Part shown: positions 1-64,000 of the stretch, in pieces
Numbering within the stretch: the stretch's first letter is position 1
How the letters are laid out: every line of letters begins with the position of its first letter
Source: Candidatus Obscuribacteraceae bacterium
Lineage (GTDB): Bacteria; Cyanobacteriota; Vampirovibrionia; Obscuribacterales; Obscuribacteraceae
Direction of reading: 5' to 3'
Assembly: GCA_044229845.1 (NCBI GenBank)
Contig: JBGASG010000003.1
Location: 416,001 to 480,000 of the forward strand
Length of the DNA: 64,000 nucleotides
Translations under genes and position numbers: made by a program
The notes under the pieces: generated by a model
What the model was told of the DNA's origin: nothing
Databases searched by the model: none
Seen by the model: the letters and a program-made list of their open reading frames with translations, nothing else

Positions 1-27
1 GAAGCGGCGACACGAGTCATCTCAACC

Positions 28-1059
28 TTAAGCTTCATAGAGGGAGTGTTCCAGCACGCGACGGTACGCCGGCTCGGAGAGCATCTTGCCGGTGCCGATT
101 GCCACTGCTGAAAGGGGATCTTCGGCGATGAACACGGGTACTTCGGTAGCCTGCGAGATCAATTCATCGAGACCTTGCAAAAGTGCGCCGCCGCCCGAAA
201 GAACGATGCCGCGATTGTAGATGTCGGCTGCCAGCTCTGGCGGTGTGCGTTCAAGTGTGCGTCGAATCGCGTCAACGATGGTTTGCAGCGGCTCCTGCAG
301 AGCTTCGCGAATCTCGCCACGGCTGATAGTGACCGTGCGCGGCAAGCCGTTGATCAGGTTAAGTCCCCGCACTTCGAAACGATCGTTATCGTTCATGCGA
401 AACGCCGAGCCCAGACGGAATTTGATTTCTTCAGCAGTGCGTTCGCCCGTCGCCAGGCTGTGCACCTTTTTCATGTAGTTGATGATTGCTTCGTTCAACT
501 CGTCGCCGGCCACCCGAATCGACTCGTTGACGACGATGCCGCATAGACTGATGACGGCCACTTCGGTGGTACCGCCGCCGATATCAACGACCATAGAGCC
601 GGTCGGCTCGGTCACGGGCAGACCCGCCCCAATCGCAGCAGCCATCGGCTCTTCCGGCAAGAAACAACGACGAGCGCCGGCATTGAACGCAGCATCGTGC
701 ACAGCTCGGCGTTCGACGCCGGTGACACCACTGGGAACACCAATGGCGATGTCCGGTTTCATGAAACGGCTGGTGCCGGCAACGCGCTCGATAAACTTCT
801 CCAGCATCAGGCGTGCATACTTGAAGTCGGCAATGACGCCATCTCGCAACGGGCGTGTGGCCTTGATGCCCTGCGGTGTGCGACCAATCATGGCACGCGC
901 TTCTTCGCCGACGGCCAGGACTGTCTTCGTGTCGTCATCGACTGCCACCACCGAAGGCTCGCGCAACACAATACCTTTTCCGTTCAGGTAAATGAGCGTG
1001 TTGGCGGTACCTAGGTCTACGCCAATTTCCTGGCTAAACATTTTTGTAAAAATCGACAC
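28..1059 (-). CDS. mreB: Rod shape-determining actin-like protein MreB
   Basis: IGVDLGTANT, EPMAAAIGAG, VVDIGGGTTE and GIVLSGGGALL motifs. GTG start at 1059 chosen because it follows GGAG; the ORF track extends to 1071. Confidence 0.97.
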   Translation of the reverse strand: MSIFTKMFSQEIGVDLGTANTLIYLNGKGIVLREPSVVAVDDDTKTVLAVGEEARAMIGRTPQGIKATRPLRDGVIADFKYARLMLEKFIERVAGTSRFMKPDIAIGVPSGVTGVERRAVHDAAFNAGARRCFLPEEPMAAAIGAGLPVTEPTGSMVVDIGGGTTEVAVISLCGIVVNESIRVAGDELNEAIINYMKKVHSLATGERTAEEIKFRLGSAFRMNDNDRFEVRGLNLINGLPRTVTISRGEIREALQEPLQTIVDAIRRTLERTPPELAADIYNRGIVLSGGGALLQGLDELISQATEVPVFIAEDPLSAVAIGTGKMLSEPAYRRVLEHSLYEA

Positions 1060-1255
1060 GGCACACTCCACATGGTGGCAAACGTGAGTACCACAGCAAA
1101 ACGGCGACCTGATGTCCCCGCTTGTAGTCTAACATCTTTCGCTGATTATGCGGGTTTCCATTACTTCAGAAGCAAGCAAAAGGGGATATACAAAGCGGAC
1201 TAAAACTCCACCCGAAATATGCCGAGCCAGGCAGCGCCCGGCTCCCCGGTTGCCA

Positions 1256-1283
1256 AATGCGCGAAAAACATCAGCACTTCGCG
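1256..1283 (-). repeat. Dispersed 28-bp intergenic pseudo-palindrome, copy 1
   Basis: Minus strand reads CGCGAAGTGC-TGAT-GTTTTTCGCGCATT. Confidence 0.85.
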
Positions 1284-1434
1284 TGCGCGTGCAGCTGCCG
1301 CTTGCAGGCGCCGGTCCGCCAAGAGCCCCTTGACTAGCTGATTTCCCGCGGGCTTTCGAGCGTCCCCGGACTTTGTAATTTATGTGTTAGTGCTGTGTAA
1401 GCCGGAGGTTAGCCGCTGCCCGTCAGGGTCAGGG

Positions 1435-2295
1435 CTAATTCTTCGAATAATCGTAGAAACCTCGGCCGGTCTTTCTGCCCAGATGTCCAGCCGCTACAAG
1501 CTGCCGAATCAGCGGACAGGCGCGATATTTGGGATCGCCGAATCCCTCGTGCAGCGTTTCCATAATGTGCAGGCAGATATCCAGACCGATGAAGTCTGCC
1601 AGAGCCAGCGGTCCCATCGGATGGTTGTAACCCAGCGTCATGCCTGTATCGATGTCCGCCGGCGTTGACAGCCCTTCCATAAGCGCAAAGGCTGCCTCGT
1701 TCACCAGGACGAGTCCCAGTCGCGTGGTGATGAATCCCGGACGATCCTGGGACGTGATGATGGTCTTGCCCAGTTTCTCCCCGAAAGAACGAATCGAGTC
1801 CATCGTTTCGTCAGACGTGTCGTATCCGGGGATCAGCTCGAGAAGCTTCATCACATGGGCAGGCGAGAAGAAATGCATGCCGATGAAATTTTTGGAACGT
1901 TTGGTCGCTGACGCCAACTGCGTAATCGACAGGGATGACGTATTGGAGGCGAAGACTGCGCGAGGATTGCAGGTTTGATCGAGATGGCGAAACAGATCGT
2001 GCTTGATCTTTACATCCTCGGCGATCGCCTCGATGACCAGATCTGCCGCCTCAGCATCCTTATAGTTTTCGGAGTAATGAATGCGTTGCTTGGCTTCATC
2101 CAGTTTCTCATGAGTGATGAAGCCTTTCTCCAGGGACGACTTGCCGTATTTCTCGACGGCGGACTGAGCCTTTTCGATGGCGTTGGGATGTATATCGCAT
2201 AAGGTCACTTTGGCATCGGTCTTGGAGGCTACTAAGTAGCCGATGGCTGAACCCATGAAGCCGGCACCAGGGATGAATACGTTGGAGAAAGTCAC
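1435..2295 (-). CDS. hbd: 3-hydroxybutyryl-CoA / 3-hydroxyacyl-CoA dehydrogenase
   Basis: GAGFMGSAI Rossmann motif, ASNTSSLSI, GMHFFSP, HPMGPLALADFIGLD, GRKTGRGFY. Confidence 0.93.
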   Translation of the reverse strand: MTFSNVFIPGAGFMGSAIGYLVASKTDAKVTLCDIHPNAIEKAQSAVEKYGKSSLEKGFITHEKLDEAKQRIHYSENYKDAEAADLVIEAIAEDVKIKHDLFRHLDQTCNPRAVFASNTSSLSITQLASATKRSKNFIGMHFFSPAHVMKLLELIPGYDTSDETMDSIRSFGEKLGKTIITSQDRPGFITTRLGLVLVNEAAFALMEGLSTPADIDTGMTLGYNHPMGPLALADFIGLDICLHIMETLHEGFGDPKYRACPLIRQLVAAGHLGRKTGRGFYDYSKN

Positions 2296-2475
2296 GGCAG
2301 AAGTCCTTGTGAAGTGTCTCTATTAGCTCGGTCCGTCATGGTACTAAACGGAAATGGTGATTGCTCGCGGCCCTGTCTGCATGTATCGCTATTACTTTTC
2401 TAATATGTTCTATATGTTTTTCAATTAGAGTTATGGAGAAAGGCTCCAACAGCGGCTAAAGACCGTGCACGAGAA

Positions 2476-4341
2476 ATGAAGACGTTCAAAAAAATCCTGA
2501 TTGCCAACCGCGGTGAGATTGCAGTGCGGGTCATCCGCGCTTGCCGCGAACTCAACATTAAAGCTGTCGCGGTGTTTTCCGAAGTAGACCGGTTATCGCG
2601 GCATGTGCAGTTAGCCGACGAAGCCTGGCTTCTGGAAGGACAACCGGGCAAAGTTTATCTCGACATCGAACAGATTTTGTCGCTCGCCAAGCGCGCCGGC
2701 GCCGACGCCGTTCATCCCGGTTATGGCTTTCTCGCCGAGAACGCGGACTTTGCCAGAGCCTGCGCCAGAGAAGGTATCACCTTCATCGGCCCGAAGCCCG
2801 ACGTGATTACGGCCATGGGCAGCAAAATCGAATCGCGGCGAATGATGGAAAAGGCGGGTGTGCCGGTGGTTCCAGGCACCACAGACCCGATAACCGATCC
2901 AGAGAAAGTCAAAGAACTGTGCACCAAATACGGTTATCCGGTGGCGATCAAAGCCAGTGCCGGCGGCGGCGGCCGTGGGCTGCGCGTCGTGCGCAAGGAA
3001 GAGGATGTGGAACAAGCGCTTGCCGGAGCGCAGCGTGAAGGCGCCAGCTATTTCGGCAGCGGTGAAGTCTATCTGGAGAAGTATCTGGATCATCCGCGCC
3101 ATATTGAAGTGCAAATTCTCGCCGACGAACACGGCAACGTCCTGCACCTGGGCGAACGCGACTGTTCGACACAAAGACGCCACCAGAAACTGATCGAAGA
3201 AAGTCCGGCCGCCAACCTGCCCGCGGCAGTCAGAAAGACCTTGTTGGACGCGGCGGTTCTGGGCGCTAAATCGATCGGATATACCTCTGCCGGAACGGTT
3301 GAGGGACTGGTCGCCGGCAACGACTATTACTTTCTGGAGATGAACACGCGCGTCCAGGTCGAGCATCCGGTCACCGAATTCGTCACCGGTATCGATATCG
3401 TCAAAGAACAGATTCGCATCGCGCAAGGCGAGCCTCTGTCAATCAAACAGGAAGATGTGACTTTCCGAGGACACGCAATCGAGTTTCGCGTCAACGCCGA
3501 AGATCCGTTCAAGCAGTTTATGCCGTCTCCGGGCACCGTGCATCGCTATGTCGAGCCGAACATGCCCTGGGTACGCGTCGACAGCGCCTGCTATCCGGGC
3601 TACCAGATTTTGCCTTTCTACGACTCATTGCTGGCCAAACTGGTCGTCTGGGGACGCACCCGCGAAGAGGCTATTGAGCGGTCGCGCGTGGCACTGAGAG
3701 AGTTCATCATCGAAGGCGTGGCGACCACCATTCCTTTCCATCTGCTCGCCCTGGAAGACGAAACCTTTCTGCAAGGTCGCGTTTACACCAACTACATCGA
3801 AACTGAGTTTCGTCAGCGCATGAAAGCGCCGGCACCGGCGATCAGCAATGGCAACGGCAACGGCAATGGCAAATCAGACGCAGCCGCCAAGCCGGCCGCG
3901 CCCGCCACCGAGCCGGAGGTAACTGCACTTGAACGCTGCAACGAGCGCAAATTCGAAGTCGAGGTCAACCAGAAACACTTCAAAGTAACAGTGGCGGAAT
4001 TGCGGACACCGGGAGAAACTCCCGCATCCGCACCCAGGATTGCCGCTGGTTCCGGCGGCACCAAATCACAGACCCCGGTGAGAACAGCGGCTGCGCGTCC
4101 CAAAAAAGCGCTGTCCGAAGGCACCGGAGAGATCCGCGCTCAGATGCACGGATTGGTCAAAGAAGTGCTGGTGGAGATCGGTCAAACTGTAAAACAGGGG
4201 CAGCGCTTGCTGATTTTTGAAGCCATGAAAATGGAATCAGATGTGCTGGCGGACCGCGACGGACTGGTTGAAACGCTGAAAGTAAAAACCGGCGACACGG
4301 TCGAGGTATCCGAAGTGATGGTCGTCATCGGAAAGAACTGA
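2476..4341 (+). CDS. accC: Acyl-CoA carboxylase biotin carboxylase subunit fused to a C-terminal biotin carboxyl carrier domain
   Basis: KILIANRGEIAVRV, HPGYGFLAEN, ERDCSTQRRHQK and EMNTRVQVEHPVTE; C-terminal EAMKM biotinylation motif after a low-complexity linker. Confidence 0.93.
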   Translation: MKTFKKILIANRGEIAVRVIRACRELNIKAVAVFSEVDRLSRHVQLADEAWLLEGQPGKVYLDIEQILSLAKRAGADAVHPGYGFLAENADFARACAREGITFIGPKPDVITAMGSKIESRRMMEKAGVPVVPGTTDPITDPEKVKELCTKYGYPVAIKASAGGGGRGLRVVRKEEDVEQALAGAQREGASYFGSGEVYLEKYLDHPRHIEVQILADEHGNVLHLGERDCSTQRRHQKLIEESPAANLPAAVRKTLLDAAVLGAKSIGYTSAGTVEGLVAGNDYYFLEMNTRVQVEHPVTEFVTGIDIVKEQIRIAQGEPLSIKQEDVTFRGHAIEFRVNAEDPFKQFMPSPGTVHRYVEPNMPWVRVDSACYPGYQILPFYDSLLAKLVVWGRTREEAIERSRVALREFIIEGVATTIPFHLLALEDETFLQGRVYTNYIETEFRQRMKAPAPAISNGNGNGNGKSDAAAKPAAPATEPEVTALERCNERKFEVEVNQKHFKVTVAELRTPGETPASAPRIAAGSGGTKSQTPVRTAAARPKKALSEGTGEIRAQMHGLVKEVLVEIGQTVKQGQRLLIFEAMKMESDVLADRDGLVETLKVKTGDTVEVSEVMVVIGKN

Positions 4342-4344
4342 GGC

Positions 4345-4812
4345 ATGCGCATCGGTAATGGATACGATGTTCATCCGCTGGTTCCGGGGCGCGATCTAAT
4401 TCTGGGCGGCATCGCTATCCCATACGAACTGGGACTGCACGGCCACTCGGATGGCGACGCGCTGACGCACGCGATAATCGATGCGCTTTTGGGAGCGGCG
4501 GGATTGGGCGACATCGGCATGCGCTTTCCCCCCAACGATCCGCAGTTTGCCGGCGTGCGCAGCATTTTGATGCTGGAAGACTGCATGCGGTCGATTGCAG
4601 ATAAGAAACTGAAGATTGAACATGTGGACAGCGTAATCATTTGTGAGAAACCTAAGCTGTCGCCGTATTTTGCGGTAATGCGCGAGTCCCTGGCGGCCGC
4701 CATGGGCATTGATTGGGATAAGGTTAATGTGAAAGCCACAACCAACGAGGGACTGGGGTTTCTCGGGCGCGGCGAAGCGATTGCCGTCCACGCCGTAGCG
4801 CTACTCTCCTGA
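4345..4812 (+). CDS. ispF: 2-C-methyl-D-erythritol 2,4-cyclodiphosphate synthase
   Basis: MRIGNGYDVH, GHSDGD, GDIGMRFP, NVKATTNEGLG. Confidence 0.97.
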   Translation: MRIGNGYDVHPLVPGRDLILGGIAIPYELGLHGHSDGDALTHAIIDALLGAAGLGDIGMRFPPNDPQFAGVRSILMLEDCMRSIADKKLKIEHVDSVIICEKPKLSPYFAVMRESLAAAMGIDWDKVNVKATTNEGLGFLGRGEAIAVHAVALLS

Positions 4813-5068
4813 GCATCGTGTAAATTTTACGAGCGCGCTTATTGCCAGAAGTACGCCACCCACGTACCTTTGAGGCAGCCGGTCCGGCTCGGCTCGACTT
4901 TAGTTTAAAAGAATATGGAAACCCTGCGGATTCCCACAACTGTCCTAATGATACGATCACAGATACAGTGTGCTGTAGAGATTTGCGAGACTTTTGGATC
5001 CAGGAAACAACTGAATGGCGCCTCCACCACCCGTGGTGGCATGCTGAAGTCAGCGGAATAGAAACGTT

Positions 5069-6343
5069 ATGACCTTGCTCATTTATTTTGTTCTACACAC
5101 GACGCTATGTCTCGTGTGCTTCGGCCTGACGTTTCTCTTTTTCACCTACTTTCGCCGTCTGGACGAAAACAGTTTGCCGGATGAGCAACTGCCCTTCGTC
5201 TCCGTGCTTGTACCGGCCCGCAACGAAGGCGGCAAGATCGGTCGTTGTCTCGAATCTCTAGCGCGACAAGATTACCCACATTACGAAGTGGTGGCAGTCG
5301 ATGACCGCTCGACCGACAACACCGGTGAAATAATCAAAGCGATCGCTGCTCGCAACGAGCACGTGCATTACGCTTACGGATCGCCGACGCCGCCTGGATG
5401 GATTGGCAAGTGCAATGCTCTGGTCACCGCCTGCAAACACACCGCACCGGACAGCACCTGGTATTTGTTCACCGATGCCGACACATGCCACACACCGCAT
5501 TCTTTGCGTTATTCAGTTTCTTATGCGCTGAGAAACAACGCCGAGTTGATCTCTTTCATGCCGGTGCAGGAACTGGGAAGCTTCTGGGAGCGGCTGGTCA
5601 TGCCGGTTCTGCTCGGGTCTTTCTTGTGCGGCGATCCGTACAACACGATCAACGAAAAAACCAACGACCGTGCTTATGCATACGGACAATACATTCTTGT
5701 GCAGCGTGGCATTTACGAGAGCGTCGGCGGACACGAGAGCGTGCACGATCAGATTCTCGACGACATCTCGCTGGCTCGCGTCATAAAGTCAAACAAACAC
5801 CGGGTGATGTCGGCCGACGGTCGCCTTCTCTATTCGGTGCGCATGTACACCGATCTGCAATCCTTGTGGAACGGCTGGACGAAAAATCTCTACGCTCTGA
5901 TCGAGTGCAACTTGCTATTTTTGGTCTTGGTAGTGTTGCTGCTCACCTCCGGCATCATCATGCCCTGGATCAATCTGGCGGCGGTGACGAGCTACTGGTT
6001 GTCCGGTGATGTTTTTCCCGAGTTGCCAACCTGCACGGGGCTGGCGATCCTTTCCATGGTTGGACTCTACCTGTGGTACAAGCGCACCTCAGAGCACTAC
6101 CGCGGCGTCACTACTGCGCATTTCTTCCTGCTTCCCTTTGGGGCGCTCACCGTTGTCGTCCTCTATTTCCACGCCGCTTACCTGGTGCTCACCGGGACCA
6201 GGGTAAGTTGGAAGGGCCGGCGCTACACTGTTCATACATCCAAACAGGTAGAGTCCAGCGAGACAGCGCTCGAAGATGCGGCGCCGGAAAAAACCAATAT
6301 CGAGCAGCCACTACTTGCGGTACCAAACGAGCCCCGCAGCTGA
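5069..6343 (+). CDS. Membrane GT2 glycosyltransferase (CrtQ/CruG/HpnB-like, lipid or isoprenoid acceptor likely)
   Basis: VSVLVPARNE, VDDRSTDNT, PPGWIGK, LFTDADT, DDISLAR, GWTKN; N- and C-terminal hydrophobic helices. Confidence 0.85.
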   Translation: MTLLIYFVLHTTLCLVCFGLTFLFFTYFRRLDENSLPDEQLPFVSVLVPARNEGGKIGRCLESLARQDYPHYEVVAVDDRSTDNTGEIIKAIAARNEHVHYAYGSPTPPGWIGKCNALVTACKHTAPDSTWYLFTDADTCHTPHSLRYSVSYALRNNAELISFMPVQELGSFWERLVMPVLLGSFLCGDPYNTINEKTNDRAYAYGQYILVQRGIYESVGGHESVHDQILDDISLARVIKSNKHRVMSADGRLLYSVRMYTDLQSLWNGWTKNLYALIECNLLFLVLVVLLLTSGIIMPWINLAAVTSYWLSGDVFPELPTCTGLAILSMVGLYLWYKRTSEHYRGVTTAHFFLLPFGALTVVVLYFHAAYLVLTGTRVSWKGRRYTVHTSKQVESSETALEDAAPEKTNIEQPLLAVPNEPRS

Positions 6344-6459
6344 CCGGACGAAAATTCTTGCTATCGTCAACATTTCTGAAACGGGTCAATTCTTGACTGG
6401 TTTTGATCCATGACTAGATTAAATCAGAGCTGAGGGGCGATTCGGTCCTCATTAAGACA

Positions 6460-6487
6460 CGCGGAAAGCCGTCGTTTTTCGCGCGTT
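6460..6487 (+). repeat. Dispersed 28-bp intergenic pseudo-palindrome, copy 2
   Basis: CGCGGAAAGC-CGTC-GTTTTTCGCGCGTT between convergent genes. Confidence 0.85.
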
Positions 6488-6548
6488 CGGCCAATGTGTC
6501 AGGACCCGAATCACCAACCAATGCCTGGTTTAAGGCAGCGCATCTAAA

Positions 6549-6579
6549 AAGAAGAGGTCGGAGCAACCGACCTCTTCTT
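6549..6579. terminator. Probable bidirectional intrinsic terminator
   Basis: Perfect 13-bp stem AAGAAGAGGTCGG/CCGACCTCTTCTT with an A-run on the left and a T-run on the right, between convergent genes. Confidence 0.85.
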
Positions 6580-6601
6580 GATTTTTTGGCTCTGGCTGGG
6601 C

Positions 6602-6874
6602 TTAGCGACGCGGACCACCGTTCTTTTCGCGGGGCTTGGAAAGGCTGACCGCTATCTGGCGGCCGCTAACCTCGAGACCATTGAGCGCTTTGATTGCCGC
6701 TTCTGCTTCGTCTTCGCTGGACATTTCGACAAAGCCAAAACCGCGCTTGCGCCCAGTTTCACGATCGACCGGCAGAGCTACGGAGACTACCGTCCCGGAG
6801 GCTGCGAACAGCTCTTCCAGGTTCTGTTCGGTCATTTTGAATGGAAGGTTCCCTACGAAAAGTTTGTTGTTCAT
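6602..6874 (-). CDS. RRM RNA-binding protein (cyanobacterial Rbp-like)
   Basis: RNP2 LFVGNL and RNP1 RGFGFVEM; start set at MNNKLF (6874). Confidence 0.93.
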   Translation of the reverse strand: MNNKLFVGNLPFKMTEQNLEELFAASGTVVSVALPVDRETGRKRGFGFVEMSSEDEAEAAIKALNGLEVSGRQIAVSLSKPREKNGGPRR

Positions 6875-6981
6875 GAGCAAGATCCATGTAGCTAGACCGA
6901 TGCGAGAACGTCGGGCTTGTTGCATCGGGGTGCTTCAGCTCTGAAGCCCACAAAATTATGCCACAGACGCGACATTAATCC

Positions 6982-8487
6982 CTAGTTGATAGCTGACAAC
7001 AGATTGAAATATTTGACGAACATTTGCATGCCGCCGGATGCCTGTTGCCAGTCGTAGTTCTCGTTTATGGCGTGGTAGCCGTGTTCCGGTAATGACAATC
7101 CGAGGAAGATAATCGGCGCCTTGAGCACTTTCTGCATGCTGACCACCGCTCCAATCGAGCCGCCCTCCCGAACAAAAGCAGGCTCTTTGCCGAAGGCCGA
7201 CTTCATTGCATCGTGTGCCGCCTGGGCAAATGGTCCTGAAAAGTCGCCAAGGTAGGGACTTAACGACCCCTCCCGCTCGACTTCGATGTCGGGATTTTTG
7301 GATTTAACGAACGCACTCACGAGCTTGAAGATTTTCTCGGGGTCTTGATCCGGAACGAGGCGTGTACTGATTTTGGCTTCGGCTTGATGAGGAACGATCG
7401 TTTTGACGCCCGGTCCCGTGTAACCGCCGACGATACCATGGACTTCAAATGTCGGCATGCCCCAAATGCGCTTGGCGCCGTCGCGATCGTCATTGGTGCG
7501 CAGGGATTTCAACTCGTGTGCGCGCTTAAATTCTTCGGCGCTGAAACCGGATTTGACGAAGTTGTCCACTTCGGAATCAGAGAGCTTCCGCACGTCATCA
7601 TAGAAGCCCGGAATTTTTACTTCGCCCGTCTTGGCGTCATAGCACTGATCGATCAGTTGCGCCACTTCACCGATAGGATTGCGCGCCAGCCCGCCGGTTA
7701 AACCGGAATGGACGTCTTTGGCGCCGGTGGACAGTTTCATCACAAAGCCTTGAAGTCCGCGCAGCCCGTAGCCGATTGCCGGACGCTCCCGCGATACCCA
7801 GATGGTGTCCGAAACGACGACAGAGTCGGCTTTCAGCTTATCCTTGTTCTGGATCAGAAATTCCTCGAAGTGCGGGCTGCCGATTTCCTCTTCCAGTTCC
7901 CAGACAAACTTGATGTTGATGGGAACCTTATGTTGTTTCGCATACTTGGCCGCATAAGCCACCGTAAGAGCAGGTCCTTTGTCATCCGTGCTACCGCGAC
8001 CTGAGTAGACACCGTTTTCGATTTTCATGTCGAAAGGAGGGCTTTTCCATTCGCTGGCGTCGGCGGGCTGCACATCAAGGTGGTTATAAACAAGCACTGT
8101 GGGGTCGCCCGGCGAGCTGGCGAACTCGCCAATCACGACCGGGTTGCCCTTGGTCTTAATCACTTCTGCCGTGCCGCCCATCGATCGCAGCAAGGCAGCC
8201 GCCTCCTCGGCGGTGCGTTCAATATCGCCTTTCTTAGTGGGGTCCATGCTGACGCTTGGGATGTCCACCAGCTTTTTGAGATCTGCCTCGTACCTCAACC
8301 GGGACTCGGTCACGTACGCGCCAACGTCTTTCACATCCACATCAACTTTCATATTGCGCTTCGCTCCTTTTGACTGAGCCTGCTGGGAGGGCTTTGTCTT
8401 GGCTGCCGGTGACTGCACCAGTGCCAGTGCGCAAACCGGGCTGGCTAAAACCAGTTCCCAGGCGAGAAGGACCGCCAGTAATTTCAC
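6982..8487 (-). CDS. M20 family metallopeptidase/dipeptidase with N-terminal signal peptide
   Basis: [35 protein letters not shown]; hydrophobic N-terminus. Confidence 0.9.
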
Positions 8488-8560
8488 CGCTTACTCCAGG
8501 GCGCAGGGGCACCCATTACCAATGGTCCGTAATGGTAACCTGCTCGACCCGATTACTAGG

Positions 8561-8588
8561 CGCGCAAGACTGAAGTTTTTCGCGCATT
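8561..8588 (+). repeat. Dispersed 28-bp intergenic pseudo-palindrome, copy 3
   Basis: CGCGCAAGAC-TGAA-GTTTTTCGCGCATT. Confidence 0.85.
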
Positions 8589-8607
8589 TTTCAATTGCCT
8601 GTTGGCA

Positions 8608-9477
8608 TCAGGCGAGCCCGTTCGTCTCATTCTGGGCTAGTTGGAAGCCGCCATTCAGCGATGGTGGGCGCGCTGGTGCATTCGGAATCAGCCTGAAGTT
8701 AGGATCGAGTGGATGACGATCGACGATGTCCTTAGGCATGACTTGCCGGAAGACATTAACGAACTGCGGTCCGTTGTGATAGCCGATGATGCGTCCGATC
8801 AAACCAGGGTTAGGTCCATCTACTTGCATGACCGCCAGCGCCGGAAATTCTTTGATATCCAAGCGGTTCATCAGTTGCTTGGTATTTTGATACTGATCGT
8901 CTTTCTCCACATTCAGTTTGAGGAAAACACATTCCTGGGCAAACTTTCGGAACTCAGGATTCACGTAGGCTTCTTTATCCATCGCCTTACAGTAGTTGCA
9001 CCAGTCGGCATAGAACATGATGACCAGAGGCTTATGCTCTTTGGTGGCGCGGTTGTAAGCGGTGTATAGATCGTTGTCAACCCAATTAATTTGCGGCTGT
9101 TCGACGGGTGGGACTCTGAGATCTCCGGGTCTGAGAACGGCGGACTCGGCTGTGGGTGGCAGCGGCGAATCGGCTTGAGTTCTGGAATCGAGGATGCTGC
9201 GCGACGCGTCGAAAGGCTTGGTGTTGGGGATGTTAATGAACTTGATATCGCCGGATGGCGCCACGCCGCCGGTCGGACGGGTGTCGGTGCCGGGAATGAC
9301 CGCTGTACCGGAAGCGCCAGGGGTTTTATCAGTGGGACTAGTAAGAACAGCGGCCGTCGCATTTCCGCCATAAAGGTCGGCAAGGTCGCCGGTCCATGGA
9401 TTCGGTCCATTCAACAGCGCCACTTGTTTTGGCACACTGTCATCAGAAGCCGTTTCGAGCGGGGGTTTACCGAGCAT
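8608..9477 (-). CDS. Thioredoxin-fold protein with long Pro/Thr-rich N-terminal region
   Basis: FYADWCNYCK CxxC motif and cis-Pro EFP; GAGGAGG ribosome-binding site before the start. Confidence 0.8.
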   Translation of the reverse strand: MLGKPPLETASDDSVPKQVALLNGPNPWTGDLADLYGGNATAAVLTSPTDKTPGASGTAVIPGTDTRPTGGVAPSGDIKFINIPNTKPFDASRSILDSRTQADSPLPPTAESAVLRPGDLRVPPVEQPQINWVDNDLYTAYNRATKEHKPLVIMFYADWCNYCKAMDKEAYVNPEFRKFAQECVFLKLNVEKDDQYQNTKQLMNRLDIKEFPALAVMQVDGPNPGLIGRIIGYHNGPQFVNVFRQVMPKDIVDRHPLDPNFRLIPNAPARPPSLNGGFQLAQNETNGLA

Positions 9478-9731
9478 TCAGATGCCTCCTCACCGCCTGC
9501 ACCAGGGTATGCAGGGGAGAAAAATTCGAAGAGCTAGAGAACTCCGCGACTGCTTTCGTGGGTCAAGATGGATAAGACGAGCTGACTCAAGTTGAACCTT
9601 TTGCTGCCATGCGAAGTCCGGCCACGATGTGACCGCTCTTCCTCTACCTGTGCGTATATATTCGGCAGCGAAATTCTCTGGACAGCGAGAACATTAAATG
9701 TGCCGGGCGCCTCTGCCGGCACAGCCGGTAG

Positions 9732-9759
9732 AACGCGCGAAAAACAGCCGTTTTTCCGC
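9732..9759 (-). repeat. Dispersed 28-bp intergenic pseudo-palindrome, copy 4
   Basis: Minus strand GCGGAAAAAC-GGCT-GTTTTTCGCGCGTT; overlaps a TTTTCCGC-GGG-GCGGAAAA hairpin at 9752-9770. Confidence 0.85.
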
Positions 9760-9779
9760 GGGGCGGAAAAGCTGTAATA

Positions 9780-10622
9780 TCAACCCTGGACCGGGTTCTG
9801 TGTCTTATCGCTATAAGGCATCGGCACGAATTGTACTGTCGAGCGCGTGTTCGAACTTTGCGGATAGAGATCCATCAACTCGTATACTTCAGAAGGAAGT
9901 CCTGTTTTGACAGGTAATCCAAGCTTTTGCGCGTCCTCGACCGTGATCGGATAATCGTGTGTCCAGATGCCCGAGGCCAGATTGCGGGCAATCTCGGGGA
10001 TTCGCTCAGGATCCACCTTTACCTGAGGTATGTGGTCCGAGAGGATCTTATTTACTAGAGACTCCACTTGTTTTAAAGCCTTCTCGGCGATGTCCGCCAG
10101 GATCAGAGTCTGGTCATCCAGTTTGGCGGCCGGTTTGTCAGCTACGAGCTTGAGGATGCCGGCCGCAGACTGGTTTCCCAGCTGGGGATCGACTGGTCCC
10201 AGCACAGCATTTTCATCCATTACTATTTCGTCGCTGGCCAGCGCCAATAGAGTGCCGCCGGACATCGCATAGTGCGGCACGAACACTGTCACCTTCGCCT
10301 GGTGACGCGTGAGCGCCACAGCGATTTGCTGCGACGCCAAAACCAGCCCGCCCGGCGTGTGCAGGACGATGTCCAACGGCATATCCGCTGGTGTCAGATG
10401 AATCGCTCGCAAAATCTGCTCAGAGTCTTCGATGCTGATGTAGCGGGCAATGGGAAATCCCAGGAGATTCATGACCTCCTGTCTGTGGATGAGAACAATC
10501 ACCCGGCTCTGACGAAGTTTTTCGAGCTTGACGATGGCAGCCCGCCTCTTCGCCTCCAGAGCCGACTGAGAGATGGACGGCATCAACATCATGAGAAACA
10601 CAACTGGAAGAAACAGATCCAT
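9780..10622 (-). CDS. SDH-family (DUF114) ClpP-fold serine protease
   Basis: LHTPGGLVLA, VPHYAMSGGTLLALA, LGPVDPQ, WTHDYPI; start set at MDLFLPVV. Confidence 0.88.
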   Translation of the reverse strand: MDLFLPVVFLMMLMPSISQSALEAKRRAAIVKLEKLRQSRVIVLIHRQEVMNLLGFPIARYISIEDSEQILRAIHLTPADMPLDIVLHTPGGLVLASQQIAVALTRHQAKVTVFVPHYAMSGGTLLALASDEIVMDENAVLGPVDPQLGNQSAAGILKLVADKPAAKLDDQTLILADIAEKALKQVESLVNKILSDHIPQVKVDPERIPEIARNLASGIWTHDYPITVEDAQKLGLPVKTGLPSEVYELMDLYPQSSNTRSTVQFVPMPYSDKTQNPVQG

Positions 10623-10647
10623 AAAGTCCTTTAGTCCTCTGTCCCTG

Positions 10648-11814
10648 TCAGCGGGCGTGCGCCAGGTTTCGTTCCTTCCGCGTAAATTCGACGCCGCGCT
10701 TGCGCATTTCCTCAAGAAACCGTTTGGTGGGAATGGCCGTTTCTTGAGCGAGTGTGCCGCGACTGGTGATCTCATTGTCTGCCACCATCTGGGCGATGAT
10801 CGAAGCGGGGAATGCTGTAGTGCGCATCATCGCCGAGAGTCCGGTTTTCTCGTCCATGTAGTCGATTGCTTCCCAAACGATCTCTGCAGGCTCGCCCTGT
10901 CTCATGCCCAGAACGCTGACGCGCACCAGCACCACATCAGTTTCTTCCTTGGGCAGCTTCTGGGACAGTAAGGAGGCCAGCACCGCACGTGGTGGTACGG
11001 AGATCTGATTATTGAGGCGCACCGAGCGACTGTCCATCAGTCCCAGATCGCGCAGCAGGCGCACCTGCTGGCAGTGTCCGGGATAGCGAATAGCCTTATA
11101 GTCCAGATGTTTCACTTTGTCACCCAAAGTGGTGGGCAAAGTCGAGATGCCGCCGGAAGTATTGAAAGCTTCCATGACGCCGAACGGCTGCGGAAATTCG
11201 AGGGTCTCCACATCGGAGAGCGAGGGGACGCGCATCAATTTGCCTTCTCTGATGACGGTGACGTCCTCGGTGTACTCGTTAATCAATCCATCGACCGAGT
11301 AGAAGAGGGCATAGTTCAGGGGAGGTCGGGGCTCCGCCGGCAAACCGCCGACACGCAGCCTGATCTCTGTGACTTCGTCGAATTCCTGCACTGCGTCCGC
11401 AGCCAGAATTGACACCATTCCCGGTGCCAGTCCGCAATCAGGAATAATCGCTACGTTTTTTTCCCGGGCCATTTCATCGAGCAAGAACTCTTTGCGCACG
11501 ACATCTTCGTTGCCGCCCAGATCAACGAAGTGAGCCCCGGCTTCCATTGCCAGTTTCGCCAGGTCGTAGTTGTGTTTGTAGGTCACACAACTGATCGCCA
11601 CGTCGCAAGCCGACATTAGCATAGCCGACTCATCGAGGTCGGCCACATCCGCCACCACCATAGCGATGCGCTTGTCTGGCCACTGCTGGTAGATGCGCTC
11701 CAACTGTTTCTCATCGGTATCGCAGATCATGATCTGCGTGGCGGAGCTGTTGTGCACCAGGTCGTACACGACCGCGTATCCCATCCGACCGGCCCCGAGA
11801 ACGAGGAACCTCAT
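10648..11814 (-). CDS. Saccharopine dehydrogenase family protein, lysine 6-dehydrogenase-like
   Basis: LVLGAGRMG, VDLGG, PDCGLAPG, VGGLP..P.PPLNY, EAFNTSGG.STL, IRYPGH and AMMRTTAF, resembling Geobacillus LysDH as I recall it. Confidence 0.85.
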   Translation of the reverse strand: MRFLVLGAGRMGYAVVYDLVHNSSATQIMICDTDEKQLERIYQQWPDKRIAMVVADVADLDESAMLMSACDVAISCVTYKHNYDLAKLAMEAGAHFVDLGGNEDVVRKEFLLDEMAREKNVAIIPDCGLAPGMVSILAADAVQEFDEVTEIRLRVGGLPAEPRPPLNYALFYSVDGLINEYTEDVTVIREGKLMRVPSLSDVETLEFPQPFGVMEAFNTSGGISTLPTTLGDKVKHLDYKAIRYPGHCQQVRLLRDLGLMDSRSVRLNNQISVPPRAVLASLLSQKLPKEETDVVLVRVSVLGMRQGEPAEIVWEAIDYMDEKTGLSAMMRTTAFPASIIAQMVADNEITSRGTLAQETAIPTKRFLEEMRKRGVEFTRKERNLAHAR

Positions 11815-11889
11815 ACTTACCTTACCTCACTCCTGACTGACGGAAGGACACTGGCGGACGGACTGACGAACCAACTTGAACGACGGAAC

Positions 11890-12681
11890 CTAATTGACGG
11901 AGCGGCGCTTGCCGCCGTCCACGACGATTGTCTGTCCTGTTATGTAAGAAGCCGGCTGCGACACCAGAAACGTCACCACCGAGGCAAATTCTTCCGGCTT
12001 GCCTAACCGGCGAGCAGGGATCGATTCGACATAGTCGCTCATGAAGTCTGCTTTGCTCTTGCCGGTTTTTTCGGCACGCGCGTTCAACAGGTGATCCGTG
12101 CGGTCAGTTTGGATCATGCCAGGCGCCACGCAATTGACCGTGATATTGTGACTGGCCACCTCGTCGCTGAGGGTCTTGGACATAGCCGTGACGGCCGAAC
12201 GAATCGCGTTTGAAATCGCCAGGTTGGCAATCGGCTCGATCACGCTCAGCGAAGTGACGACTATAATGCGGCCCCAGTTCTGTTTCTTCATGTGCGGCAC
12301 AAAAGCCAGATTGAGATGCGCCGTGCTCTTAAATAGCTGGTCGAAGCCGTCTTGCCACTGCTCCAGCGGAGTTTCTTCAGCGGCGGTAGCCGGTGGTCCG
12401 CCGACATTGTGAATGACGATGTCGGGGGCACCGAGGTTGGCGACGACGTTTGCCACCAGTGCATTGCGCGATTCTTCGGACTTCAGATCGCAAGCTGCGT
12501 AGTGAACCTTAGCGCCGGTAAGAACGCCGATTTCCTCGGACACCTTGACCAGCTCCTCTTCCTTGCGCGCACAGATAAACAGTTCGGCGCCTTCTTGCGC
12601 GAGCGACATCGCAATCGCCCGTCCCAGTCCCTGAGAGGCTGCGCAAACGAGTGCTTTCTTTTTTTCCAGACCTAGTTTCAT
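11890..12681 (-). CDS. SDR family oxidoreductase (atypical active site)
   Basis: CAASQGLG Rossmann motif, VNCVAPG, SYITGQ.IVVDGG; SNAIR in place of YxxxK. Confidence 0.88.
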   Translation of the reverse strand: MKLGLEKKKALVCAASQGLGRAIAMSLAQEGAELFICARKEEELVKVSEEIGVLTGAKVHYAACDLKSEESRNALVANVVANLGAPDIVIHNVGGPPATAAEETPLEQWQDGFDQLFKSTAHLNLAFVPHMKKQNWGRIIVVTSLSVIEPIANLAISNAIRSAVTAMSKTLSDEVASHNITVNCVAPGMIQTDRTDHLLNARAEKTGKSKADFMSDYVESIPARRLGKPEEFASVVTFLVSQPASYITGQTIVVDGGKRRSVN

Positions 12682-12682
12682 T

Positions 12683-14158
12683 TTATGGAGTCACCTTGTA
12701 CTTGTAGCAGATGGTCTTCACTTCTGAAAAGAAGTCCAGTCCGTAGCGGCCGCCTTCTCTGCCGATGCCGCTGGCTTTTTGACCGCCGAAGGGAGTTCTC
12801 AGATCGCGCGCGAACCAGCAATTGACCCAGAGTATGCCGGTGCGGATGCGCTGCGACACGCGGTGGCAGCGATTGACGTCGGTGCTCCAGATGCTGGTGG
12901 AAAGCCCGTAAGCAGTGCTGTTGGCCATGCCCACCACTTCCTCTTCCGTCTTGAAAGAGATGACCGGCAACACAGGTCCGAATATCTCTTCCTGGCAAAA
13001 CCGCGAATCGTATTTGAGATCGCAAAAGAGAGCCGGTTTCAAGAACAGTCCCTCAGGAAAATCCGGGTGCCGCTCGCCGCCCACCAGAAGCTTTCCTTCC
13101 TTCGTGCCCATGTCGATGTAGCTTTGTACTTTCTCCAGTTGTTCTTTGCTGATGATCGCGCCCATCTGCGTCTTGGGGTCGAGCGGATCGCCTACCTTAA
13201 TAGTGCTGACCTGGGTGGTGAGAGCATCGAGAACCTTCTTGTAGACACCTTCCTGCACAAAGAGTCGCGAACCGGCAAGACAGATCTGCCCCTGATTGCG
13301 ATAAGCGGCACGCACCGCCGTCGGTATCGCCTCACTGAGATCTGCGTCATCGAAGATAATGTTGGCGCCTTTGCCACCCAGTTCGAACGAGACCTTTTTG
13401 AGGCTGTCCGCAGCTACTCTCATGATCGCTTTGCCGGTGGTGGTTTCGCCGGTAAACGAGATGCTCGCCACATCAGGGTGACGAGTGAGCGCTTCGCCGG
13501 CGCTGGCGGCGCCGAACCCATGTACGACGTTGAGAACGCCGGGTGGTAAACCGGCTTCTTTGATGATGTGACCCAGCAAGTAGGCGGTATAGGGTGTCCA
13601 CTCCGCTGGTTTCAAGACGCAGGAGTTGCCCATCGCCAGGCAAGGAGCAATTTTCCAGGTAGCCAGATAAAGCGGCAAGTTCCAGGGTGTAATCAGGGCG
13701 CACACGCCCAGAGGTTCTCGCACCGCAAAATGGCGCTCAGCTTCCGACACGGTGAAGCACTCTTCCGTAAGTGCCGGCGCATACTCTGCGAAAAAGTGGA
13801 AATTCTGAGCGGCTCTCGGTATGTCTCCGTCAAGGCTCTCGGCAATCGGCTTGCCGGTGTCCATCGACTCCGCGCGGGCCAACACCTCACGATGGGCGAG
13901 GATCAGATCGCCGATTTTGCGCAATACAGCGCAGCGCTCTCGTAAAGACATGCGGGCCCACGGACCCTTATCGAAAGCTTCTTTAGCGGCCGAGACCGCC
14001 GCGTCGATATCGGCGGCGCCGCCACTGGCGACGGTGGCAATCACCTTGCCGGTGGCCGGGTTGACCGTCTCGAAGGTGTCTTTGGAAACGGAGGGACGAA
14101 ACTCGCCGTTAATAAAGTGGAGAAACGACTTTTCTTGGGCTGCACTGGCAACTGTCAT
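12683..14158 (-). CDS. 2-aminomuconate/2-hydroxymuconate 6-semialdehyde dehydrogenase (AmnC/NbaE, ALDH8-like)
   Basis: DIPRAAQNFHFFA, PWNLPL, FTGET.TG, ELGGK, NQGQICLAGSR, EEIFGPV, RDLRTPFGG; position in the kynurenine cluster. Confidence 0.9.
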   Translation of the reverse strand: MTVASAAQEKSFLHFINGEFRPSVSKDTFETVNPATGKVIATVASGGAADIDAAVSAAKEAFDKGPWARMSLRERCAVLRKIGDLILAHREVLARAESMDTGKPIAESLDGDIPRAAQNFHFFAEYAPALTEECFTVSEAERHFAVREPLGVCALITPWNLPLYLATWKIAPCLAMGNSCVLKPAEWTPYTAYLLGHIIKEAGLPPGVLNVVHGFGAASAGEALTRHPDVASISFTGETTTGKAIMRVAADSLKKVSFELGGKGANIIFDDADLSEAIPTAVRAAYRNQGQICLAGSRLFVQEGVYKKVLDALTTQVSTIKVGDPLDPKTQMGAIISKEQLEKVQSYIDMGTKEGKLLVGGERHPDFPEGLFLKPALFCDLKYDSRFCQEEIFGPVLPVISFKTEEEVVGMANSTAYGLSTSIWSTDVNRCHRVSQRIRTGILWVNCWFARDLRTPFGGQKASGIGREGGRYGLDFFSEVKTICYKYKVTP

Positions 14159-14170
14159 GATCACCCTCAC

Positions 14171-14602
14171 TCAGGTTTGTTTGCAAAGAGCAATGGCCTT
14201 GATTTCTATGTAATTGCGTCCGGGCAGGCGAGCTGCCTGTATGGTCGTGCGGGCTGGCGGTTGCGAAAAACCGAAGAATTTCGCGTATACCTGGTTGTAA
14301 CGTGGAAAGTCTTCCATGTTGGCGAGGAAAACCGTAACATCCACCACATCTTCCAGCGTGCAGCCGGCCGCGCGCAAAACCGCGATCAAGTTCTGCAGAC
14401 ACCCTTCTGTCTGCGCCTCGATGTCATAGGCAGTGATCTTGCCGTTTTCATCGAGGGTGATACCACACTCGATACCGCTCTTAGGATCGCGGCAGCCCTG
14501 TCCGGAGACGAACAGGAATGGTCCCGCCTTGACGGCATGTGAGTAGGCGCCGAGCGGACTCGGAGCCTCTTCTTGCAATTGGATGCCCTGACGCTGATAC
14601 AT
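14171..14602 (-). CDS. RidA/YjgF family protein, probable 2-aminomuconate deaminase (AmnD/NbaF)
   Basis: PLGAYSHAV, LFVSGQG, PPARTT, IEIKAIA; adjacent to the semialdehyde dehydrogenase. Confidence 0.85.
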   Translation of the reverse strand: MYQRQGIQLQEEAPSPLGAYSHAVKAGPFLFVSGQGCRDPKSGIECGITLDENGKITAYDIEAQTEGCLQNLIAVLRAAGCTLEDVVDVTVFLANMEDFPRYNQVYAKFFGFSQPPARTTIQAARLPGRNYIEIKAIALCKQT

Positions 14603-14686
14603 TGCCGGAAATACTAGCAAATTCTTTGATCACAGTCCCCGTTTGCTTGCGATAATTTAGCCCCCTGCTCAATTTGGAAATTTGCC

Positions 14687-15202
14687 ATGAAACTGGGAAC
14701 GATCAATTTTCGCAAGTGGATTGATGAACACCGCCATCTTCTGAAGCCACCGGTGGGCAACAAGCTGGTCTGGGAAGACCGCGAGTTCATGATAATGGTG
14801 GTGGGCGGACCCAACTCCCGCACTGACTACCATGTCAATCCCGGCGAGGAATTTTTCTACCAGGTCGAGGGCGACATGGTCCTCAAGATCATTGACAGGG
14901 AAGAAGGCAAGCCTGTCGACATCCCAATCTGTGAAGGGGAAATCTTCCTTCTACCGCCCAACACCCCCCATTCCCCGCGCCGTCCCGCCAACACGGTCGG
15001 ATTGGTTATCGAGCGCCAGCGCAGTGACAAGGAGATGGATGGGTTCATTTGGCACTGTGAAAAGTGCGGCTCCAAGCTCTACGAAGAATTCATGCATGTC
15101 ACGAACCTGGTAACCCAGCTACCGCCCGTATTCGACCGTTTCTACGCCGAGGAAGCCAACTGCGTTTGCAAGCAGTGCGGCGCCAAAATGACGAGGAACT
15201 AA
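14687..15202 (+). CDS. nbaC: 3-hydroxyanthranilate 3,4-dioxygenase
   Basis: LLKPPVGNK, VGGPN.RTDYH, EEFFYQ, PHSP.R; C-terminal CxxC...CxxC rubredoxin-like site. Confidence 0.96.
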   Translation: MKLGTINFRKWIDEHRHLLKPPVGNKLVWEDREFMIMVVGGPNSRTDYHVNPGEEFFYQVEGDMVLKIIDREEGKPVDIPICEGEIFLLPPNTPHSPRRPANTVGLVIERQRSDKEMDGFIWHCEKCGSKLYEEFMHVTNLVTQLPPVFDRFYAEEANCVCKQCGAKMTRN

Positions 15203-15219
15203 TTTCTTTCCAACAGCCG

Positions 15220-16302
15220 ATGCCAAAAATCGACATCCACACTCACATCTTGCCGGAGAAGCTGCCAAGCTTTAAAGACGAGTTCGGCTATGGCGGATTT
15301 ATTACTCTGCAAGAGGGTTCGCGTCCGGGCTTCAAGAATATGGTCGGCGACGATGGCAAGTTCTTCCGCGAAGTCGAGTGCAATTGTTGGGACCCCCAGG
15401 TCCGCCTCAAAGAATGCGAAGAGGCCGCGGTGGACGTGCAGGTGTTGTCCACCGTGCCCGTCATGTTCAGCTACTGGACTCAACCCCAGGACGGTCTGGC
15501 GGTGGCGCAGTTTCTCAACGATCACCTGGCTGAAGTTGTAGAGAGCGATCCGCGGCGCTTCATCGGACTGGGCACCGTACCCCTGCAGAGCCCCGATCTG
15601 GCTGTCAAAGAACTCGAGCGATGCATGAAGGATTTGAATTTCGCCGGCATTCAGATTGGCAGCCACGTCAATCAATGGAACTTAAGCGACGAAAACCTGT
15701 TTCCGTTTTTCCGCAAAGCCGAAGAGTTGGGTGCCGCTCTGTTCGTGCACCCATGGGACATGGTCGGGCAGGAGCGCATGAGCAAATACTGGCTGCCCTG
15801 GCTGGTGGGGATGCCGGCTGAAGGTGCACTGGCCATCGCGTCGATGATCTTCGGTGGCGTGTTTGAAAGACTGCCTGGATTGCGCGTCGCATTTGCTCAC
15901 GGCGGCGGTGCTTTTCCGGGGACCATCGGTCGCCTCGAACACGGCTTTCAGGCGCGTCCGGATCTTTGCGCCATCGACAACGATAAGCCCCCGATCAGCT
16001 ATGCCGGCAAGTTCTGGGTCGACTCACTGGTCCACGATCCGCGCACACTCAGGTACGTGATCGAGATACTAGGTGAAGATAAGATCGCGCTCGGTACCGA
16101 TTATCCGTTTCCTCTGGGAGAGTTGAAAGCGGGTGAAATGATCGAATCGATGGAAGATTTGAGCGCCGGCACTCGCGAAAAACTGCTCTGGCGCAACGCC
16201 ATTGATTGGCTGGGAGTATCGCCGGCCAAGCACGGTCTGCCTGAGGGCGACGCGCACAAGGACGCACTGGCTTCTTCAACACGCACAGGTGATAAGAAAT
16301 GA
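15220..16302 (+). CDS. nbaD: 2-amino-3-carboxymuconate-6-semialdehyde decarboxylase (ACMSD)
   Basis: KIDIHTHILP, QVLSTVPVMFSY, FVHPWDM, WLPWLVGMPAE, AHGGG, GTDYPFPLGE; start at 15220. Confidence 0.94.
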   Translation: MPKIDIHTHILPEKLPSFKDEFGYGGFITLQEGSRPGFKNMVGDDGKFFREVECNCWDPQVRLKECEEAAVDVQVLSTVPVMFSYWTQPQDGLAVAQFLNDHLAEVVESDPRRFIGLGTVPLQSPDLAVKELERCMKDLNFAGIQIGSHVNQWNLSDENLFPFFRKAEELGAALFVHPWDMVGQERMSKYWLPWLVGMPAEGALAIASMIFGGVFERLPGLRVAFAHGGGAFPGTIGRLEHGFQARPDLCAIDNDKPPISYAGKFWVDSLVHDPRTLRYVIEILGEDKIALGTDYPFPLGELKAGEMIESMEDLSAGTREKLLWRNAIDWLGVSPAKHGLPEGDAHKDALASSTRTGDKK

Positions 16303-17603
16303 CTTCGCCACAGACCGCACCAGCGCAGCCGGAAACCAGCTTTCAATCCAACGAAGCCTTCGCCAGAGAGATGGACGCCAAAGATCAGTTGTCCAAATAC
16401 CGCTCTGAATTCTTGATACCACGCACCGAATCCGGTGCGGAGGCGATTTACTTCGCCGGCAACTCACTGGGGCTGCAACCGCGCAAGGCTAAAGAGTACA
16501 TCAACGAAGAACTCGATGACTGGGCGCGCCTGGGTGTGGAAGGGCACTGGGCAGCCAGGCATCCGTGGCTGCCGTATCACGAGTTTCTCACCGAGTCCAC
16601 TGCTCGCCTGGTCGGTGCGCAACCGCAGGAAGTGGTGGTGATGAACACGCTGACGGTCAATTTGCATTTGATGATGGTCAGTTTCTATCGTCCGACCAAA
16701 ACGCGACACAAAATACTGATCGAGGGCAACGCGTTTCCATCCGATCAATATGCAGTCAAGTCGCAGGCACGCTTTCACGGGCTGGACCCGGCGCAGTCGG
16801 TGCTCGAGCTGAAACCGCCGGCCGGCGAACAGACATTTCGTACAGAAGACATTCTTGAACTGATTGAAAAAGAAGGCGACCAGATTGCGCTGGTGCTTCT
16901 CGGAGACGTGAATTACCTCACCGGTCAAGCGTTCGATGTGCCGGCGATTACGAAAGCAGCTCATGCTAAGGGCTGTCAGGTCGGTCTCAATCTCGCTCAC
17001 GGCGCCGGCAATCTGCATCTTCACCTGCATGACTGGGATGTGGATTTCGCGGTCTGGTGCAGCTATAAATACTTGAACTGCGGTCCGGGCGGACTGTCCG
17101 GTTGTTTCGTGAACAGCCGCCATCTGGGGCTGGTCGATATACCTCGCTTTGAAGGCTGGTGGGGGCACGATAAGAAAACAAGATTTCAAATGGGTCCCGA
17201 TTTCCATCCGATTCCGACGGTGGAAGCGTGGCAGCTGAGCAATCCACCGATTTATCCACTCGCGGCCTTGCGGGCATCCATGGAACTTTTCGATGCCGCA
17301 ACGATGAAGGAATTGCGCGCCAAGAGCGTCGTCCTTACGTCATACCTGGCGTTCTTGCTGAAAAGCCTGCCCAATAATTTCTGCACCGTCGTCACGCCGG
17401 ACAACCCGGACGAACGGGGTTGCCAGCTCTCCGTACGGGTCAAAATCTCCCATCCCAAAGAATTGCAAACCAAGCTGGCGGCTGCCGGTGCGGTTTGCGA
17501 CTTCCGCGAACCGGACATCATCCGATGCGCGCCTGTACCGCTGTACAACACATTTCTAGATGCCTATCGTTTCACAAATGTTTTTTCTGAATTTGCAAAA
17601 TGA
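16299..17603 (+). CDS. kynU: Kynureninase
   Basis: YFAGNSLGLQP, AFPSDQYA, AHGAGN, WCSYKYLNCGPG (PLP Lys), GWWGH, LSNPP. Confidence 0.97.
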   Translation: MTSPQTAPAQPETSFQSNEAFAREMDAKDQLSKYRSEFLIPRTESGAEAIYFAGNSLGLQPRKAKEYINEELDDWARLGVEGHWAARHPWLPYHEFLTESTARLVGAQPQEVVVMNTLTVNLHLMMVSFYRPTKTRHKILIEGNAFPSDQYAVKSQARFHGLDPAQSVLELKPPAGEQTFRTEDILELIEKEGDQIALVLLGDVNYLTGQAFDVPAITKAAHAKGCQVGLNLAHGAGNLHLHLHDWDVDFAVWCSYKYLNCGPGGLSGCFVNSRHLGLVDIPRFEGWWGHDKKTRFQMGPDFHPIPTVEAWQLSNPPIYPLAALRASMELFDAATMKELRAKSVVLTSYLAFLLKSLPNNFCTVVTPDNPDERGCQLSVRVKISHPKELQTKLAAAGAVCDFREPDIIRCAPVPLYNTFLDAYRFTNVFSEFAK

Positions 17604-19033
17604 CTGAAGTAAAACAAGAAGACCGAATCGTTATCGTCGGGGGTGGACTGGTGGGATCGCTTCTGGCGATGTTTCTCGCTCGCCGCAACCTTAAGAGCCT
17701 GGTGCTTGAGAAACGCCCCGACATGCGCAAAGAGAAGGTAGCCGCCGGTCGCTCGATCAACCTCGCCATCTCCACCCGCGGCATTCGCGCGCTCAAAGAT
17801 GTCGGACTGGACGACGATATTCTGGCGCAAGCAGTGCCGATGCGCGGACGCATGATTCATCCCATCAAGGGAGAACTGGCGTATCAGCCATACGGCAAGG
17901 ACGATTCCGAGTACATAAACTCCATTTCCCGCGCCGACCTCAACAAGTCTTTGATGACGTTCGCGGAAGAAACGGGACTGGTCGAGTTTCGGTTCAGTCA
18001 GCGCGTCGACGGTATGGATTTCGACAAAGGGCTGCTGAAAGTTCACGACGATCGAGTCGGCGCCGATTGTCACCTGGTATCGCCACTGGTGCTGGGTACG
18101 GACGGATCGGCATCGGCGATTCGCAACGACATGGAGAAGCGGTCGGGTTTCGTCAACCAGGGCTGGCTGCTCGAATACGGCTATAAAGAGCTGGTGATTC
18201 TGCCTGGTCCGGGCGGTTCCTATAAGATGGAAAAGAACGCGCTGCACATCTGGCCGCGGACCACTTATATGTTGATTGCGCTGCCTAATTTCGAGGGCAG
18301 TTATACGTGCACATTGTTCCTTGCCTACAAAGGCGATCCCAGTTTTGAAAAGTTGAGCACGCCGAAACTGGCTCGGGAATTCTTCGAAGAACAATTTCCC
18401 GATGCGCTGGCACTGATGCACGACTTTGAAGAAACATGGGCAGCCAATCCGGTCGGCGAAATGTGGACGGTGAAAAGTGCGCCCTGGTATGTGGGCGGCA
18501 AGGCGCTGATTCTGGGCGATGCGGCACACGGCATCGTGCCGTTCTTCGGGCAAGGCATGAACTGCGGCTTTGAAGATTGTACGGTTTTCGCGCGTTGTCT
18601 GGATGAGCACATCCAGGGCAACGCCAGCCCCGATGTGGCAACCGTCCCCTGGGAGCAAATCTTCGATAAATTCTTCCATCTGCGCAAGCAAAATACCGAC
18701 GCCATTGCCGACATGGCCGTCGAGAATTTTGTCGAAATGCGCGACAAAGTCGGGCAGCCACGTTTCCTGCTGGAGAAGAGCGTCGAAAAAGTTTTGCAGC
18801 GCGAATTCCCAGGACAATACATCAGCCGCTACGCGCTCGTCACGTTCAGTTCGGTTCCTTATAAACTGGCTCTGGATGTAGGCGCCATCGAGCAAGAGAT
18901 CATGAATGAGTTGTGCGACGGCATCGAGCATGCCGATCAGGTCGACCTGGTTAAAGCCAAAGCTCTGATCGACACGCGTCTTGCCCACATGTTGACCCCG
19001 TATTTGAAAGAACTGACGTCGGCGTCGCGATAA
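17600..19033 (+). CDS. kmo: Kynurenine 3-monooxygenase
   Basis: IVGGGLVG, GRSINLAIS.RG, YGYKEL, ALHIWPR, IALPN, GDAAHGIVPFFGQGMNCGFED, ENFVEMRD. Confidence 0.96.
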   Translation: MTEVKQEDRIVIVGGGLVGSLLAMFLARRNLKSLVLEKRPDMRKEKVAAGRSINLAISTRGIRALKDVGLDDDILAQAVPMRGRMIHPIKGELAYQPYGKDDSEYINSISRADLNKSLMTFAEETGLVEFRFSQRVDGMDFDKGLLKVHDDRVGADCHLVSPLVLGTDGSASAIRNDMEKRSGFVNQGWLLEYGYKELVILPGPGGSYKMEKNALHIWPRTTYMLIALPNFEGSYTCTLFLAYKGDPSFEKLSTPKLAREFFEEQFPDALALMHDFEETWAANPVGEMWTVKSAPWYVGGKALILGDAAHGIVPFFGQGMNCGFEDCTVFARCLDEHIQGNASPDVATVPWEQIFDKFFHLRKQNTDAIADMAVENFVEMRDKVGQPRFLLEKSVEKVLQREFPGQYISRYALVTFSSVPYKLALDVGAIEQEIMNELCDGIEHADQVDLVKAKALIDTRLAHMLTPYLKELTSASR

Positions 19034-19039
19034 GGAACA

Positions 19040-19747
19040 TTGACTATGAGTTCTGCAGAACTGACAGATTCCATGGCATCCACCTTGTCTGGAAACAAGC
19101 TGCGCATCATCGATATTTCCCAGCCGGTCACGTCCACCTCGGCATGTTTTCCCGGCGATGTGCCGTTCAGCAAACATATGACTCTCACATACGCCGATTC
19201 CCAGATCATCAACTTAACGGCGCTGACCATGAGCCCGCACGTCGGAACCCACGCTGATGCCCCATCGCACATCGGCGGCGACATGGACGCCCTTGATGCC
19301 ATGGCCGGTGCCATGCCGCTGGCACCATACATCGGCGAATGTTTCGTTATCGATGCCGCCCCTTTCAAGAAAGGCTTGCCGTCGGTGCTCCTCGAAGAGA
19401 AACTCACTGACATGCAACGCATTCCGGAGCGCATCTTGTTTCGCACGCAGATCGTCATCAACTACGATGTTTTCGAAGACGAGTATGCCTACTTCACAGT
19501 CAAACTCGTAGAGAAAGCGAAACAATTCGGCATCAGGCTACTCGGCATCGACACCCCATCAGTGGATCAAACGACATCGAAGACCCTGGAGACGCACCAC
19601 GCGCTGGAAGCCGGCGGCATGAGCTGGCTGGAGAATCTGGACCTGACGCGTGTTGCCGAAGGCCGCTATTTCCTGGTGGCACTGCCGCTCAAGTTTATGG
19701 AACTGGAGGCATCACCGGTGCGAGCCGTGCTGTTGGGAACTCCCTGA
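19040..19747 (+). CDS. kynB: Kynurenine formamidase (cyclase family)
   Basis: IDISQPV, HVGTHADAP.H, GIDTPSVD, LENLDL, ASPVRAVL. Confidence 0.9.
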   Translation: MTMSSAELTDSMASTLSGNKLRIIDISQPVTSTSACFPGDVPFSKHMTLTYADSQIINLTALTMSPHVGTHADAPSHIGGDMDALDAMAGAMPLAPYIGECFVIDAAPFKKGLPSVLLEEKLTDMQRIPERILFRTQIVINYDVFEDEYAYFTVKLVEKAKQFGIRLLGIDTPSVDQTTSKTLETHHALEAGGMSWLENLDLTRVAEGRYFLVALPLKFMELEASPVRAVLLGTP

Positions 19748-20532
19748 TGTACAACAACAAACAGTGTGCGGTGATCGGCTGCGTGCACGTGCTGCCGCTG
19801 CCCGGGTCAGCCTCATATGGAGGCGACATGCAGGAGATCGTGCGCCTGGCGGTGAGCGATGCGCTTCTCTACGAACAGAACGGCATCGACGCGCTGATTA
19901 TCGAGAACATGCACGACACGCCTTATCTTAAAGGGCACGTCGAACCGGAAACAACCGCCGCCATGACGATGGTGGCGCAGGCAGTCAGAAGTGCCACCAC
20001 GGTTTCGCTCGGCATACAAATTCTGGCGGGCGCCAATCTGGAGGCGTTGGGTGTGGCGGTTGCCGCCGGACTCGACTTCATTCGCGTGGAAGGTTTTGTA
20101 TTTGCCCACGTAGCCGATGAGGGGCTGATACAGGCATCTGCGGCCAGCCTGATTCGCCGCCGAGCCCAGCTGCACGCAGAGCCGATAAAGATATTTGCGG
20201 ACATTAAGAAGAAACACTCCGCGCACGCCATTACAGGCGATGTCAGCCTGGTAGAAACTGCACACGCCGCCGAGTTCTTCAAAGCTGACGGTGTGATTGT
20301 AACCGGCAGCGCCACCGGTTACGCCCCTGATGCTGCGGAAGTGCGAGCGGTCAGGGCTGCCACCACCGGCAGTGTGCTGGTCGGCTCCGGAGTCAGCGCC
20401 GATAACATCGACTCATTCCGCTCTCACTGTCAGGGACTGATCGTCGGATCGTCGCTGAAGAAAGACGGAAAATGGTACAACCACGTCGACGCCGCGCGCG
20501 TGAAAGGCTTGATGGAGCGAGTACGAGTCTAG
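19747..20532 (+). CDS. btpA: BtpA/SgcQ family TIM-barrel protein
   Basis: IGCVHVLPLPGS, IENMHDTPY, ADIKKKHSAH, ADGVIVTG..TG, IVGSSLK.DG; TGATG overlap with kynB. Confidence 0.9.
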   Translation: MYNNKQCAVIGCVHVLPLPGSASYGGDMQEIVRLAVSDALLYEQNGIDALIIENMHDTPYLKGHVEPETTAAMTMVAQAVRSATTVSLGIQILAGANLEALGVAVAAGLDFIRVEGFVFAHVADEGLIQASAASLIRRRAQLHAEPIKIFADIKKKHSAHAITGDVSLVETAHAAEFFKADGVIVTGSATGYAPDAAEVRAVRAATTGSVLVGSGVSADNIDSFRSHCQGLIVGSSLKKDGKWYNHVDAARVKGLMERVRV

Positions 20533-20545
20533 TCGTTAGTTGCGC

Positions 20546-22087
20546 CTAGTCGTTCTTTTCGCTCTGAAAACGAGAGTGTTCTTTCCACAGTCCAGCCCAT
20601 TGATCGTTCTGTTTCTTGGGCGGAGCCGGTGTATGTTTCTTGGCCGAATTCACTGCAGCCAGCGACTTCGGCGGCACACGTTTGGGATGAACTACTTTGA
20701 TGGGAGTGGTGACAGTCACCTGCGCGCCGTTCTTCGGTGACACCGGTATAGTCGTAGTTAACGGCTTTTCAGTGCCGTTGGGCGTGGCATTTTTATCCGG
20801 TGTCTCGGCGGTAGGAGTGGTGGCGTCTGTAGTGCCGGGAGTGGTAGTAAATGTGGTGCCTGGGGACTGATGATTGGGTGTCGCTCCCGGCAAGGGTTGA
20901 GCGTCATTCTGATTGGGCGATGCGCTTTGCGCCGGCATCTTCATCTGCGGGCGACTGAGCGTCATCAAAAACAGACCGCCACCGATGACGGCTGCCGCAA
21001 TACCAGCTACCAGTCCCAGCATCATCATCTCTTTGCGCTGCTTTTCCTTGTCCTTGAGCATGCTTGGATCGGCAGGAATGGCGGCGCGCAAGAAGCCGCG
21101 ATCAGGTCGCGGTATCGCCATACGCAAGTCATTGGCCAGTTCGGACATCGTTTGCGGGCGCTGTTCAGGATCTTTGGATAGTGCCTTCAGAACTACAGCT
21201 TCGACCCGTTCTGGAATAAAGAGATCGGGACGCATTTCAGTAAATCGTTTGGGAGTTTCCTGTACATGCATCTGCATGGTTTCCACCATGTTTTTGCCGA
21301 GGAAAGGCAGTTTGCCGGTGAGCGTCTCATAGATCAAAACGCCCATCGAATAGATGTCGGAACGCGCGTCAAGCTCTTTGCCCAGACATTGTTCGGGGCT
21401 CATGTATACCGGACTGCCGCAAACTTCGCCGGCCTGCGTCAAGCTCTGCGCTTCCTGCGAGACTCCAGGTTGCATGACTTTGGCGACACCGAAGTCGACT
21501 ACTTTCACATAATCGACTTCGTCCTCGGCCGTAATCAACATGATGTTGGCCGGTTTCAAGTCGCGGTGGATGACACCATTTTTGTGAGCATGGTCCAGCG
21601 CATCGCAAGATTGGACGAGAATATTGATGGCGCGGTCGACTCCGACGTGGCCGTTTTCTTTGATCACCTGAGACAGAGCATGCCCGCGCAGGTAGTCCAT
21701 GACCATGAACGGCTGTCCGGTGTTGGTAAAACCGTGGTCATACATAGTGATAATGTGCGGGTGATTGAGCTTGCTGGCAGCTTGCGCTTCGCGAGTGAAG
21801 CGTTTGACGCTCATGCTGTCGGTCACCAGTGCGGCGCGCAGCATTTTGATCGCCACCTGTTTGTCCATCAGCTCGTGGTAGGCGAGGTAGACGACACCCA
21901 TGCCGCCCGTGCCGATGATTTCGCGAATTTGATAGTTATTGAGTTTGCGACCGACCCAGGGATCCGATGGCAGTGGCACGAGCATATTGCCGTCGTGCGG
22001 ACACACGCCGATGCCGCCTGGGAACTCTTCGCTACAGGCCATGCAAATTTTTCGGACTATGGTCCCTATCTGGTCGTCGTATGGCAC
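20546..22087 (-). CDS. Hanks-type Ser/Thr protein kinase with N-terminal zinc ribbon and one TM helix
   Basis: IGTGGMGVVY, VAIKM, HRDLKPAN, DFG, GSPVYMSPE; CxxC-x10-CPxD at the N-terminus; hydrophobic segment then Pro/Thr-rich tail. Confidence 0.93.
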   Translation of the reverse strand: MPYDDQIGTIVRKICMACSEEFPGGIGVCPHDGNMLVPLPSDPWVGRKLNNYQIREIIGTGGMGVVYLAYHELMDKQVAIKMLRAALVTDSMSVKRFTREAQAASKLNHPHIITMYDHGFTNTGQPFMVMDYLRGHALSQVIKENGHVGVDRAINILVQSCDALDHAHKNGVIHRDLKPANIMLITAEDEVDYVKVVDFGVAKVMQPGVSQEAQSLTQAGEVCGSPVYMSPEQCLGKELDARSDIYSMGVLIYETLTGKLPFLGKNMVETMQMHVQETPKRFTEMRPDLFIPERVEAVVLKALSKDPEQRPQTMSELANDLRMAIPRPDRGFLRAAIPADPSMLKDKEKQRKEMMMLGLVAGIAAAVIGGGLFLMTLSRPQMKMPAQSASPNQNDAQPLPGATPNHQSPGTTFTTTPGTTDATTPTAETPDKNATPNGTEKPLTTTIPVSPKNGAQVTVTTPIKVVHPKRVPPKSLAAVNSAKKHTPAPPKKQNDQWAGLWKEHSRFQSEKND

Positions 22088-22171
22088 TGAATGCGCACCC
22101 GGCGGGTCTCTAGTAACATAAACCGTTTTTAATGTACCCGGTTATCTTATCTAATAATCATGAGATCTAGC

Positions 22172-23494
22172 TTATTGAGCACATTTACTTTGATCAGACG
22201 CTGCCAGTTGTCCGGAGGAAACGGCTAAAACCGTGGCCCCATCGAGCCAAAACGGGTCGAAGTCCGATATGTGCGTGGTGGTGATAATAGACTGCATTTC
22301 TTTCCCGACCGCGGACATCAGCAGACCTTGCCGGAAAGTGTCCAACTCAGCCAGAACGTCGTCGAGGAGCAACACCGGCGCTTCGTCATAGGCTTCTCTC
22401 ACGCAGCCCAGTTCGGACAGCTTCAGAGCCAGCACCAGGCTGCGCTGCTGCCCCTGGCTGGCATAAGATGCAGCTTCGGCGTCATTGATCGCGAACGAAA
22501 TGTCGTCGCGATGCGGCCCGACAGTCGTCTGCTTGCGTCGGATCTCCAGGTGCCGCCTTTCCTTCAATAGCTTGAGGAGAAACCGCGCTATATCGGGCAG
22601 TTCGGCCTGCTGGACGTCCAGCCCGGCGGTGCAGGACGACTCACACCCTGAAGAGGCACTTTGCCCGGCTGATGAGTCACCAGCCCCCTGTGGCGCCACA
22701 TCCTCATCATCGTCGTCAAATTCAGAAGTATTTCGCGTGTTCGAGTTATCGGTCGAACGAAATATGTAGCCGGCGCTCAGCGTTTCTGTGCCGCGCGACA
22801 AGGTCCGCTGGTGCTCGGCGGCAACCGGCATAACGGCTGATAACAGATCGACCCTTTGCTTGATGATGCCGGCACCGAAGCGGGCCAACTGCTTATCCCA
22901 AACCAGAAGTTCGTCTTGGTCGGTGACCGTCACCTTGCCCTTCTCGAAGATGGTCTTGAGCAGTTTGTTTCTCTGAGCAAGAGTTTTGGCGTAATTCGCG
23001 TAGGTATCATGGAGGGCAGGGCGCAGCCGCATGGCAATTGAGTCTATCCAGTCGCGCCGATACTTAGGTCCGCCACGCAGAAGATTCAAATCGGTGGTCT
23101 TGAAGCTGACCGTAATCAAGGCGGTCGAGAGTGGACGCGCGTTGGGCTGAGTCACACCGTTCATTTTGACGGTCCGCTTCAGTCGCCCGCCTTTACTTCC
23201 GCCGGCGGTTCTGCCCTGCGGAACAGCTTTCGCCAACTCCAGTTCCAGGCTGTGATCGCCGTGCCTGGATACGACGTCCACGCGCACGCTCAAAGACGGC
23301 TTCCCCCAGAGGATCATTTCAGCGTCATTGTCAGCGCGAGTCGATTTGCCCAGTGAAATCAGTTCCATCGCTTCCAAGAAGTTGCTCTTTCCCTGGGCGT
23401 TTTCGCCGATGAGAATAGTTTTGCCCGCGGAAAGATCGATCTCGCAACTTTCGTAATTGCGAAAATTTTTCAGACTCACTTTGCGAACTCTCAC
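22172..23494 (-). CDS. recF: DNA replication and repair protein RecF
   Basis: LKNFRNY, GENAQGKSN (Walker A), GPHRDD, SQGQQR, LLLDDVLAELD. Confidence 0.96.
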   Translation of the reverse strand: MRVRKVSLKNFRNYESCEIDLSAGKTILIGENAQGKSNFLEAMELISLGKSTRADNDAEMILWGKPSLSVRVDVVSRHGDHSLELELAKAVPQGRTAGGSKGGRLKRTVKMNGVTQPNARPLSTALITVSFKTTDLNLLRGGPKYRRDWIDSIAMRLRPALHDTYANYAKTLAQRNKLLKTIFEKGKVTVTDQDELLVWDKQLARFGAGIIKQRVDLLSAVMPVAAEHQRTLSRGTETLSAGYIFRSTDNSNTRNTSEFDDDDEDVAPQGAGDSSAGQSASSGCESSCTAGLDVQQAELPDIARFLLKLLKERRHLEIRRKQTTVGPHRDDISFAINDAEAASYASQGQQRSLVLALKLSELGCVREAYDEAPVLLLDDVLAELDTFRQGLLMSAVGKEMQSIITTTHISDFDPFWLDGATVLAVSSGQLAASDQSKCAQ

Positions 23495-24462
23495 GCCGGC
23501 AGCCCATTCAGGGTGGATGCGCGCGTCGACACCGGATTGGCGCTCATGTAATTCCTGGCGTTTTGCGCGTCTTGCTGAATCTGTCCGCGAAGCTCATCAA
23601 CACCTGAGAACCTCTGTTCCGGACGCAGATACTTCCAGAGCTCAACTTGCAGAACTTGCTCGTAAATGTCTTGCGCGAAGTCGAAGATATGCACTTCTGT
23701 CACCGGTCGCGACTCGCTTTCGAAGGTCGGCCGCACACCTATATTGATGACGCAATCGTGTTTAGTTCCGTCTTGCAAAATGGCTCGACCCGCATAAACA
23801 CCCAGTGCAGGCATGACAAGCTCCGGGACCACCGCCAGATTTGCGGTCGGAAATCCGATCGTGCGGCCGCGCCCTTCTCCTTTTATGACACGTCCCATCA
23901 CCGAATAGGGACGCCGCAACAACTCCATGGACAGCTCGGTCTGTCCCGAAAGCAGAGCCTCGCGAATGCGCGAACTCGAGACCTCCGAGCCGCCGATGAT
24001 CACTTCCTCCGCGACATGTACCGTGTAGTCGAACTTGCTCGCTCCCAGCTCGGCAAGCAATTGCGGAGTGCCTATACGATTGCGTCCGAATCGATGATTG
24101 AAGCCAACAGAAAGCGACTTGGCGCCCATCGCCTCCACCAATACCGTGCGCACGTAATCTTCCGGGTCGAGGCGGCACAGCTCTTCCGTGAAGGAAAGAA
24201 CCAGCGCTGCCTGCACTCCAAAATGCGCGAAAAGCTCCAATCTTTGTGACAGCGTTGTCAGCAACGGTGGCGACTTCCCGAGCGTCAGTGCCCGCGGATG
24301 CTCTTTAAAGGTAATGACTGCGGGTATGGCACTCAGCCGCTCCGCTTCTTCCACCGCTTTGCGAATGACAACCTGATGCCCCGGGTGCACGCCGTCGAAA
24401 AAGCCCAGCGCAAGGGCTGACTTATCAAGCAATCCAGGTTTGATTTCGTAAAATGTGTCCAA
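23491..24462 (-). CDS. ribF: Bifunctional riboflavin kinase / FAD synthetase
   Basis: LGFFDGVHPGHQ, VSSSRIR, GRTIGFPTAN, NIGVRPTF, EVHIFDF. Start uncertain: TTG at 24462 preferred over the ORF maximum 24621. Confidence 0.94.
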   Translation of the reverse strand: MDTFYEIKPGLLDKSALALGFFDGVHPGHQVVIRKAVEEAERLSAIPAVITFKEHPRALTLGKSPPLLTTLSQRLELFAHFGVQAALVLSFTEELCRLDPEDYVRTVLVEAMGAKSLSVGFNHRFGRNRIGTPQLLAELGASKFDYTVHVAEEVIIGGSEVSSSRIREALLSGQTELSMELLRRPYSVMGRVIKGEGRGRTIGFPTANLAVVPELVMPALGVYAGRAILQDGTKHDCVINIGVRPTFESESRPVTEVHIFDFAQDIYEQVLQVELWKYLRPEQRFSGVDELRGQIQQDAQNARNYMSANPVSTRASTLNGLPA

Positions 24463-24716
24463 AAATGGCCTGCTGGCGATTTGTCGCAACGCGGAACCCG
24501 GTGACAATTTTACACTGAAAGCCCTGCCGCGCCCTTCCACGTATTCAACCGCAAAGCGGTATGAACTGTTACGCAGAATCTTTGTGTGAGACGCTAAAAA
24601 GGCGCATCGTAAGCTGATCATGTTAAAATGCAGAGGTGGTTTTCGGACACGAAAGTGACTCTTTCGATACCCCTGAAACGCTCATCCGATACGCGTTCGG
24701 GGATATCTCTTGGTGA

Positions 24717-26795
<2,079 letters not shown>

Positions 26796-26805
26796 GGGTT
26801 CGTCT

Positions 26806-28740
26806 TTATCGCTGAGGTTTCCGTTTAAGGAGTCCACCTGGTGTGGTTACTTCCTTAGTGGTGCGTGCAAGTATGGACTGCAGGCTCTCATCCGGGTGAA
26901 TCTCCGGAATCATGTGCAGTTGCCGGCTGATCATAAGACGCAGCAGTGTACCTAATTGACGCTTCAAGCCATCGGGGTGATGTTCCAAGCCTCGCAAGGT
27001 GACATGTTCGCGGTCGCCCCCTTTGCGCTCTTCCAGAAGACAGGCTTCAGCCGTTTCATACAGCTTCGGATCGAGGTTCAGATTCTTGATCAGGAAATGA
27101 ATCAACCACGCGGAGAAGTTATCAACGTACGGCGCATAATCTGATGCTTTTCGCTTGGGATGCTGAAATCCTGGATGTCCCAACTCCGGACTGCCCAATC
27201 TCGAAAGCTCCGGCAAGAACATGCTGTCGTAATCGATAATCTTGAGGTCGTGATTGGACACCATCAGATTGCCGAATTCCAGGTCACCATGCGCGATACC
27301 AGCGGAGCGCAGCGTGCGAGCCATGAGCATAAACTGATCAGCCAGATAGCTTACCAGTCCATCCGATCTGACTCGATCGGACAACTCGTTGATCGCCCGA
27401 CCGTCAATCCAGCTCATCTTGAGGAGCGGATACCACTGCCCCTCTACGCTGATGCCGCGCGGAAGATACTCGAAGTCCACCATAAATTCGCGAATTGGGC
27501 CTTGCAGCGAACGCGACAATGCCTCGTATCTTTCTCTGCGATTGGGCACGTCGCTCATAAAACACTTCACTGCCACATGCCGGTTGGGGCAGCGAAAATG
27601 GTAAACGCGTCCCATGGTGCCGACGCGGGTATCTTCCAGTATGCACGATCCTTGTTTTAGCTCGGCGTCTTGAAAGTTTGCCTCAGGCGATTTCACGGCC
27701 TCGTTGAATTGTCTGAACCCTGGATAAGCAGGAGCGCCGACAGACGCAGACTGCGGGCCGGCTTGAGTGGACTGCGTTGTCTGAGCGGACTGTTCCTTTT
27801 GACTGAGCCAGCGCGGGGTGACGATGGTGCTGCGGATGGGTTGCAGACCCACCTGCTGCTGCGTCCAATCGAACAGGCTGGGCACCTTATCTGGTGGCAG
27901 GTCGCAAAGTTCTCGTAATTTTCGCGCCGCTGAACGAATTTCGGCAGAACTATGCGCTTCCAGCAATGCGAACGTATAGGATGCCGTGGGATTACCAAAA
28001 TCGAAACTGCGAAAAAGCAAACACTCATCGCCGGCGCCCAGTTTCTGCCAGAGCGTGCCGTCCAGCTGAAGACAGTGCAGTGATGTGTAAATCACCCACG
28101 ACGAGAAATTGTCAAGGCCCGGACCGAAGTGCGATTGGCTGCGCGCCGGGTGCTGGTAATTGGGATGACCCAACTCGATGCTGCTGAAGCCTGCCAGTGC
28201 CGGTACGAATGAGCCGTCGTAATCGAGCAGTCGCAGTCCTTGTTTCGTCACAAAGATGTTGCCGTGGTGCAAATCACCATGAGCCATGCCGTTGGTTTGC
28301 AGACGCTGGCACATCTGCCTGAACATACGGGCAACATCAGCCACCGTGCCGAAATCATTCGTATTGCGATGGATGTACCAATCAATTGGATAACCATCGA
28401 CCCAATCCATTTTGACGATCGGAAACCACTCACCCTCGACCTTGATACCTCTGTCGAGATACTTGAAGCCGATCGTATTCTCCATGCAAAACTGCGCCAG
28501 GTGCTTTTGAATCTCAGCGTAGCGATGCGCCTGGTCCGAGTTATTGCGCAAGAAACATTTGATTGCCCAACTCTTGAGCGGTCCCTTCACCCGATAGATG
28601 CAGGCGAAGTTACCGGTAATCGTCTCGGGGATGCCCGCCGAGATATGCCGGTCGGCCGAGCCCGATGCCAGTTCCGGATCATCGAAATTGTCCGGCAAGA
28701 GCACTGCTCGCGAATATTCGTTCGGGCCTGGCCAGGGCAT
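26806..28740 (-). CDS. Protein with two tandem atypical protein-kinase-like domains
   Basis: Domain 1: WAIKCF, HGDLHHGN, LLDYDG, ELGHPNYQHP. Domain 2: VAVKCF, HGDLEFGN, IIDYDS, ELGHPGFQHP. A Gln/Ser-rich linker joins them. Confidence 0.85.
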   Translation of the reverse strand: MPWPGPNEYSRAVLLPDNFDDPELASGSADRHISAGIPETITGNFACIYRVKGPLKSWAIKCFLRNNSDQAHRYAEIQKHLAQFCMENTIGFKYLDRGIKVEGEWFPIVKMDWVDGYPIDWYIHRNTNDFGTVADVARMFRQMCQRLQTNGMAHGDLHHGNIFVTKQGLRLLDYDGSFVPALAGFSSIELGHPNYQHPARSQSHFGPGLDNFSSWVIYTSLHCLQLDGTLWQKLGAGDECLLFRSFDFGNPTASYTFALLEAHSSAEIRSAARKLRELCDLPPDKVPSLFDWTQQQVGLQPIRSTIVTPRWLSQKEQSAQTTQSTQAGPQSASVGAPAYPGFRQFNEAVKSPEANFQDAELKQGSCILEDTRVGTMGRVYHFRCPNRHVAVKCFMSDVPNRRERYEALSRSLQGPIREFMVDFEYLPRGISVEGQWYPLLKMSWIDGRAINELSDRVRSDGLVSYLADQFMLMARTLRSAGIAHGDLEFGNLMVSNHDLKIIDYDSMFLPELSRLGSPELGHPGFQHPKRKASDYAPYVDNFSAWLIHFLIKNLNLDPKLYETAEACLLEERKGGDREHVTLRGLEHHPDGLKRQLGTLLRLMISRQLHMIPEIHPDESLQSILARTTKEVTTPGGLLKRKPQR

Positions 28741-28801
28741 AGAGGAGTTCCAACTGGTGGATTAAATATACCCGCTACGGCTTGCAAATCAGCCTCCGGT
28801 C

Positions 28802-28829
28802 GACACGCGAAAAACATCCGTTCTTCGCG
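28802..28829 (-). repeat. Dispersed 28-bp intergenic pseudo-palindrome, copy 5
   Basis: Minus strand CGCGAAGAAC-GGAT-GTTTTTCGCGTGTC. Confidence 0.85.
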
Positions 28830-28845
28830 GTCGTCGAGCTTTCGA

Positions 28846-28937
28846 TTGAAGCGCGGGCGTTCCGCCTGCCGAGGATCTTGCTGCTTTTCGGACGCAGCTG
28901 CTGCGCCCCCTTGACCGGCGGAACGCCCGCGCCTCAA
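28846..28937. repeat. REPIN/MITE-like element: 21-bp inverted repeats around a 50-bp spacer
   Basis: TTGAAGCGCGGGCGTTCCGCC (28846-28866) matches the reverse complement of GGCGGAACGCCCGCGCCTCAA (28917-28937) at 20/21; the left arm forms its own GCGGGCG-TTC-CGCCTGC hairpin. Confidence 0.7.
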
Positions 28938-28949
28938 CCTCAATTCAAC

Positions 28950-30032
28950 CTATCCGACATTGGTCTTTGGCACCGAATGTCCTTGAGCATCTTTGTCCGC
29001 GAAGGACCGTCCTTGCCGCGGCGGAATCTTAATTTGCACCGCACCTGGTACTACTTCTACGTGCATCGGCGTAAAACCACACCGATCCCCGTCTACCATG
29101 GCGACCAACTCCTGGCGTGACTCCGGAACCGCAGGCGTTTTACCGACGAACAATTTTTGCCAGCCATCCAGAATTCGCTGCCACCACGATGGCGGTCGCG
29201 GAATCGGGCGCGTTTCGATATTGACACTGCGCACTTTGCGTACTGTATAAGGCGGTTCGCCATCCGCCATCCCGCCAAGAAACCAGCCGCCAAAGCGTGC
29301 AGTAATTCGCCAGTAATCGCGAAGAGTTTTTGGATGCAGAATGCATAAATCCAATTCGCCGTCGGAAATCTGTGCGAATCCTCTGGTTCCGATGCCCATT
29401 TCGTCCGCGTTCGTAATGAAGATACCCGACGCTGCCACGACGAATTCTTCTCCATCGGCATTGATGTGGAAGACACCAGGACGCTTGCGCATTGACTGCA
29501 ACAACGGCGCCACATAGGCGAACATTTTCAGGCGCCTTTTCTGTTCCGGCTTAGGAGCGATTATGGCGTTTGAAATGGGACCCACACCGGCATCAATACA
29601 GAAATAGGTATCGTTCATTTTTCCAAGGTCGACTGCCACCACTTCGCCGCTCAGCATGATGTCAATAGCGCGATTTACCGGATCGACCATGCCGCCACCG
29701 AATAGACCGAGATAGCGGGCGAACAGATTACCGGTGCCGACCGGCACGATGGCCACCGGCGGCTGTTTTGCTTGCGTTTGCGATTTGACCTGGGCCACCG
29801 CCGACAGCACCTGGCGAATGGTGCCATCACCACCAACCGCCACTACCAGATCCGCATCAACGATATCGTGGCTGGTGACGCCTGACTGCAACGAACGCAC
29901 GCGGGCGACATAGGGCGACTCTTCGCACAGTCGCCTGACTATGGTGCCCAGAACATTGTCCAGACAGAAGTCGTCGGCACGTCCGGCCCGGTGGTGATAA
30001 ACAATGAGAGCTTCTTTCGCGCCCCGTTCCAT
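28950..30032 (-). CDS. Diacylglycerol/lipid kinase family protein (YegS/DAGK-like)
   Basis: VAVGGDGT, VPVGTGNLFAR, DLGKMN, DGELD, VDGD; start at MERGAK after GAGGA. Confidence 0.88.
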   Translation of the reverse strand: MERGAKEALIVYHHRAGRADDFCLDNVLGTIVRRLCEESPYVARVRSLQSGVTSHDIVDADLVVAVGGDGTIRQVLSAVAQVKSQTQAKQPPVAIVPVGTGNLFARYLGLFGGGMVDPVNRAIDIMLSGEVVAVDLGKMNDTYFCIDAGVGPISNAIIAPKPEQKRRLKMFAYVAPLLQSMRKRPGVFHINADGEEFVVAASGIFITNADEMGIGTRGFAQISDGELDLCILHPKTLRDYWRITARFGGWFLGGMADGEPPYTVRKVRSVNIETRPIPRPPSWWQRILDGWQKLFVGKTPAVPESRQELVAMVDGDRCGFTPMHVEVVPGAVQIKIPPRQGRSFADKDAQGHSVPKTNVG

Positions 30033-30132
30033 GGATCGGTCCTCGGTAAACAGCCAATGGCGACAGAAAAAGCTCGTCCATTGTTCCCTGATCGCGGAAA
30101 GCCTCCCGGCCGCCAAACCAGACAAGACCAGA

Positions 30133-30160
30133 CGCGCAATTTGGATGTTTTTCGCGTGTT
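30133..30160 (+). repeat. Dispersed 28-bp intergenic pseudo-palindrome, copy 6
   Basis: CGCGCAATTT-GGAT-GTTTTTCGCGTGTT. Confidence 0.85.
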
Positions 30161-30186
30161 GAGGTCAGTAGTTCAGCCCCATGCGG

Positions 30187-30810
30187 TCAGGCGGTACCAC
30201 CTGCAGTATCGTCCGTTTTATTGGCGCTGTTGTGCACTTTAAACATCTCGCCGGCCCGCCGTGAATAGTGCCAGAGCACCCATTTGAAGTGGCGAATGCG
30301 AAATCTGTGGAAGCCGCACTTTTTCATTTCCTGATATGCAGCTTTGACCGTCCAGCCCTCCCTAGCCATGCGAAACAACGCTACCAACAAGCCAGTGCGA
30401 TCGCTGCCATGGAAACAGTGGACAAATATGGGACGCCTTTCCGGATCGTCTACATAAGCAAAGAAACGATCGATGGTTTTGGCATTGGGGAGAGTCCAAT
30501 AATTGAGCGGCATACTGATAAATTCCATGCCCTCAGCCTCGACAGCTTGCCGTTCGGCCTCAGCAGAACGCGCGCCCCAGCGAAACGAGATGACGGTCTT
30601 CACACCACGGCGAGACAGTTCACGAAAGCCGTCGTGCGTGGGCTGACCGCCTCTGAACAACCACGGCGTGACCTGGTGGAAGTTGCGCACGCTCGATGCG
30701 TCCGAATGAACCGGCAGCGCCTGCTCAACAAAGGCCGCGGTTGGCTGAGGATTCTGCTCAGCGGACGGATTTTCTGAATTGTCGGATTCAGGAGTTTCGG
30801 CTCGATTCAT
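30187..30810 (-). CDS. Cys-based dual-specificity / tyrosine phosphatase (Siw14-like)
   Basis: NFHQV, LFRGGQP, VHCFHGSDRTG CX5R motif. Confidence 0.9.
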   Translation of the reverse strand: MNRAETPESDNSENPSAEQNPQPTAAFVEQALPVHSDASSVRNFHQVTPWLFRGGQPTHDGFRELSRRGVKTVISFRWGARSAEAERQAVEAEGMEFISMPLNYWTLPNAKTIDRFFAYVDDPERRPIFVHCFHGSDRTGLLVALFRMAREGWTVKAAYQEMKKCGFHRFRIRHFKWVLWHYSRRAGEMFKVHNSANKTDDTAGGTA

Positions 30811-31073
30811 TTTGCGCGTCAGTTGGCTGTCCCATAATCATAACCGCTATAGAGCGAAACCCGGTAGCAGTCGGCATCTAATGCTCGAGTTCAGGATGAA
30901 ATGTCTTCATGAATGCTGGTGTAGGGAACAAAGTCATCGCTTTTTACTTCGTCCTATGTCTGGACGCACGCCGCGTCTGGGACTATAGTTTCCCTTACAG
31001 CGACTAATAGTTATCCATTTACAACTCGCCCATATAATTTCGTCTGGACACTCGGCGACCCTGGCATCAAAAA

Positions 31074-31526
31074 ATGATTCGACCTCTGACAAAACAGCGC
31101 ATTACTCTCATCATCGAAACACTCGATCAGATGTTGCGCGCCAAAAAATTCACCGGACAGCGCGGACTGATGGCGGGTGACTTGCGTGATGACTACCTGC
31201 GTTTGGTCGATTTGTATCGAGTAGTCCAGGCAGGCGGAGCAAAAGCGATGCTTTATCGCATGGAAACCGGGCATCGCCTCATGTCTCCCGATTACTTTGC
31301 CGACATAAGTGCGGAGCTGCTCAACCCTGAAGACAGAAAGACCCACTGGGATGGAGTGAGTACCGCTTCGCTGAGCACCTTATTGCGCACTATCACTGCT
31401 GCTGAAGAAGACGCGGTCACTCAAATGAGCCCCGACCTTCAGAAGTTTCTCAAAACTGTGAAAAGCGCTCAAATGCCGATCGACGTTCAGGGAATCGTCA
31501 ACGATGCGGCACGCAAATTGACATAG
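31074..31526 (+). CDS. Hypothetical protein
   Basis: 150-aa ORF with protein-like composition filling the gap and ending 17 bp before the next gene; no recognisable motif. Confidence 0.7.
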   Translation: MIRPLTKQRITLIIETLDQMLRAKKFTGQRGLMAGDLRDDYLRLVDLYRVVQAGGAKAMLYRMETGHRLMSPDYFADISAELLNPEDRKTHWDGVSTASLSTLLRTITAAEEDAVTQMSPDLQKFLKTVKSAQMPIDVQGIVNDAARKLT

Positions 31527-31543
31527 AGTCTTCTCAACCACAA

Positions 31544-32194
31544 GTGATCAACGTTCCCAATGCCATAACGATTTCGCGAGTGTTCGTGGCAATCGGTACC
31601 TGCGCGTTGTTATGGGTACCCGGCGACGGCATGCGCTGGACGGCGTTCGTGCTCACGGTGCTGGTGATGTGGGGCGACGGACTGGATGGTTTCTTCGCTC
31701 GCAAACTTAACCAGTGCACCAAACTGGGAGCGGTCCTCGACATAGCTGGCGACCGCGTGGTGGAGATGCTTTACTGGATCGTTTTCGCAGTGCTGGGCTG
31801 GATTCCACCCTGGGTGCCGATCGTGTTTCTCGTGCGCGGAACTTTCGTCGACGCCATCCGCGCGCAGGTAGCCGAGCAAGGCTTCACGGCATTCGGCGCT
31901 AAGACTATGATGCAATCGCCGGTGGGCAAGTTTCTGGTGGCTTCGAATTTCAGCAGATTTTCGTATGCTGTAGCGAAGGCAGCGGCCTTCTGCCTGGTGA
32001 TTGCCGGGCACATCGATCAAGCACCTCCGGCGGTGCTGGCTGCCGGGTTATTCTGCACCTACTTCTCGACCGCTTTCTGCATAATCAGAGGGCTGCCAGT
32101 GCTTATTGAGGCTCGTCCGTTGCTTGCCGGTGATACACCAGCAGGTCCTAAACAAGCAGATGCGAGGGTCGACGGAGTCGACCCTCAGTCATAG
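31544..32194 (+). CDS. CDP-alcohol phosphatidyltransferase (PgsA/PIP synthase-like)
   Basis: NVPNAITISR and DGLDG..AR..NQ.T.LGAVLD...D signature; multiple TM helices. Confidence 0.9.
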   Translation: MINVPNAITISRVFVAIGTCALLWVPGDGMRWTAFVLTVLVMWGDGLDGFFARKLNQCTKLGAVLDIAGDRVVEMLYWIVFAVLGWIPPWVPIVFLVRGTFVDAIRAQVAEQGFTAFGAKTMMQSPVGKFLVASNFSRFSYAVAKAAAFCLVIAGHIDQAPPAVLAAGLFCTYFSTAFCIIRGLPVLIEARPLLAGDTPAGPKQADARVDGVDPQS

Positions 32195-32213
32195 CGATTC
32201 GATGCTCTTTGAA

Positions 32214-33302
32214 TTACGGCTTGACCAACTGCCCGCCGCGCAAATCAACAAGCCGAAGCATACGCTCCGCCTCGCGCAAAATGCGATCGGCTGGAAGTTG
32301 CGTCAAACATTCGCGATTTTCGCAAATCTTGTTGTAATTGCAGGGGCGGCAATGGAGCGTTTCATCGTAGAGCGCCAGGTGCTGCTCGCCCCACGGACGC
32401 CAGCGCACTGGATCGGTCGGACCGAAAAGCGCAATCGTTGGCACGTTGGCCGCCGCTGCCAGATGCGCGGGTCCGGAGTCGGTACAGATAGCCAGATCCA
32501 AACGACTGAGAAGCGCCATGCTTTCCCGCAGCGAGAGCTTTCCAGCCAGATTGACGCCTCGCACATCAGCGATTTGTTGCAAAGTTTCGTAGGTCTCGAT
32601 GTCCTGCTTATCCCCGATAAAAAATGGCACGATGTCCTGGCTTTCCATAAGTGAGCGCAGCAGCATCGCCCACTTACCGAGCGGATAGAGCTTATCGGGA
32701 TGCGCAGATGCGGCATGGAAGAGAACTTTCTTCTTATCGCTCGCCAGCGCGGGAGCCAGCTGGTCAACGCGTGCAAGTTCTGCGGAGTTCACCCACGACT
32801 CGAGATACTGGTCGGTTATCGGCACATGTGCCGCTTTCAGTACATCCAACGTCGACTGCACTTCGTGCACGTTCGATCGCCACGGAACTCTGTGCGTCAA
32901 CATCCAGCCACGCCCTTCCGTGTCATAGCCGACACGGTAACGCGCGCCACTGGCTAGAGCCAGCAAGCCGGCGGTGAATGAGCGCTTGAGAAGAAACACC
33001 AGATCGTATCGGCGCCGCCGCAATTCCAACGCATAATGCGCGATATTCTTCGGTTTTTCGCTGGCACCTTGATCGTACTTGTGGAAGCGCGTGGTGTCGT
33101 AGGTTATCAACTCGTCGACGTAGGGGCAGCCTTCCAGCACCGTTCCGCTTTGCGGTCCGACCAGAACCTCAATGCGCGCCTGCGGGTAAGCGCGCCGCAG
33201 GTTTCTCAGAAATGGCACGGTCAGAATAGTGTCGCCAATGAAGCGATAGCGCATCACAAGGATGCGTTTAGCTGGCAGTGGCTGCTGCCGGGCGTCCTTC
33301 AT
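32214..33302 (-). CDS. GT9 glycosyltransferase (LPS heptosyltransferase-like)
   Basis: RFIGDTILTVP, NLAGKLSL, TDSGPAHLAAA, LFGPT; ATGA overlap with the lpxK stop. Confidence 0.88.
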   Translation of the reverse strand: MKDARQQPLPAKRILVMRYRFIGDTILTVPFLRNLRRAYPQARIEVLVGPQSGTVLEGCPYVDELITYDTTRFHKYDQGASEKPKNIAHYALELRRRRYDLVFLLKRSFTAGLLALASGARYRVGYDTEGRGWMLTHRVPWRSNVHEVQSTLDVLKAAHVPITDQYLESWVNSAELARVDQLAPALASDKKKVLFHAASAHPDKLYPLGKWAMLLRSLMESQDIVPFFIGDKQDIETYETLQQIADVRGVNLAGKLSLRESMALLSRLDLAICTDSGPAHLAAAANVPTIALFGPTDPVRWRPWGEQHLALYDETLHCRPCNYNKICENRECLTQLPADRILREAERMLRLVDLRGGQLVKP

Positions 33303-34408
33303 TTTGACTGGCGCGCCGACACCACCAGCTGCGGTGCGACCTCCCCGGGCTGCGTTTCTAGTACGGGCACCACGCCCAGCCATTCGACCTTTTGCTTGAC
33401 AATACCAACGGCCGCGTTGGCGACAAGCTCTGGTATCAATCGCACTGCGTCTTTTTCGGTAGTAACCAGCATCTCGGCGCCGGTTTCCTCCATTGCCGTT
33501 CGCAAGTCATCGACCTCGCGCGGCGTAAACCAGTGATGATCGGGGAACGAGCGCGTGCCCGTCACTTCGGCGCCCAGTTCTCGCAGGGAGTCGAAGAAAA
33601 GTTCAGGCTTCGCCAGCCCACAAAATGCGAAAACCCGGGTTCCTTCCAGGGCGTCAGCCGGCATCTGCACATCGGAGCCATACGCCTGCAGTGCTGCTGC
33701 TTTGATCCGGCAGGATGTAACTTTGGCATTCGGAGCTTGCTTGGCAATCAACGCGTGAATGCGATCCATTTTGTCGAGATCCGGCTGCTCGGCGACCTTG
33801 GTAATCACAACCCAGTCTGCGCGCACTAACCCGCTGAGCGGTTCTCGCAACCGACCGGCGGGCAGGAGGTGATCATTTTCCAGCTCGTCGTTGTAATCGA
33901 TGAGAGCAACGTCAAAGTTTCGTTTGACTTTAAAATGCTGGAAACCGTCATCCAAAATCAAAGCCGTGCAGCCAAACTTATTGATGGCAATCATGGCATT
34001 CTCGGACCGGTCCGCACCGACAATCACCACACACTTCGGTAGCGACTGCGCCATCATGTATGGTTCATCGCCGCACTCGAAGCTGGAGCTGAGCAGGTGC
34101 TGTCCATCGCTGACGATAATCCGTTTGGCTTGCGACTTGCGCTTGTAGCCGCGGCTGAGGATGCCCACTTTGTGCCCGGCGACGTGCAGTTTACGAGCGA
34201 GGTCAACGGTAATCGGCGTTTTGCCTGTGCCACCAACGGTAATATTGCCAACACTGATTACCGGAACCTCCAGCTTGCGTTGCTTGATCAATCCGGTGTT
34301 ATAAGCCAGCAAACGCGAAAAAGCGCCTACACCATATGCGGTGGCAGCCGGCCAGAGCAATGCCGCTAATGTTCGCTCTTTCGTATTGGTTGGATTTCCC
34401 CAGCTCAT
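33299..34408 (-). CDS. lpxK: Tetraacyldisaccharide 4'-kinase
   Basis: VISVGNITVGGTGKTP, LSRGY, GDEP, LDDGFQH, LPAGRLRE, FPDHH, TTEKDAV; start 34408 overlaps the waaA stop. Confidence 0.96.
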   Translation of the reverse strand: MSWGNPTNTKERTLAALLWPAATAYGVGAFSRLLAYNTGLIKQRKLEVPVISVGNITVGGTGKTPITVDLARKLHVAGHKVGILSRGYKRKSQAKRIIVSDGQHLLSSSFECGDEPYMMAQSLPKCVVIVGADRSENAMIAINKFGCTALILDDGFQHFKVKRNFDVALIDYNDELENDHLLPAGRLREPLSGLVRADWVVITKVAEQPDLDKMDRIHALIAKQAPNAKVTSCRIKAAALQAYGSDVQMPADALEGTRVFAFCGLAKPELFFDSLRELGAEVTGTRSFPDHHWFTPREVDDLRTAMEETGAEMLVTTEKDAVRLIPELVANAAVGIVKQKVEWLGVVPVLETQPGEVAPQLVVSARQSK

Positions 34409-35799
34409 TTTGCGCCTGCCTTGCGGCCTGGGGCCGCTCCTACTTCTGCTACTACCCGGTCGCCTGCCGCGTCGCCCTGGTTGCCGGCGCCGCTTAAACT
34501 CTTTGCGTGGTCCTGCGATTTGTCGACATCGAGAACTTGCTTCAACACATCCAGGGTTCGCTTGACGGCACCCTGACTCTTCTGGAGCCAGAGCCGCCCA
34601 TTGTCGCCAATAGAGCTGCGATAGTTCGGCTGCTCGGAGAGTTTTTCCAGCTGACGAATCAGCGCATCCAGACCTTCTATTTTGATCAGTGCCTTGGCTT
34701 CCAACAAGCTGGCTGCCACGTCGCGCGTCTTGTGCACATGCGGTCCGCAAACGACAGGCACACCATATGTGGCCGGCTCCACGAGATTGTGTCCGCCGAT
34801 CGGCACCAGCGTACCGCCGACGAAAGCCACCGATGCCACTGAATAGAAGGCGGTCAGCTGTCCAATTGTGTCCAGTAAGTATACGTCGTTGTCTTGCTCG
34901 AAACGCTCGCCGAGCGAGAAGCGACGCACGCGAAAACCGTACGATTCTATGATGCCGGCCACACGAGCGAACCGCTCAGGATGACGAGGCGCGATAATTA
35001 CTCGATATTTCGCGTGCCGCAATTGCTGGACTGCTTTGAGGATGGTGCTCTCCTCCCCCTCATGGGTGGAACCAGCGACCAGCACCATGTCGCTGTCCTT
35101 GATCGCCGTGCAGTTTATAAGCTCCTGGCGACGTTCCGGACTGACAGCAACCAGTCCATCGAACTTGATGTTGCCGCAGGCAACCGCTCTCGCGGCGGCA
35201 CCGGCAACGGCTCTGTAACGCTCCACTTCGTTGGTTGACTGGGCAACGATGGCATTGAAACTGCGAAAAACCGGTCCGAATAGCGCCTGACACGTGCTGT
35301 ACCAGCGAAACGACTTGGGGGAGAGCCGACCGTTGAGAATCAAGGTCTTGATGCCGCGAGCCTGACATTGGGCGAGGAAACCGGGCCAGATTTCGGTCTC
35401 CACAACGGCAATTGCATCCGGTTCGATAGCATCAAGGAAAGCCGCAGTAGCCCACGGCAAGTCCAGCGGAAAGTGGAACACGTGGGCGAATCCTCCAGCC
35501 CTTTCCTGTGCCAGGGATTGTCCGGTGGCGGTAGTCGTGGAAATGAATATGTCCCACCCCGGAAACGCTGCACGAAACGGCTCCAATAGCGACCACAACG
35601 CGTTGAACTCGCCCACCGAGACTGCATGGAACCAGATGCGAGGACGTCCGGACACAGCCTTGCTGGTCCATCCTTTTTGCGTGTGCGGCACAATGCCCAG
35701 CTTCTGAGACAGTCCGGCGCGCGCTTTGGGTGACAACAGAAGGAACGGCCCACACACTGCCAGCAAAGCAAAAACGGCGGCGTAATAGAGGAAAATCAA
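34405..35799 (-). CDS. waaA: 3-deoxy-D-manno-octulosonic acid (Kdo) transferase
   Basis: WFHAVSVGE, STTTATG, ETEIWP, GNIKFD, AGSTHEGEE, APRHPER, GGHNLVEPA; TTG start after GGAGGAG. Confidence 0.95.
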   Translation of the reverse strand: MIFLYYAAVFALLAVCGPFLLLSPKARAGLSQKLGIVPHTQKGWTSKAVSGRPRIWFHAVSVGEFNALWSLLEPFRAAFPGWDIFISTTTATGQSLAQERAGGFAHVFHFPLDLPWATAAFLDAIEPDAIAVVETEIWPGFLAQCQARGIKTLILNGRLSPKSFRWYSTCQALFGPVFRSFNAIVAQSTNEVERYRAVAGAAARAVACGNIKFDGLVAVSPERRQELINCTAIKDSDMVLVAGSTHEGEESTILKAVQQLRHAKYRVIIAPRHPERFARVAGIIESYGFRVRRFSLGERFEQDNDVYLLDTIGQLTAFYSVASVAFVGGTLVPIGGHNLVEPATYGVPVVCGPHVHKTRDVAASLLEAKALIKIEGLDALIRQLEKLSEQPNYRSSIGDNGRLWLQKSQGAVKRTLDVLKQVLDVDKSQDHAKSLSGAGNQGDAAGDRVVAEVGAAPGRKAGAK

Positions 35800-35838
35800 G
35801 TCCGGCGCTCCTCCCTGGACCGGCAAGTCTAGCAATTA

Positions 35839-36000
35839 GTCAAGCAGCGCGCCATGCGACCCGTTTAACCCCTCAGGCTGCAGACAAGCCGAAAGTATAA
35901 GAAGCAGCACCCATTGGGGATTGACAAGCGTCCAACCGATGCCCTCCTGTTGCCGACCATGAAGCCCCCACATAAAGCCCCTGCCGCGGCTTCGCTTGAC
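35839..36000 (-). ncRNA. ssrS: Putative 6S RNA (cyanobacterial SsaA type)
   Basis: The minus strand folds by eye into a long rod: GUCAAGC/GCUUGAC ends, GCCGCGGC/GUCGC-AU-GGC, GGGCUUCA/UGCAGCCU, AGGAG-GGCAUC-UUGG/CCAA-GGUGCU-CUUCU, with many G-U pairs. It contains GGCAACAG, CUUCUUAUACUUUCGGCUUGUC and GGGGUUAAACGG, which I recall from cyanobacterial 6S RNAs. Ends are approximate. Confidence 0.6.
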
Positions 36001-36184
36001 AACGGTCGGCAAACTGACCGTCGCCAGGTGGTGGAGCAAGGGGTACAATCCCTATGATTCGGTTGAGGTTCTCAGGTGCAGCCGCCGACTCGTCACGGCA
36101 AGCCACCAAATACGGTGCATCCTCAACAGCAACTGCAATCAACCTTGAGAAGTTTGCGGTGTCCCAGCAGGAAAGTCACACACC

Positions 36185-36523
36185 ATGCCAACAAATCGCA
36201 ATCTGAGAGCCGTCGCAGGACAGGGAGCCTACTCCCAATATACGGCAATCCTCAACGTCGGTTCTTTGATTGGAGGATTGATCTGCGCCTTCAATTCAAT
36301 GCCGGTTTTGAAGCCGATTTTCGTTCATTACATGCCGAGAAATCTGATGAACGTGAAATTGGACATGCACCTCGGTCCAATTCACTCGGTTAATGTGAGC
36401 GACGGTTTGGTGCTCTTCGTCGGCTTTGTGATCGGTTACGCACTTTCCATGATCGTTCTGGTCATCCTGATGAACGTTGTATTCAAACTGCGCGGCGCCG
36501 TCACCAAAGGCGCAGGCGAATAA
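36185..36523 (+). CDS. Small hypothetical membrane protein (two TM segments)
   Basis: 112-aa ORF with two hydrophobic stretches; AGGA upstream. Confidence 0.65.
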   Translation: MPTNRNLRAVAGQGAYSQYTAILNVGSLIGGLICAFNSMPVLKPIFVHYMPRNLMNVKLDMHLGPIHSVNVSDGLVLFVGFVIGYALSMIVLVILMNVVFKLRGAVTKGAGE

Positions 36524-36538
36524 GCAGCCTCGAAAGCC

Positions 36539-39418
36539 TCAAGCAAGATCGATACTGTCCACGTCCAAGGTGATCGAGACATCGCCGCGCGGTCGAATCG
36601 GGCGCATGAACTCGCAGACCAATTGACGCCCATGCTCTCCGGCCAGATTCTTGATCAAGAAGTGATGGCGAAACTTACCTCGCAATCGCTCGATGATGCA
36701 CGGCGCCGGACCCAAAATTCGCAGATCGTCCGGCGGCAATAGGTCACCGATGAAGAGACTGAGTTCCTCAACCAGTTCATCGCAGGTCGCCTGGACAATG
36801 TCCAGGTTCGCCCCGGCAACGACGACGCGCATTAGCTGGCTGAAAGGCGGATACGCCAGCTCCTGGCGGGCGGCGATTTCTTCTTCATAGAAGGATTGGT
36901 AGTCGTGATTGCGGGCGAGCGTGAGTGCCGGCAATTGCGGATTGTAAGTTTGCAGCACAACTTTACCGGGATGCTGCGCCCGACCCGCACGTCCGGAAAC
37001 CTGCGTCAAGAGCTGAAAACCACGCTCGGTGGATCGATAGTCGGGCAAGTTGAACGAGACGTCAGCCGCCAATACACCAACCACGGTCACCTTGGGTATA
37101 TCCAGTCCCTTTGCCACCATCTGAGTGCCGATCAATATGTTGGCTCGCCCCTGCGAAAAATCTTCGAACACTTTTTCGTAGGCACCCTTACGCGTGGTGA
37201 CATCGCTATCGAGACGCAAGGTTGTGGCACCAGGAAATTCAAGATGACACTCGTGTTCGACCCGCTGAGTTCCCAAGCCGAAGGGCTTCAGGAATGGGCT
37301 CTGGCACGACGGGCAGGTGATCACGTTGCGTCTGGTGTACCCACAGTGGTGGCAAGACAGATATCCCTCTTCGAGCACGGCTTTTGTAGCGCTGAGTGCC
37401 GCACCACCGGCAGTGCTCTCTTCGTCGACCCTGTTGCTCCAACTGGTGCGTGTATTATGGAACACTAGCGATACGCTACAGTTGCGGCACTTAGGCACAA
37501 ATCCGCAGGCGCGACAGAAGACATGACTGGCGAAGCCGCGGCGGTTCATCAGGAAAATCACTTGCTCCTCTCGCTCGAGCGCTTCATTGACGGCTCGCCG
37601 CAGCGCACCGGAGAAGATACCCTTGTTGCCGAGTTGCAACTCGCGGCGCATGTCTACGACGATCGATTCCGGCATCGGCTGTTGAAATACGCGCTGCGGA
37701 AGCTCCAACAGGTGTCCGGCGGATTTAGCCTGAGCATAGCTGCCGACATCTGGCGTGGCGCTGCCGAACAAAAGCAGTGCACCACAGCGGCGAGCCCGTT
37801 CGTGAGCCAGTCGCCGCGCGGAATAGCGGGGGCTTGGACTGCTCTGCTTGTAACTCCCATCATGCTCCTCATCGAGAATTATCAGTCCCAAGTCTGGTAT
37901 CGGGGGCAGTACCGCCGAACGGGCTCCCAGAAGTACTCGCACGTCTCCAGCTCGAAGTCGTCGCCAGGTGTCGTACCGCTCACCAGGAGAGAGCGCACTG
38001 TGCCAGATCGCCACTTGTGATTGAAAGCGAGACAACAGTCGCTCAGCCAACTGGGGAGTAAGACTGATTTCCGGAACCAGCATCAACGCGCTTCGCCCGC
38101 TCTCCAACGCTTTTTGTATGAGGCGCAAATAGACTTCGGTCTTTCCCGAGCCAGTCACGCCGTGCAACAGCCAGGGATCGAAGTCACGTCCGGCGCTACT
38201 TCCATCTGCAAACAAAGACTCCATCCGAGCTTGCAATCGGTCGACCACGGTCTTTTGGTCGGCGGTCAAGTCAGGAGGCGCAGCAGCTCTCGCAGCTCGT
38301 CGAGCGGCTGCAGTCAGGGGATCGCGCCAGACGTCCTGTTCGATGTAGGAAAGAATTCCCTGCTCACACATTCGCTTTATGGTACTGGCGGTGGTGCCGG
38401 CCGCTTTAATCAGCTCCTGCACCGTCATTTGCCCATTGTGTCGGCGCACGCAGGAGACCACATCCTGGTGGCGGGACGAGGTCGGTTCCATCCCCGTCCA
38501 GAGCACAGCCTGTACGGTTTTCGGGGCGGCGGTCTCCGTTGCTTCGTTGACCACCTCGATGGTCTGCGACTTGCGCAGAGCTGAAAGTGTGTTAAAAAAT
38601 CGACTCTGGCTCAGATGCACCCTCTGGCGCAATCCTTTTAGACTCATCGTCTTATTCTTGGCGGTGCGCAAAACCGAGATCACCTGCTGCTCGTCTTCGC
38701 CGGCAGGCGCCTGGTCCAATTGTTCGCAGTCGCCGATCAATCGGGCCACGCGTCGGGCTCGTTGCCCGACATCGCCAGGAATGGCGGCCGCCACAACCTG
38801 TGTGATACTGCAGCAATAGTAGTCAGCTATCCAGTAAAGAAACTCGATGTAGTCTCGATCAAAGAGCGGTTCGCTCTCCACGACGTCCTTAACATCGCGA
38901 ATGCGAATGGCTGGCTGTTCGGATCTGACAGGCGGTTGACTAGGTGGCGAAACAGTTTCGTCCACAGACTCTTCTCTTTCAGCACCTTCCCGACCGCCGA
39001 CATCAAGGCAAAGTTGCAAGTGCTGCGCCTGCCCATTCAACTGCCGCGTCTTGCTATTGCGTGCATGTGATTTGCCACCGCTTCCGGTGTCAGGGGTGTC
39101 GGCCGCAGCAATTGCCGAAGCGGAGGGGGTCGGACGCTCCTCCGAAGTCTTCAACTCTTCGCGCAAGGAGACAACAAACGCAGGCACCAGATCCTGATGC
39201 CCAAAGGGAACAAGCACCTGCGAACCGATAAACACTTCATTCTGCATTTCCGGCGGCACCCGATAGGTGAAAAGGCGGTCGCTGACCTCCCGATTGGGGA
39301 TGTCCACGGCAACCTCGGCAAACACACCGGTTGTCTGCACGCAATAAAGTCTCCGCAAGCGCTGACGTGGTGCTAGACCAGATGATCCCAGATTTGATGG
39401 TTGGATCGCCATAATCAT
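36539..39418 (-). CDS. priA: Primosomal protein N' (replication restart helicase)
   Basis: LLHGVTGSGKTEVY, VPEISLTPQ, DEEHDGSYKQ, SATP, four CxxC pairs, GTQMVAKGLD, QVSGRAGR, LGPAP. Start uncertain (39418 or GTG 39340). Confidence 0.96.
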   Translation of the reverse strand: MIMAIQPSNLGSSGLAPRQRLRRLYCVQTTGVFAEVAVDIPNREVSDRLFTYRVPPEMQNEVFIGSQVLVPFGHQDLVPAFVVSLREELKTSEERPTPSASAIAAADTPDTGSGGKSHARNSKTRQLNGQAQHLQLCLDVGGREGAEREESVDETVSPPSQPPVRSEQPAIRIRDVKDVVESEPLFDRDYIEFLYWIADYYCCSITQVVAAAIPGDVGQRARRVARLIGDCEQLDQAPAGEDEQQVISVLRTAKNKTMSLKGLRQRVHLSQSRFFNTLSALRKSQTIEVVNEATETAAPKTVQAVLWTGMEPTSSRHQDVVSCVRRHNGQMTVQELIKAAGTTASTIKRMCEQGILSYIEQDVWRDPLTAAARRAARAAAPPDLTADQKTVVDRLQARMESLFADGSSAGRDFDPWLLHGVTGSGKTEVYLRLIQKALESGRSALMLVPEISLTPQLAERLLSRFQSQVAIWHSALSPGERYDTWRRLRAGDVRVLLGARSAVLPPIPDLGLIILDEEHDGSYKQSSPSPRYSARRLAHERARRCGALLLFGSATPDVGSYAQAKSAGHLLELPQRVFQQPMPESIVVDMRRELQLGNKGIFSGALRRAVNEALEREEQVIFLMNRRGFASHVFCRACGFVPKCRNCSVSLVFHNTRTSWSNRVDEESTAGGAALSATKAVLEEGYLSCHHCGYTRRNVITCPSCQSPFLKPFGLGTQRVEHECHLEFPGATTLRLDSDVTTRKGAYEKVFEDFSQGRANILIGTQMVAKGLDIPKVTVVGVLAADVSFNLPDYRSTERGFQLLTQVSGRAGRAQHPGKVVLQTYNPQLPALTLARNHDYQSFYEEEIAARQELAYPPFSQLMRVVVAGANLDIVQATCDELVEELSLFIGDLLPPDDLRILGPAPCIIERLRGKFRHHFLIKNLAGEHGRQLVCEFMRPIRPRGDVSITLDVDSIDLA

Positions 39419-39618
39419 ACCTCTCGGGTGACAGAAACCCGCACGAGCAGCAATGTATAGCCAATCGATATACGGCGCGACGAGTATGAAAGTGTTTCTC
39501 TCGTGCAGGCGCTCAGCGCAAGAGCGGGTTGGGGTTAAAGATGTATACGCTCCAACTCCGCAAAAAGTTCAATTTGTCTCGTCACGGCGACTGGTGCCGA
39601 ACGCGCGTCAAAACACCC

Positions 39619-39646
39619 CGCGAGAAACCGACGTTTTTCGCGCGTT
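39619..39646 (+). repeat. Dispersed 28-bp intergenic pseudo-palindrome, copy 7
   Basis: CGCGAGAAAC-CGAC-GTTTTTCGCGCGTT; an extra inverted half-copy GAACGCGCGTCAAAAC lies at 39599-39614. Confidence 0.88.
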
Positions 39647-39710
39647 CAGCGACAGCGGCGCAACCTGCATGCCGCAGCTGCCCCCGCTCCACAGAATATC
39701 TCAAGAAATC

Positions 39711-40304
39711 TCAGGCGCCGATCAAATATTTCGACCAGAATCCATGTCCATGCAGGGAGTGTTTCGAAATCTCGAACGAAACATGGCTTTGCGGGCGCCG
39801 CGGCGTGCACATAAGAGGCATCGCGGCTTCCTTGGGAGTACGGTCGCCTTTCTTCACGTTGCACTTCAAGCAGGCCGCGACCACGTTATCCCAGGCATCC
39901 CCACCGCCCCGGGAGCGGGGAATGATGTGGTCGATAGTCAGGTCGTGACGACGTTCGCCGCAATACTGGCACGTGTAATTATCCCGGTGCAGAACGTTGC
40001 GCCGGGATAGACTGATTTCTTTATAGGGGATTTTGACGTAGCTTCGGAGTCGGATGACTGTCGGTAGAGGGAAGTCCGCGTAAATCACTTTGCCGTTGTG
40101 CTCAATCTGTTCAGCCTTGCCTTTCATGATTAGAACAACCGCTCGACGCCAGCTGCATATGTTCAACGGTTCATATGAAGCGTTTAGAACTAAGACTTTA
40201 GACAATGTTTCCTCGCAGTATGTGCAAAGTGTTGGTTCTATCTCGGTCTGACGCTCGGCAATGGCCTGGTTGATATCGATTCGCGATACAACTTCTAACG
40301 TCAT
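39711..40304 (-). CDS. HNH endonuclease (McrA-like, widespread conserved type)
   Basis: VLVLNASYEPL, P.VIRL..Y, RDNYTCQYCG, LTIDHIIPRSRGG...W.NVVAACLKCNVKKG. Confidence 0.92.
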   Translation of the reverse strand: MTLEVVSRIDINQAIAERQTEIEPTLCTYCEETLSKVLVLNASYEPLNICSWRRAVVLIMKGKAEQIEHNGKVIYADFPLPTVIRLRSYVKIPYKEISLSRRNVLHRDNYTCQYCGERRHDLTIDHIIPRSRGGGDAWDNVVAACLKCNVKKGDRTPKEAAMPLMCTPRRPQSHVSFEISKHSLHGHGFWSKYLIGA

Positions 40305-40395
40305 GAAGACTTGGTTTTAAGCAAATCTTCACGTTGTAACATTATAACGATCAAAGTCGGAATTTGTCTATAAATCGCGCTGGGACGGGTTTTTG

Positions 40396-40404
40396 TGCTA
40401 CAAT
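40396..40404 (+). promoter_or_regulatory. Candidate extended -10 promoter for the rpsB-tsf operon
   Basis: TGcTACAAT about 175 bp upstream of the rpsB start. Confidence 0.4.
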
Positions 40405-40580
40405 GTCCGACCTGTCCCAAGACAGATTTGGGTTTTACGAAGTCCCAAAATGCCCATCGGGCGGCGTTGCAGAGAGTTGCAAACGCAGCCGGGCAGAACG
40501 TGTTTCGTTAGTTATTACCCCGAGTTATTACCTTGATTAGTTCACCGTCGCGCATCAACACACAGGAGAGAGGAGAAACC

Positions 40581-41393
40581 TTGTCAGTAGCAACGATGAG
40601 ACAACTGTTGGAGGCGGGAGTCCATTTCGGGCACCAGACACGCCGTTGGAACCCGAAAATGCGTCCATACATCTACGGTGAACGGAACGGCATTTACATC
40701 ATTGACCTCGAACAAACCCAGCGAGCGCTGGACAAAGCCTGCGATTACATGCGAAAAGCAGCCGAAAATCGCAAAAACATAGTTTTCGTCGGCACCAAGA
40801 AGCAGGCTGCCGAAATCGTTCAGGAAGAAGCAGTCCGCGCTGGAGTGCACTTCGTGAATCGTCGTTGGCTGGGCGGCATGCTCACCAACTTTGAAACCAT
40901 CAAATGGCGCATGAACCGCTTGAAAGAGCTGGAGTCGATGCGCGATACCGGTGAGTTTTTCCGCCGTCCCAAGAAAGAAGTCGCCGTCCTCAACCGTGAG
41001 ATGGCAAAGCTTGAGAAGTCCCTCGGCGGCATCAAGACCATGAAGGGCAAGCCTGACGTTCTGTTCATCATCGATCAAAAGCGTGAGTTGATCGCAGTCC
41101 AGGAAGCCAAGAAAGTCGGCATCGAAGTCGTCGGCATCATCGACACCAACTGCGATCCCGATGCTATCGATTACGTCATCCCCGGCAACGATGATTCGAT
41201 TCGTTCAATCAAATTGATTACGTCGAGCATCGCCAACGCCATTCTGGAAGGCAAGCAAGGTCAATCCAACGCTCCTGCCGAAGAACCGGAAGCCAAAGAA
41301 GAGCGCGAACGGCAGCTAGCCGCAGTGGCCAGTGCCGCTGGCGACGAATCCTCTGAAGGCGGCAGCGGCGAGTCGGAAGGCGAAAACGCTTAG
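40581..41393 (+). CDS. rpsB: 30S ribosomal protein S2
   Basis: [47 protein letters not shown] start after AGGAG. Confidence 0.98.
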
Positions 41394-41591
41394 TTAAGGG
41401 ATGCCGGCTGAAAGATGGCGCAGGTCATCTTATCCACCTCCTGAAATGCAGCAATTCAAAATGTAAGTGCTGGATTCAGGCGGAAAGCCTGCCCAGCGAC
41501 GATTGGGCATGTTCCGACGACTGTCGAGAACGACCGGACCAGAAATCGAACACCTGATAGAACGTGTCTGTGTAAACACAAGGAGTGCAAA

Positions 41592-42497
41592 ATGCCAGAT
41601 ATATCGGCAACCATGGTCAAAGACCTGAGAGAGAAGTCTGGAGCAGCCATGATGGACTGCAAGAAGGCCCTCGTGGAAGCTGACGGCAACTTCGACAAAG
41701 CCTTCGAACTGCTTCGCCAGAAGGGCATCGCCAGCGCTGCCAAGAAGCAATCACGCGCCACCTCCGAAGGCCTGGTGGTCGGCGAAGTGAGCGCTGACGG
41801 CAAGCGCGGCGCACTGGTCGAAATCAACTGCGAAACCGACTTCGTGGCACGGAACGAAGAATTCCAAGAACTGGCAAAAACTCTTGCTAAGACCGCGTTG
41901 GAATCCAAGGCGACCTCAGTGGAAGAGCTTGGCAAGGCTAAGCACGGCGGTGGAACAATCGCCGACCTGATCACTGAGAAAGTCGGCAAGATTGGCGAAA
42001 ACATCGTTCTGCGTCGCATCGCTCAGGTCGCTATCGACGGAGCCGGCACGGTCGGACTCTATGTCCATGCCCTGGGCGGCAAGATGGGCGCCATGGTCGG
42101 ACTCCAGGCTGAAAAAGACGGCAACAAAGAAGAACTGCAATCGATGGGACGCGATGTCGCCATGCATGTAGTTTCTGCCAAGCCTCAGTTCATCTCACGC
42201 GATGAAGTTCCAGCTGATATCGTCGAGAACGAGCGCCGCATCGAACTCGGCAAGGAAGACCTTGCTAAGAAGCCGGCCGAAATTCGCGAAAAAATCGTGC
42301 AGGGACGCGTCGACAAAATCATGTCCGAACGTTGCTTGCTCGATCAGCCGTTCGTCAAGGATCCCAACCAGACTGTCGGACAGCTCCTCAAGAGCAAGGC
42401 TGCCGAGTACGGCGCCCTGAAGCCGACCGGCTACGCGTTGTTTATCCTGGGCGAAAGCGAAGCCGCACCGTCCGCCGAAGGCAACGGACATCACTAG
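41592..42497 (+). CDS. tsf: Translation elongation factor Ts
   Basis: VKDLREKSGAAMMDCKKAL, EINCETDFVA, KIGENI, LLDQPFVKD. Confidence 0.98.
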   Translation: MPDISATMVKDLREKSGAAMMDCKKALVEADGNFDKAFELLRQKGIASAAKKQSRATSEGLVVGEVSADGKRGALVEINCETDFVARNEEFQELAKTLAKTALESKATSVEELGKAKHGGGTIADLITEKVGKIGENIVLRRIAQVAIDGAGTVGLYVHALGGKMGAMVGLQAEKDGNKEELQSMGRDVAMHVVSAKPQFISRDEVPADIVENERRIELGKEDLAKKPAEIREKIVQGRVDKIMSERCLLDQPFVKDPNQTVGQLLKSKAAEYGALKPTGYALFILGESEAAPSAEGNGHH

Positions 42498-42540
42498 ACA
42501 GCTGAGCGGCGTTGGTCGCCAAACAGCACTAGACCTCTTA

Positions 42541-42568
42541 GAAAGGGCGTTCTCAGGAGCGCCCTTTC
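42541..42568 (+). terminator. Hairpin / likely intrinsic terminator after tsf
   Basis: GAAAGGGCGTTC-TCAG-GAGCGCCCTTTC followed by AGTTATTT. Confidence 0.65.
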
Positions 42569-42721
42569 AGTTATTTCGTTGCTTTTCGCGCATCTGAAGC
42601 GCGCTGTAAATGTGCGGCTCGCCATAACCCTGTATGATCGTCGCCGGTCTGACAAATGGCAATTTAGGGAATGCGGACTGCCGCCTTCCATGAGGCTCGA
42701 AACCAGGAATCACGTTCTAAA

Positions 42722-43483
42722 ATGCAAAGCAAATCTACAGTCACCAATCCCGAGAAACCATCCGTGGGCGGCAGAAAGTATCAGCGCATCCTGCTTAAAC
42801 TGAGCGGCGAAGCGTTAATGGATCCGGCGAAAGGTTTTGGTATTTCTGACAAAACCATCCATCGCATAGCCGATGAGGTAGCAGCAGCGCACCGTCATGG
42901 CACCCAGATCGCGATAGTCGTAGGCGCAGGCAATATATTTCGCGGCACGCAAGGCAAGAATTTCGGCATGGACAAAGCCGCGGCAGACTACGTGGGCATG
43001 CTAGCCACGATTATCAACTGCCTGATTCTTTCCGAAGTGCTCCAGTCGAAAGGCGTCGAAACCCGCGTGCAGACAGCAATCGCCATGCCCGCAGTCGCCG
43101 AGTCTTTTATTAGATTGCGCGCCATTCGCCACCTCCAAAAGGGGCGTGTCGTCATCTTTGGTGGCGGAACCGGTAACCCGCACGTCACCACGGATACGGC
43201 TGCCGCGCTGCGCGCTGCAGAGATCAAAGCGGATGCCGTGCTCATGGCTAAACACGGTACGGACGGCGTCTACACCGACGACCCGAACCGCAATCCGCAA
43301 GCCCAAAAGATAGAGAAGATTTCCTTCGAAGACGTCATTCGTCAGGGTCTAAAAGTGATGGACCCGGCGGCGGTATCTTTGTGTCAGCAAAACAACATTC
43401 CACTTGTGGTGTTCAATTTTGCTGATGAAGGTTCAGTCGAGAAGATCATTCTCGGGGAAGCCATTGGAACAATAATTGAGTGA
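42722..43483 (+). CDS. pyrH: UMP kinase
   Basis: RILLKLSGEAL, GAGNIFRG, DYVGMLAT, GTGNP..TTDTAAALRA, DGVY..DP. Confidence 0.97.
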   Translation: MQSKSTVTNPEKPSVGGRKYQRILLKLSGEALMDPAKGFGISDKTIHRIADEVAAAHRHGTQIAIVVGAGNIFRGTQGKNFGMDKAAADYVGMLATIINCLILSEVLQSKGVETRVQTAIAMPAVAESFIRLRAIRHLQKGRVVIFGGGTGNPHVTTDTAAALRAAEIKADAVLMAKHGTDGVYTDDPNRNPQAQKIEKISFEDVIRQGLKVMDPAAVSLCQQNNIPLVVFNFADEGSVEKIILGEAIGTIIE

Positions 43484-43510
43484 CATAGAAGCAAGACCTG
43501 GAGGGGATGT

Positions 43511-44071
43511 ATGTCTACCACTACGCAAGCGCTGACCGACGCCGAAGACCGCATGAAGAAGGCGCTGGCCAATCTGCAGAAGGAGTTTCAAACGGTGCGC
43601 ACGGGGCGTGCCAACCCGGCTTTGTTGGACCGCATCGAGGTCGAGTATTACGGAACTCCAACGCCATTGAAGAGTTTGGCCAACATCTCAACTCCCGATG
43701 GACGCTCACTGGTTATTCAGCCTTACGACAAGGGCGCGCTCAAAGAAATCGAACAAGCTATCCATAAGTCTGGTCTGGGGCTGACACCAAACAATGATGG
43801 AACCGTGGTGCGCATCAACATTCCCGCTCTCACCGAAGACCGACGCAAAGAACTGACCAAGGTGGTCAAAAAGTACGCAGAAGAAGCTCGCGTTGCCATC
43901 CGAAACATTCGCCGCGACGCAGCCGACCACATCAAGAAACAGAAGGACAATCAAGTCTCCGAAGACGAAATAAAACGTCAGGAAGATTCCCTTCAAAAAA
44001 TGACGGACAAGTACATCAAAGAAGTGGACAAGATGACCTCGGAAAAAGAAACCGAGATCATGGAGGTATAA
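43511..44071 (+). CDS. frr: Ribosome recycling factor
   Basis: [47 protein letters not shown]. Confidence 0.98.
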
Positions 44072-44076
44072 CACCC

Positions 44077-46020
44077 ATGTGCGGAATCGTTGGTTACCTG
44101 GGCCCGTTCCAGGCTGCTCCCATATTGCTTTCGGAGCTCCGGTGCCTTGAGTATCGCGGCTATGACTCGGCCGGATTGGCAGTCATCGAGAACGGGCGCC
44201 TCAACGTCGTGAAAGCAGTCGGCAAGCTCTCCAATCTGGAAACGCTGCTCGACGAAAAGCCACCAACTGCCACCATCGGCATCGGGCACACGCGCTGGGC
44301 CACTCACGGCGTTCCCAACGATGAAAACGCTCACCCGCACACAGACTGCACCAGCAAACTGGCCGTGGTCCACAACGGCATCATCGAGAATTACGAAGAG
44401 CTCCGCGACGAACTGATCAAAGCCGGACACAAGTTCGTCTCTCAGACCGACACCGAAACGATCGCTCACCTCATCGAAGAAGAGCTGAAGAAACAGAAAG
44501 ACCTGCTGAAAGCAATTCAACAGACGGTCAATAAATTGAAAGGTGCGTACGCCCTGGGCATCGTCAGCCAGGATCATCCCGATCGCATTTATGCCGTCAA
44601 CCACCACTATTCGCTGGCCGTCGGGCTGGGAGATCGCGAAAGCTATCTGGCATCCGACAGCGTGGCGGTCTGCCAGTACACGACCCGCCTGTTGCGTCTG
44701 GAAGAAAGCGAAATCGCCGAGATGACTCTGGGCAAGTGTCGCCTCTTCGACTTCACCGGCAAAGAAGTGAATCGTAATCCAGTCACCGTCGACCAGATGC
44801 CCTATGTGATCGACAAGAAGGGGCACAAGCACTTTCTGCTCAAAGAGATTCACGAGCAGCCGCTGGTCTTGAGGCAGACGCTCAGCAAGTATCTCTCAGA
44901 CCCGCGAAAACCAATCAATTTTTCTGCCACCAGCAGCCATTTCGTGAGCAACGCCAATGAAGGCAAGAATCACGGATCCGGTGGCAAAAAAGACAGCGGC
45001 AACGGTAACGGTAACGGCAACGGCAACGGCTACGGCGTGCACCTGACAGACGCCGACATCGCCAAGATTGAGCGCATCAAAGTGGTGGCATGCGGAACGG
45101 CGTACCATGCCGGTCTGGTCGGCAAGCACGTGATCGAACAATTGTGCGGCATTCCGGTCGACGTTGAAATAGCTTCCGAGTGCCGCGGTCGCCGCATGCT
45201 GGTAGACGAGAACACACTCGCCATCGCCGTCAGCCAGTCAGGCGAAACAGCCGACACACTGGCCGCCATCACAGAGGCGAAAAACGGCGGATCTTTCACA
45301 CTCGGGATTACCAACCGCCCCGATTCGCATCTCGCCTTGATCACTCCTAACCTGATTGTCACCGAATGCGGTATCGAAGTTTCAGTGGCGGCAACCAAAA
45401 CATTCACCGCGCAATGCGTTTGTTTCTACCTGCTGGCAATTTACCTTGCCGAGAAGAAAAATCTGCTCGGCGCCGCTGAAATTCTCCAGCTTAAAACCCA
45501 CCTCAGCAAAGCTCCGGCACTGATCGAGCAGACCCTGGCACGCCAGGCGGACTATCAGCAAAAATCGCTGAGTTATGCGGAAGCACACGACGTCATGTTC
45601 ATGGGTCGCGGAGTCAACTATCCAATAGCCATGGAAGGCGCACTGAAGCTGAAAGAACTCAGCTATATTCACGCCTCCGGATACGCCGCTGGCGAATTGA
45701 AACACGGTCCGATCGCTGTGCTGGACTCGAAGGTTCCGGTTGTGACGATTTGTGTCCCCGGCACCGTCTACGAGAAGGTGATTTCCAACTCCCAGGAAGC
45801 AAAAGCCCGCAAAGCGCAAATGATTGCAGTGGCAGTCGATGGCGATGAGCAGGCCGCAAAGACATTCGACACCATCTTCTCCATCCCACCTGTCGAGGAA
45901 ATGTTCAGCCCGCTTGTCGCAGTGGTGCCGCTGCAGTTGATGTCTTATTTCATCGCCGACTATCTCGGCAAAGATGTCGACCAGCCGCGCAACCTGGCTA
46001 AATCAGTCACCGTCGAGTAA
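44077..46020 (+). CDS. glmS: Glutamine--fructose-6-phosphate transaminase (isomerizing)
   Basis: MCGIVG, LEYRGYDSAG, GHTRWATHG, SQSGETADT, VAATKTF, EGALKLKE, PRNLAKSVTVE. Confidence 0.98.
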   Translation: MCGIVGYLGPFQAAPILLSELRCLEYRGYDSAGLAVIENGRLNVVKAVGKLSNLETLLDEKPPTATIGIGHTRWATHGVPNDENAHPHTDCTSKLAVVHNGIIENYEELRDELIKAGHKFVSQTDTETIAHLIEEELKKQKDLLKAIQQTVNKLKGAYALGIVSQDHPDRIYAVNHHYSLAVGLGDRESYLASDSVAVCQYTTRLLRLEESEIAEMTLGKCRLFDFTGKEVNRNPVTVDQMPYVIDKKGHKHFLLKEIHEQPLVLRQTLSKYLSDPRKPINFSATSSHFVSNANEGKNHGSGGKKDSGNGNGNGNGNGYGVHLTDADIAKIERIKVVACGTAYHAGLVGKHVIEQLCGIPVDVEIASECRGRRMLVDENTLAIAVSQSGETADTLAAITEAKNGGSFTLGITNRPDSHLALITPNLIVTECGIEVSVAATKTFTAQCVCFYLLAIYLAEKKNLLGAAEILQLKTHLSKAPALIEQTLARQADYQQKSLSYAEAHDVMFMGRGVNYPIAMEGALKLKELSYIHASGYAAGELKHGPIAVLDSKVPVVTICVPGTVYEKVISNSQEAKARKAQMIAVAVDGDEQAAKTFDTIFSIPPVEEMFSPLVAVVPLQLMSYFIADYLGKDVDQPRNLAKSVTVE

Positions 46021-46048
46021 CGCGAAGTACCGACGTTTTTCGCGTGTT
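46021..46048 (+). repeat. Dispersed 28-bp intergenic pseudo-palindrome, copy 8 (fills the whole glmS/TPR gap)
   Basis: CGCGAAGTAC-CGAC-GTTTTTCGCGTGTT starts at the base after the glmS TAA and ends on the opposing stop codon. Confidence 0.9.
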
Positions 46049-47256
46049 TACTTCAGCCTGTGAACGGCCATCTCTAGGTTGTTTCGGGCTTCGATAAAAC
46101 GCGGATTCAGTCTGAGAGCAATGCGAAACTCGTTCACCGCTGACTGGATGTCGCCGCGCCCATACAGGGCGAAACCAAGATCGTTGTGGGCGTGCGCATT
46201 CAGCGGATCTATGGACACGGCTTGTTTAAACTCGTCCACCGCGGCTTCGGTATCACCATTGGTGAGCAAACACCGCCCCATCGCCACGTGGCTGTCGGGA
46301 GAGTTGGGATTGAGCAACATAGCCTGTCTAGCGATGCGCAAAGAAGCTTGTTTATCGCCTGATTTTAGCAGCGCATTGGTCAACGAGACCTGGGCACGCG
46401 AAGATCCGGAATCGAGTGATACGGCCTGCCTGGCGGCTTTCAATGCCCCCTGAACGTCCTGCGACGACAGCAGAACCTCGGACAACCCCGAGAGGGCATC
46501 CGCCGAAGGTTTGATGGAAACGGATCGGCGAAACTCGTTGATGCTGTCCGAAACGTTTCCTCCGTGAAAAAGCGATTCAGCCAGCAGCATGTGCACTTCT
46601 GCGATATTTGGTGCAATTTCCACGGCGCGACGATATTGTCCGAGGGCTTCGTTGTGGTCACCCATCCACTCGAGGACTTTCGCCAGCTGAGCGTGGGCAA
46701 GCGCGTCAGCAGGATTGATGTTGATGGCTGCCATCAAATCGGTGGCTGCACCTTGTGGGTCTCCGAGAAGAAACAGATAGGTGCCCAGCTTGAAGCGCAA
46801 ATGAGGATTTTTTGGATTGTCGGTGACGCTGCGGCGAAGTGAGATTACGGTATCACCCACGGTTCTGAGGTCGTACGACTTGCGGTCGAGCAACAGCAGA
46901 TCCAGTTCTTCCTGTGAAACTTGCGATTCGGGAGAATGGGCAGCACCGTGAGCAGCACCGTGAACACCGGCCGGCGGCGGCGTACCACCGTGCGCGGCAC
47001 CTCCCGCGCCACTCGCAGCAGAAGCCCCTGAACCGTGCGCGGCAGGCCCGGCAGTAGTGCCAGCAAGGCTGCCGCCACTGGCTGGAGTGGTTGGCGCCGA
47101 TACCTTTGCAACAGACTTATTGGCAGCCTCAACAGTGCCGGCATGGGCCGGGACGCCATGCAGTGCGATAGACAGAACGGACAGACTGCCGCCGGCAATC
47201 ATGAACGAGAAGTAAATTGCTGAAACTATATTTCTGGCTGACCGAAGAGATGGCAT
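46048..47256 (-). CDS. Exported tetratricopeptide repeat protein
   Basis: Signal-like hydrophobic N-terminus, Ala/Gly/His-rich linker, multiple 34-aa TPR units (e.g. AHNDLGFALY...A.....P). Start moved to 47256 to avoid overlapping hemW. Confidence 0.85.
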   Translation of the reverse strand: MPSLRSARNIVSAIYFSFMIAGGSLSVLSIALHGVPAHAGTVEAANKSVAKVSAPTTPASGGSLAGTTAGPAAHGSGASAASGAGGAAHGGTPPPAGVHGAAHGAAHSPESQVSQEELDLLLLDRKSYDLRTVGDTVISLRRSVTDNPKNPHLRFKLGTYLFLLGDPQGAATDLMAAININPADALAHAQLAKVLEWMGDHNEALGQYRRAVEIAPNIAEVHMLLAESLFHGGNVSDSINEFRRSVSIKPSADALSGLSEVLLSSQDVQGALKAARQAVSLDSGSSRAQVSLTNALLKSGDKQASLRIARQAMLLNPNSPDSHVAMGRCLLTNGDTEAAVDEFKQAVSIDPLNAHAHNDLGFALYGRGDIQSAVNEFRIALRLNPRFIEARNNLEMAVHRLK

Positions 47257-47304
47257 GTACCGACCGCGTTTTTGGTATCTTTTCTTCTGTAGCCGGGAGG
47301 AATA

Positions 47305-48429
47305 ATGGCGCTTACCGCCTACATACATATACCATTTTGCTCGCACAAGTGTGACTTTTGCGACTTCGCGGCATTCGCCGGTGTCGACGACATGGAGCGG
47401 GACTACTGCGATGTGGTTGTATCTGAAATCCGCGCGCGCACGCAAGAATATCAGCATCCCGCCGGCGGCATGCGCTCGCTGTTCTACGGCGGCGGCACCC
47501 CGGGCTACGTCAGTCCCGATAACCTCGCTCTCATTCACGAAACTCTCAACGAGACCGTCGGCGTGGCCAGTGACGCGGAAGTTTCACTGGAAACCACCCC
47601 CCATTCCATAACCCTGGAAAAGGCAAAGAGCTGGCTTTCCATGGGAATCAACCGCCTCTCGATCGGGCTAGAGTCCCTGAATGATGATGAATTGCGGGCG
47701 ATCGGGCGCGATCACACGGTTGCCCAGGCGTTGCAAGGCGTCGACACGGCAAGGGAAGCAGGTTTCGTCAATATAGCTCTCGATCTCATGTACGGTCTGC
47801 CCACGCAGACGCTGGTCAGCTGGGAGAAAACGCTAGATCGGGCGATTGGGTTGGGAGCGCCGCACCTGTCGGCCTATGGATTAACGCTGGCAGGAAACTC
47901 ACCACTTCTCACGAAATTCCCTCGCGATTGCGCTGACTATCCGGATGAAGACTTGTTCGGCTCCATGTATGGGTTGCTCGTCTCCAAGTGCGAAGCGGCA
48001 GGACTGCTGCAATACGAGATATCCAACTTCAGCAAGGTCGGCTACGAATCCCGCCACAACCTCACCTACTGGGCAAACAGCGAGTACTTCGGTTTCGGCG
48101 TCAGCGCCCACCGTTACCTCGGAGGCGTCCGCAGTTCCAACTTCCGGGGACTGAAACGGTACATGCGAGACTTTCTGTCGGACGAAACTTGTGAGGTTAT
48201 CGACGAACGAACTCGCGCCAAAGAAGCGCTTTTCCTCGGTCTGCGGCTGCGAACCGGCATCAACCTCGACCAATTCAGAACCATGTATGGCTTCGACGTG
48301 CGCGCCGTGCGCAGCGACAAAATTCAGGCGCTCACAGAAGGCGGATTTTTGGAGGTCTCAGACGGCTACCTGCGGCTCAGTCAGCGTGGTGTTCTGGTCA
48401 GCAACCTGGTGATGTCGGAGCTGGTGTAG
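47305..48429 (+). CDS. hemW: Radical SAM heme chaperone HemW
   Basis: YIHIPFCSHKCDFCDF, YGGGTP, DLMYGLP, YEISNF and the HNLTYW motif typical of HemW. Confidence 0.92.
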   Translation: MALTAYIHIPFCSHKCDFCDFAAFAGVDDMERDYCDVVVSEIRARTQEYQHPAGGMRSLFYGGGTPGYVSPDNLALIHETLNETVGVASDAEVSLETTPHSITLEKAKSWLSMGINRLSIGLESLNDDELRAIGRDHTVAQALQGVDTAREAGFVNIALDLMYGLPTQTLVSWEKTLDRAIGLGAPHLSAYGLTLAGNSPLLTKFPRDCADYPDEDLFGSMYGLLVSKCEAAGLLQYEISNFSKVGYESRHNLTYWANSEYFGFGVSAHRYLGGVRSSNFRGLKRYMRDFLSDETCEVIDERTRAKEALFLGLRLRTGINLDQFRTMYGFDVRAVRSDKIQALTEGGFLEVSDGYLRLSQRGVLVSNLVMSELV

Positions 48430-48659
48430 CCGCCGGCGGTCCGATAAACGGCTGAACCGCCGCAGGCAGTTACCGGGTGGGCTTGCGGCTCGGTCCGAGC
48501 TGACCGGAGTAGTTTAGGAATGCCCATTTTGGGGCACGTTGGGTGGGTACGAGGCGTCTTGGTCAACCCTGTCTTCACAGGGTGTGTCGCGGGGCACAAT
48601 AAACACAGGCAACCAAACGGCAAGATTATCCCGCTGCGAATCCAATCTGATCTGACGAC

Positions 48660-50327
48660 ATGAAAATGTGCCCAGACTGTGGCTCAAAGTACGAGGACTC
48701 CTATGTGGAGTGCCCTCAGGATTCGCGCCAGCTCAAGGCCATCGAACTGGACCCCTGGATAGGCCAGCTGATCGCCGACCGCTACACCATTCAATCGGTG
48801 ATTGGCAGCGGTGGCATGGGTGTAGTCTACAAAGCAAAGAACGAGGTAAATGACCGTCCAGTCGCGATCAAGATGCTGCATCAGCATCTTGTGACCGATA
48901 CTGATGCGATAAAACAGTTTCACCTGGAAGCCCAGGCGGTCTCCAAAGTTTCTCATCCGAACACTGTGCAACTCTGGGATTTCGGACTGACCGAATCGGG
49001 ACAGCCGTATATCGTGATGGATTATTTCGATGGGATCAATTTGCGCAAGTTGATCAAGTCGGAAGGCATACTCTCCATTGCGCGCGCCAATCATATTTTC
49101 GGGCAAGCGGCCGATGCGCTGGCGTTTGCTCACAATGCCGGTGTCGTTCATCGCGATCTCAAGCCTGAGAACATCATGATCGCCGCAGCCGAAGAAGACC
49201 GCGTAGCAGTGGTGGACTTCGGTATCTCGTCCTTCGCTACAGCGCGCACCAAATACGATGGCGGGCCGGTAAGCGATATCGTCGGCAGTCCACCCTACAT
49301 GAGTCCGGAACAGTGTCAGCTGGCTGGTGAAATAGACGAACGCAGCGACATTTATTCGATTGCCATTGTCCTCTATGAGGCGCTCAGCGGCAAACTGCCC
49401 TTCGCGGCCAAGAATGCACTGGACATGCTTGACGCACACATTTCCAGGCAGCCATTGCCTTTGCGTGCAGCCCATCAAGGACTGGTTTCTTGCGAGGCGC
49501 TGAGTGAACTCTTAGCAAAGAGCCTGGATAAGAAACCTGAGAATCGTCCGCAAACGATGGAACAGTTTCGCGAGGGGCTGGCCGATGCAGTTCGCCGGGA
49601 CATGATCCGTCTTAGCTCTCTCAAAAACCGAAAGAGCGAACTGGATGGCAGTTCTACCACATCACAGCAACGCATCGTTCCCCCTGCAGGCGCAGCCACG
49701 TCGGCTGGCGGTACGTCACAAGGAGTGACAACAGCTTCTCAAACGGTCCCAGCCGATGCCACTCCGTCAGCTCTGGCACCAATAAAGGTGGCAGACATTG
49801 TTAGGTCAGATACGCTGGTGGATGCCGTGGCAGCGCTACCTCAGGACCAGTTGTTGACGACCGGCGCAGAAACGAAGCGAGTCGAAAAGAATTTCCTGGA
49901 CAAGGTATTTGCTGCGATTGGGCTTGGTTCCAGCCGCAAGGAAGAGAAGGGACCCCAATACGTTCTGTACAACTGTCCTCATTGCGGGGAGACAGTGGCA
50001 CCCGACATTTCGTTCTGCCTGGAATGCGGTCGCAGTCTGGCTCAGACCCAGGACTTCGCTGCGATACGTGCGGCGCAAGGAACATTCACGTTGCCGAAAA
50101 CTCAACATGTCGAGCCAGGACCAACCGGTTTCGATCGCAAAAAGAAAGCCCGCATGACCGTCCGTCTCTGGAACAGTCCGACCGCCATCATTGTCGGTAT
50201 CAGCATCATCGCAGTGACAGCGTTTGTGATGACAGGCGGCATGGAGACCGCTTCCAAGCAATTGAAGAAAATGCATCTGAAGCAGATTGTCGGTCCGGAA
50301 CTGGCGAAGCAACTCAACCTCAAGTAG
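48660..50327 (+). CDS. Hanks-type Ser/Thr protein kinase with N-terminal and internal zinc ribbons and a C-terminal TM helix
   Basis: IGSGGMGVVY, VAIKM, HRDLKPEN, DFG, GSPPYMSPE; CPDC-x10-CPQD; CPHCG-x9-FCLECG-type ribbon. Confidence 0.93.
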   Translation: MKMCPDCGSKYEDSYVECPQDSRQLKAIELDPWIGQLIADRYTIQSVIGSGGMGVVYKAKNEVNDRPVAIKMLHQHLVTDTDAIKQFHLEAQAVSKVSHPNTVQLWDFGLTESGQPYIVMDYFDGINLRKLIKSEGILSIARANHIFGQAADALAFAHNAGVVHRDLKPENIMIAAAEEDRVAVVDFGISSFATARTKYDGGPVSDIVGSPPYMSPEQCQLAGEIDERSDIYSIAIVLYEALSGKLPFAAKNALDMLDAHISRQPLPLRAAHQGLVSCEALSELLAKSLDKKPENRPQTMEQFREGLADAVRRDMIRLSSLKNRKSELDGSSTTSQQRIVPPAGAATSAGGTSQGVTTASQTVPADATPSALAPIKVADIVRSDTLVDAVAALPQDQLLTTGAETKRVEKNFLDKVFAAIGLGSSRKEEKGPQYVLYNCPHCGETVAPDISFCLECGRSLAQTQDFAAIRAAQGTFTLPKTQHVEPGPTGFDRKKKARMTVRLWNSPTAIIVGISIIAVTAFVMTGGMETASKQLKKMHLKQIVGPELAKQLNLK

Positions 50328-50340
50328 CGCGTTCTCGACA

Positions 50341-50368
50341 AGCGCAATTCGATTGTTTTTCGCGCGTT
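50341..50368 (+). repeat. Dispersed 28-bp intergenic pseudo-palindrome, copy 9
   Basis: AGCGCAATTC-GATT-GTTTTTCGCGCGTT, 13 bp after the kinase stop. Confidence 0.82.
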
Positions 50369-50473
50369 TTCCACGCGTTGCTCACGTCGTCCTCCGATTA
50401 AGGACGCATTAAGGGGAGCCTGGACCCGACTCGTTCGTCTATATACTAGAACTAACCTAGAGGATGAAAACCC

Positions 50474-51865
50474 ATGCCTGACGGCACCTTGGCGGACGCA
50501 AATTTTCTACCGGCAAAACCTCCAGCAAACTCCATTCTGGACTTCTCCGGTTCGCTCTCAGCGGGTCAGACCAGTCAGCTGGAGGGGGTCGCACACGCGC
50601 TGTCCTATCAGGCGAAAGTGGTCATCCTTCCTCAAAATTTCAATCCAACTGCTTTCGACCAATTCGCACGCGAGCTGGCGCAGCAGTGGCAGGTGCACGG
50701 CAACAGACTATTGATTGTCGTGGACCTGAAGGGTAAGCACATGCGCGCCCTCCCAGGCAAAACATTGCAGGCGAAAGGTGTTGATCAGAGTTTCCTCAAC
50801 CAGCAAGTCTTTCCAAACAGCTTTAAGCCATATGTTAAAGAGGGCGATGTCGCAGGAGCTATTCAGAATACGCTGCTCGCAATCAATACTCAGGTTCAAT
50901 CGCAAGCACGCGTCGGGCAAACTGTTGAATCGCAAAGAGTGCCTGCCGATGCCTACGGTGGCGGCACTCGCATGACGCCCGCCAGCGGAGGAGATAACGG
51001 CTGGGGGGTGTTCGCGATGCTGGCGTTGGTTCCCATTGCACTAACCGTGGTGTCGCTGGTGGCGATGCGCAAGAAAAGCGATTCAAACAGGTTGATGCGC
51101 AAGGAGTTGGAAGAGAAATCCTCGGCACTTTATCAAATTGCCGATCAACTCGGGCAAGCAAGCGAATATTTGCCACGCGATAAACATCCAGAGTTGGCAC
51201 AGAAAACGGCGGAATTTTTCAGCAAATTGAATGCCGTTGAGCAAGCAAAACGCGAGTTAGAGATGATGGAGCGTCAAGGCAAGACGAGGGAGGTTCGTGA
51301 CGGGCTGCTCAAGATTCATAAGGTCGTTGATCTTCTCAAGGCAGAAGGCAAAGAGCTGACTCCTCAGGTAAGTGCGCTCACGGGTGGCGTGCAGTCTTCA
51401 TTTGCTCCAATTCAAGAAGACGCAGGCAGCATCATCAAAGTCTCCGAAACCGACAAACAACGGCAAGCGGACGAGGACTTTAAGCTCCGCATTGCTGCCA
51501 GACAGAATCAAGCTCAGGCGATGGGCAACCAACGTTACTACACTCCAACCTGGATGTCCGAGCCCATGTACGCACCGATGATGGTGAATCCGTTTGGCGG
51601 AGTGGGCGGCATGATGACTATGGCGATGTTACTGAATCAGATGGATATGAACAGACGATTGAGTGATGTTGCTGCTCACCAGTACTATCAAGACCACTAC
51701 AACCAAAACAACTGGGACAACAACAATCAGAACGATGCCGGGTCTTGGGGCGGCGACGATGGCGGCTCCTGGGGTGGCGGAGATTCTGGCGGCGGAGACT
51801 GGGGTGGCGGCGGTGATTTCGGCGGTGGGGCTGATTTCGGAGGCGGCGGGGGCGGCGACTGGTAG
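50474..51865 (+). CDS. TPM-domain membrane protein with coiled coil and Gly/Asp/Trp-rich tail
   Basis: N-terminal D.SGSLS...FARELAQQW...LLIVV...FKPYVKEGD.AG TPM-like pattern, one TM helix, GGSWGG/GGDFGG C-terminus. Confidence 0.75.
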   Translation: MPDGTLADANFLPAKPPANSILDFSGSLSAGQTSQLEGVAHALSYQAKVVILPQNFNPTAFDQFARELAQQWQVHGNRLLIVVDLKGKHMRALPGKTLQAKGVDQSFLNQQVFPNSFKPYVKEGDVAGAIQNTLLAINTQVQSQARVGQTVESQRVPADAYGGGTRMTPASGGDNGWGVFAMLALVPIALTVVSLVAMRKKSDSNRLMRKELEEKSSALYQIADQLGQASEYLPRDKHPELAQKTAEFFSKLNAVEQAKRELEMMERQGKTREVRDGLLKIHKVVDLLKAEGKELTPQVSALTGGVQSSFAPIQEDAGSIIKVSETDKQRQADEDFKLRIAARQNQAQAMGNQRYYTPTWMSEPMYAPMMVNPFGGVGGMMTMAMLLNQMDMNRRLSDVAAHQYYQDHYNQNNWDNNNQNDAGSWGGDDGGSWGGGDSGGGDWGGGGDFGGGADFGGGGGGDW

Positions 51866-51888
51866 CTGCCTATACGCAGCGCTCCGGC

Positions 51889-51916
51889 GACGTGCGAAAA
51901 ACGTCGGTTTATCGTT
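51889..51916 (-). repeat. Dispersed 28-bp intergenic pseudo-palindrome, copy 10
   Basis: Minus strand AACGATAAAC-CGAC-GTTTTTCGCACGTC between convergent genes. Confidence 0.75.
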
Positions 51917-51937
51917 ATCCTTCCCAATCGGCGTGAG

Positions 51938-52237
51938 CTAGCTGGGACGCCAGTTGCGTCCCATGCTCTGTCCGATGCGGAATCCCTGAATGAGATTAGT
52001 GCGAGTCAGTTGGTACAGTTCGTTGAGAGCAGACGCGTCTTCGATACCGTATTTGGTGGCGATGGCATTGACCTGTTGCATGGCGACGGCGGAAAAATAT
52101 ACGAAAACTTCGTCACGCACTTCGCCACGACCCTGGTTGGGAAGCCGAAGAATGGCTTTTCCAAAGTCGTTGTTTACAGCGTCAACAATCTGCGCTTCCA
52201 ACATATCTTCATAAATGGAATCTATTTTGCGTCCCAT
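51938..52237 (-). CDS. Hypothetical protein
   Basis: 99-aa ORF with GAGG upstream, co-oriented downstream of udg, protein-like composition. Confidence 0.7.
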   Translation of the reverse strand: MGRKIDSIYEDMLEAQIVDAVNNDFGKAILRLPNQGRGEVRDEVFVYFSAVAMQQVNAIATKYGIEDASALNELYQLTRTNLIQGFRIGQSMGRNWRPS

Positions 52238-52277
52238 GTTAACTGTGCCTCAGAATTCTCTGCCTGAAAGAAAGTGT

Positions 52278-52919
52278 TTATTCGAGAGCATCGAGCGCAT
52301 TGCGAACTTCCTTGATGTCTTGCCACATCAGCCACTTCGGGCTTCCGACTTCTTTGGAATCGTTGCGCAATAAATACGAGGGATGAAATACGGGCATAAC
52401 TCTAGCACCGTTTCTATACTCAAGCCATTTCCCTCTGATCTTACTGATAGGATCCTTTACGCGCAGTACACCCTGCACTGCGGTGGCACCGGCAAGCAGA
52501 ATTATTCTCGGACGCACAAAGTCGATCTGCGCTTCCAGATAGGGGCGGCAAGCGGCCGCTTCAATCGGAGTCGGAACCCGATTGCCTGGCGGACGGCACT
52601 TCACGATATTGCAGATATAAGTCTCGGTCTTGCGGTCGATGTTTCCTGCTTCGAGGATCTTCGAAAGCAACTGCCCAGCTCGCCCTACAAATGGCACGCC
52701 CTGCTCGTCTTCTTGCTGCCCGGGGCCTTCACCGATGATCATTAGCTTGGCTTTAGGATTACCATCAAAGAAGACAACGCTATTGCGAGTGGTGCACAAT
52801 CCGCATTTCTGGCACTGCATGGCGGCAGCTTGCGCTTCCTCAAGCGTAGAATAGAGTTGCAGCGCCTGCTGTTCCGGCTCTGCAGGCTTTTTCACCACAG
52901 TAGAATTCGGTTGTTGCAT
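52278..52919 (-). CDS. udg: Family-4 (Fe-S) uracil-DNA glycosylase
   Basis: CQKCGL, IGEGPG..ED..G.PFVGRAG, NIVKCRPPGNR, FHPSYLLR. Confidence 0.95.
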   Translation of the reverse strand: MQQPNSTVVKKPAEPEQQALQLYSTLEEAQAAAMQCQKCGLCTTRNSVVFFDGNPKAKLMIIGEGPGQQEDEQGVPFVGRAGQLLSKILEAGNIDRKTETYICNIVKCRPPGNRVPTPIEAAACRPYLEAQIDFVRPRIILLAGATAVQGVLRVKDPISKIRGKWLEYRNGARVMPVFHPSYLLRNDSKEVGSPKWLMWQDIKEVRNALDALE

Positions 52920-53095
52920 TGCTAATTTCTCGCCTCAAGTGTTGTTTCGGGTTGGACATGCTCTTTCGACATGCAACCCATATACAATTCGCAGTACAAC
53001 GCGCATAGGATGCGGCTTTCAGCCCTGCCGGAAAATCCTAGCACGCGCGCATCAGCGGCTGCCTTAAGTGCTGCCGGAACAGAGAGACCATACAC

Positions 53096-53123
53096 AGAGA
53101 AGAACTGATGTTTTTCGCGTGTT
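53096..53123 (+). repeat. Dispersed 28-bp intergenic pseudo-palindrome, copy 11
   Basis: AGAGAAGAAC-TGAT-GTTTTTCGCGTGTT, 3 bp from the murI stop. Confidence 0.82.
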
Positions 53124-53126
53124 TGT

Positions 53127-54107
53127 TTAACCAGTAATCGACGAGCGGCGCTCAGCCGTTTCTCCAAGCTGGACGCTGGGCAGCACTACGACATTGGTCA
53201 CCGCCGGCTCGCTTGCCGCATTGCGGGCGACCATAGCGCAGTCGTATGCCACGGACAGGTCATCTAGACTGACACCAGATACAGTGCTGCCGGCTAGCAG
53301 TCTTTGGGTGCCGATGCCCAGGCAAGTCGCGGCCGCTTCTGTAAATGAGTGCGTGTCACCGGTTACGAACAGCTTCTTGTGCTGAGCCGGTGCCGGCGTG
53401 AAGTTATCGTATCCAGCGTCCACGTGCAGCCTGGAATCTAATTCAGCAAGCAGCATACGAGCAGGGTCGACCAGTTCGATTGAAGCCGGCAACAGATCTG
53501 AGAGCGCATTTTGCAGGAATGGGAAGTGCGTGCAGCCAAGCACGACCGCTTCTACGGAGTCTTTGCGCAGCTGATTGGCATACCTGGAGAGAACGTGCGC
53601 AGTCTGCTCACCTTCGATGAAGCCGGATTCGACCAGCGGCACCAGGTCCGGACAGGCAATCTCTATGACCTCTACAGAAGGATTGAGCGCTCGCACCGCA
53701 CGCGAAAAAGCTCGGCTTTTGATAGTCGAATAGGTAGCCAGGACGCCGACTTTCTTGTATCGGTTCGCCAGATAACGCGCGGTCGGAAAAATCAGGTTAT
53801 GCACCGGAACCGGTGACACTCGCTTGGCGTGATCGAGAGACAGGGCGGCGCTGGTATTACAGGCCATGACGATGTGGTCAGCCTGGTGCATGAGCAACCA
53901 GCCAATTATCTCTTCGACAAATTGATCCACCTCGCGGGCATCTCGATTGCCGTAGGGACAGCGCGCAGTGTCGCCGACATATACGAAGCGATACTGCCTG
54001 CCATCAGCAGTGGGAGGCAGCTTCTCCAACTGGCGCAGTACCGAAAGTCCGCCAACGCCGGAATCGAAAAGTCCAATAGTAATGGTGTCGCTGTCGCGCA
54101 CGGGCAA
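53127..54107 (-). CDS. murI: Glutamate racemase
   Basis: IGLFDSGVGGLSV, DTARCPYG, MACNTS, VLGCTHFP. Confidence 0.96.
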   Translation of the reverse strand: MPVRDSDTITIGLFDSGVGGLSVLRQLEKLPPTADGRQYRFVYVGDTARCPYGNRDAREVDQFVEEIIGWLLMHQADHIVMACNTSAALSLDHAKRVSPVPVHNLIFPTARYLANRYKKVGVLATYSTIKSRAFSRAVRALNPSVEVIEIACPDLVPLVESGFIEGEQTAHVLSRYANQLRKDSVEAVVLGCTHFPFLQNALSDLLPASIELVDPARMLLAELDSRLHVDAGYDNFTPAPAQHKKLFVTGDTHSFTEAAATCLGIGTQRLLAGSTVSGVSLDDLSVAYDCAMVARNAASEPAVTNVVVLPSVQLGETAERRSSITG

Positions 54108-54143
54108 AATAGAGACTCCTGAGAACTTATTCCTTTAGTGGAT

Positions 54144-56666
54144 CTACCTACTACGGTTCGATCTTAGCGAGCGGTGAGCAATTGCGATACGTTTGTTTGA
54201 TTTTTTCGCTTTGCGTCTATTCATCGCGATCTTCGTAGGTTTTTCGCGTCCTGCCGGCTTTTTCGCGTGCAAAATTTGCGTAAAACGTTTTCCCTTTTTG
54301 GACTGGGACGCCGCCTGGGAGGTTCGTGTTCCGCTTGCGTCTGCCGTCTGAGAACTGCGCGCCGCCTGTTTTACCGAACTCATGCCGGCGGCCGTAGCCG
54401 AAGCAATACTGGCGCCTGGATTGGTTCCATGCGTTGCAACGTAGACGATAACACCCTGGGCCAAAGCTTCGGCAATCTTTTGCTGATAATCAGATGAGAT
54501 TAATTTGTCTCTCTCATCCTTATTGGAGATGAATCCCACTTCAGCGAGGATAGCCGGGTAAGGCGTGTGATTAACGACATAAAATCGCGCCGTGCGAACG
54601 TTGCGGTCAGGCACTGCCAGTTTGCCGACCAGGGACGAATGAATCGATTCTGCGAGCGGCCTGCTTTGTGGGTGCAAATAATATGTTTCTATGCCGGTTA
54701 TCGAATTGTTGCTTTCCAGCGAGTTGATGTGAACGCTGACGAAGGCACTGGGGGCCGTTTCATTGGTGATTCGCACCCGCTCTTCCAGAGAAACGAATGT
54801 GTCATCAGAGCGCGTCATCACGACTCGGGCGCCCTGCCTGCGTAGGAGCTTTCTGAGTTTTTCGCAAATCGCCAAAGTGATTTCCTTCTCCTGGATGTCA
54901 CCGCGCTGAGCCCCTGGATCGGTGCCCCCGTGACCGGCATCGATAACAATGACGCTGCCGCCGGGCAGATGGGCAGCCGGATTGAAGGCTGTAGGCATTT
55001 CTTTCGCTATATCGATAATCAGCAAACCGTTCTCATCGCATCGCTCGCAAACCTGTATGTCTTCGCTGTTCAAATCCAGGACGATGCGTCCACAAGCGCC
55101 ATCAGGGCTGCCCAGTCGAATTGTTTTGACGAAGGCATTTTCAGGGATCTCGGGCATGGTGGCACTGGACAGGTCCGCAGCGCTTTCTATATCTATGACA
55201 TGGCGCTCCGGATCATGTAAGCGGAAAGTCTTCGTTTTTGGCAGTTTGCCGGACGACGACGAAACCGCCAAGCGCAAAGGAACAACGCTCACCACCTTTA
55301 TCTCGGAAGAAGAGACTATGTCAGGCGCTTGATCCGCAATATTTGCGCCTTCTTCCTCACTGACGACCTTTTCCTGAGCGGAAAGAGCGACCGATGGCGG
55401 TGGTGGTGGCGGTAAAAAGTCAGATTTCGCGCCATTACCGGCCAACGCCTTTGGCATAGTCAAGGCACCGCGTGCAGTACCGCCGCTGATCTGAGCGCCT
55501 CCGGTTCGCATATTTGGTGCGCTCTGAGGAAACTTGGAAGCGGAGCTAATCTGAACCGTCTTCTTGACGCTGGACAATCCAGGCAACATTGGCGGGTCAG
55601 CCTCTGCTACAACTTCGACGACCTCGGTCTCGAGTTGAGGTTTTTCAATCTTGGCAGATCTGCGTTTGTCAGCGGGAGCCGTGGAGAGCGCCGGACTGGC
55701 AGCAGTCGGCGGCACCGTTGAGGAAGAATTGGTCGCGGTGCCTTTGCGCGAACCAGGCGATACGGACGAAGCTGAGGGGGGAACCGACGGAGCCACATGA
55801 ACCAGGGACGGTGAGGCGGACGCAGGCTCGGCAATTGGTCCGCGCAGTACTGGTTTGTTTGGATCGACCAGCTTTTTCACTTCGACTTTCGCCTGACCGG
55901 CGGCCGCAGTAGTGATCCGGGACACACTGGCCGCTTGTGGCGCCGGCGCGGGCAGTGCCTGACCGTCGACCTGAAGGTCCAACAGCAGTCCACCGGAAGG
56001 CATAGGAGGCAAACTGGATCTGTTGTTTCCAGTCGTCACGCTCGCAGTTCGCTGGACAGGAACCGTCGGTATCGAACCATTAGCCACTGAGGCACGCTGC
56101 GGCGCAAAGCGGGGTATCGTCGACGTCGAGGACATGGTCGGCGGAGCGGCGGCGATCGCGCCGACGGGAGTCAATCTCGGAACCATGCCGTTGCCAGTAT
56201 CAAAGCCGGCGGAGGGGAGCTTTACAGTCAGAGTTCCAGATGACGATGATGCGAATTCGACTCTCTTGAAAACGCGCATCGATGGCGCGGATAAAACTAG
56301 ACGAAATATTGCGGGTCGGTCCTGAACTTGGGCGATGCGCACTTTCTGAATGCCGCCGCCGGTCGGGTAGATGATTCGCGACGCCTGACCAAAATTGAGA
56401 CCAACGAAGTCAGCAACCATGACAGCTTCGCCATTGTCGCCCGGGTAGAACCGCACCGCTGGCGGCGGCAATGCTGATTGCCCGCTGGTATTTATGATCA
56501 ACGCCGATGGGCTCTCGACGACCGACGTTACCTCTCGGTCGCGTACTCCTGTCGTTTTTCGCCCGCTATATGATGACGCTGACTGAGCCATTGCATGCGG
56601 TGCAACGGATAGCCACGATATTAAAAACAGAGCGGTTAGCGCTAGGGGGCGGACATACCGCCTCAT
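54144..56666 (-). CDS. amiC: N-acetylmuramoyl-L-alanine amidase (Amidase_3) with signal peptide, AMIN-like domains and long linkers
   Basis: IDAGHGGTDPGA, EKEITL, MTRSDD..VSLEERV, VSVHIN, AEVGFISN; L.DPERHVIDI AMIN-like motif; directly upstream of murI. Confidence 0.9.
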   Translation of the reverse strand: MRRYVRPLALTALFLISWLSVAPHAMAQSASSYSGRKTTGVRDREVTSVVESPSALIINTSGQSALPPPAVRFYPGDNGEAVMVADFVGLNFGQASRIIYPTGGGIQKVRIAQVQDRPAIFRLVLSAPSMRVFKRVEFASSSSGTLTVKLPSAGFDTGNGMVPRLTPVGAIAAAPPTMSSTSTIPRFAPQRASVANGSIPTVPVQRTASVTTGNNRSSLPPMPSGGLLLDLQVDGQALPAPAPQAASVSRITTAAAGQAKVEVKKLVDPNKPVLRGPIAEPASASPSLVHVAPSVPPSASSVSPGSRKGTATNSSSTVPPTAASPALSTAPADKRRSAKIEKPQLETEVVEVVAEADPPMLPGLSSVKKTVQISSASKFPQSAPNMRTGGAQISGGTARGALTMPKALAGNGAKSDFLPPPPPPSVALSAQEKVVSEEEGANIADQAPDIVSSSEIKVVSVVPLRLAVSSSSGKLPKTKTFRLHDPERHVIDIESAADLSSATMPEIPENAFVKTIRLGSPDGACGRIVLDLNSEDIQVCERCDENGLLIIDIAKEMPTAFNPAAHLPGGSVIVIDAGHGGTDPGAQRGDIQEKEITLAICEKLRKLLRRQGARVVMTRSDDTFVSLEERVRITNETAPSAFVSVHINSLESNNSITGIETYYLHPQSRPLAESIHSSLVGKLAVPDRNVRTARFYVVNHTPYPAILAEVGFISNKDERDKLISSDYQQKIAEALAQGVIVYVATHGTNPGASIASATAAGMSSVKQAARSSQTADASGTRTSQAASQSKKGKRFTQILHAKKPAGREKPTKIAMNRRKAKKSNKRIAIAHRSLRSNRSR

Positions 56667-56923
56667 GAGGCCACCTTAACCTTTCTAGCTGGGGCAATCA
56701 TAACACGCGAAACCAAGAGGCTGTAGTCAGAATATTGGTGTCATTCTTGATAACGTGCCACCGCCGGTAGAGCTAGCTTAAATTTGCTCTGCGGCAGCAT
56801 AAATGGAATATCTGATACCCTCATGGTTGCTGGGGCGTGGGCGCAGAGCTGAATGCGCGCAGAACTGCGGCGCCTTGCCGTACACCACACCAAACTTACT
56901 AAGTTGCATAAGGGAGTTGTTCG

Positions 56924-59059
56924 ATGAGTACTGCGCTTTTGGATTACGGTCCGATTCTCGCGGCCTTCGCTGCCATCGTCTATGGATTGGGCGTCGGCGG
57001 GTGGGTCCTCAAGCTCAGTCCCGGCAACGAACGGATGCAGCAAATTGCCGGCGCCATACAAGAGGGCGCAGCCGCTTATATGAACCGCCAGTACACGACG
57101 ATCGCCATGGTCGGTGTGGCACTGTTCGTGATTATCGGACTGGCACTCAACTGGCTGACCGCGCTGGGATTCGCAGTGGGAGCTATCTTGAGCGGCGCCG
57201 CTGGTTTCCTTGGCATGTTCGTCTCGGTGAGAGCAAACGTGCGTACGGCGGAAGCAGCACGCAAAGGTCTGGGCAGCGCGCTTGATGTCGCCTTCAAAGG
57301 CGGCGCGGTGACAGGACTTCTGGTGGTCGGACTGGGACTTTTGGGAGTTGCCGGGTTCTATCTATTTACCGGCACTGACATGGCGAAGAGCATGTTCCAT
57401 ATTGAAGGCGTTGAGCAACGAGTGGCGGCGCTGGTCGGACTCGGTTTCGGCGCCAGTCTCATTTCGGTGTTCGCCCGTCTCGGTGGTGGCATCTACACCA
57501 AAGCCGCAGACGTCGGCGCTGACCTCGTAGGAAAAGTCGAAGCCGGCATTCCGGAAGACGACCCGCGAAATCCGGCAGTTATTGCGGACAACGTGGGCGA
57601 TAACGTCGGCGACTGCGCCGGCATGGCTGCCGACCTATTCGAGACCTACGCGGTTACCGCAATTGCAACTATGTTGATTGCGTCCATTACGTTCCACGAG
57701 CAGATCGCTGCCGGCAATCACAACGCCGTCCTTTATCCGCTCGCGCTGGGAGCAATCTCGATCATTGCCTCAATCATCGGAACATTCGCCGTTCGCCTCG
57801 GTATCGGATTTGGTGCCAAGAACAACATTATGGGTTCTATGTACAACGGACTACTAGTTGCTGGTCTTCTGGCTGCCGGTGGTTTCTATTGGATTACCTC
57901 GCAGATGATGCGCGGCATGGGCGAACATGGCTACCCCACTTATTTCTGGGCATCGATGGTGGGTCTGGTTGTGACCGGATTGCTGGTCATGATCACCGAG
58001 TACTACACATCTACTGAATACGCGCCTGTCAAATCGATCGCCAAAGCGTCGGAGACAGGACATGCAACCAACATCATCGCCGGTCTGGCTGTTTCGATGC
58101 GGGCAACCGCCGCGCCAGTGCTGGTGATTATCGCGGGTATCTTGGTTTCCTTCAGCTTGTGCGGTGTGTTCGGAGTAGCCCTGGCTGCGATGTCTATGCT
58201 CAGCATGGCAGGAATCATCGTCGCTATTGACTCCTACGGACCGATCACGGATAACGCCGGCGGCATCGCCGAAATGAGCGAATTACCTAAAGAAGTCAGA
58301 AACATCACAGACCCTCTGGATGCCGTCGGCAACACGACCAAGGCGGTAACAAAAGGCTACGCTATCGGCTCAGCCGGACTGGCAGCCATCGTTCTGTTCG
58401 CCTCCTACGTTCAAGATTTGAAGGCCAGCGCAGTCAAAGCTGGACTGGACACAGCTAACTTAAACTTCGACCTATCCAGCCCATACGTCCTGTGTGGACT
58501 GTTTCTGGGCGGACTGATTCCGTACCTGTTTGGCGCGCTGGCTATGGAAGCCGTCGGCGCCACCGGTGGTCTGGTTGTGGAAGAAGTGCGCCGACAGTTC
58601 AAGGCCATTCCGGGCATTATGGAAGGCACAGCCAAACCTGAGTACGGCTCCTGCGTCGACATCGTCACCAAAGCCGCGCTGCGATATATGATTTTGCCGG
58701 CGTTGTTACCGGTGCTCACTCCGGTAGTGATTGCCCTTGTCGGCACCCTCTGGCTGAACCACGCGTTGCCCGGGCAGTTCGCCGCAGCAAAAATGCTCGG
58801 TGGGGTCCTGGTCGGCAGCATCGTGACCGGGCTCTTCGTAGCAGTGTCCATGACCTCCGGCGGCGGTGCGTGGGACAACGCCAAGAAATACATCGAGGAA
58901 GGTCACCATGGCGGCAAAGGCTCAGAAGCACACAAAGCTGCCGTCACGGGCGATACCGTCGGCGATCCTTACAAGGACACTGCAGGACCGGCCATCAATC
59001 CGATGATCAAAATTCTGAACATCGTCGCGCTACTGATCATTGGCTTCCTGGTGAAGTAA
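56924..59059 (+). CDS. hppA: Membrane-bound proton-translocating pyrophosphatase, K+-independent type
   Basis: [63 protein letters not shown]; many TM helices. Confidence 0.96.
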
Positions 59060-59062
59060 CCC

Positions 59063-59542
59063 ATGCAGATCCGCGCTGGCAACAGGCAGGACGAAGACAA
59101 GATTCGCACGATTATTTTCAACGCCATGAAAGAGTGCGGTCTTGAGCCTGAGCCGGAAGGACGCGAGGACGACCTGAAAAACATCGAAGCCGGCTACTTC
59201 TGGCACGACGGTATTTTTGTCGTTGCCGAGCGAGAAGGAGAAATCATCGGCGTCGCCGGTGGCCGCAGAAATCCCGACACCGAGGGCGATGCGGAACTGG
59301 AATTGATCAGGCTTGCCGTTCTTCCATCAGAAAGAAAGCATAACGTGGCTCGCCAGCTGCTGGACACGATTATGTTCTTCGCCGGCAATTCAGAATATGA
59401 GCGGGTGATTCTGCGGACAAAAGCGAAGGTCATACCCGGAGTACTGGAGAAACTCGGATTCAATGTAGACAAAAGCCGCGCCGGCGATGCGGTGCCTGTA
59501 TATACTCAACCGGTCGCAGCGCGCGCCAGTTGCCGGAAGTAG
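59063..59542 (+). CDS. GNAT family acetyltransferase
   Basis: FVVAE..GEIIG, ELIRLAV.P..R...VARQLL, KLGF. Confidence 0.8.
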   Translation: MQIRAGNRQDEDKIRTIIFNAMKECGLEPEPEGREDDLKNIEAGYFWHDGIFVVAEREGEIIGVAGGRRNPDTEGDAELELIRLAVLPSERKHNVARQLLDTIMFFAGNSEYERVILRTKAKVIPGVLEKLGFNVDKSRAGDAVPVYTQPVAARASCRK

Positions 59543-60318
59543 AAGGGCCAAGCAGTCGGTTCGCGTACAACCAACTTCGATAGATCGTCGCAAAAGTCTT
59601 GATAGTCTTTGTCGACTGTCGCCACCGCTGATGCCAGTTGCGCTTGTTTCGCCAGATAGGGTTCGTATTCGCTGGTGCGCTTGGCACGTTTCTCATCGGG
59701 CTTACGGTGCGGCTTTTCTTCCCTTGTCGCAAGATCCAGCAGAGAAATCATCCAGCCTGGAAGAAGCGACGTTCGGCTGCGCATCTCCTCCTTTTCCTTG
59801 CGTCCGAACCATTGCACCATTTTTTGCGCGAGTCCATTGTCTTTTAGCAGCGCTTGCCCGCTTTTCCAGATGGCGCGGAGCGTCTCACCGACTACCGAGT
59901 TACCCAGATGCAATCGCGAATCAGCGACCTTTCTAAAAATCACTCGTCCTCGACAAGTCATGAAGCTCGAGCTTGAACTAGATACTGCAAATTCAACGCC
60001 TTTGATGGGCTTCTGTTCAATTCCGAATGCTTGCGCCAACTCGCGCCCTGAGGATCTGATTGTTTTGCCGAACGCTTCCGCCTTGACGTTCGCGATTTCC
60101 CCTAACGACGGCCAAGATGTTTTGGCTTTCGAAAAACCGAACGTCTTTCTATACACACCGCGCGCCACTCGAATGACGAATTCCAAGTCGACCAGACGGC
60201 GCATTATCTGATCGATAGTCGAACGCTTGCCCAACGAAAGCAGCGATTTCGTAGCGAACACTTTTCCTTCAGGCATCTTCGCAACCGCACGTTTCACACG
60301 GCTCATGGTTTGGCCCAT
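59506..60318 (-). CDS. DUF6088 family protein (AbiEi-like winged-HTH N-terminus)
   Basis: PEGKVF....LL.LG.R..IDQ.M.RLV....V.RVARGVY, PS..EIA..KA, SG..LA..FG pattern; AGGAGG upstream. Confidence 0.75.
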   Translation of the reverse strand: MGQTMSRVKRAVAKMPEGKVFATKSLLSLGKRSTIDQIMRRLVDLEFVIRVARGVYRKTFGFSKAKTSWPSLGEIANVKAEAFGKTIRSSGRELAQAFGIEQKPIKGVEFAVSSSSSSFMTCRGRVIFRKVADSRLHLGNSVVGETLRAIWKSGQALLKDNGLAQKMVQWFGRKEKEEMRSRTSLLPGWMISLLDLATREEKPHRKPDEKRAKRTSEYEPYLAKQAQLASAVATVDKDYQDFCDDLSKLVVREPTAWPFYFRQLARAATG

Positions 60319-60439
60319 CTTTCTTCCTCCTACGTGGAGAGCTATATCTCTTAAACGTAGGACGACGGCAAAAAGTTCAATCCAAATCGTGATCTGTGGA
60401 TTAATTCGATGTGGCGCCGGCTCTGGCTCCGAATTTCAC

Positions 60440-60467
60440 AACTAGCGAAAAACACTAGAAGTTCGCC
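60440..60467 (-). repeat. Degenerate copy (12) of the 28-bp pseudo-palindrome
   Basis: Minus strand GGCGAACTTC-TAGT-GTTTTTCGCTAGTT. Confidence 0.55.
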
Positions 60468-60506
60468 TGCGTGAGCGTCCACGTAACTAGTGCCACCATG
60501 ACAAAG

Positions 60507-60536
60507 AAAAAACCGGGACATAAGTCCCGGTTTTTT
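60507..60536. terminator. Intrinsic terminator downstream of ftsZ (bidirectional architecture)
   Basis: AAAAAACCGGGAC-ATAA-GTCCCGGTTTTTT. Confidence 0.88.
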
Positions 60537-60574
60537 GAGTTTAGTTTGCGATACGCAATTTGCGAGTGCGCTTT

Positions 60575-61726
60575 CTAGCGTTGGCGAGCCCGGAGGAATT
60601 CCGGTATGTCGAGAATGTCGCTCGCCAGCTTCTTGAACTCGGACGATTTTTGCGGGGCTGCAGCAGCGGCTACAGCTTCCGGCACGCGCGGGAACTGTCC
60701 GGTTTGCGTTGGCGCCTGGGCGGATTGCCTGGTGACCATGCGCGGCGGGGCCGCAGTTGCCATGTCGAATCCGGTTGCGATAACCGTGATCAGAACTTCG
60801 CCATGCAGGCGCTCGTCGATGACGGCTCCAAAGATGATGTTGGATTCGTCGGAAACAGCTGAGTACACAACGTTCGCGGCTTCTTGAACCTCGTGCAACG
60901 TGAGGTCCGGTCCGCCGGTGACGGTGAAGATAACTCCGGAGGCACCATCGATGGTGGTCTCCAGCAATGGGCTGTTGATTGCATTGCGAGCAGCTTCGAC
61001 AGCACGGCCTTCGCCGGTGGCGCGGCCGACGCCCATCAATGCTGAGCCGGCTGCTTGCATGACTGTCTTGACGTCGGCGAAGTCGACGTTAATCAGTCCA
61101 GGAACAGTAATTATGTCGGATATCGCTTGTACGCCTTGCATCAAGACTTTGTCTGCTTCGACAAAAGCATCTTGCATAGAGGCGCGATGATCAACCACTT
61201 CCAGAAGTCTCTGGTTGGGAATGGTGATCAGCGTATCGACGCGCGCTTTCACTTCCGCGATGCCATCTTCGGCTTGGTTAGCGCGACGGCGGCCTTCGAA
61301 GAGGAAGGGCTTGGTGACGACGCCCACGGTGAGGGCGCCCAATTCTTTGGCGATTTCGGCAACGATCGGTGCGGCACCAGTTCCGGTACCACCGCCCATG
61401 CCGGCTGCGATGAAGACCATGTCGGCTCCGACAAGGGCTTCGGCGATTTCTTCATGACTTTCTTCGGCGGCTTTTTGTCCGATTGTCGGATTGCCACCAG
61501 CACCAAGTCCACGGGTCAGCTTGGCACCGATTTGCAAACGGTTTTTCGCTGATGCCAGTTCTAATGCCTGGTGATCGGTATTCGCTGCCCAGAACTCGAT
61601 GCCGTTCAGTCCGGCGGCGATCATTCTGTTGACGGCGTTTGAACCAGCGCCACCAACACCAACGACTTTGATGTTAGCCTTGCTCAATTCTTTAATGGCT
61701 ACTTGTTTTTCGTTTCGCTCCACCAC
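60575..61726 (-). CDS. ftsZ: Cell division protein FtsZ
   Basis: [37 protein letters not shown]-terminal [11 protein letters not shown] start after GAGGAG. Confidence 0.98.
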
Positions 61727-62054
61727 GACTAAACTCCTCGTGATTAATAGGACGCAAATTGCATTCTCATTGCACTGACGCAAACACGCGTTTCGAGCCA
61801 GCGATCATAACGTGATGCGTGCCGCTCCGATGTGTCTCGACGAGTGAAATCGTAGTTTGTCCGGCGAGCATTTTCAAGATGTCAAAAGTTCGAGGTTGTT
61901 AAGCTTCCCATCCGGGAGTTACCGAAAAATTCGACTTTTCCCGAGTTGCCAGTCCCTTGACTGAATCGGAGCTTTCCCACGGGCGCCCGATATAAGATGA
62001 ATGGCATGAGACTTTTGAAATGTAACCGGTTCTAACAGCGACTATATCCAATCG

Positions 62055-62978
62055 CTATCCTTTGGTTATTTGACGAGCGCGCAGTTTCTTCAAGGTCTGC
62101 TTATAGTCCGCATTGGCGGGCTCCAACTTGATCGCAGTTTCTTCACTTTTCACAGCCTGATCGAAGTTCTTCTGCGCACCAAGTGTGATGGCGAGCATGT
62201 GATGAGCCTGGGCATACTGCGGGTTTAGCTGAATCGACTTTTCGAAGTTCTTACGCGCTTCGTCCAAATATTTCAAGTCCCTCGCTTCGTCGACTTTCGC
62301 TGCATCGCCTGCAGGACCGGGTTTACCAGCTTTGGCGGCCTGATTCTGATCCAGTTTTGCCTGCACGAAATATCCACTGGCTAGATAGAAATAGGCATCT
62401 GAGTCGTTGGGAGCCAGTTCTATGGCTTTCTTCTCTTCGGAGATTTGGGCTTCGGTGTCGCCTTTTAGCCCCAAGAGCGCACCCAGCTGGCGATGGCAGG
62501 CTGCGTGTTTGGGATCCGCCTTCACCCCCTGCCGGAAAGCCACGATGGCGTCGTCATCGCGCCCCTTCGAATAGTAGGCAATCCCCAACTTGTAGTGATA
62601 ATCCGCCTGATTCGGCTCCAGGCGAGTCGCTTCTTTGTATTCGGCAATTGCCTGATCGAGCTGTCGGTTCTGCAGGTAGGCGCGGGCCAGTCCCACGTGC
62701 GGTTCGGCATTGTCGGGCGCCAATCGGGCAGCGTTTTTGAACTGATATATCGCGTCTTCCGCGTTGCGGGCGAGTAGATAGAAATTGCCGAGCTTGATGC
62801 GCGTAGTCGGATTGTTGGGATTGACTTCGACTGCGGCTTTCCACCTGGCAATGGCAGACTGGATATCTTCTTTATCGTCAGCGAACGCTGGCAGTGGGGA
62901 AGTGGACAAACCGCACAAAATCGCGCCTGCCACCAGTTGTACCATCAGCCCGGTGCTCATCCATTTCTTCATTTGCAT
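62055..62978 (-). CDS. Exported tetratricopeptide repeat protein
   Basis: MQMKKW...PAFA signal peptide, then about 7 TPR units; the upstream ORF extension is probably non-coding. Confidence 0.85.
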   Translation of the reverse strand: MQMKKWMSTGLMVQLVAGAILCGLSTSPLPAFADDKEDIQSAIARWKAAVEVNPNNPTTRIKLGNFYLLARNAEDAIYQFKNAARLAPDNAEPHVGLARAYLQNRQLDQAIAEYKEATRLEPNQADYHYKLGIAYYSKGRDDDAIVAFRQGVKADPKHAACHRQLGALLGLKGDTEAQISEEKKAIELAPNDSDAYFYLASGYFVQAKLDQNQAAKAGKPGPAGDAAKVDEARDLKYLDEARKNFEKSIQLNPQYAQAHHMLAITLGAQKNFDQAVKSEETAIKLEPANADYKQTLKKLRARQITKG

Positions 62979-63069
62979 TGGTTCGTGTTCCAGCTTGGTT
63001 CTAATGCACAAATTACCGCTATTTTTGCGTTCTCGCTGCTGACGGCAGCCTCGGGATTTGGTCGCGCAG

Positions 63070-63101
63070 GACGCGCGATAAACAACGGTATTTCGCGTGC
63101 T
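63070..63101. repeat. Degenerate, nearly symmetric copy (13) of the 28-bp pseudo-palindrome
   Basis: GACGCGCGATAAAC-AACG-GTATTTCGCGTGCT. Confidence 0.65.
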
Positions 63102-63299
63102 GTCCGCTGGGCTCGTGTGCTGGCACCTGTGGACCACGCAAGCATTTGCGCAGCGGGATATTGACATGAAAATCAACCCGCCTGCAAGCCAGTCTGGCTC
63201 ATGTCATGTGCACTAAAGGCTCAAGCGGCGGGCGCGAAATTGCTATATGCTTGGTACCAGCATCAAGGGAACTCGGGCGAGAAGGGCTCAAATACAGCG

Positions 63300-64000
63300 G
63301 TGGATTTATTTAGCGAACTTTTCGGGCAGCACGCCGCTATCAATTTCTGGCGCTATATATTCCCGCCAATTTTTTACGCACTGCATGGTTACATAGCCAC
63401 ATGGATGGCGATTATTCTGCTTTTTCGCCCGTATGAAGCGTGGTACATCCCGGGCACGAAAATTCAGCTGCCCTGGACTCCGGGTATCTTTCCGAAACGG
63501 CGGCACAAACTGGCGCAGGCAGTGGCCGGCACGATCACGACCACATTGCTTACAACCGCCGATATCAAAGCCCAGGCAGAACAATTAGTTACCGAAGAGA
63601 ACATACAGGCGACCGTGAGCGCCGTTGTTGACGCGGTTTTATTGGAGTTTCGCGATACGACCAAACTGCACCGGCTGGCTCAGGATATATCCGCACTCAG
63701 TCCCGCCTTTCTGCCGGTAATCGTAGGCACCGCCATTGATGGCGTGCAAACCGGTCAAGATCAGCGCCTGGCCAAAGCCACGGAGAAGATATTCGATCAG
63801 GTAGTGCTCTCGGTGCGCATCTCAAAGGACCAGGCAGACGAACTTTCAGCCCGCGTCATGGAAACATTCGTGACACCGCAGAAGGTGCGCGGCGCTCTAC
63901 TGACGCTGCTCAGCCCGCAAAACATCATCGCGCTCGATCAATCGATTCAATCGCATGCCAGCGGACCTTACAAGCTTCTGGCGCGCATGATTGGCGTGCG
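63300..64000 (+). CDS. DUF445 family membrane protein (runs off the window end)
   Basis: Not in the ORF track. Manual translation from GTG 63300 gives MDLFSELFGQ...PPIFYALHGYIATWMAIILLFRPY...LPWTPGIFPKRRHKLAQAVA, matching the DUF445 N-terminal pattern. Confidence 0.82.
   Translation, partial: MDLFSELFGQHAAINFWRYIFPPIFYALHGYIATWMAIILLFRPYEAWYIPGTKIQLPWTPGIFPKRRHKLAQAVAGTITTTLLTTADIKAQAEQLVTEENIQATVSAVVDAVLLEFRDTTKLHRLAQDISALSPAFLPVIVGTAIDGVQTGQDQRLAKATEKIFDQVVLSVRISKDQADELSARVMETFVTPQKVRGALLTLLSPQNIIALDQSIQSHASGPYKLLARMIGV

Follow-up and report, generated by a model that had tools for sequence, protein, structure and literature searches.

Tens of sites in both orientations can mark one chromosomal domain, as with matS/MatP, ram/RacA and parS/ParB. 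The antitoxin AbiEi has paired inverted repeats at its own promoter, as described in PMC7319586, and AbiEii/DUF6088 pairs are tabulated in PMC12654330. Mobile elements are described as inhibiting transformation through comM disruption, Rok, RocRp, ComI and DNases (PMC12378983), and in other bacteria the winged helix of DprA recruits ComM (10.1101/2024.10.21.619469).

Here we describe a regional field of palindromic sites around an orphan DUF6088 gene in the genome under study (G000; 88% complete). The field spans contigs C14 and C18, whose ends overlap by 140 bp. Its repeat unit is a 32-bp pseudo-palindrome of layout 14-4-14, with the consensus NNCRCGCGAAWAAC-NGAY-GTTTTTCGCGYGTY. In the window, the whole 64-kb stretch of DNA analysed, the right arm has 27 matches with at most two mismatches, nine of them exact, against 2.5 expected; exact right arms number only 26 in the 5.16 Mb of the genome. 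A position weight matrix (PWM) scan of the genome at 20 bits or more recovered 63 strong sites, and the reversed-genome control gave none. The initial annotation had listed 13 copies in the window, in both orientations, and we find every one at its place; the unit is 32 bp rather than 28 bp long. Six additional window sites score at least 16 bits, five of them in coding sequences (CDS). The features are, by coordinate and strand:

1256..1287, minus: 32-bp site, intergenic, from the PWM scan
6456..6487, plus: 32-bp site between convergent genes (PWM)
8557..8588, plus: 32-bp site, intergenic (PWM)
9732..9763, minus: 32-bp site, intergenic (PWM)
14258..14289, plus: site in CDS, 27 bits, without an indel relative to orthologues
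18565..18596, plus: weak site in CDS, 17 bits (PWM)
22710..22741, plus: site in CDS (recF-like by eye), 27 bits (PWM, orthologue alignment)
28802..28833, minus: 32-bp site, intergenic (PWM)
30129..30160, plus: 32-bp site, intergenic (PWM)
33035..33066, minus: site in CDS, 29 bits, one-residue length difference from orthologues
39544..39572, minus: promoter-like motif TTGAAC-N17-CGT upstream of priA, from a motif search
39615..39646, plus: 32-bp site, intergenic (PWM)
46017..46048, plus: 32-bp site that takes up the gap between two convergent genes and runs into both of their ends (PWM)
50337..50368, plus: 32-bp site, intergenic (PWM)
51889..51920, minus: 32-bp site between convergent genes (PWM)
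53092..53123, plus: 32-bp site, intergenic (PWM)
54221..54252, plus: weak site in CDS, 18 bits (PWM)
56536..56567, plus: weak intergenic site, 19 bits (PWM)
59506..60318, minus: orphan DUF6088 (PF19570) gene, 270 aa, predicted N-terminal winged helix and AbiEi-like C-terminal domain; candidate cognate binder at the field centre
60352..60380, minus: promoter-like motif TTGAAC-N17-CGT of the DUF6088 gene, common to competence and recombination genes
60440..60471, minus: copy 5' of the DUF6088 promoter, a degenerate site in G000 but near-consensus in G001, a second strain of the same genus
63070..63101, minus: 32-bp site between divergent genes (PWM)

The palindromes form a regional field centred on the DUF6088 gene. 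Fifty of the 63 strong sites fall within one 318-kb stretch (6% of the assembly) that spans the end of C18 and the end of C14, and the family is not chromosome-wide, contrary to what had first been proposed. On the joined C14/C18 axis the median site position is 235.5 kb (95% CI 215–257 kb), and the gene lies at 241.7 kb. There are 29 sites to its left and 23 to its right, 41 of these 52 within 100 kb, and their number decays with distance on a Laplace scale of about 60 kb. CGCG-form sites number 39 and 42 in genomes of this genus versus 0–3 in 39 other genomes; among the genomes searched, the CGCG-form field is confined to this genus. The same concentration speaks against a DNA uptake sequence on abundance. 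Such sequences in Neisseria and Pasteurellaceae (DUS/USS) are likewise tied to transformation and present in coding and non-coding DNA, as described in PMC2817400, but they are genome-wide, whereas the sites here are regional, palindromic and gene-specific, with a cytoplasmic DNA-binding protein as candidate reader.

Around 50 sites under selection, concentrated in a peaked domain with many core genes, in both orientations and with no strand bias (26 versus 24), resemble matS, ram or parS, and could be a host signal that marks a macrodomain, with DUF6088 a bystander or domesticated. We consider this improbable. The domain has no GC-skew switch, and dnaA lies 1.86 Mb from gyrB in the relative G006, observations on which an origin or terminus marker was also rejected, in an assembly that lacks the origin region. 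The DUF6088 gene and the field are both missing at the syntenic ftsZ locus of G006 and of a second relative, G010, with best PWM scores of 15 and 12.5 across 200 kb of G006 and none reaching 11 across 200 kb of G010, and separate paralogues own separate fields. Unlike matS, ram and parS, the sites are tied to neither origin nor terminus, are not conserved across the family and are centred on a mobile gene. The initial analogy with nucleoid-organising sites is at odds with a regional field that two relatives lack at the syntenic position. A search for PF02195, the ParB-type reader, found none in the genome, which is 88% complete. The analogy with a dif-like recombination site fares no better: dif and pdif are 11-6-11, with one site at the terminus or sites that flank modules, and are used by Xer recombinases, whereas the 63 copies here are dispersed and 14-4-14, and none of 16 PF00589 matches is on C14 or C18.

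The sites had been described as strictly intergenic, yet 14 of the 63 strong ones lie wholly inside predicted CDS, and a PWM built from the intergenic sites alone finds 18 CDS sites of 14–30 bits in the domain versus 0.7 expected. Of the 49 sites outside CDS, 15 fall between convergent genes. The right-arm core differs between G000 and G001 by 2.2%, versus 13.8% in the flanks (36 of 38 sites), and purifying selection acts on the site arms. That the sites are simply the regulon of a transcription factor, or a family of terminators, clustered by chance, is very improbable. AbiEi-type proteins are autorepressors according to PMC7319586, and many sites lie directly 3' of stop codons. However, the terminator reading is disfavoured because the site list contains no U-tract, arm covariation is essentially absent (excess complementarity in only 1 of 14 arm pairs, P=0.005), and copies occur in CDS and between convergent genes; the repeat has no match in Rfam, and the neighbouring genes are functionally unrelated. 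These properties and the selected arms support the original view of a double-stranded DNA site for a paired DNA-binding protein.

Pfam assigns the gene at the field centre to DUF6088, and a structure model (pLDDT 85) has Rv2827c (E 2.9e-3) and AbiEi (E 1e-2) as its best Foldseek matches, both with weak scores. AbiEi is the sole full-length structural match among those listed (Z 7.3, rmsd 5.8, 169 aligned). On these weak matches the protein likely has a two-domain fold like that of the AbiEi antitoxin. Its invariant residues lie in the winged helix and at the C-terminus. The gene itself is under purifying selection (dN 0.045, dS 0.70). In contigs from four RNA runs the neighbouring genes are covered and most of the DUF6088 gene is not; in four DNA runs from near-identical strains no gene-less allele appears among the joints listed. 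Neither observation counts as evidence, the second saying nothing of fixation. The initial annotation saw no cognate protein in the window, but this candidate adjoins the copy at 60440 that it called degenerate. By analogy with AbiEi at its own promoter, the DUF6088 protein very probably binds the site with one monomer per 14-bp arm.

The likeness to AbiE (AbiEi, Rv2827c) covers the winged-helix and C-terminal fold and the paired inverted repeats at the gene's own promoter, which the DUF6088 protein would bind. The differences are substantial. No AbiEii/DUF1814 toxin open reading frame adjoins the gene, and a PF08843 search found none in G000 (88% complete) or in the relative G013; one DUF6088 copy in G001 does form an AbiEii/DUF6088 pair. 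The arms are 14 bp with a 4-bp gap here versus 23 bp with a 3-bp gap in AbiE, the promoter is of competence type, and the operators have multiplied to a field of about 50 sites over hundreds of kilobases.

DUF6088 genes of six genera have a palindrome at their promoter or further upstream. The core GAAAAAC-N4-GTTTTTC or a close variant recurs at DUF6088 promoters of G010, G013, G024, G055 and G067, with outer arms that differ, changing as matched pairs. Some paralogues own separate private fields. A pattern taken from the promoter of a sister paralogue on G001 contig C39 predicted a field there, with 16 of its 23 matches on that gene's own 351-kb contig, reaching from -61 kb to +140 kb of the gene. 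Ten of 17 non-promoter sites in G010 lie within 40 kb of four cognate genes (P=2e-8), and for the G000 paralogue at 86 kb on C14 four of 25 non-adjacent matches lie within 40 kb of it (P=6e-4). Most DUF6088 copies are without a field: five group-B paralogues in G000 show arrays at their promoters (20 of 22 sites) and no field, the palindromes of G013 and G067 form doublets scattered away from the genes, and de novo counting found no field in a 200-kb stretch of G010 with three copies of other DUF6088 subfamilies. A tandem array in G006 (20 x 40 bp) that resembled a centromere at the syntenic peak proved to belong to another DUF6088 paralogue, upstream of which it stands.

The relatives bring REP-like traits into view. 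As with REPs, REPINs and BIMEs and their RAYT genes (PMC2817692), the palindromes are short and lineage-specific, form doublets and arrays in relatives and are in local excess near a cognate gene. The sites could therefore be miniature mobile repeats copied near that gene, with DUF6088 in place of RAYT, as binder or as recruiter of a host nuclease, and with no role in transformation. G013 and G067 have doublets 130–157 bp apart with spacers 70–87% similar; tandem arrays stand upstream of DUF6088 genes in G006 and G000; G010 has 34 DUF6088 copies, several 93–97% identical over 730–820 bp; and REPs gather near a rayt gene in Thauera according to PMC2817692. We nevertheless regard this origin as unlikely. 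G000 has mostly singlets, without common flanks, and its CDS copies differ from orthologues by no or one-residue indels in the two well-aligned cases, the rest lying in variable or unaligned stretches. REPs are extragenic only, and their GT(A/G)G head and perfect GC-rich hairpin appear neither in the PWM columns nor in the site list, which has no flank complementarity; the arms here are imperfect, non-covarying and selected. The DUF6088 protein has no HUH, Tyr or DDE motif, and the only Y1 transposases in the incomplete G000 assembly (four PF01797 matches) are IS605-type copies with ends of their own, with no match in G006 or G010; a RAYT or IS605 origin was rejected. Mobile repeats would also leave the competence promoter unexplained.

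That promoter carries TTGAAC-N17-CGT, which has 32 intergenic matches at 17-nt spacing versus 4–12 at other spacings. The genes bearing it include ComEC, ComM-type, RecA, RadC, ComF-like and YraN-type genes and an ECF sigma gene. It is upstream of DUF6088 in 17 of 20 loci of relatives and is clear in only three of the eight DUF6088 paralogues of G000. On this sequence pattern, the DUF6088 gene is probably expressed with the competence regulon. The same genome also encodes IS1595-derived DprA-winged-helix genes with the same promoter motif and fields centred on the gene; their protein and site motif are unrelated to the DUF6088 system, and DUF6088 has no known partner, unlike the DprA winged helix. 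These genes do not own the 32-bp field, as all five are located outside it and no copy turned up in the domain by profile search.

We see an even chance that a competence-induced AbiEi-like protein, on its own operators, hinders integration of imported DNA near its gene. The predicted protein would be made during competence and bind near its own gene, and bound sites would stall or end strand exchange driven by RecA and ComM. Stalling would protect the DUF6088 gene from curing, and sites would accumulate by point mutation, even in CDS, because each new site would resist overwriting. Site density would fall with distance because action is proposed to be limited in cis, a limit that must be assumed because the field extends about 200 kb to either side, well beyond the 10–25 kb of the observed exchange tracts. 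The block to strand exchange and the cis-limited action, taken together, seem to us equally poised between right and wrong.

Evidence for an integration-barrier role is suggestive only. In the core of the domain, G000/G001 divergence is 0.183 at gene ends beside site-bearing gaps (n=26) versus 0.113 at others (n=61), and near-identical tracts occur at 0 of 26 versus 10 of 61, a signal from a single, pseudo-replicated genome pair with circular-shift P values of 0.05 and 0.01 in two of six bins. Four of five DUF6088 genes are unusually diverged (P=0.005). In the outer domain, held out for a test, the signal was not replicated (2 of 8 versus 24 of 73, P=0.23). Two strong sites there are crossed by identical tracts, which refutes an absolute barrier.

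The opposite action, in which the protein would read its sites on imported or chromosomal DNA and favour recombination close to them, so that the gene and the sites linked to it spread as in an uptake-sequence drive of local reach, is also compatible with a competence promoter, with mobility of the gene without a transposase and with sites embedded in CDS, as for uptake sequences (PMC2817400). The parallel IS1595 genes moreover carry a segment matching the genome's DprA-like protein. Even so, we find such a drive quite unlikely, as divergence rises rather than falls close to sites and at the genes, imported single-stranded DNA cannot first express the gene, and the G000 sites would make poor hairpins.

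Tentatively, and a shade below even likelihood, we propose that hindered integration makes this a selfish single-gene element: a toxin-less antitoxin under a competence promoter, with a private territory of hundreds of kilobases, whose binding in cis blocks replacement and whose new operators become fixed even inside essential genes, a strategy that the unrelated IS1595-derived protein apparently shares. The conflict of a chromosomal selfish gene with curing by transformation would be that of the transformation inhibitors in PMC12378983, but the mechanisms named there, in the part consulted, act globally on competence, whereas the action proposed here is local and site-specific. Our search of the mostly open-access literature found no paper describing a DUF6088 palindrome-field system.

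If true, a single mobile gene would control homologous recombination locally, rather than by switching competence off. It would be the bacterial equivalent of drive elements surrounded by suppressed recombination. With the IS1595-derived protein apparently following the same strategy, these chromosomes would consist of recombination domains, each owned by a gene. The system would let one test directly whether transformation rids chromosomes of parasites, as has been proposed, and DUF6088 paralogues with different arms offer a ready set of protein–operator pairs. It would also explain regional palindrome fields otherwise read as REPs or macrodomain signals, and would give DUF6088 a function.

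The palindromes of this window belong to a field of sites that is real, selected and regional. The right arm, GTTTTTCGCGYRTT, has 27 window matches at up to two mismatches against 2.5 expected, nine of them exact, in agreement with the repeat described in the initial annotation, and only 26 exact copies occur in the entire 5.16-Mb assembly. An iterated position weight matrix yielded 63 sites of at least 20 bits in this genome (G000) and none in the reversed genome; the converged unit keeps the 4-bp spacer first proposed, but is 32 bp (14-4-14) rather than 28 bp long. With 50 of the 63 strong sites crowded into a 318-kb domain at the ends of contigs C18 (which carries the window) and C14, which share a 140-bp overlap, the repeat is not chromosome-wide. 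Nor is it strictly intergenic: gene calls from our own codon-model script place 14 strong sites in coding sequence, 15 in convergent, 24 in tandem and 10 in divergent gaps, and when only intergenic sites are used to train the matrix, it picks up 18 coding sites scoring 14-30 bits within the domain, versus 0.7 expected. An ordinary regulon is one rival reading. Both orientations occur without strand bias, the arms indeed show almost no compensatory changes (excess complementarity in 1 of 14 arm pairs, essentially none in the flanks), and an Rfam search with the palindrome gave no match.

Window features discussed here
59506-60318 (-): orphan DUF6088 (PF19570) gene, predicted AbiEi-antitoxin-like fold
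60440: site 60 bp upstream of the DUF6088 promoter motif, near-consensus in G001, the second genome of the genus
39711-40304: small HNH-type ORF upstream of priA; IscB/Cas9 HNH matches weak, below cut-offs
10648-23479 (C18:426-439k): about 13 kb identical in G000 and G001; adjoining tracts about 15% diverged

It is highly likely that this orphan gene, AbiEi-like and with a competence-type promoter, owns the field; it is a candidate overlooked when no cognate protein was thought evident in the window. On the axis joining the two contig ends, the field median lies at 235.5 kb (95% CI 215-257) and the gene at 241.7 kb; 29 sites are on its left and 23 on its right, and 41 of the 52 are within 100 kb. 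The protein core (dN 0.045, dS 0.70) is under purifying selection; an alignment of 32 sequences holds invariant R32, D36, R50, G54, P187 and W189, and no transposase motif. A structure model (pLDDT 85) has Rv2827c and AbiEi as its best, though weak, predicted fold matches, and AbiEi is described as binding two paired inverted repeats within its own promoter (PMC7319586). The AbiEii toxin was not found in G000 or the relative G013, and one DUF6088 copy of G001 forms a normal AbiEii pair. The sole match to the candidate protein in a contig search was locus L173 (79% identical), and no DUF6088 gene stands beside ftsZ (named by eye) in the relatives G006 or G010.

The promoter motif, TGAAC-N17-CGT, has 32 intergenic matches versus 4-12 at other spacings. 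Ten downstream genes were scanned, and encode RadC, a Mg-chelatase-type protein (ComM), RecA, a PRTase (ComF-like), UPF0102 (YraN), ComEC, an ECF sigma factor, a TPR protein and two PLD-HTH proteins. ComM, ComF and YraN are so named from our reading of domains, and the two PLD-HTH proteins are PLD-like and HTH_3 fusions (C8:133.7k and C13:103.1k; L107, L108). The motif also precedes priA in the window, all five IS1595/DprA-winged-helix genes and, in relatives, 17 of 20 DUF6088 loci. From this gene content, we infer a putative competence regulon.

The five IS1595-derived genes all lie outside the domain and were rejected as its owners. Four of them have a field of another motif nearby (C3:150-300k, C6:150-286k, C10:0-49k and C18:0-150k), and the C3 field also holds a DUF6088 gene at 179k. 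More locally enriched dyads occur at C8:100-250k and C20:0-100k (ACCAC-N15 / GCCCG-N5 family; CATCC-N4).

Among the rivals, a host domain signal would tie the sites to chromosome organization. The domain contains no GC-skew switch, and on a single G006 contig dnaA and gyrB are 1.86 Mb apart. Site counts for the CGCG-armed motif are 39 and 42 in this genus (two genomes), against 0-3 among 39 other relatives, and the 200 kb of syntenic DNA taken from G006 and from G010 both lack it. Thus, an origin or terminus signal is unlikely. dnaA and its usual neighbours were not found in G000, an 88%-complete assembly, and full-length dnaA is absent from both genomes of the genus and from five more in the family that have 20-70 contigs (7 of 25 in all); the origin region was probably lost in binning, and true gene loss may be the alternative. 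A recombination site, another early suggestion, lost ground as no tyrosine recombinase matched on C14 or C18. A Y1 transposase was likewise rejected as repeat source, all four G000 matches being IS605-type copies with their own ends. One such element is recent (1.76 kb, copies 99.6-100% identical, at C14:111.6-113.4k, C14:172.4-174.1k and C8:29-31k), and one recent copy breaks a kinase gene.

DUF6088-like genes are present in 55 of 61 family genomes. In a tree of 38 rows, with some near-identical sets represented by one copy, they cluster mostly by genome, indicating repeated local expansion. G010 has 34 copies, several being 730-820 bp promoter-plus-gene units, 93-97% identical, on which no transposase or terminal repeats were seen; the unit spreads to many loci (for example, L053, L048, L039 and L033). 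In five relatives, a core GAAAAAC-N4-GTTTTTC, or a close variant, marks the DUF6088 promoter or the DNA directly upstream of it, with outer arms AGAG (G010), TAAG (G013 and G055), TCAG (G024) or CAGC (G067). In these genomes, protein and palindrome motif travel together.

Besides the window's field, three more emerged. G010 has 10 of its 17 non-promoter sites no more than 40 kb from the four cognate genes (P=2e-8), and 4 of 25 non-adjacent matches lie within 40 kb of the G000 paralogue at C14:86k (P=6e-4). The strongest, found by prediction, surrounds the window gene's nearest paralogue on the tree, on G001 contig C39: 16 of 23 matches to its promoter palindrome, which is asymmetric and differs from the window's motif but has the same geometry, are on its own contig (-61 to +140 kb). 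Counter-examples are five G000 paralogues with promoter arrays only, a G006 array without a copy elsewhere, and REPIN-like doublets in G013 and G067, dispersed away from DUF6088 genes; REP-like local copying is a rival reading of the palindromes. These operator doublets (L113-L127) lie 130-157 bp apart at gene-less loci, and two of those in G013 have the competence-type promoter motif between their halves. The G006 array (C1:2389913-2390700, L059) is non-coding, with 20 tandem units of 40 bp immediately preceding a DUF6088 gene; arrays likewise lie upstream of two other paralogues in G006.

Compared with 42 sampled stretches of G001, G000 is a mosaic of identical tracts and tracts about 15% diverged, and the 13-kb identical stretch points to a long tract, recF included, that was exchanged recently. 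Across 36 of the 38 alignable sites, divergence is 2.2% in columns 19-28 of the right arm, versus 10.5% in the left arm, 13.9% in the spacer and 13.8% in the flanks. Coding sites coincide with no or one-residue indels in two well-aligned cases, and the remainder sit in variable or unaligned stretches. In the core, gene-end divergence is 0.183 (n=26) beside site-bearing gaps versus 0.113 (n=61), and near-identical tracts hold 0 of 26 site-bearing versus 10 of 61 other gene ends. Sites as a barrier to recombination are only suggested by these data, because the ten near-identical-tract gaps stem from about two tracts only, circular shifts across six bins reach only P=0.05 in one and P=0.01 in another, and the effect is absent in the held-out outer domain (2 of 8 versus 24 of 73, P=0.23). 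Four of five DUF6088 genes exceed other genes in divergence (P=0.005). Pro-integration drive, in which sites would favour integration, is the opposing rival.

No published description of such a system was found in the literature searched. A role of the field in transformation is plausible but unproven. We propose that the DUF6088 protein, most likely made during competence, would bind each site as two monomers, chiefly near its own gene, and impede integration of imported DNA. In this way the gene would avoid being cured, and every site would be favoured in transmission, such that sites may accumulate by point mutation at a density that drops with distance from the gene.
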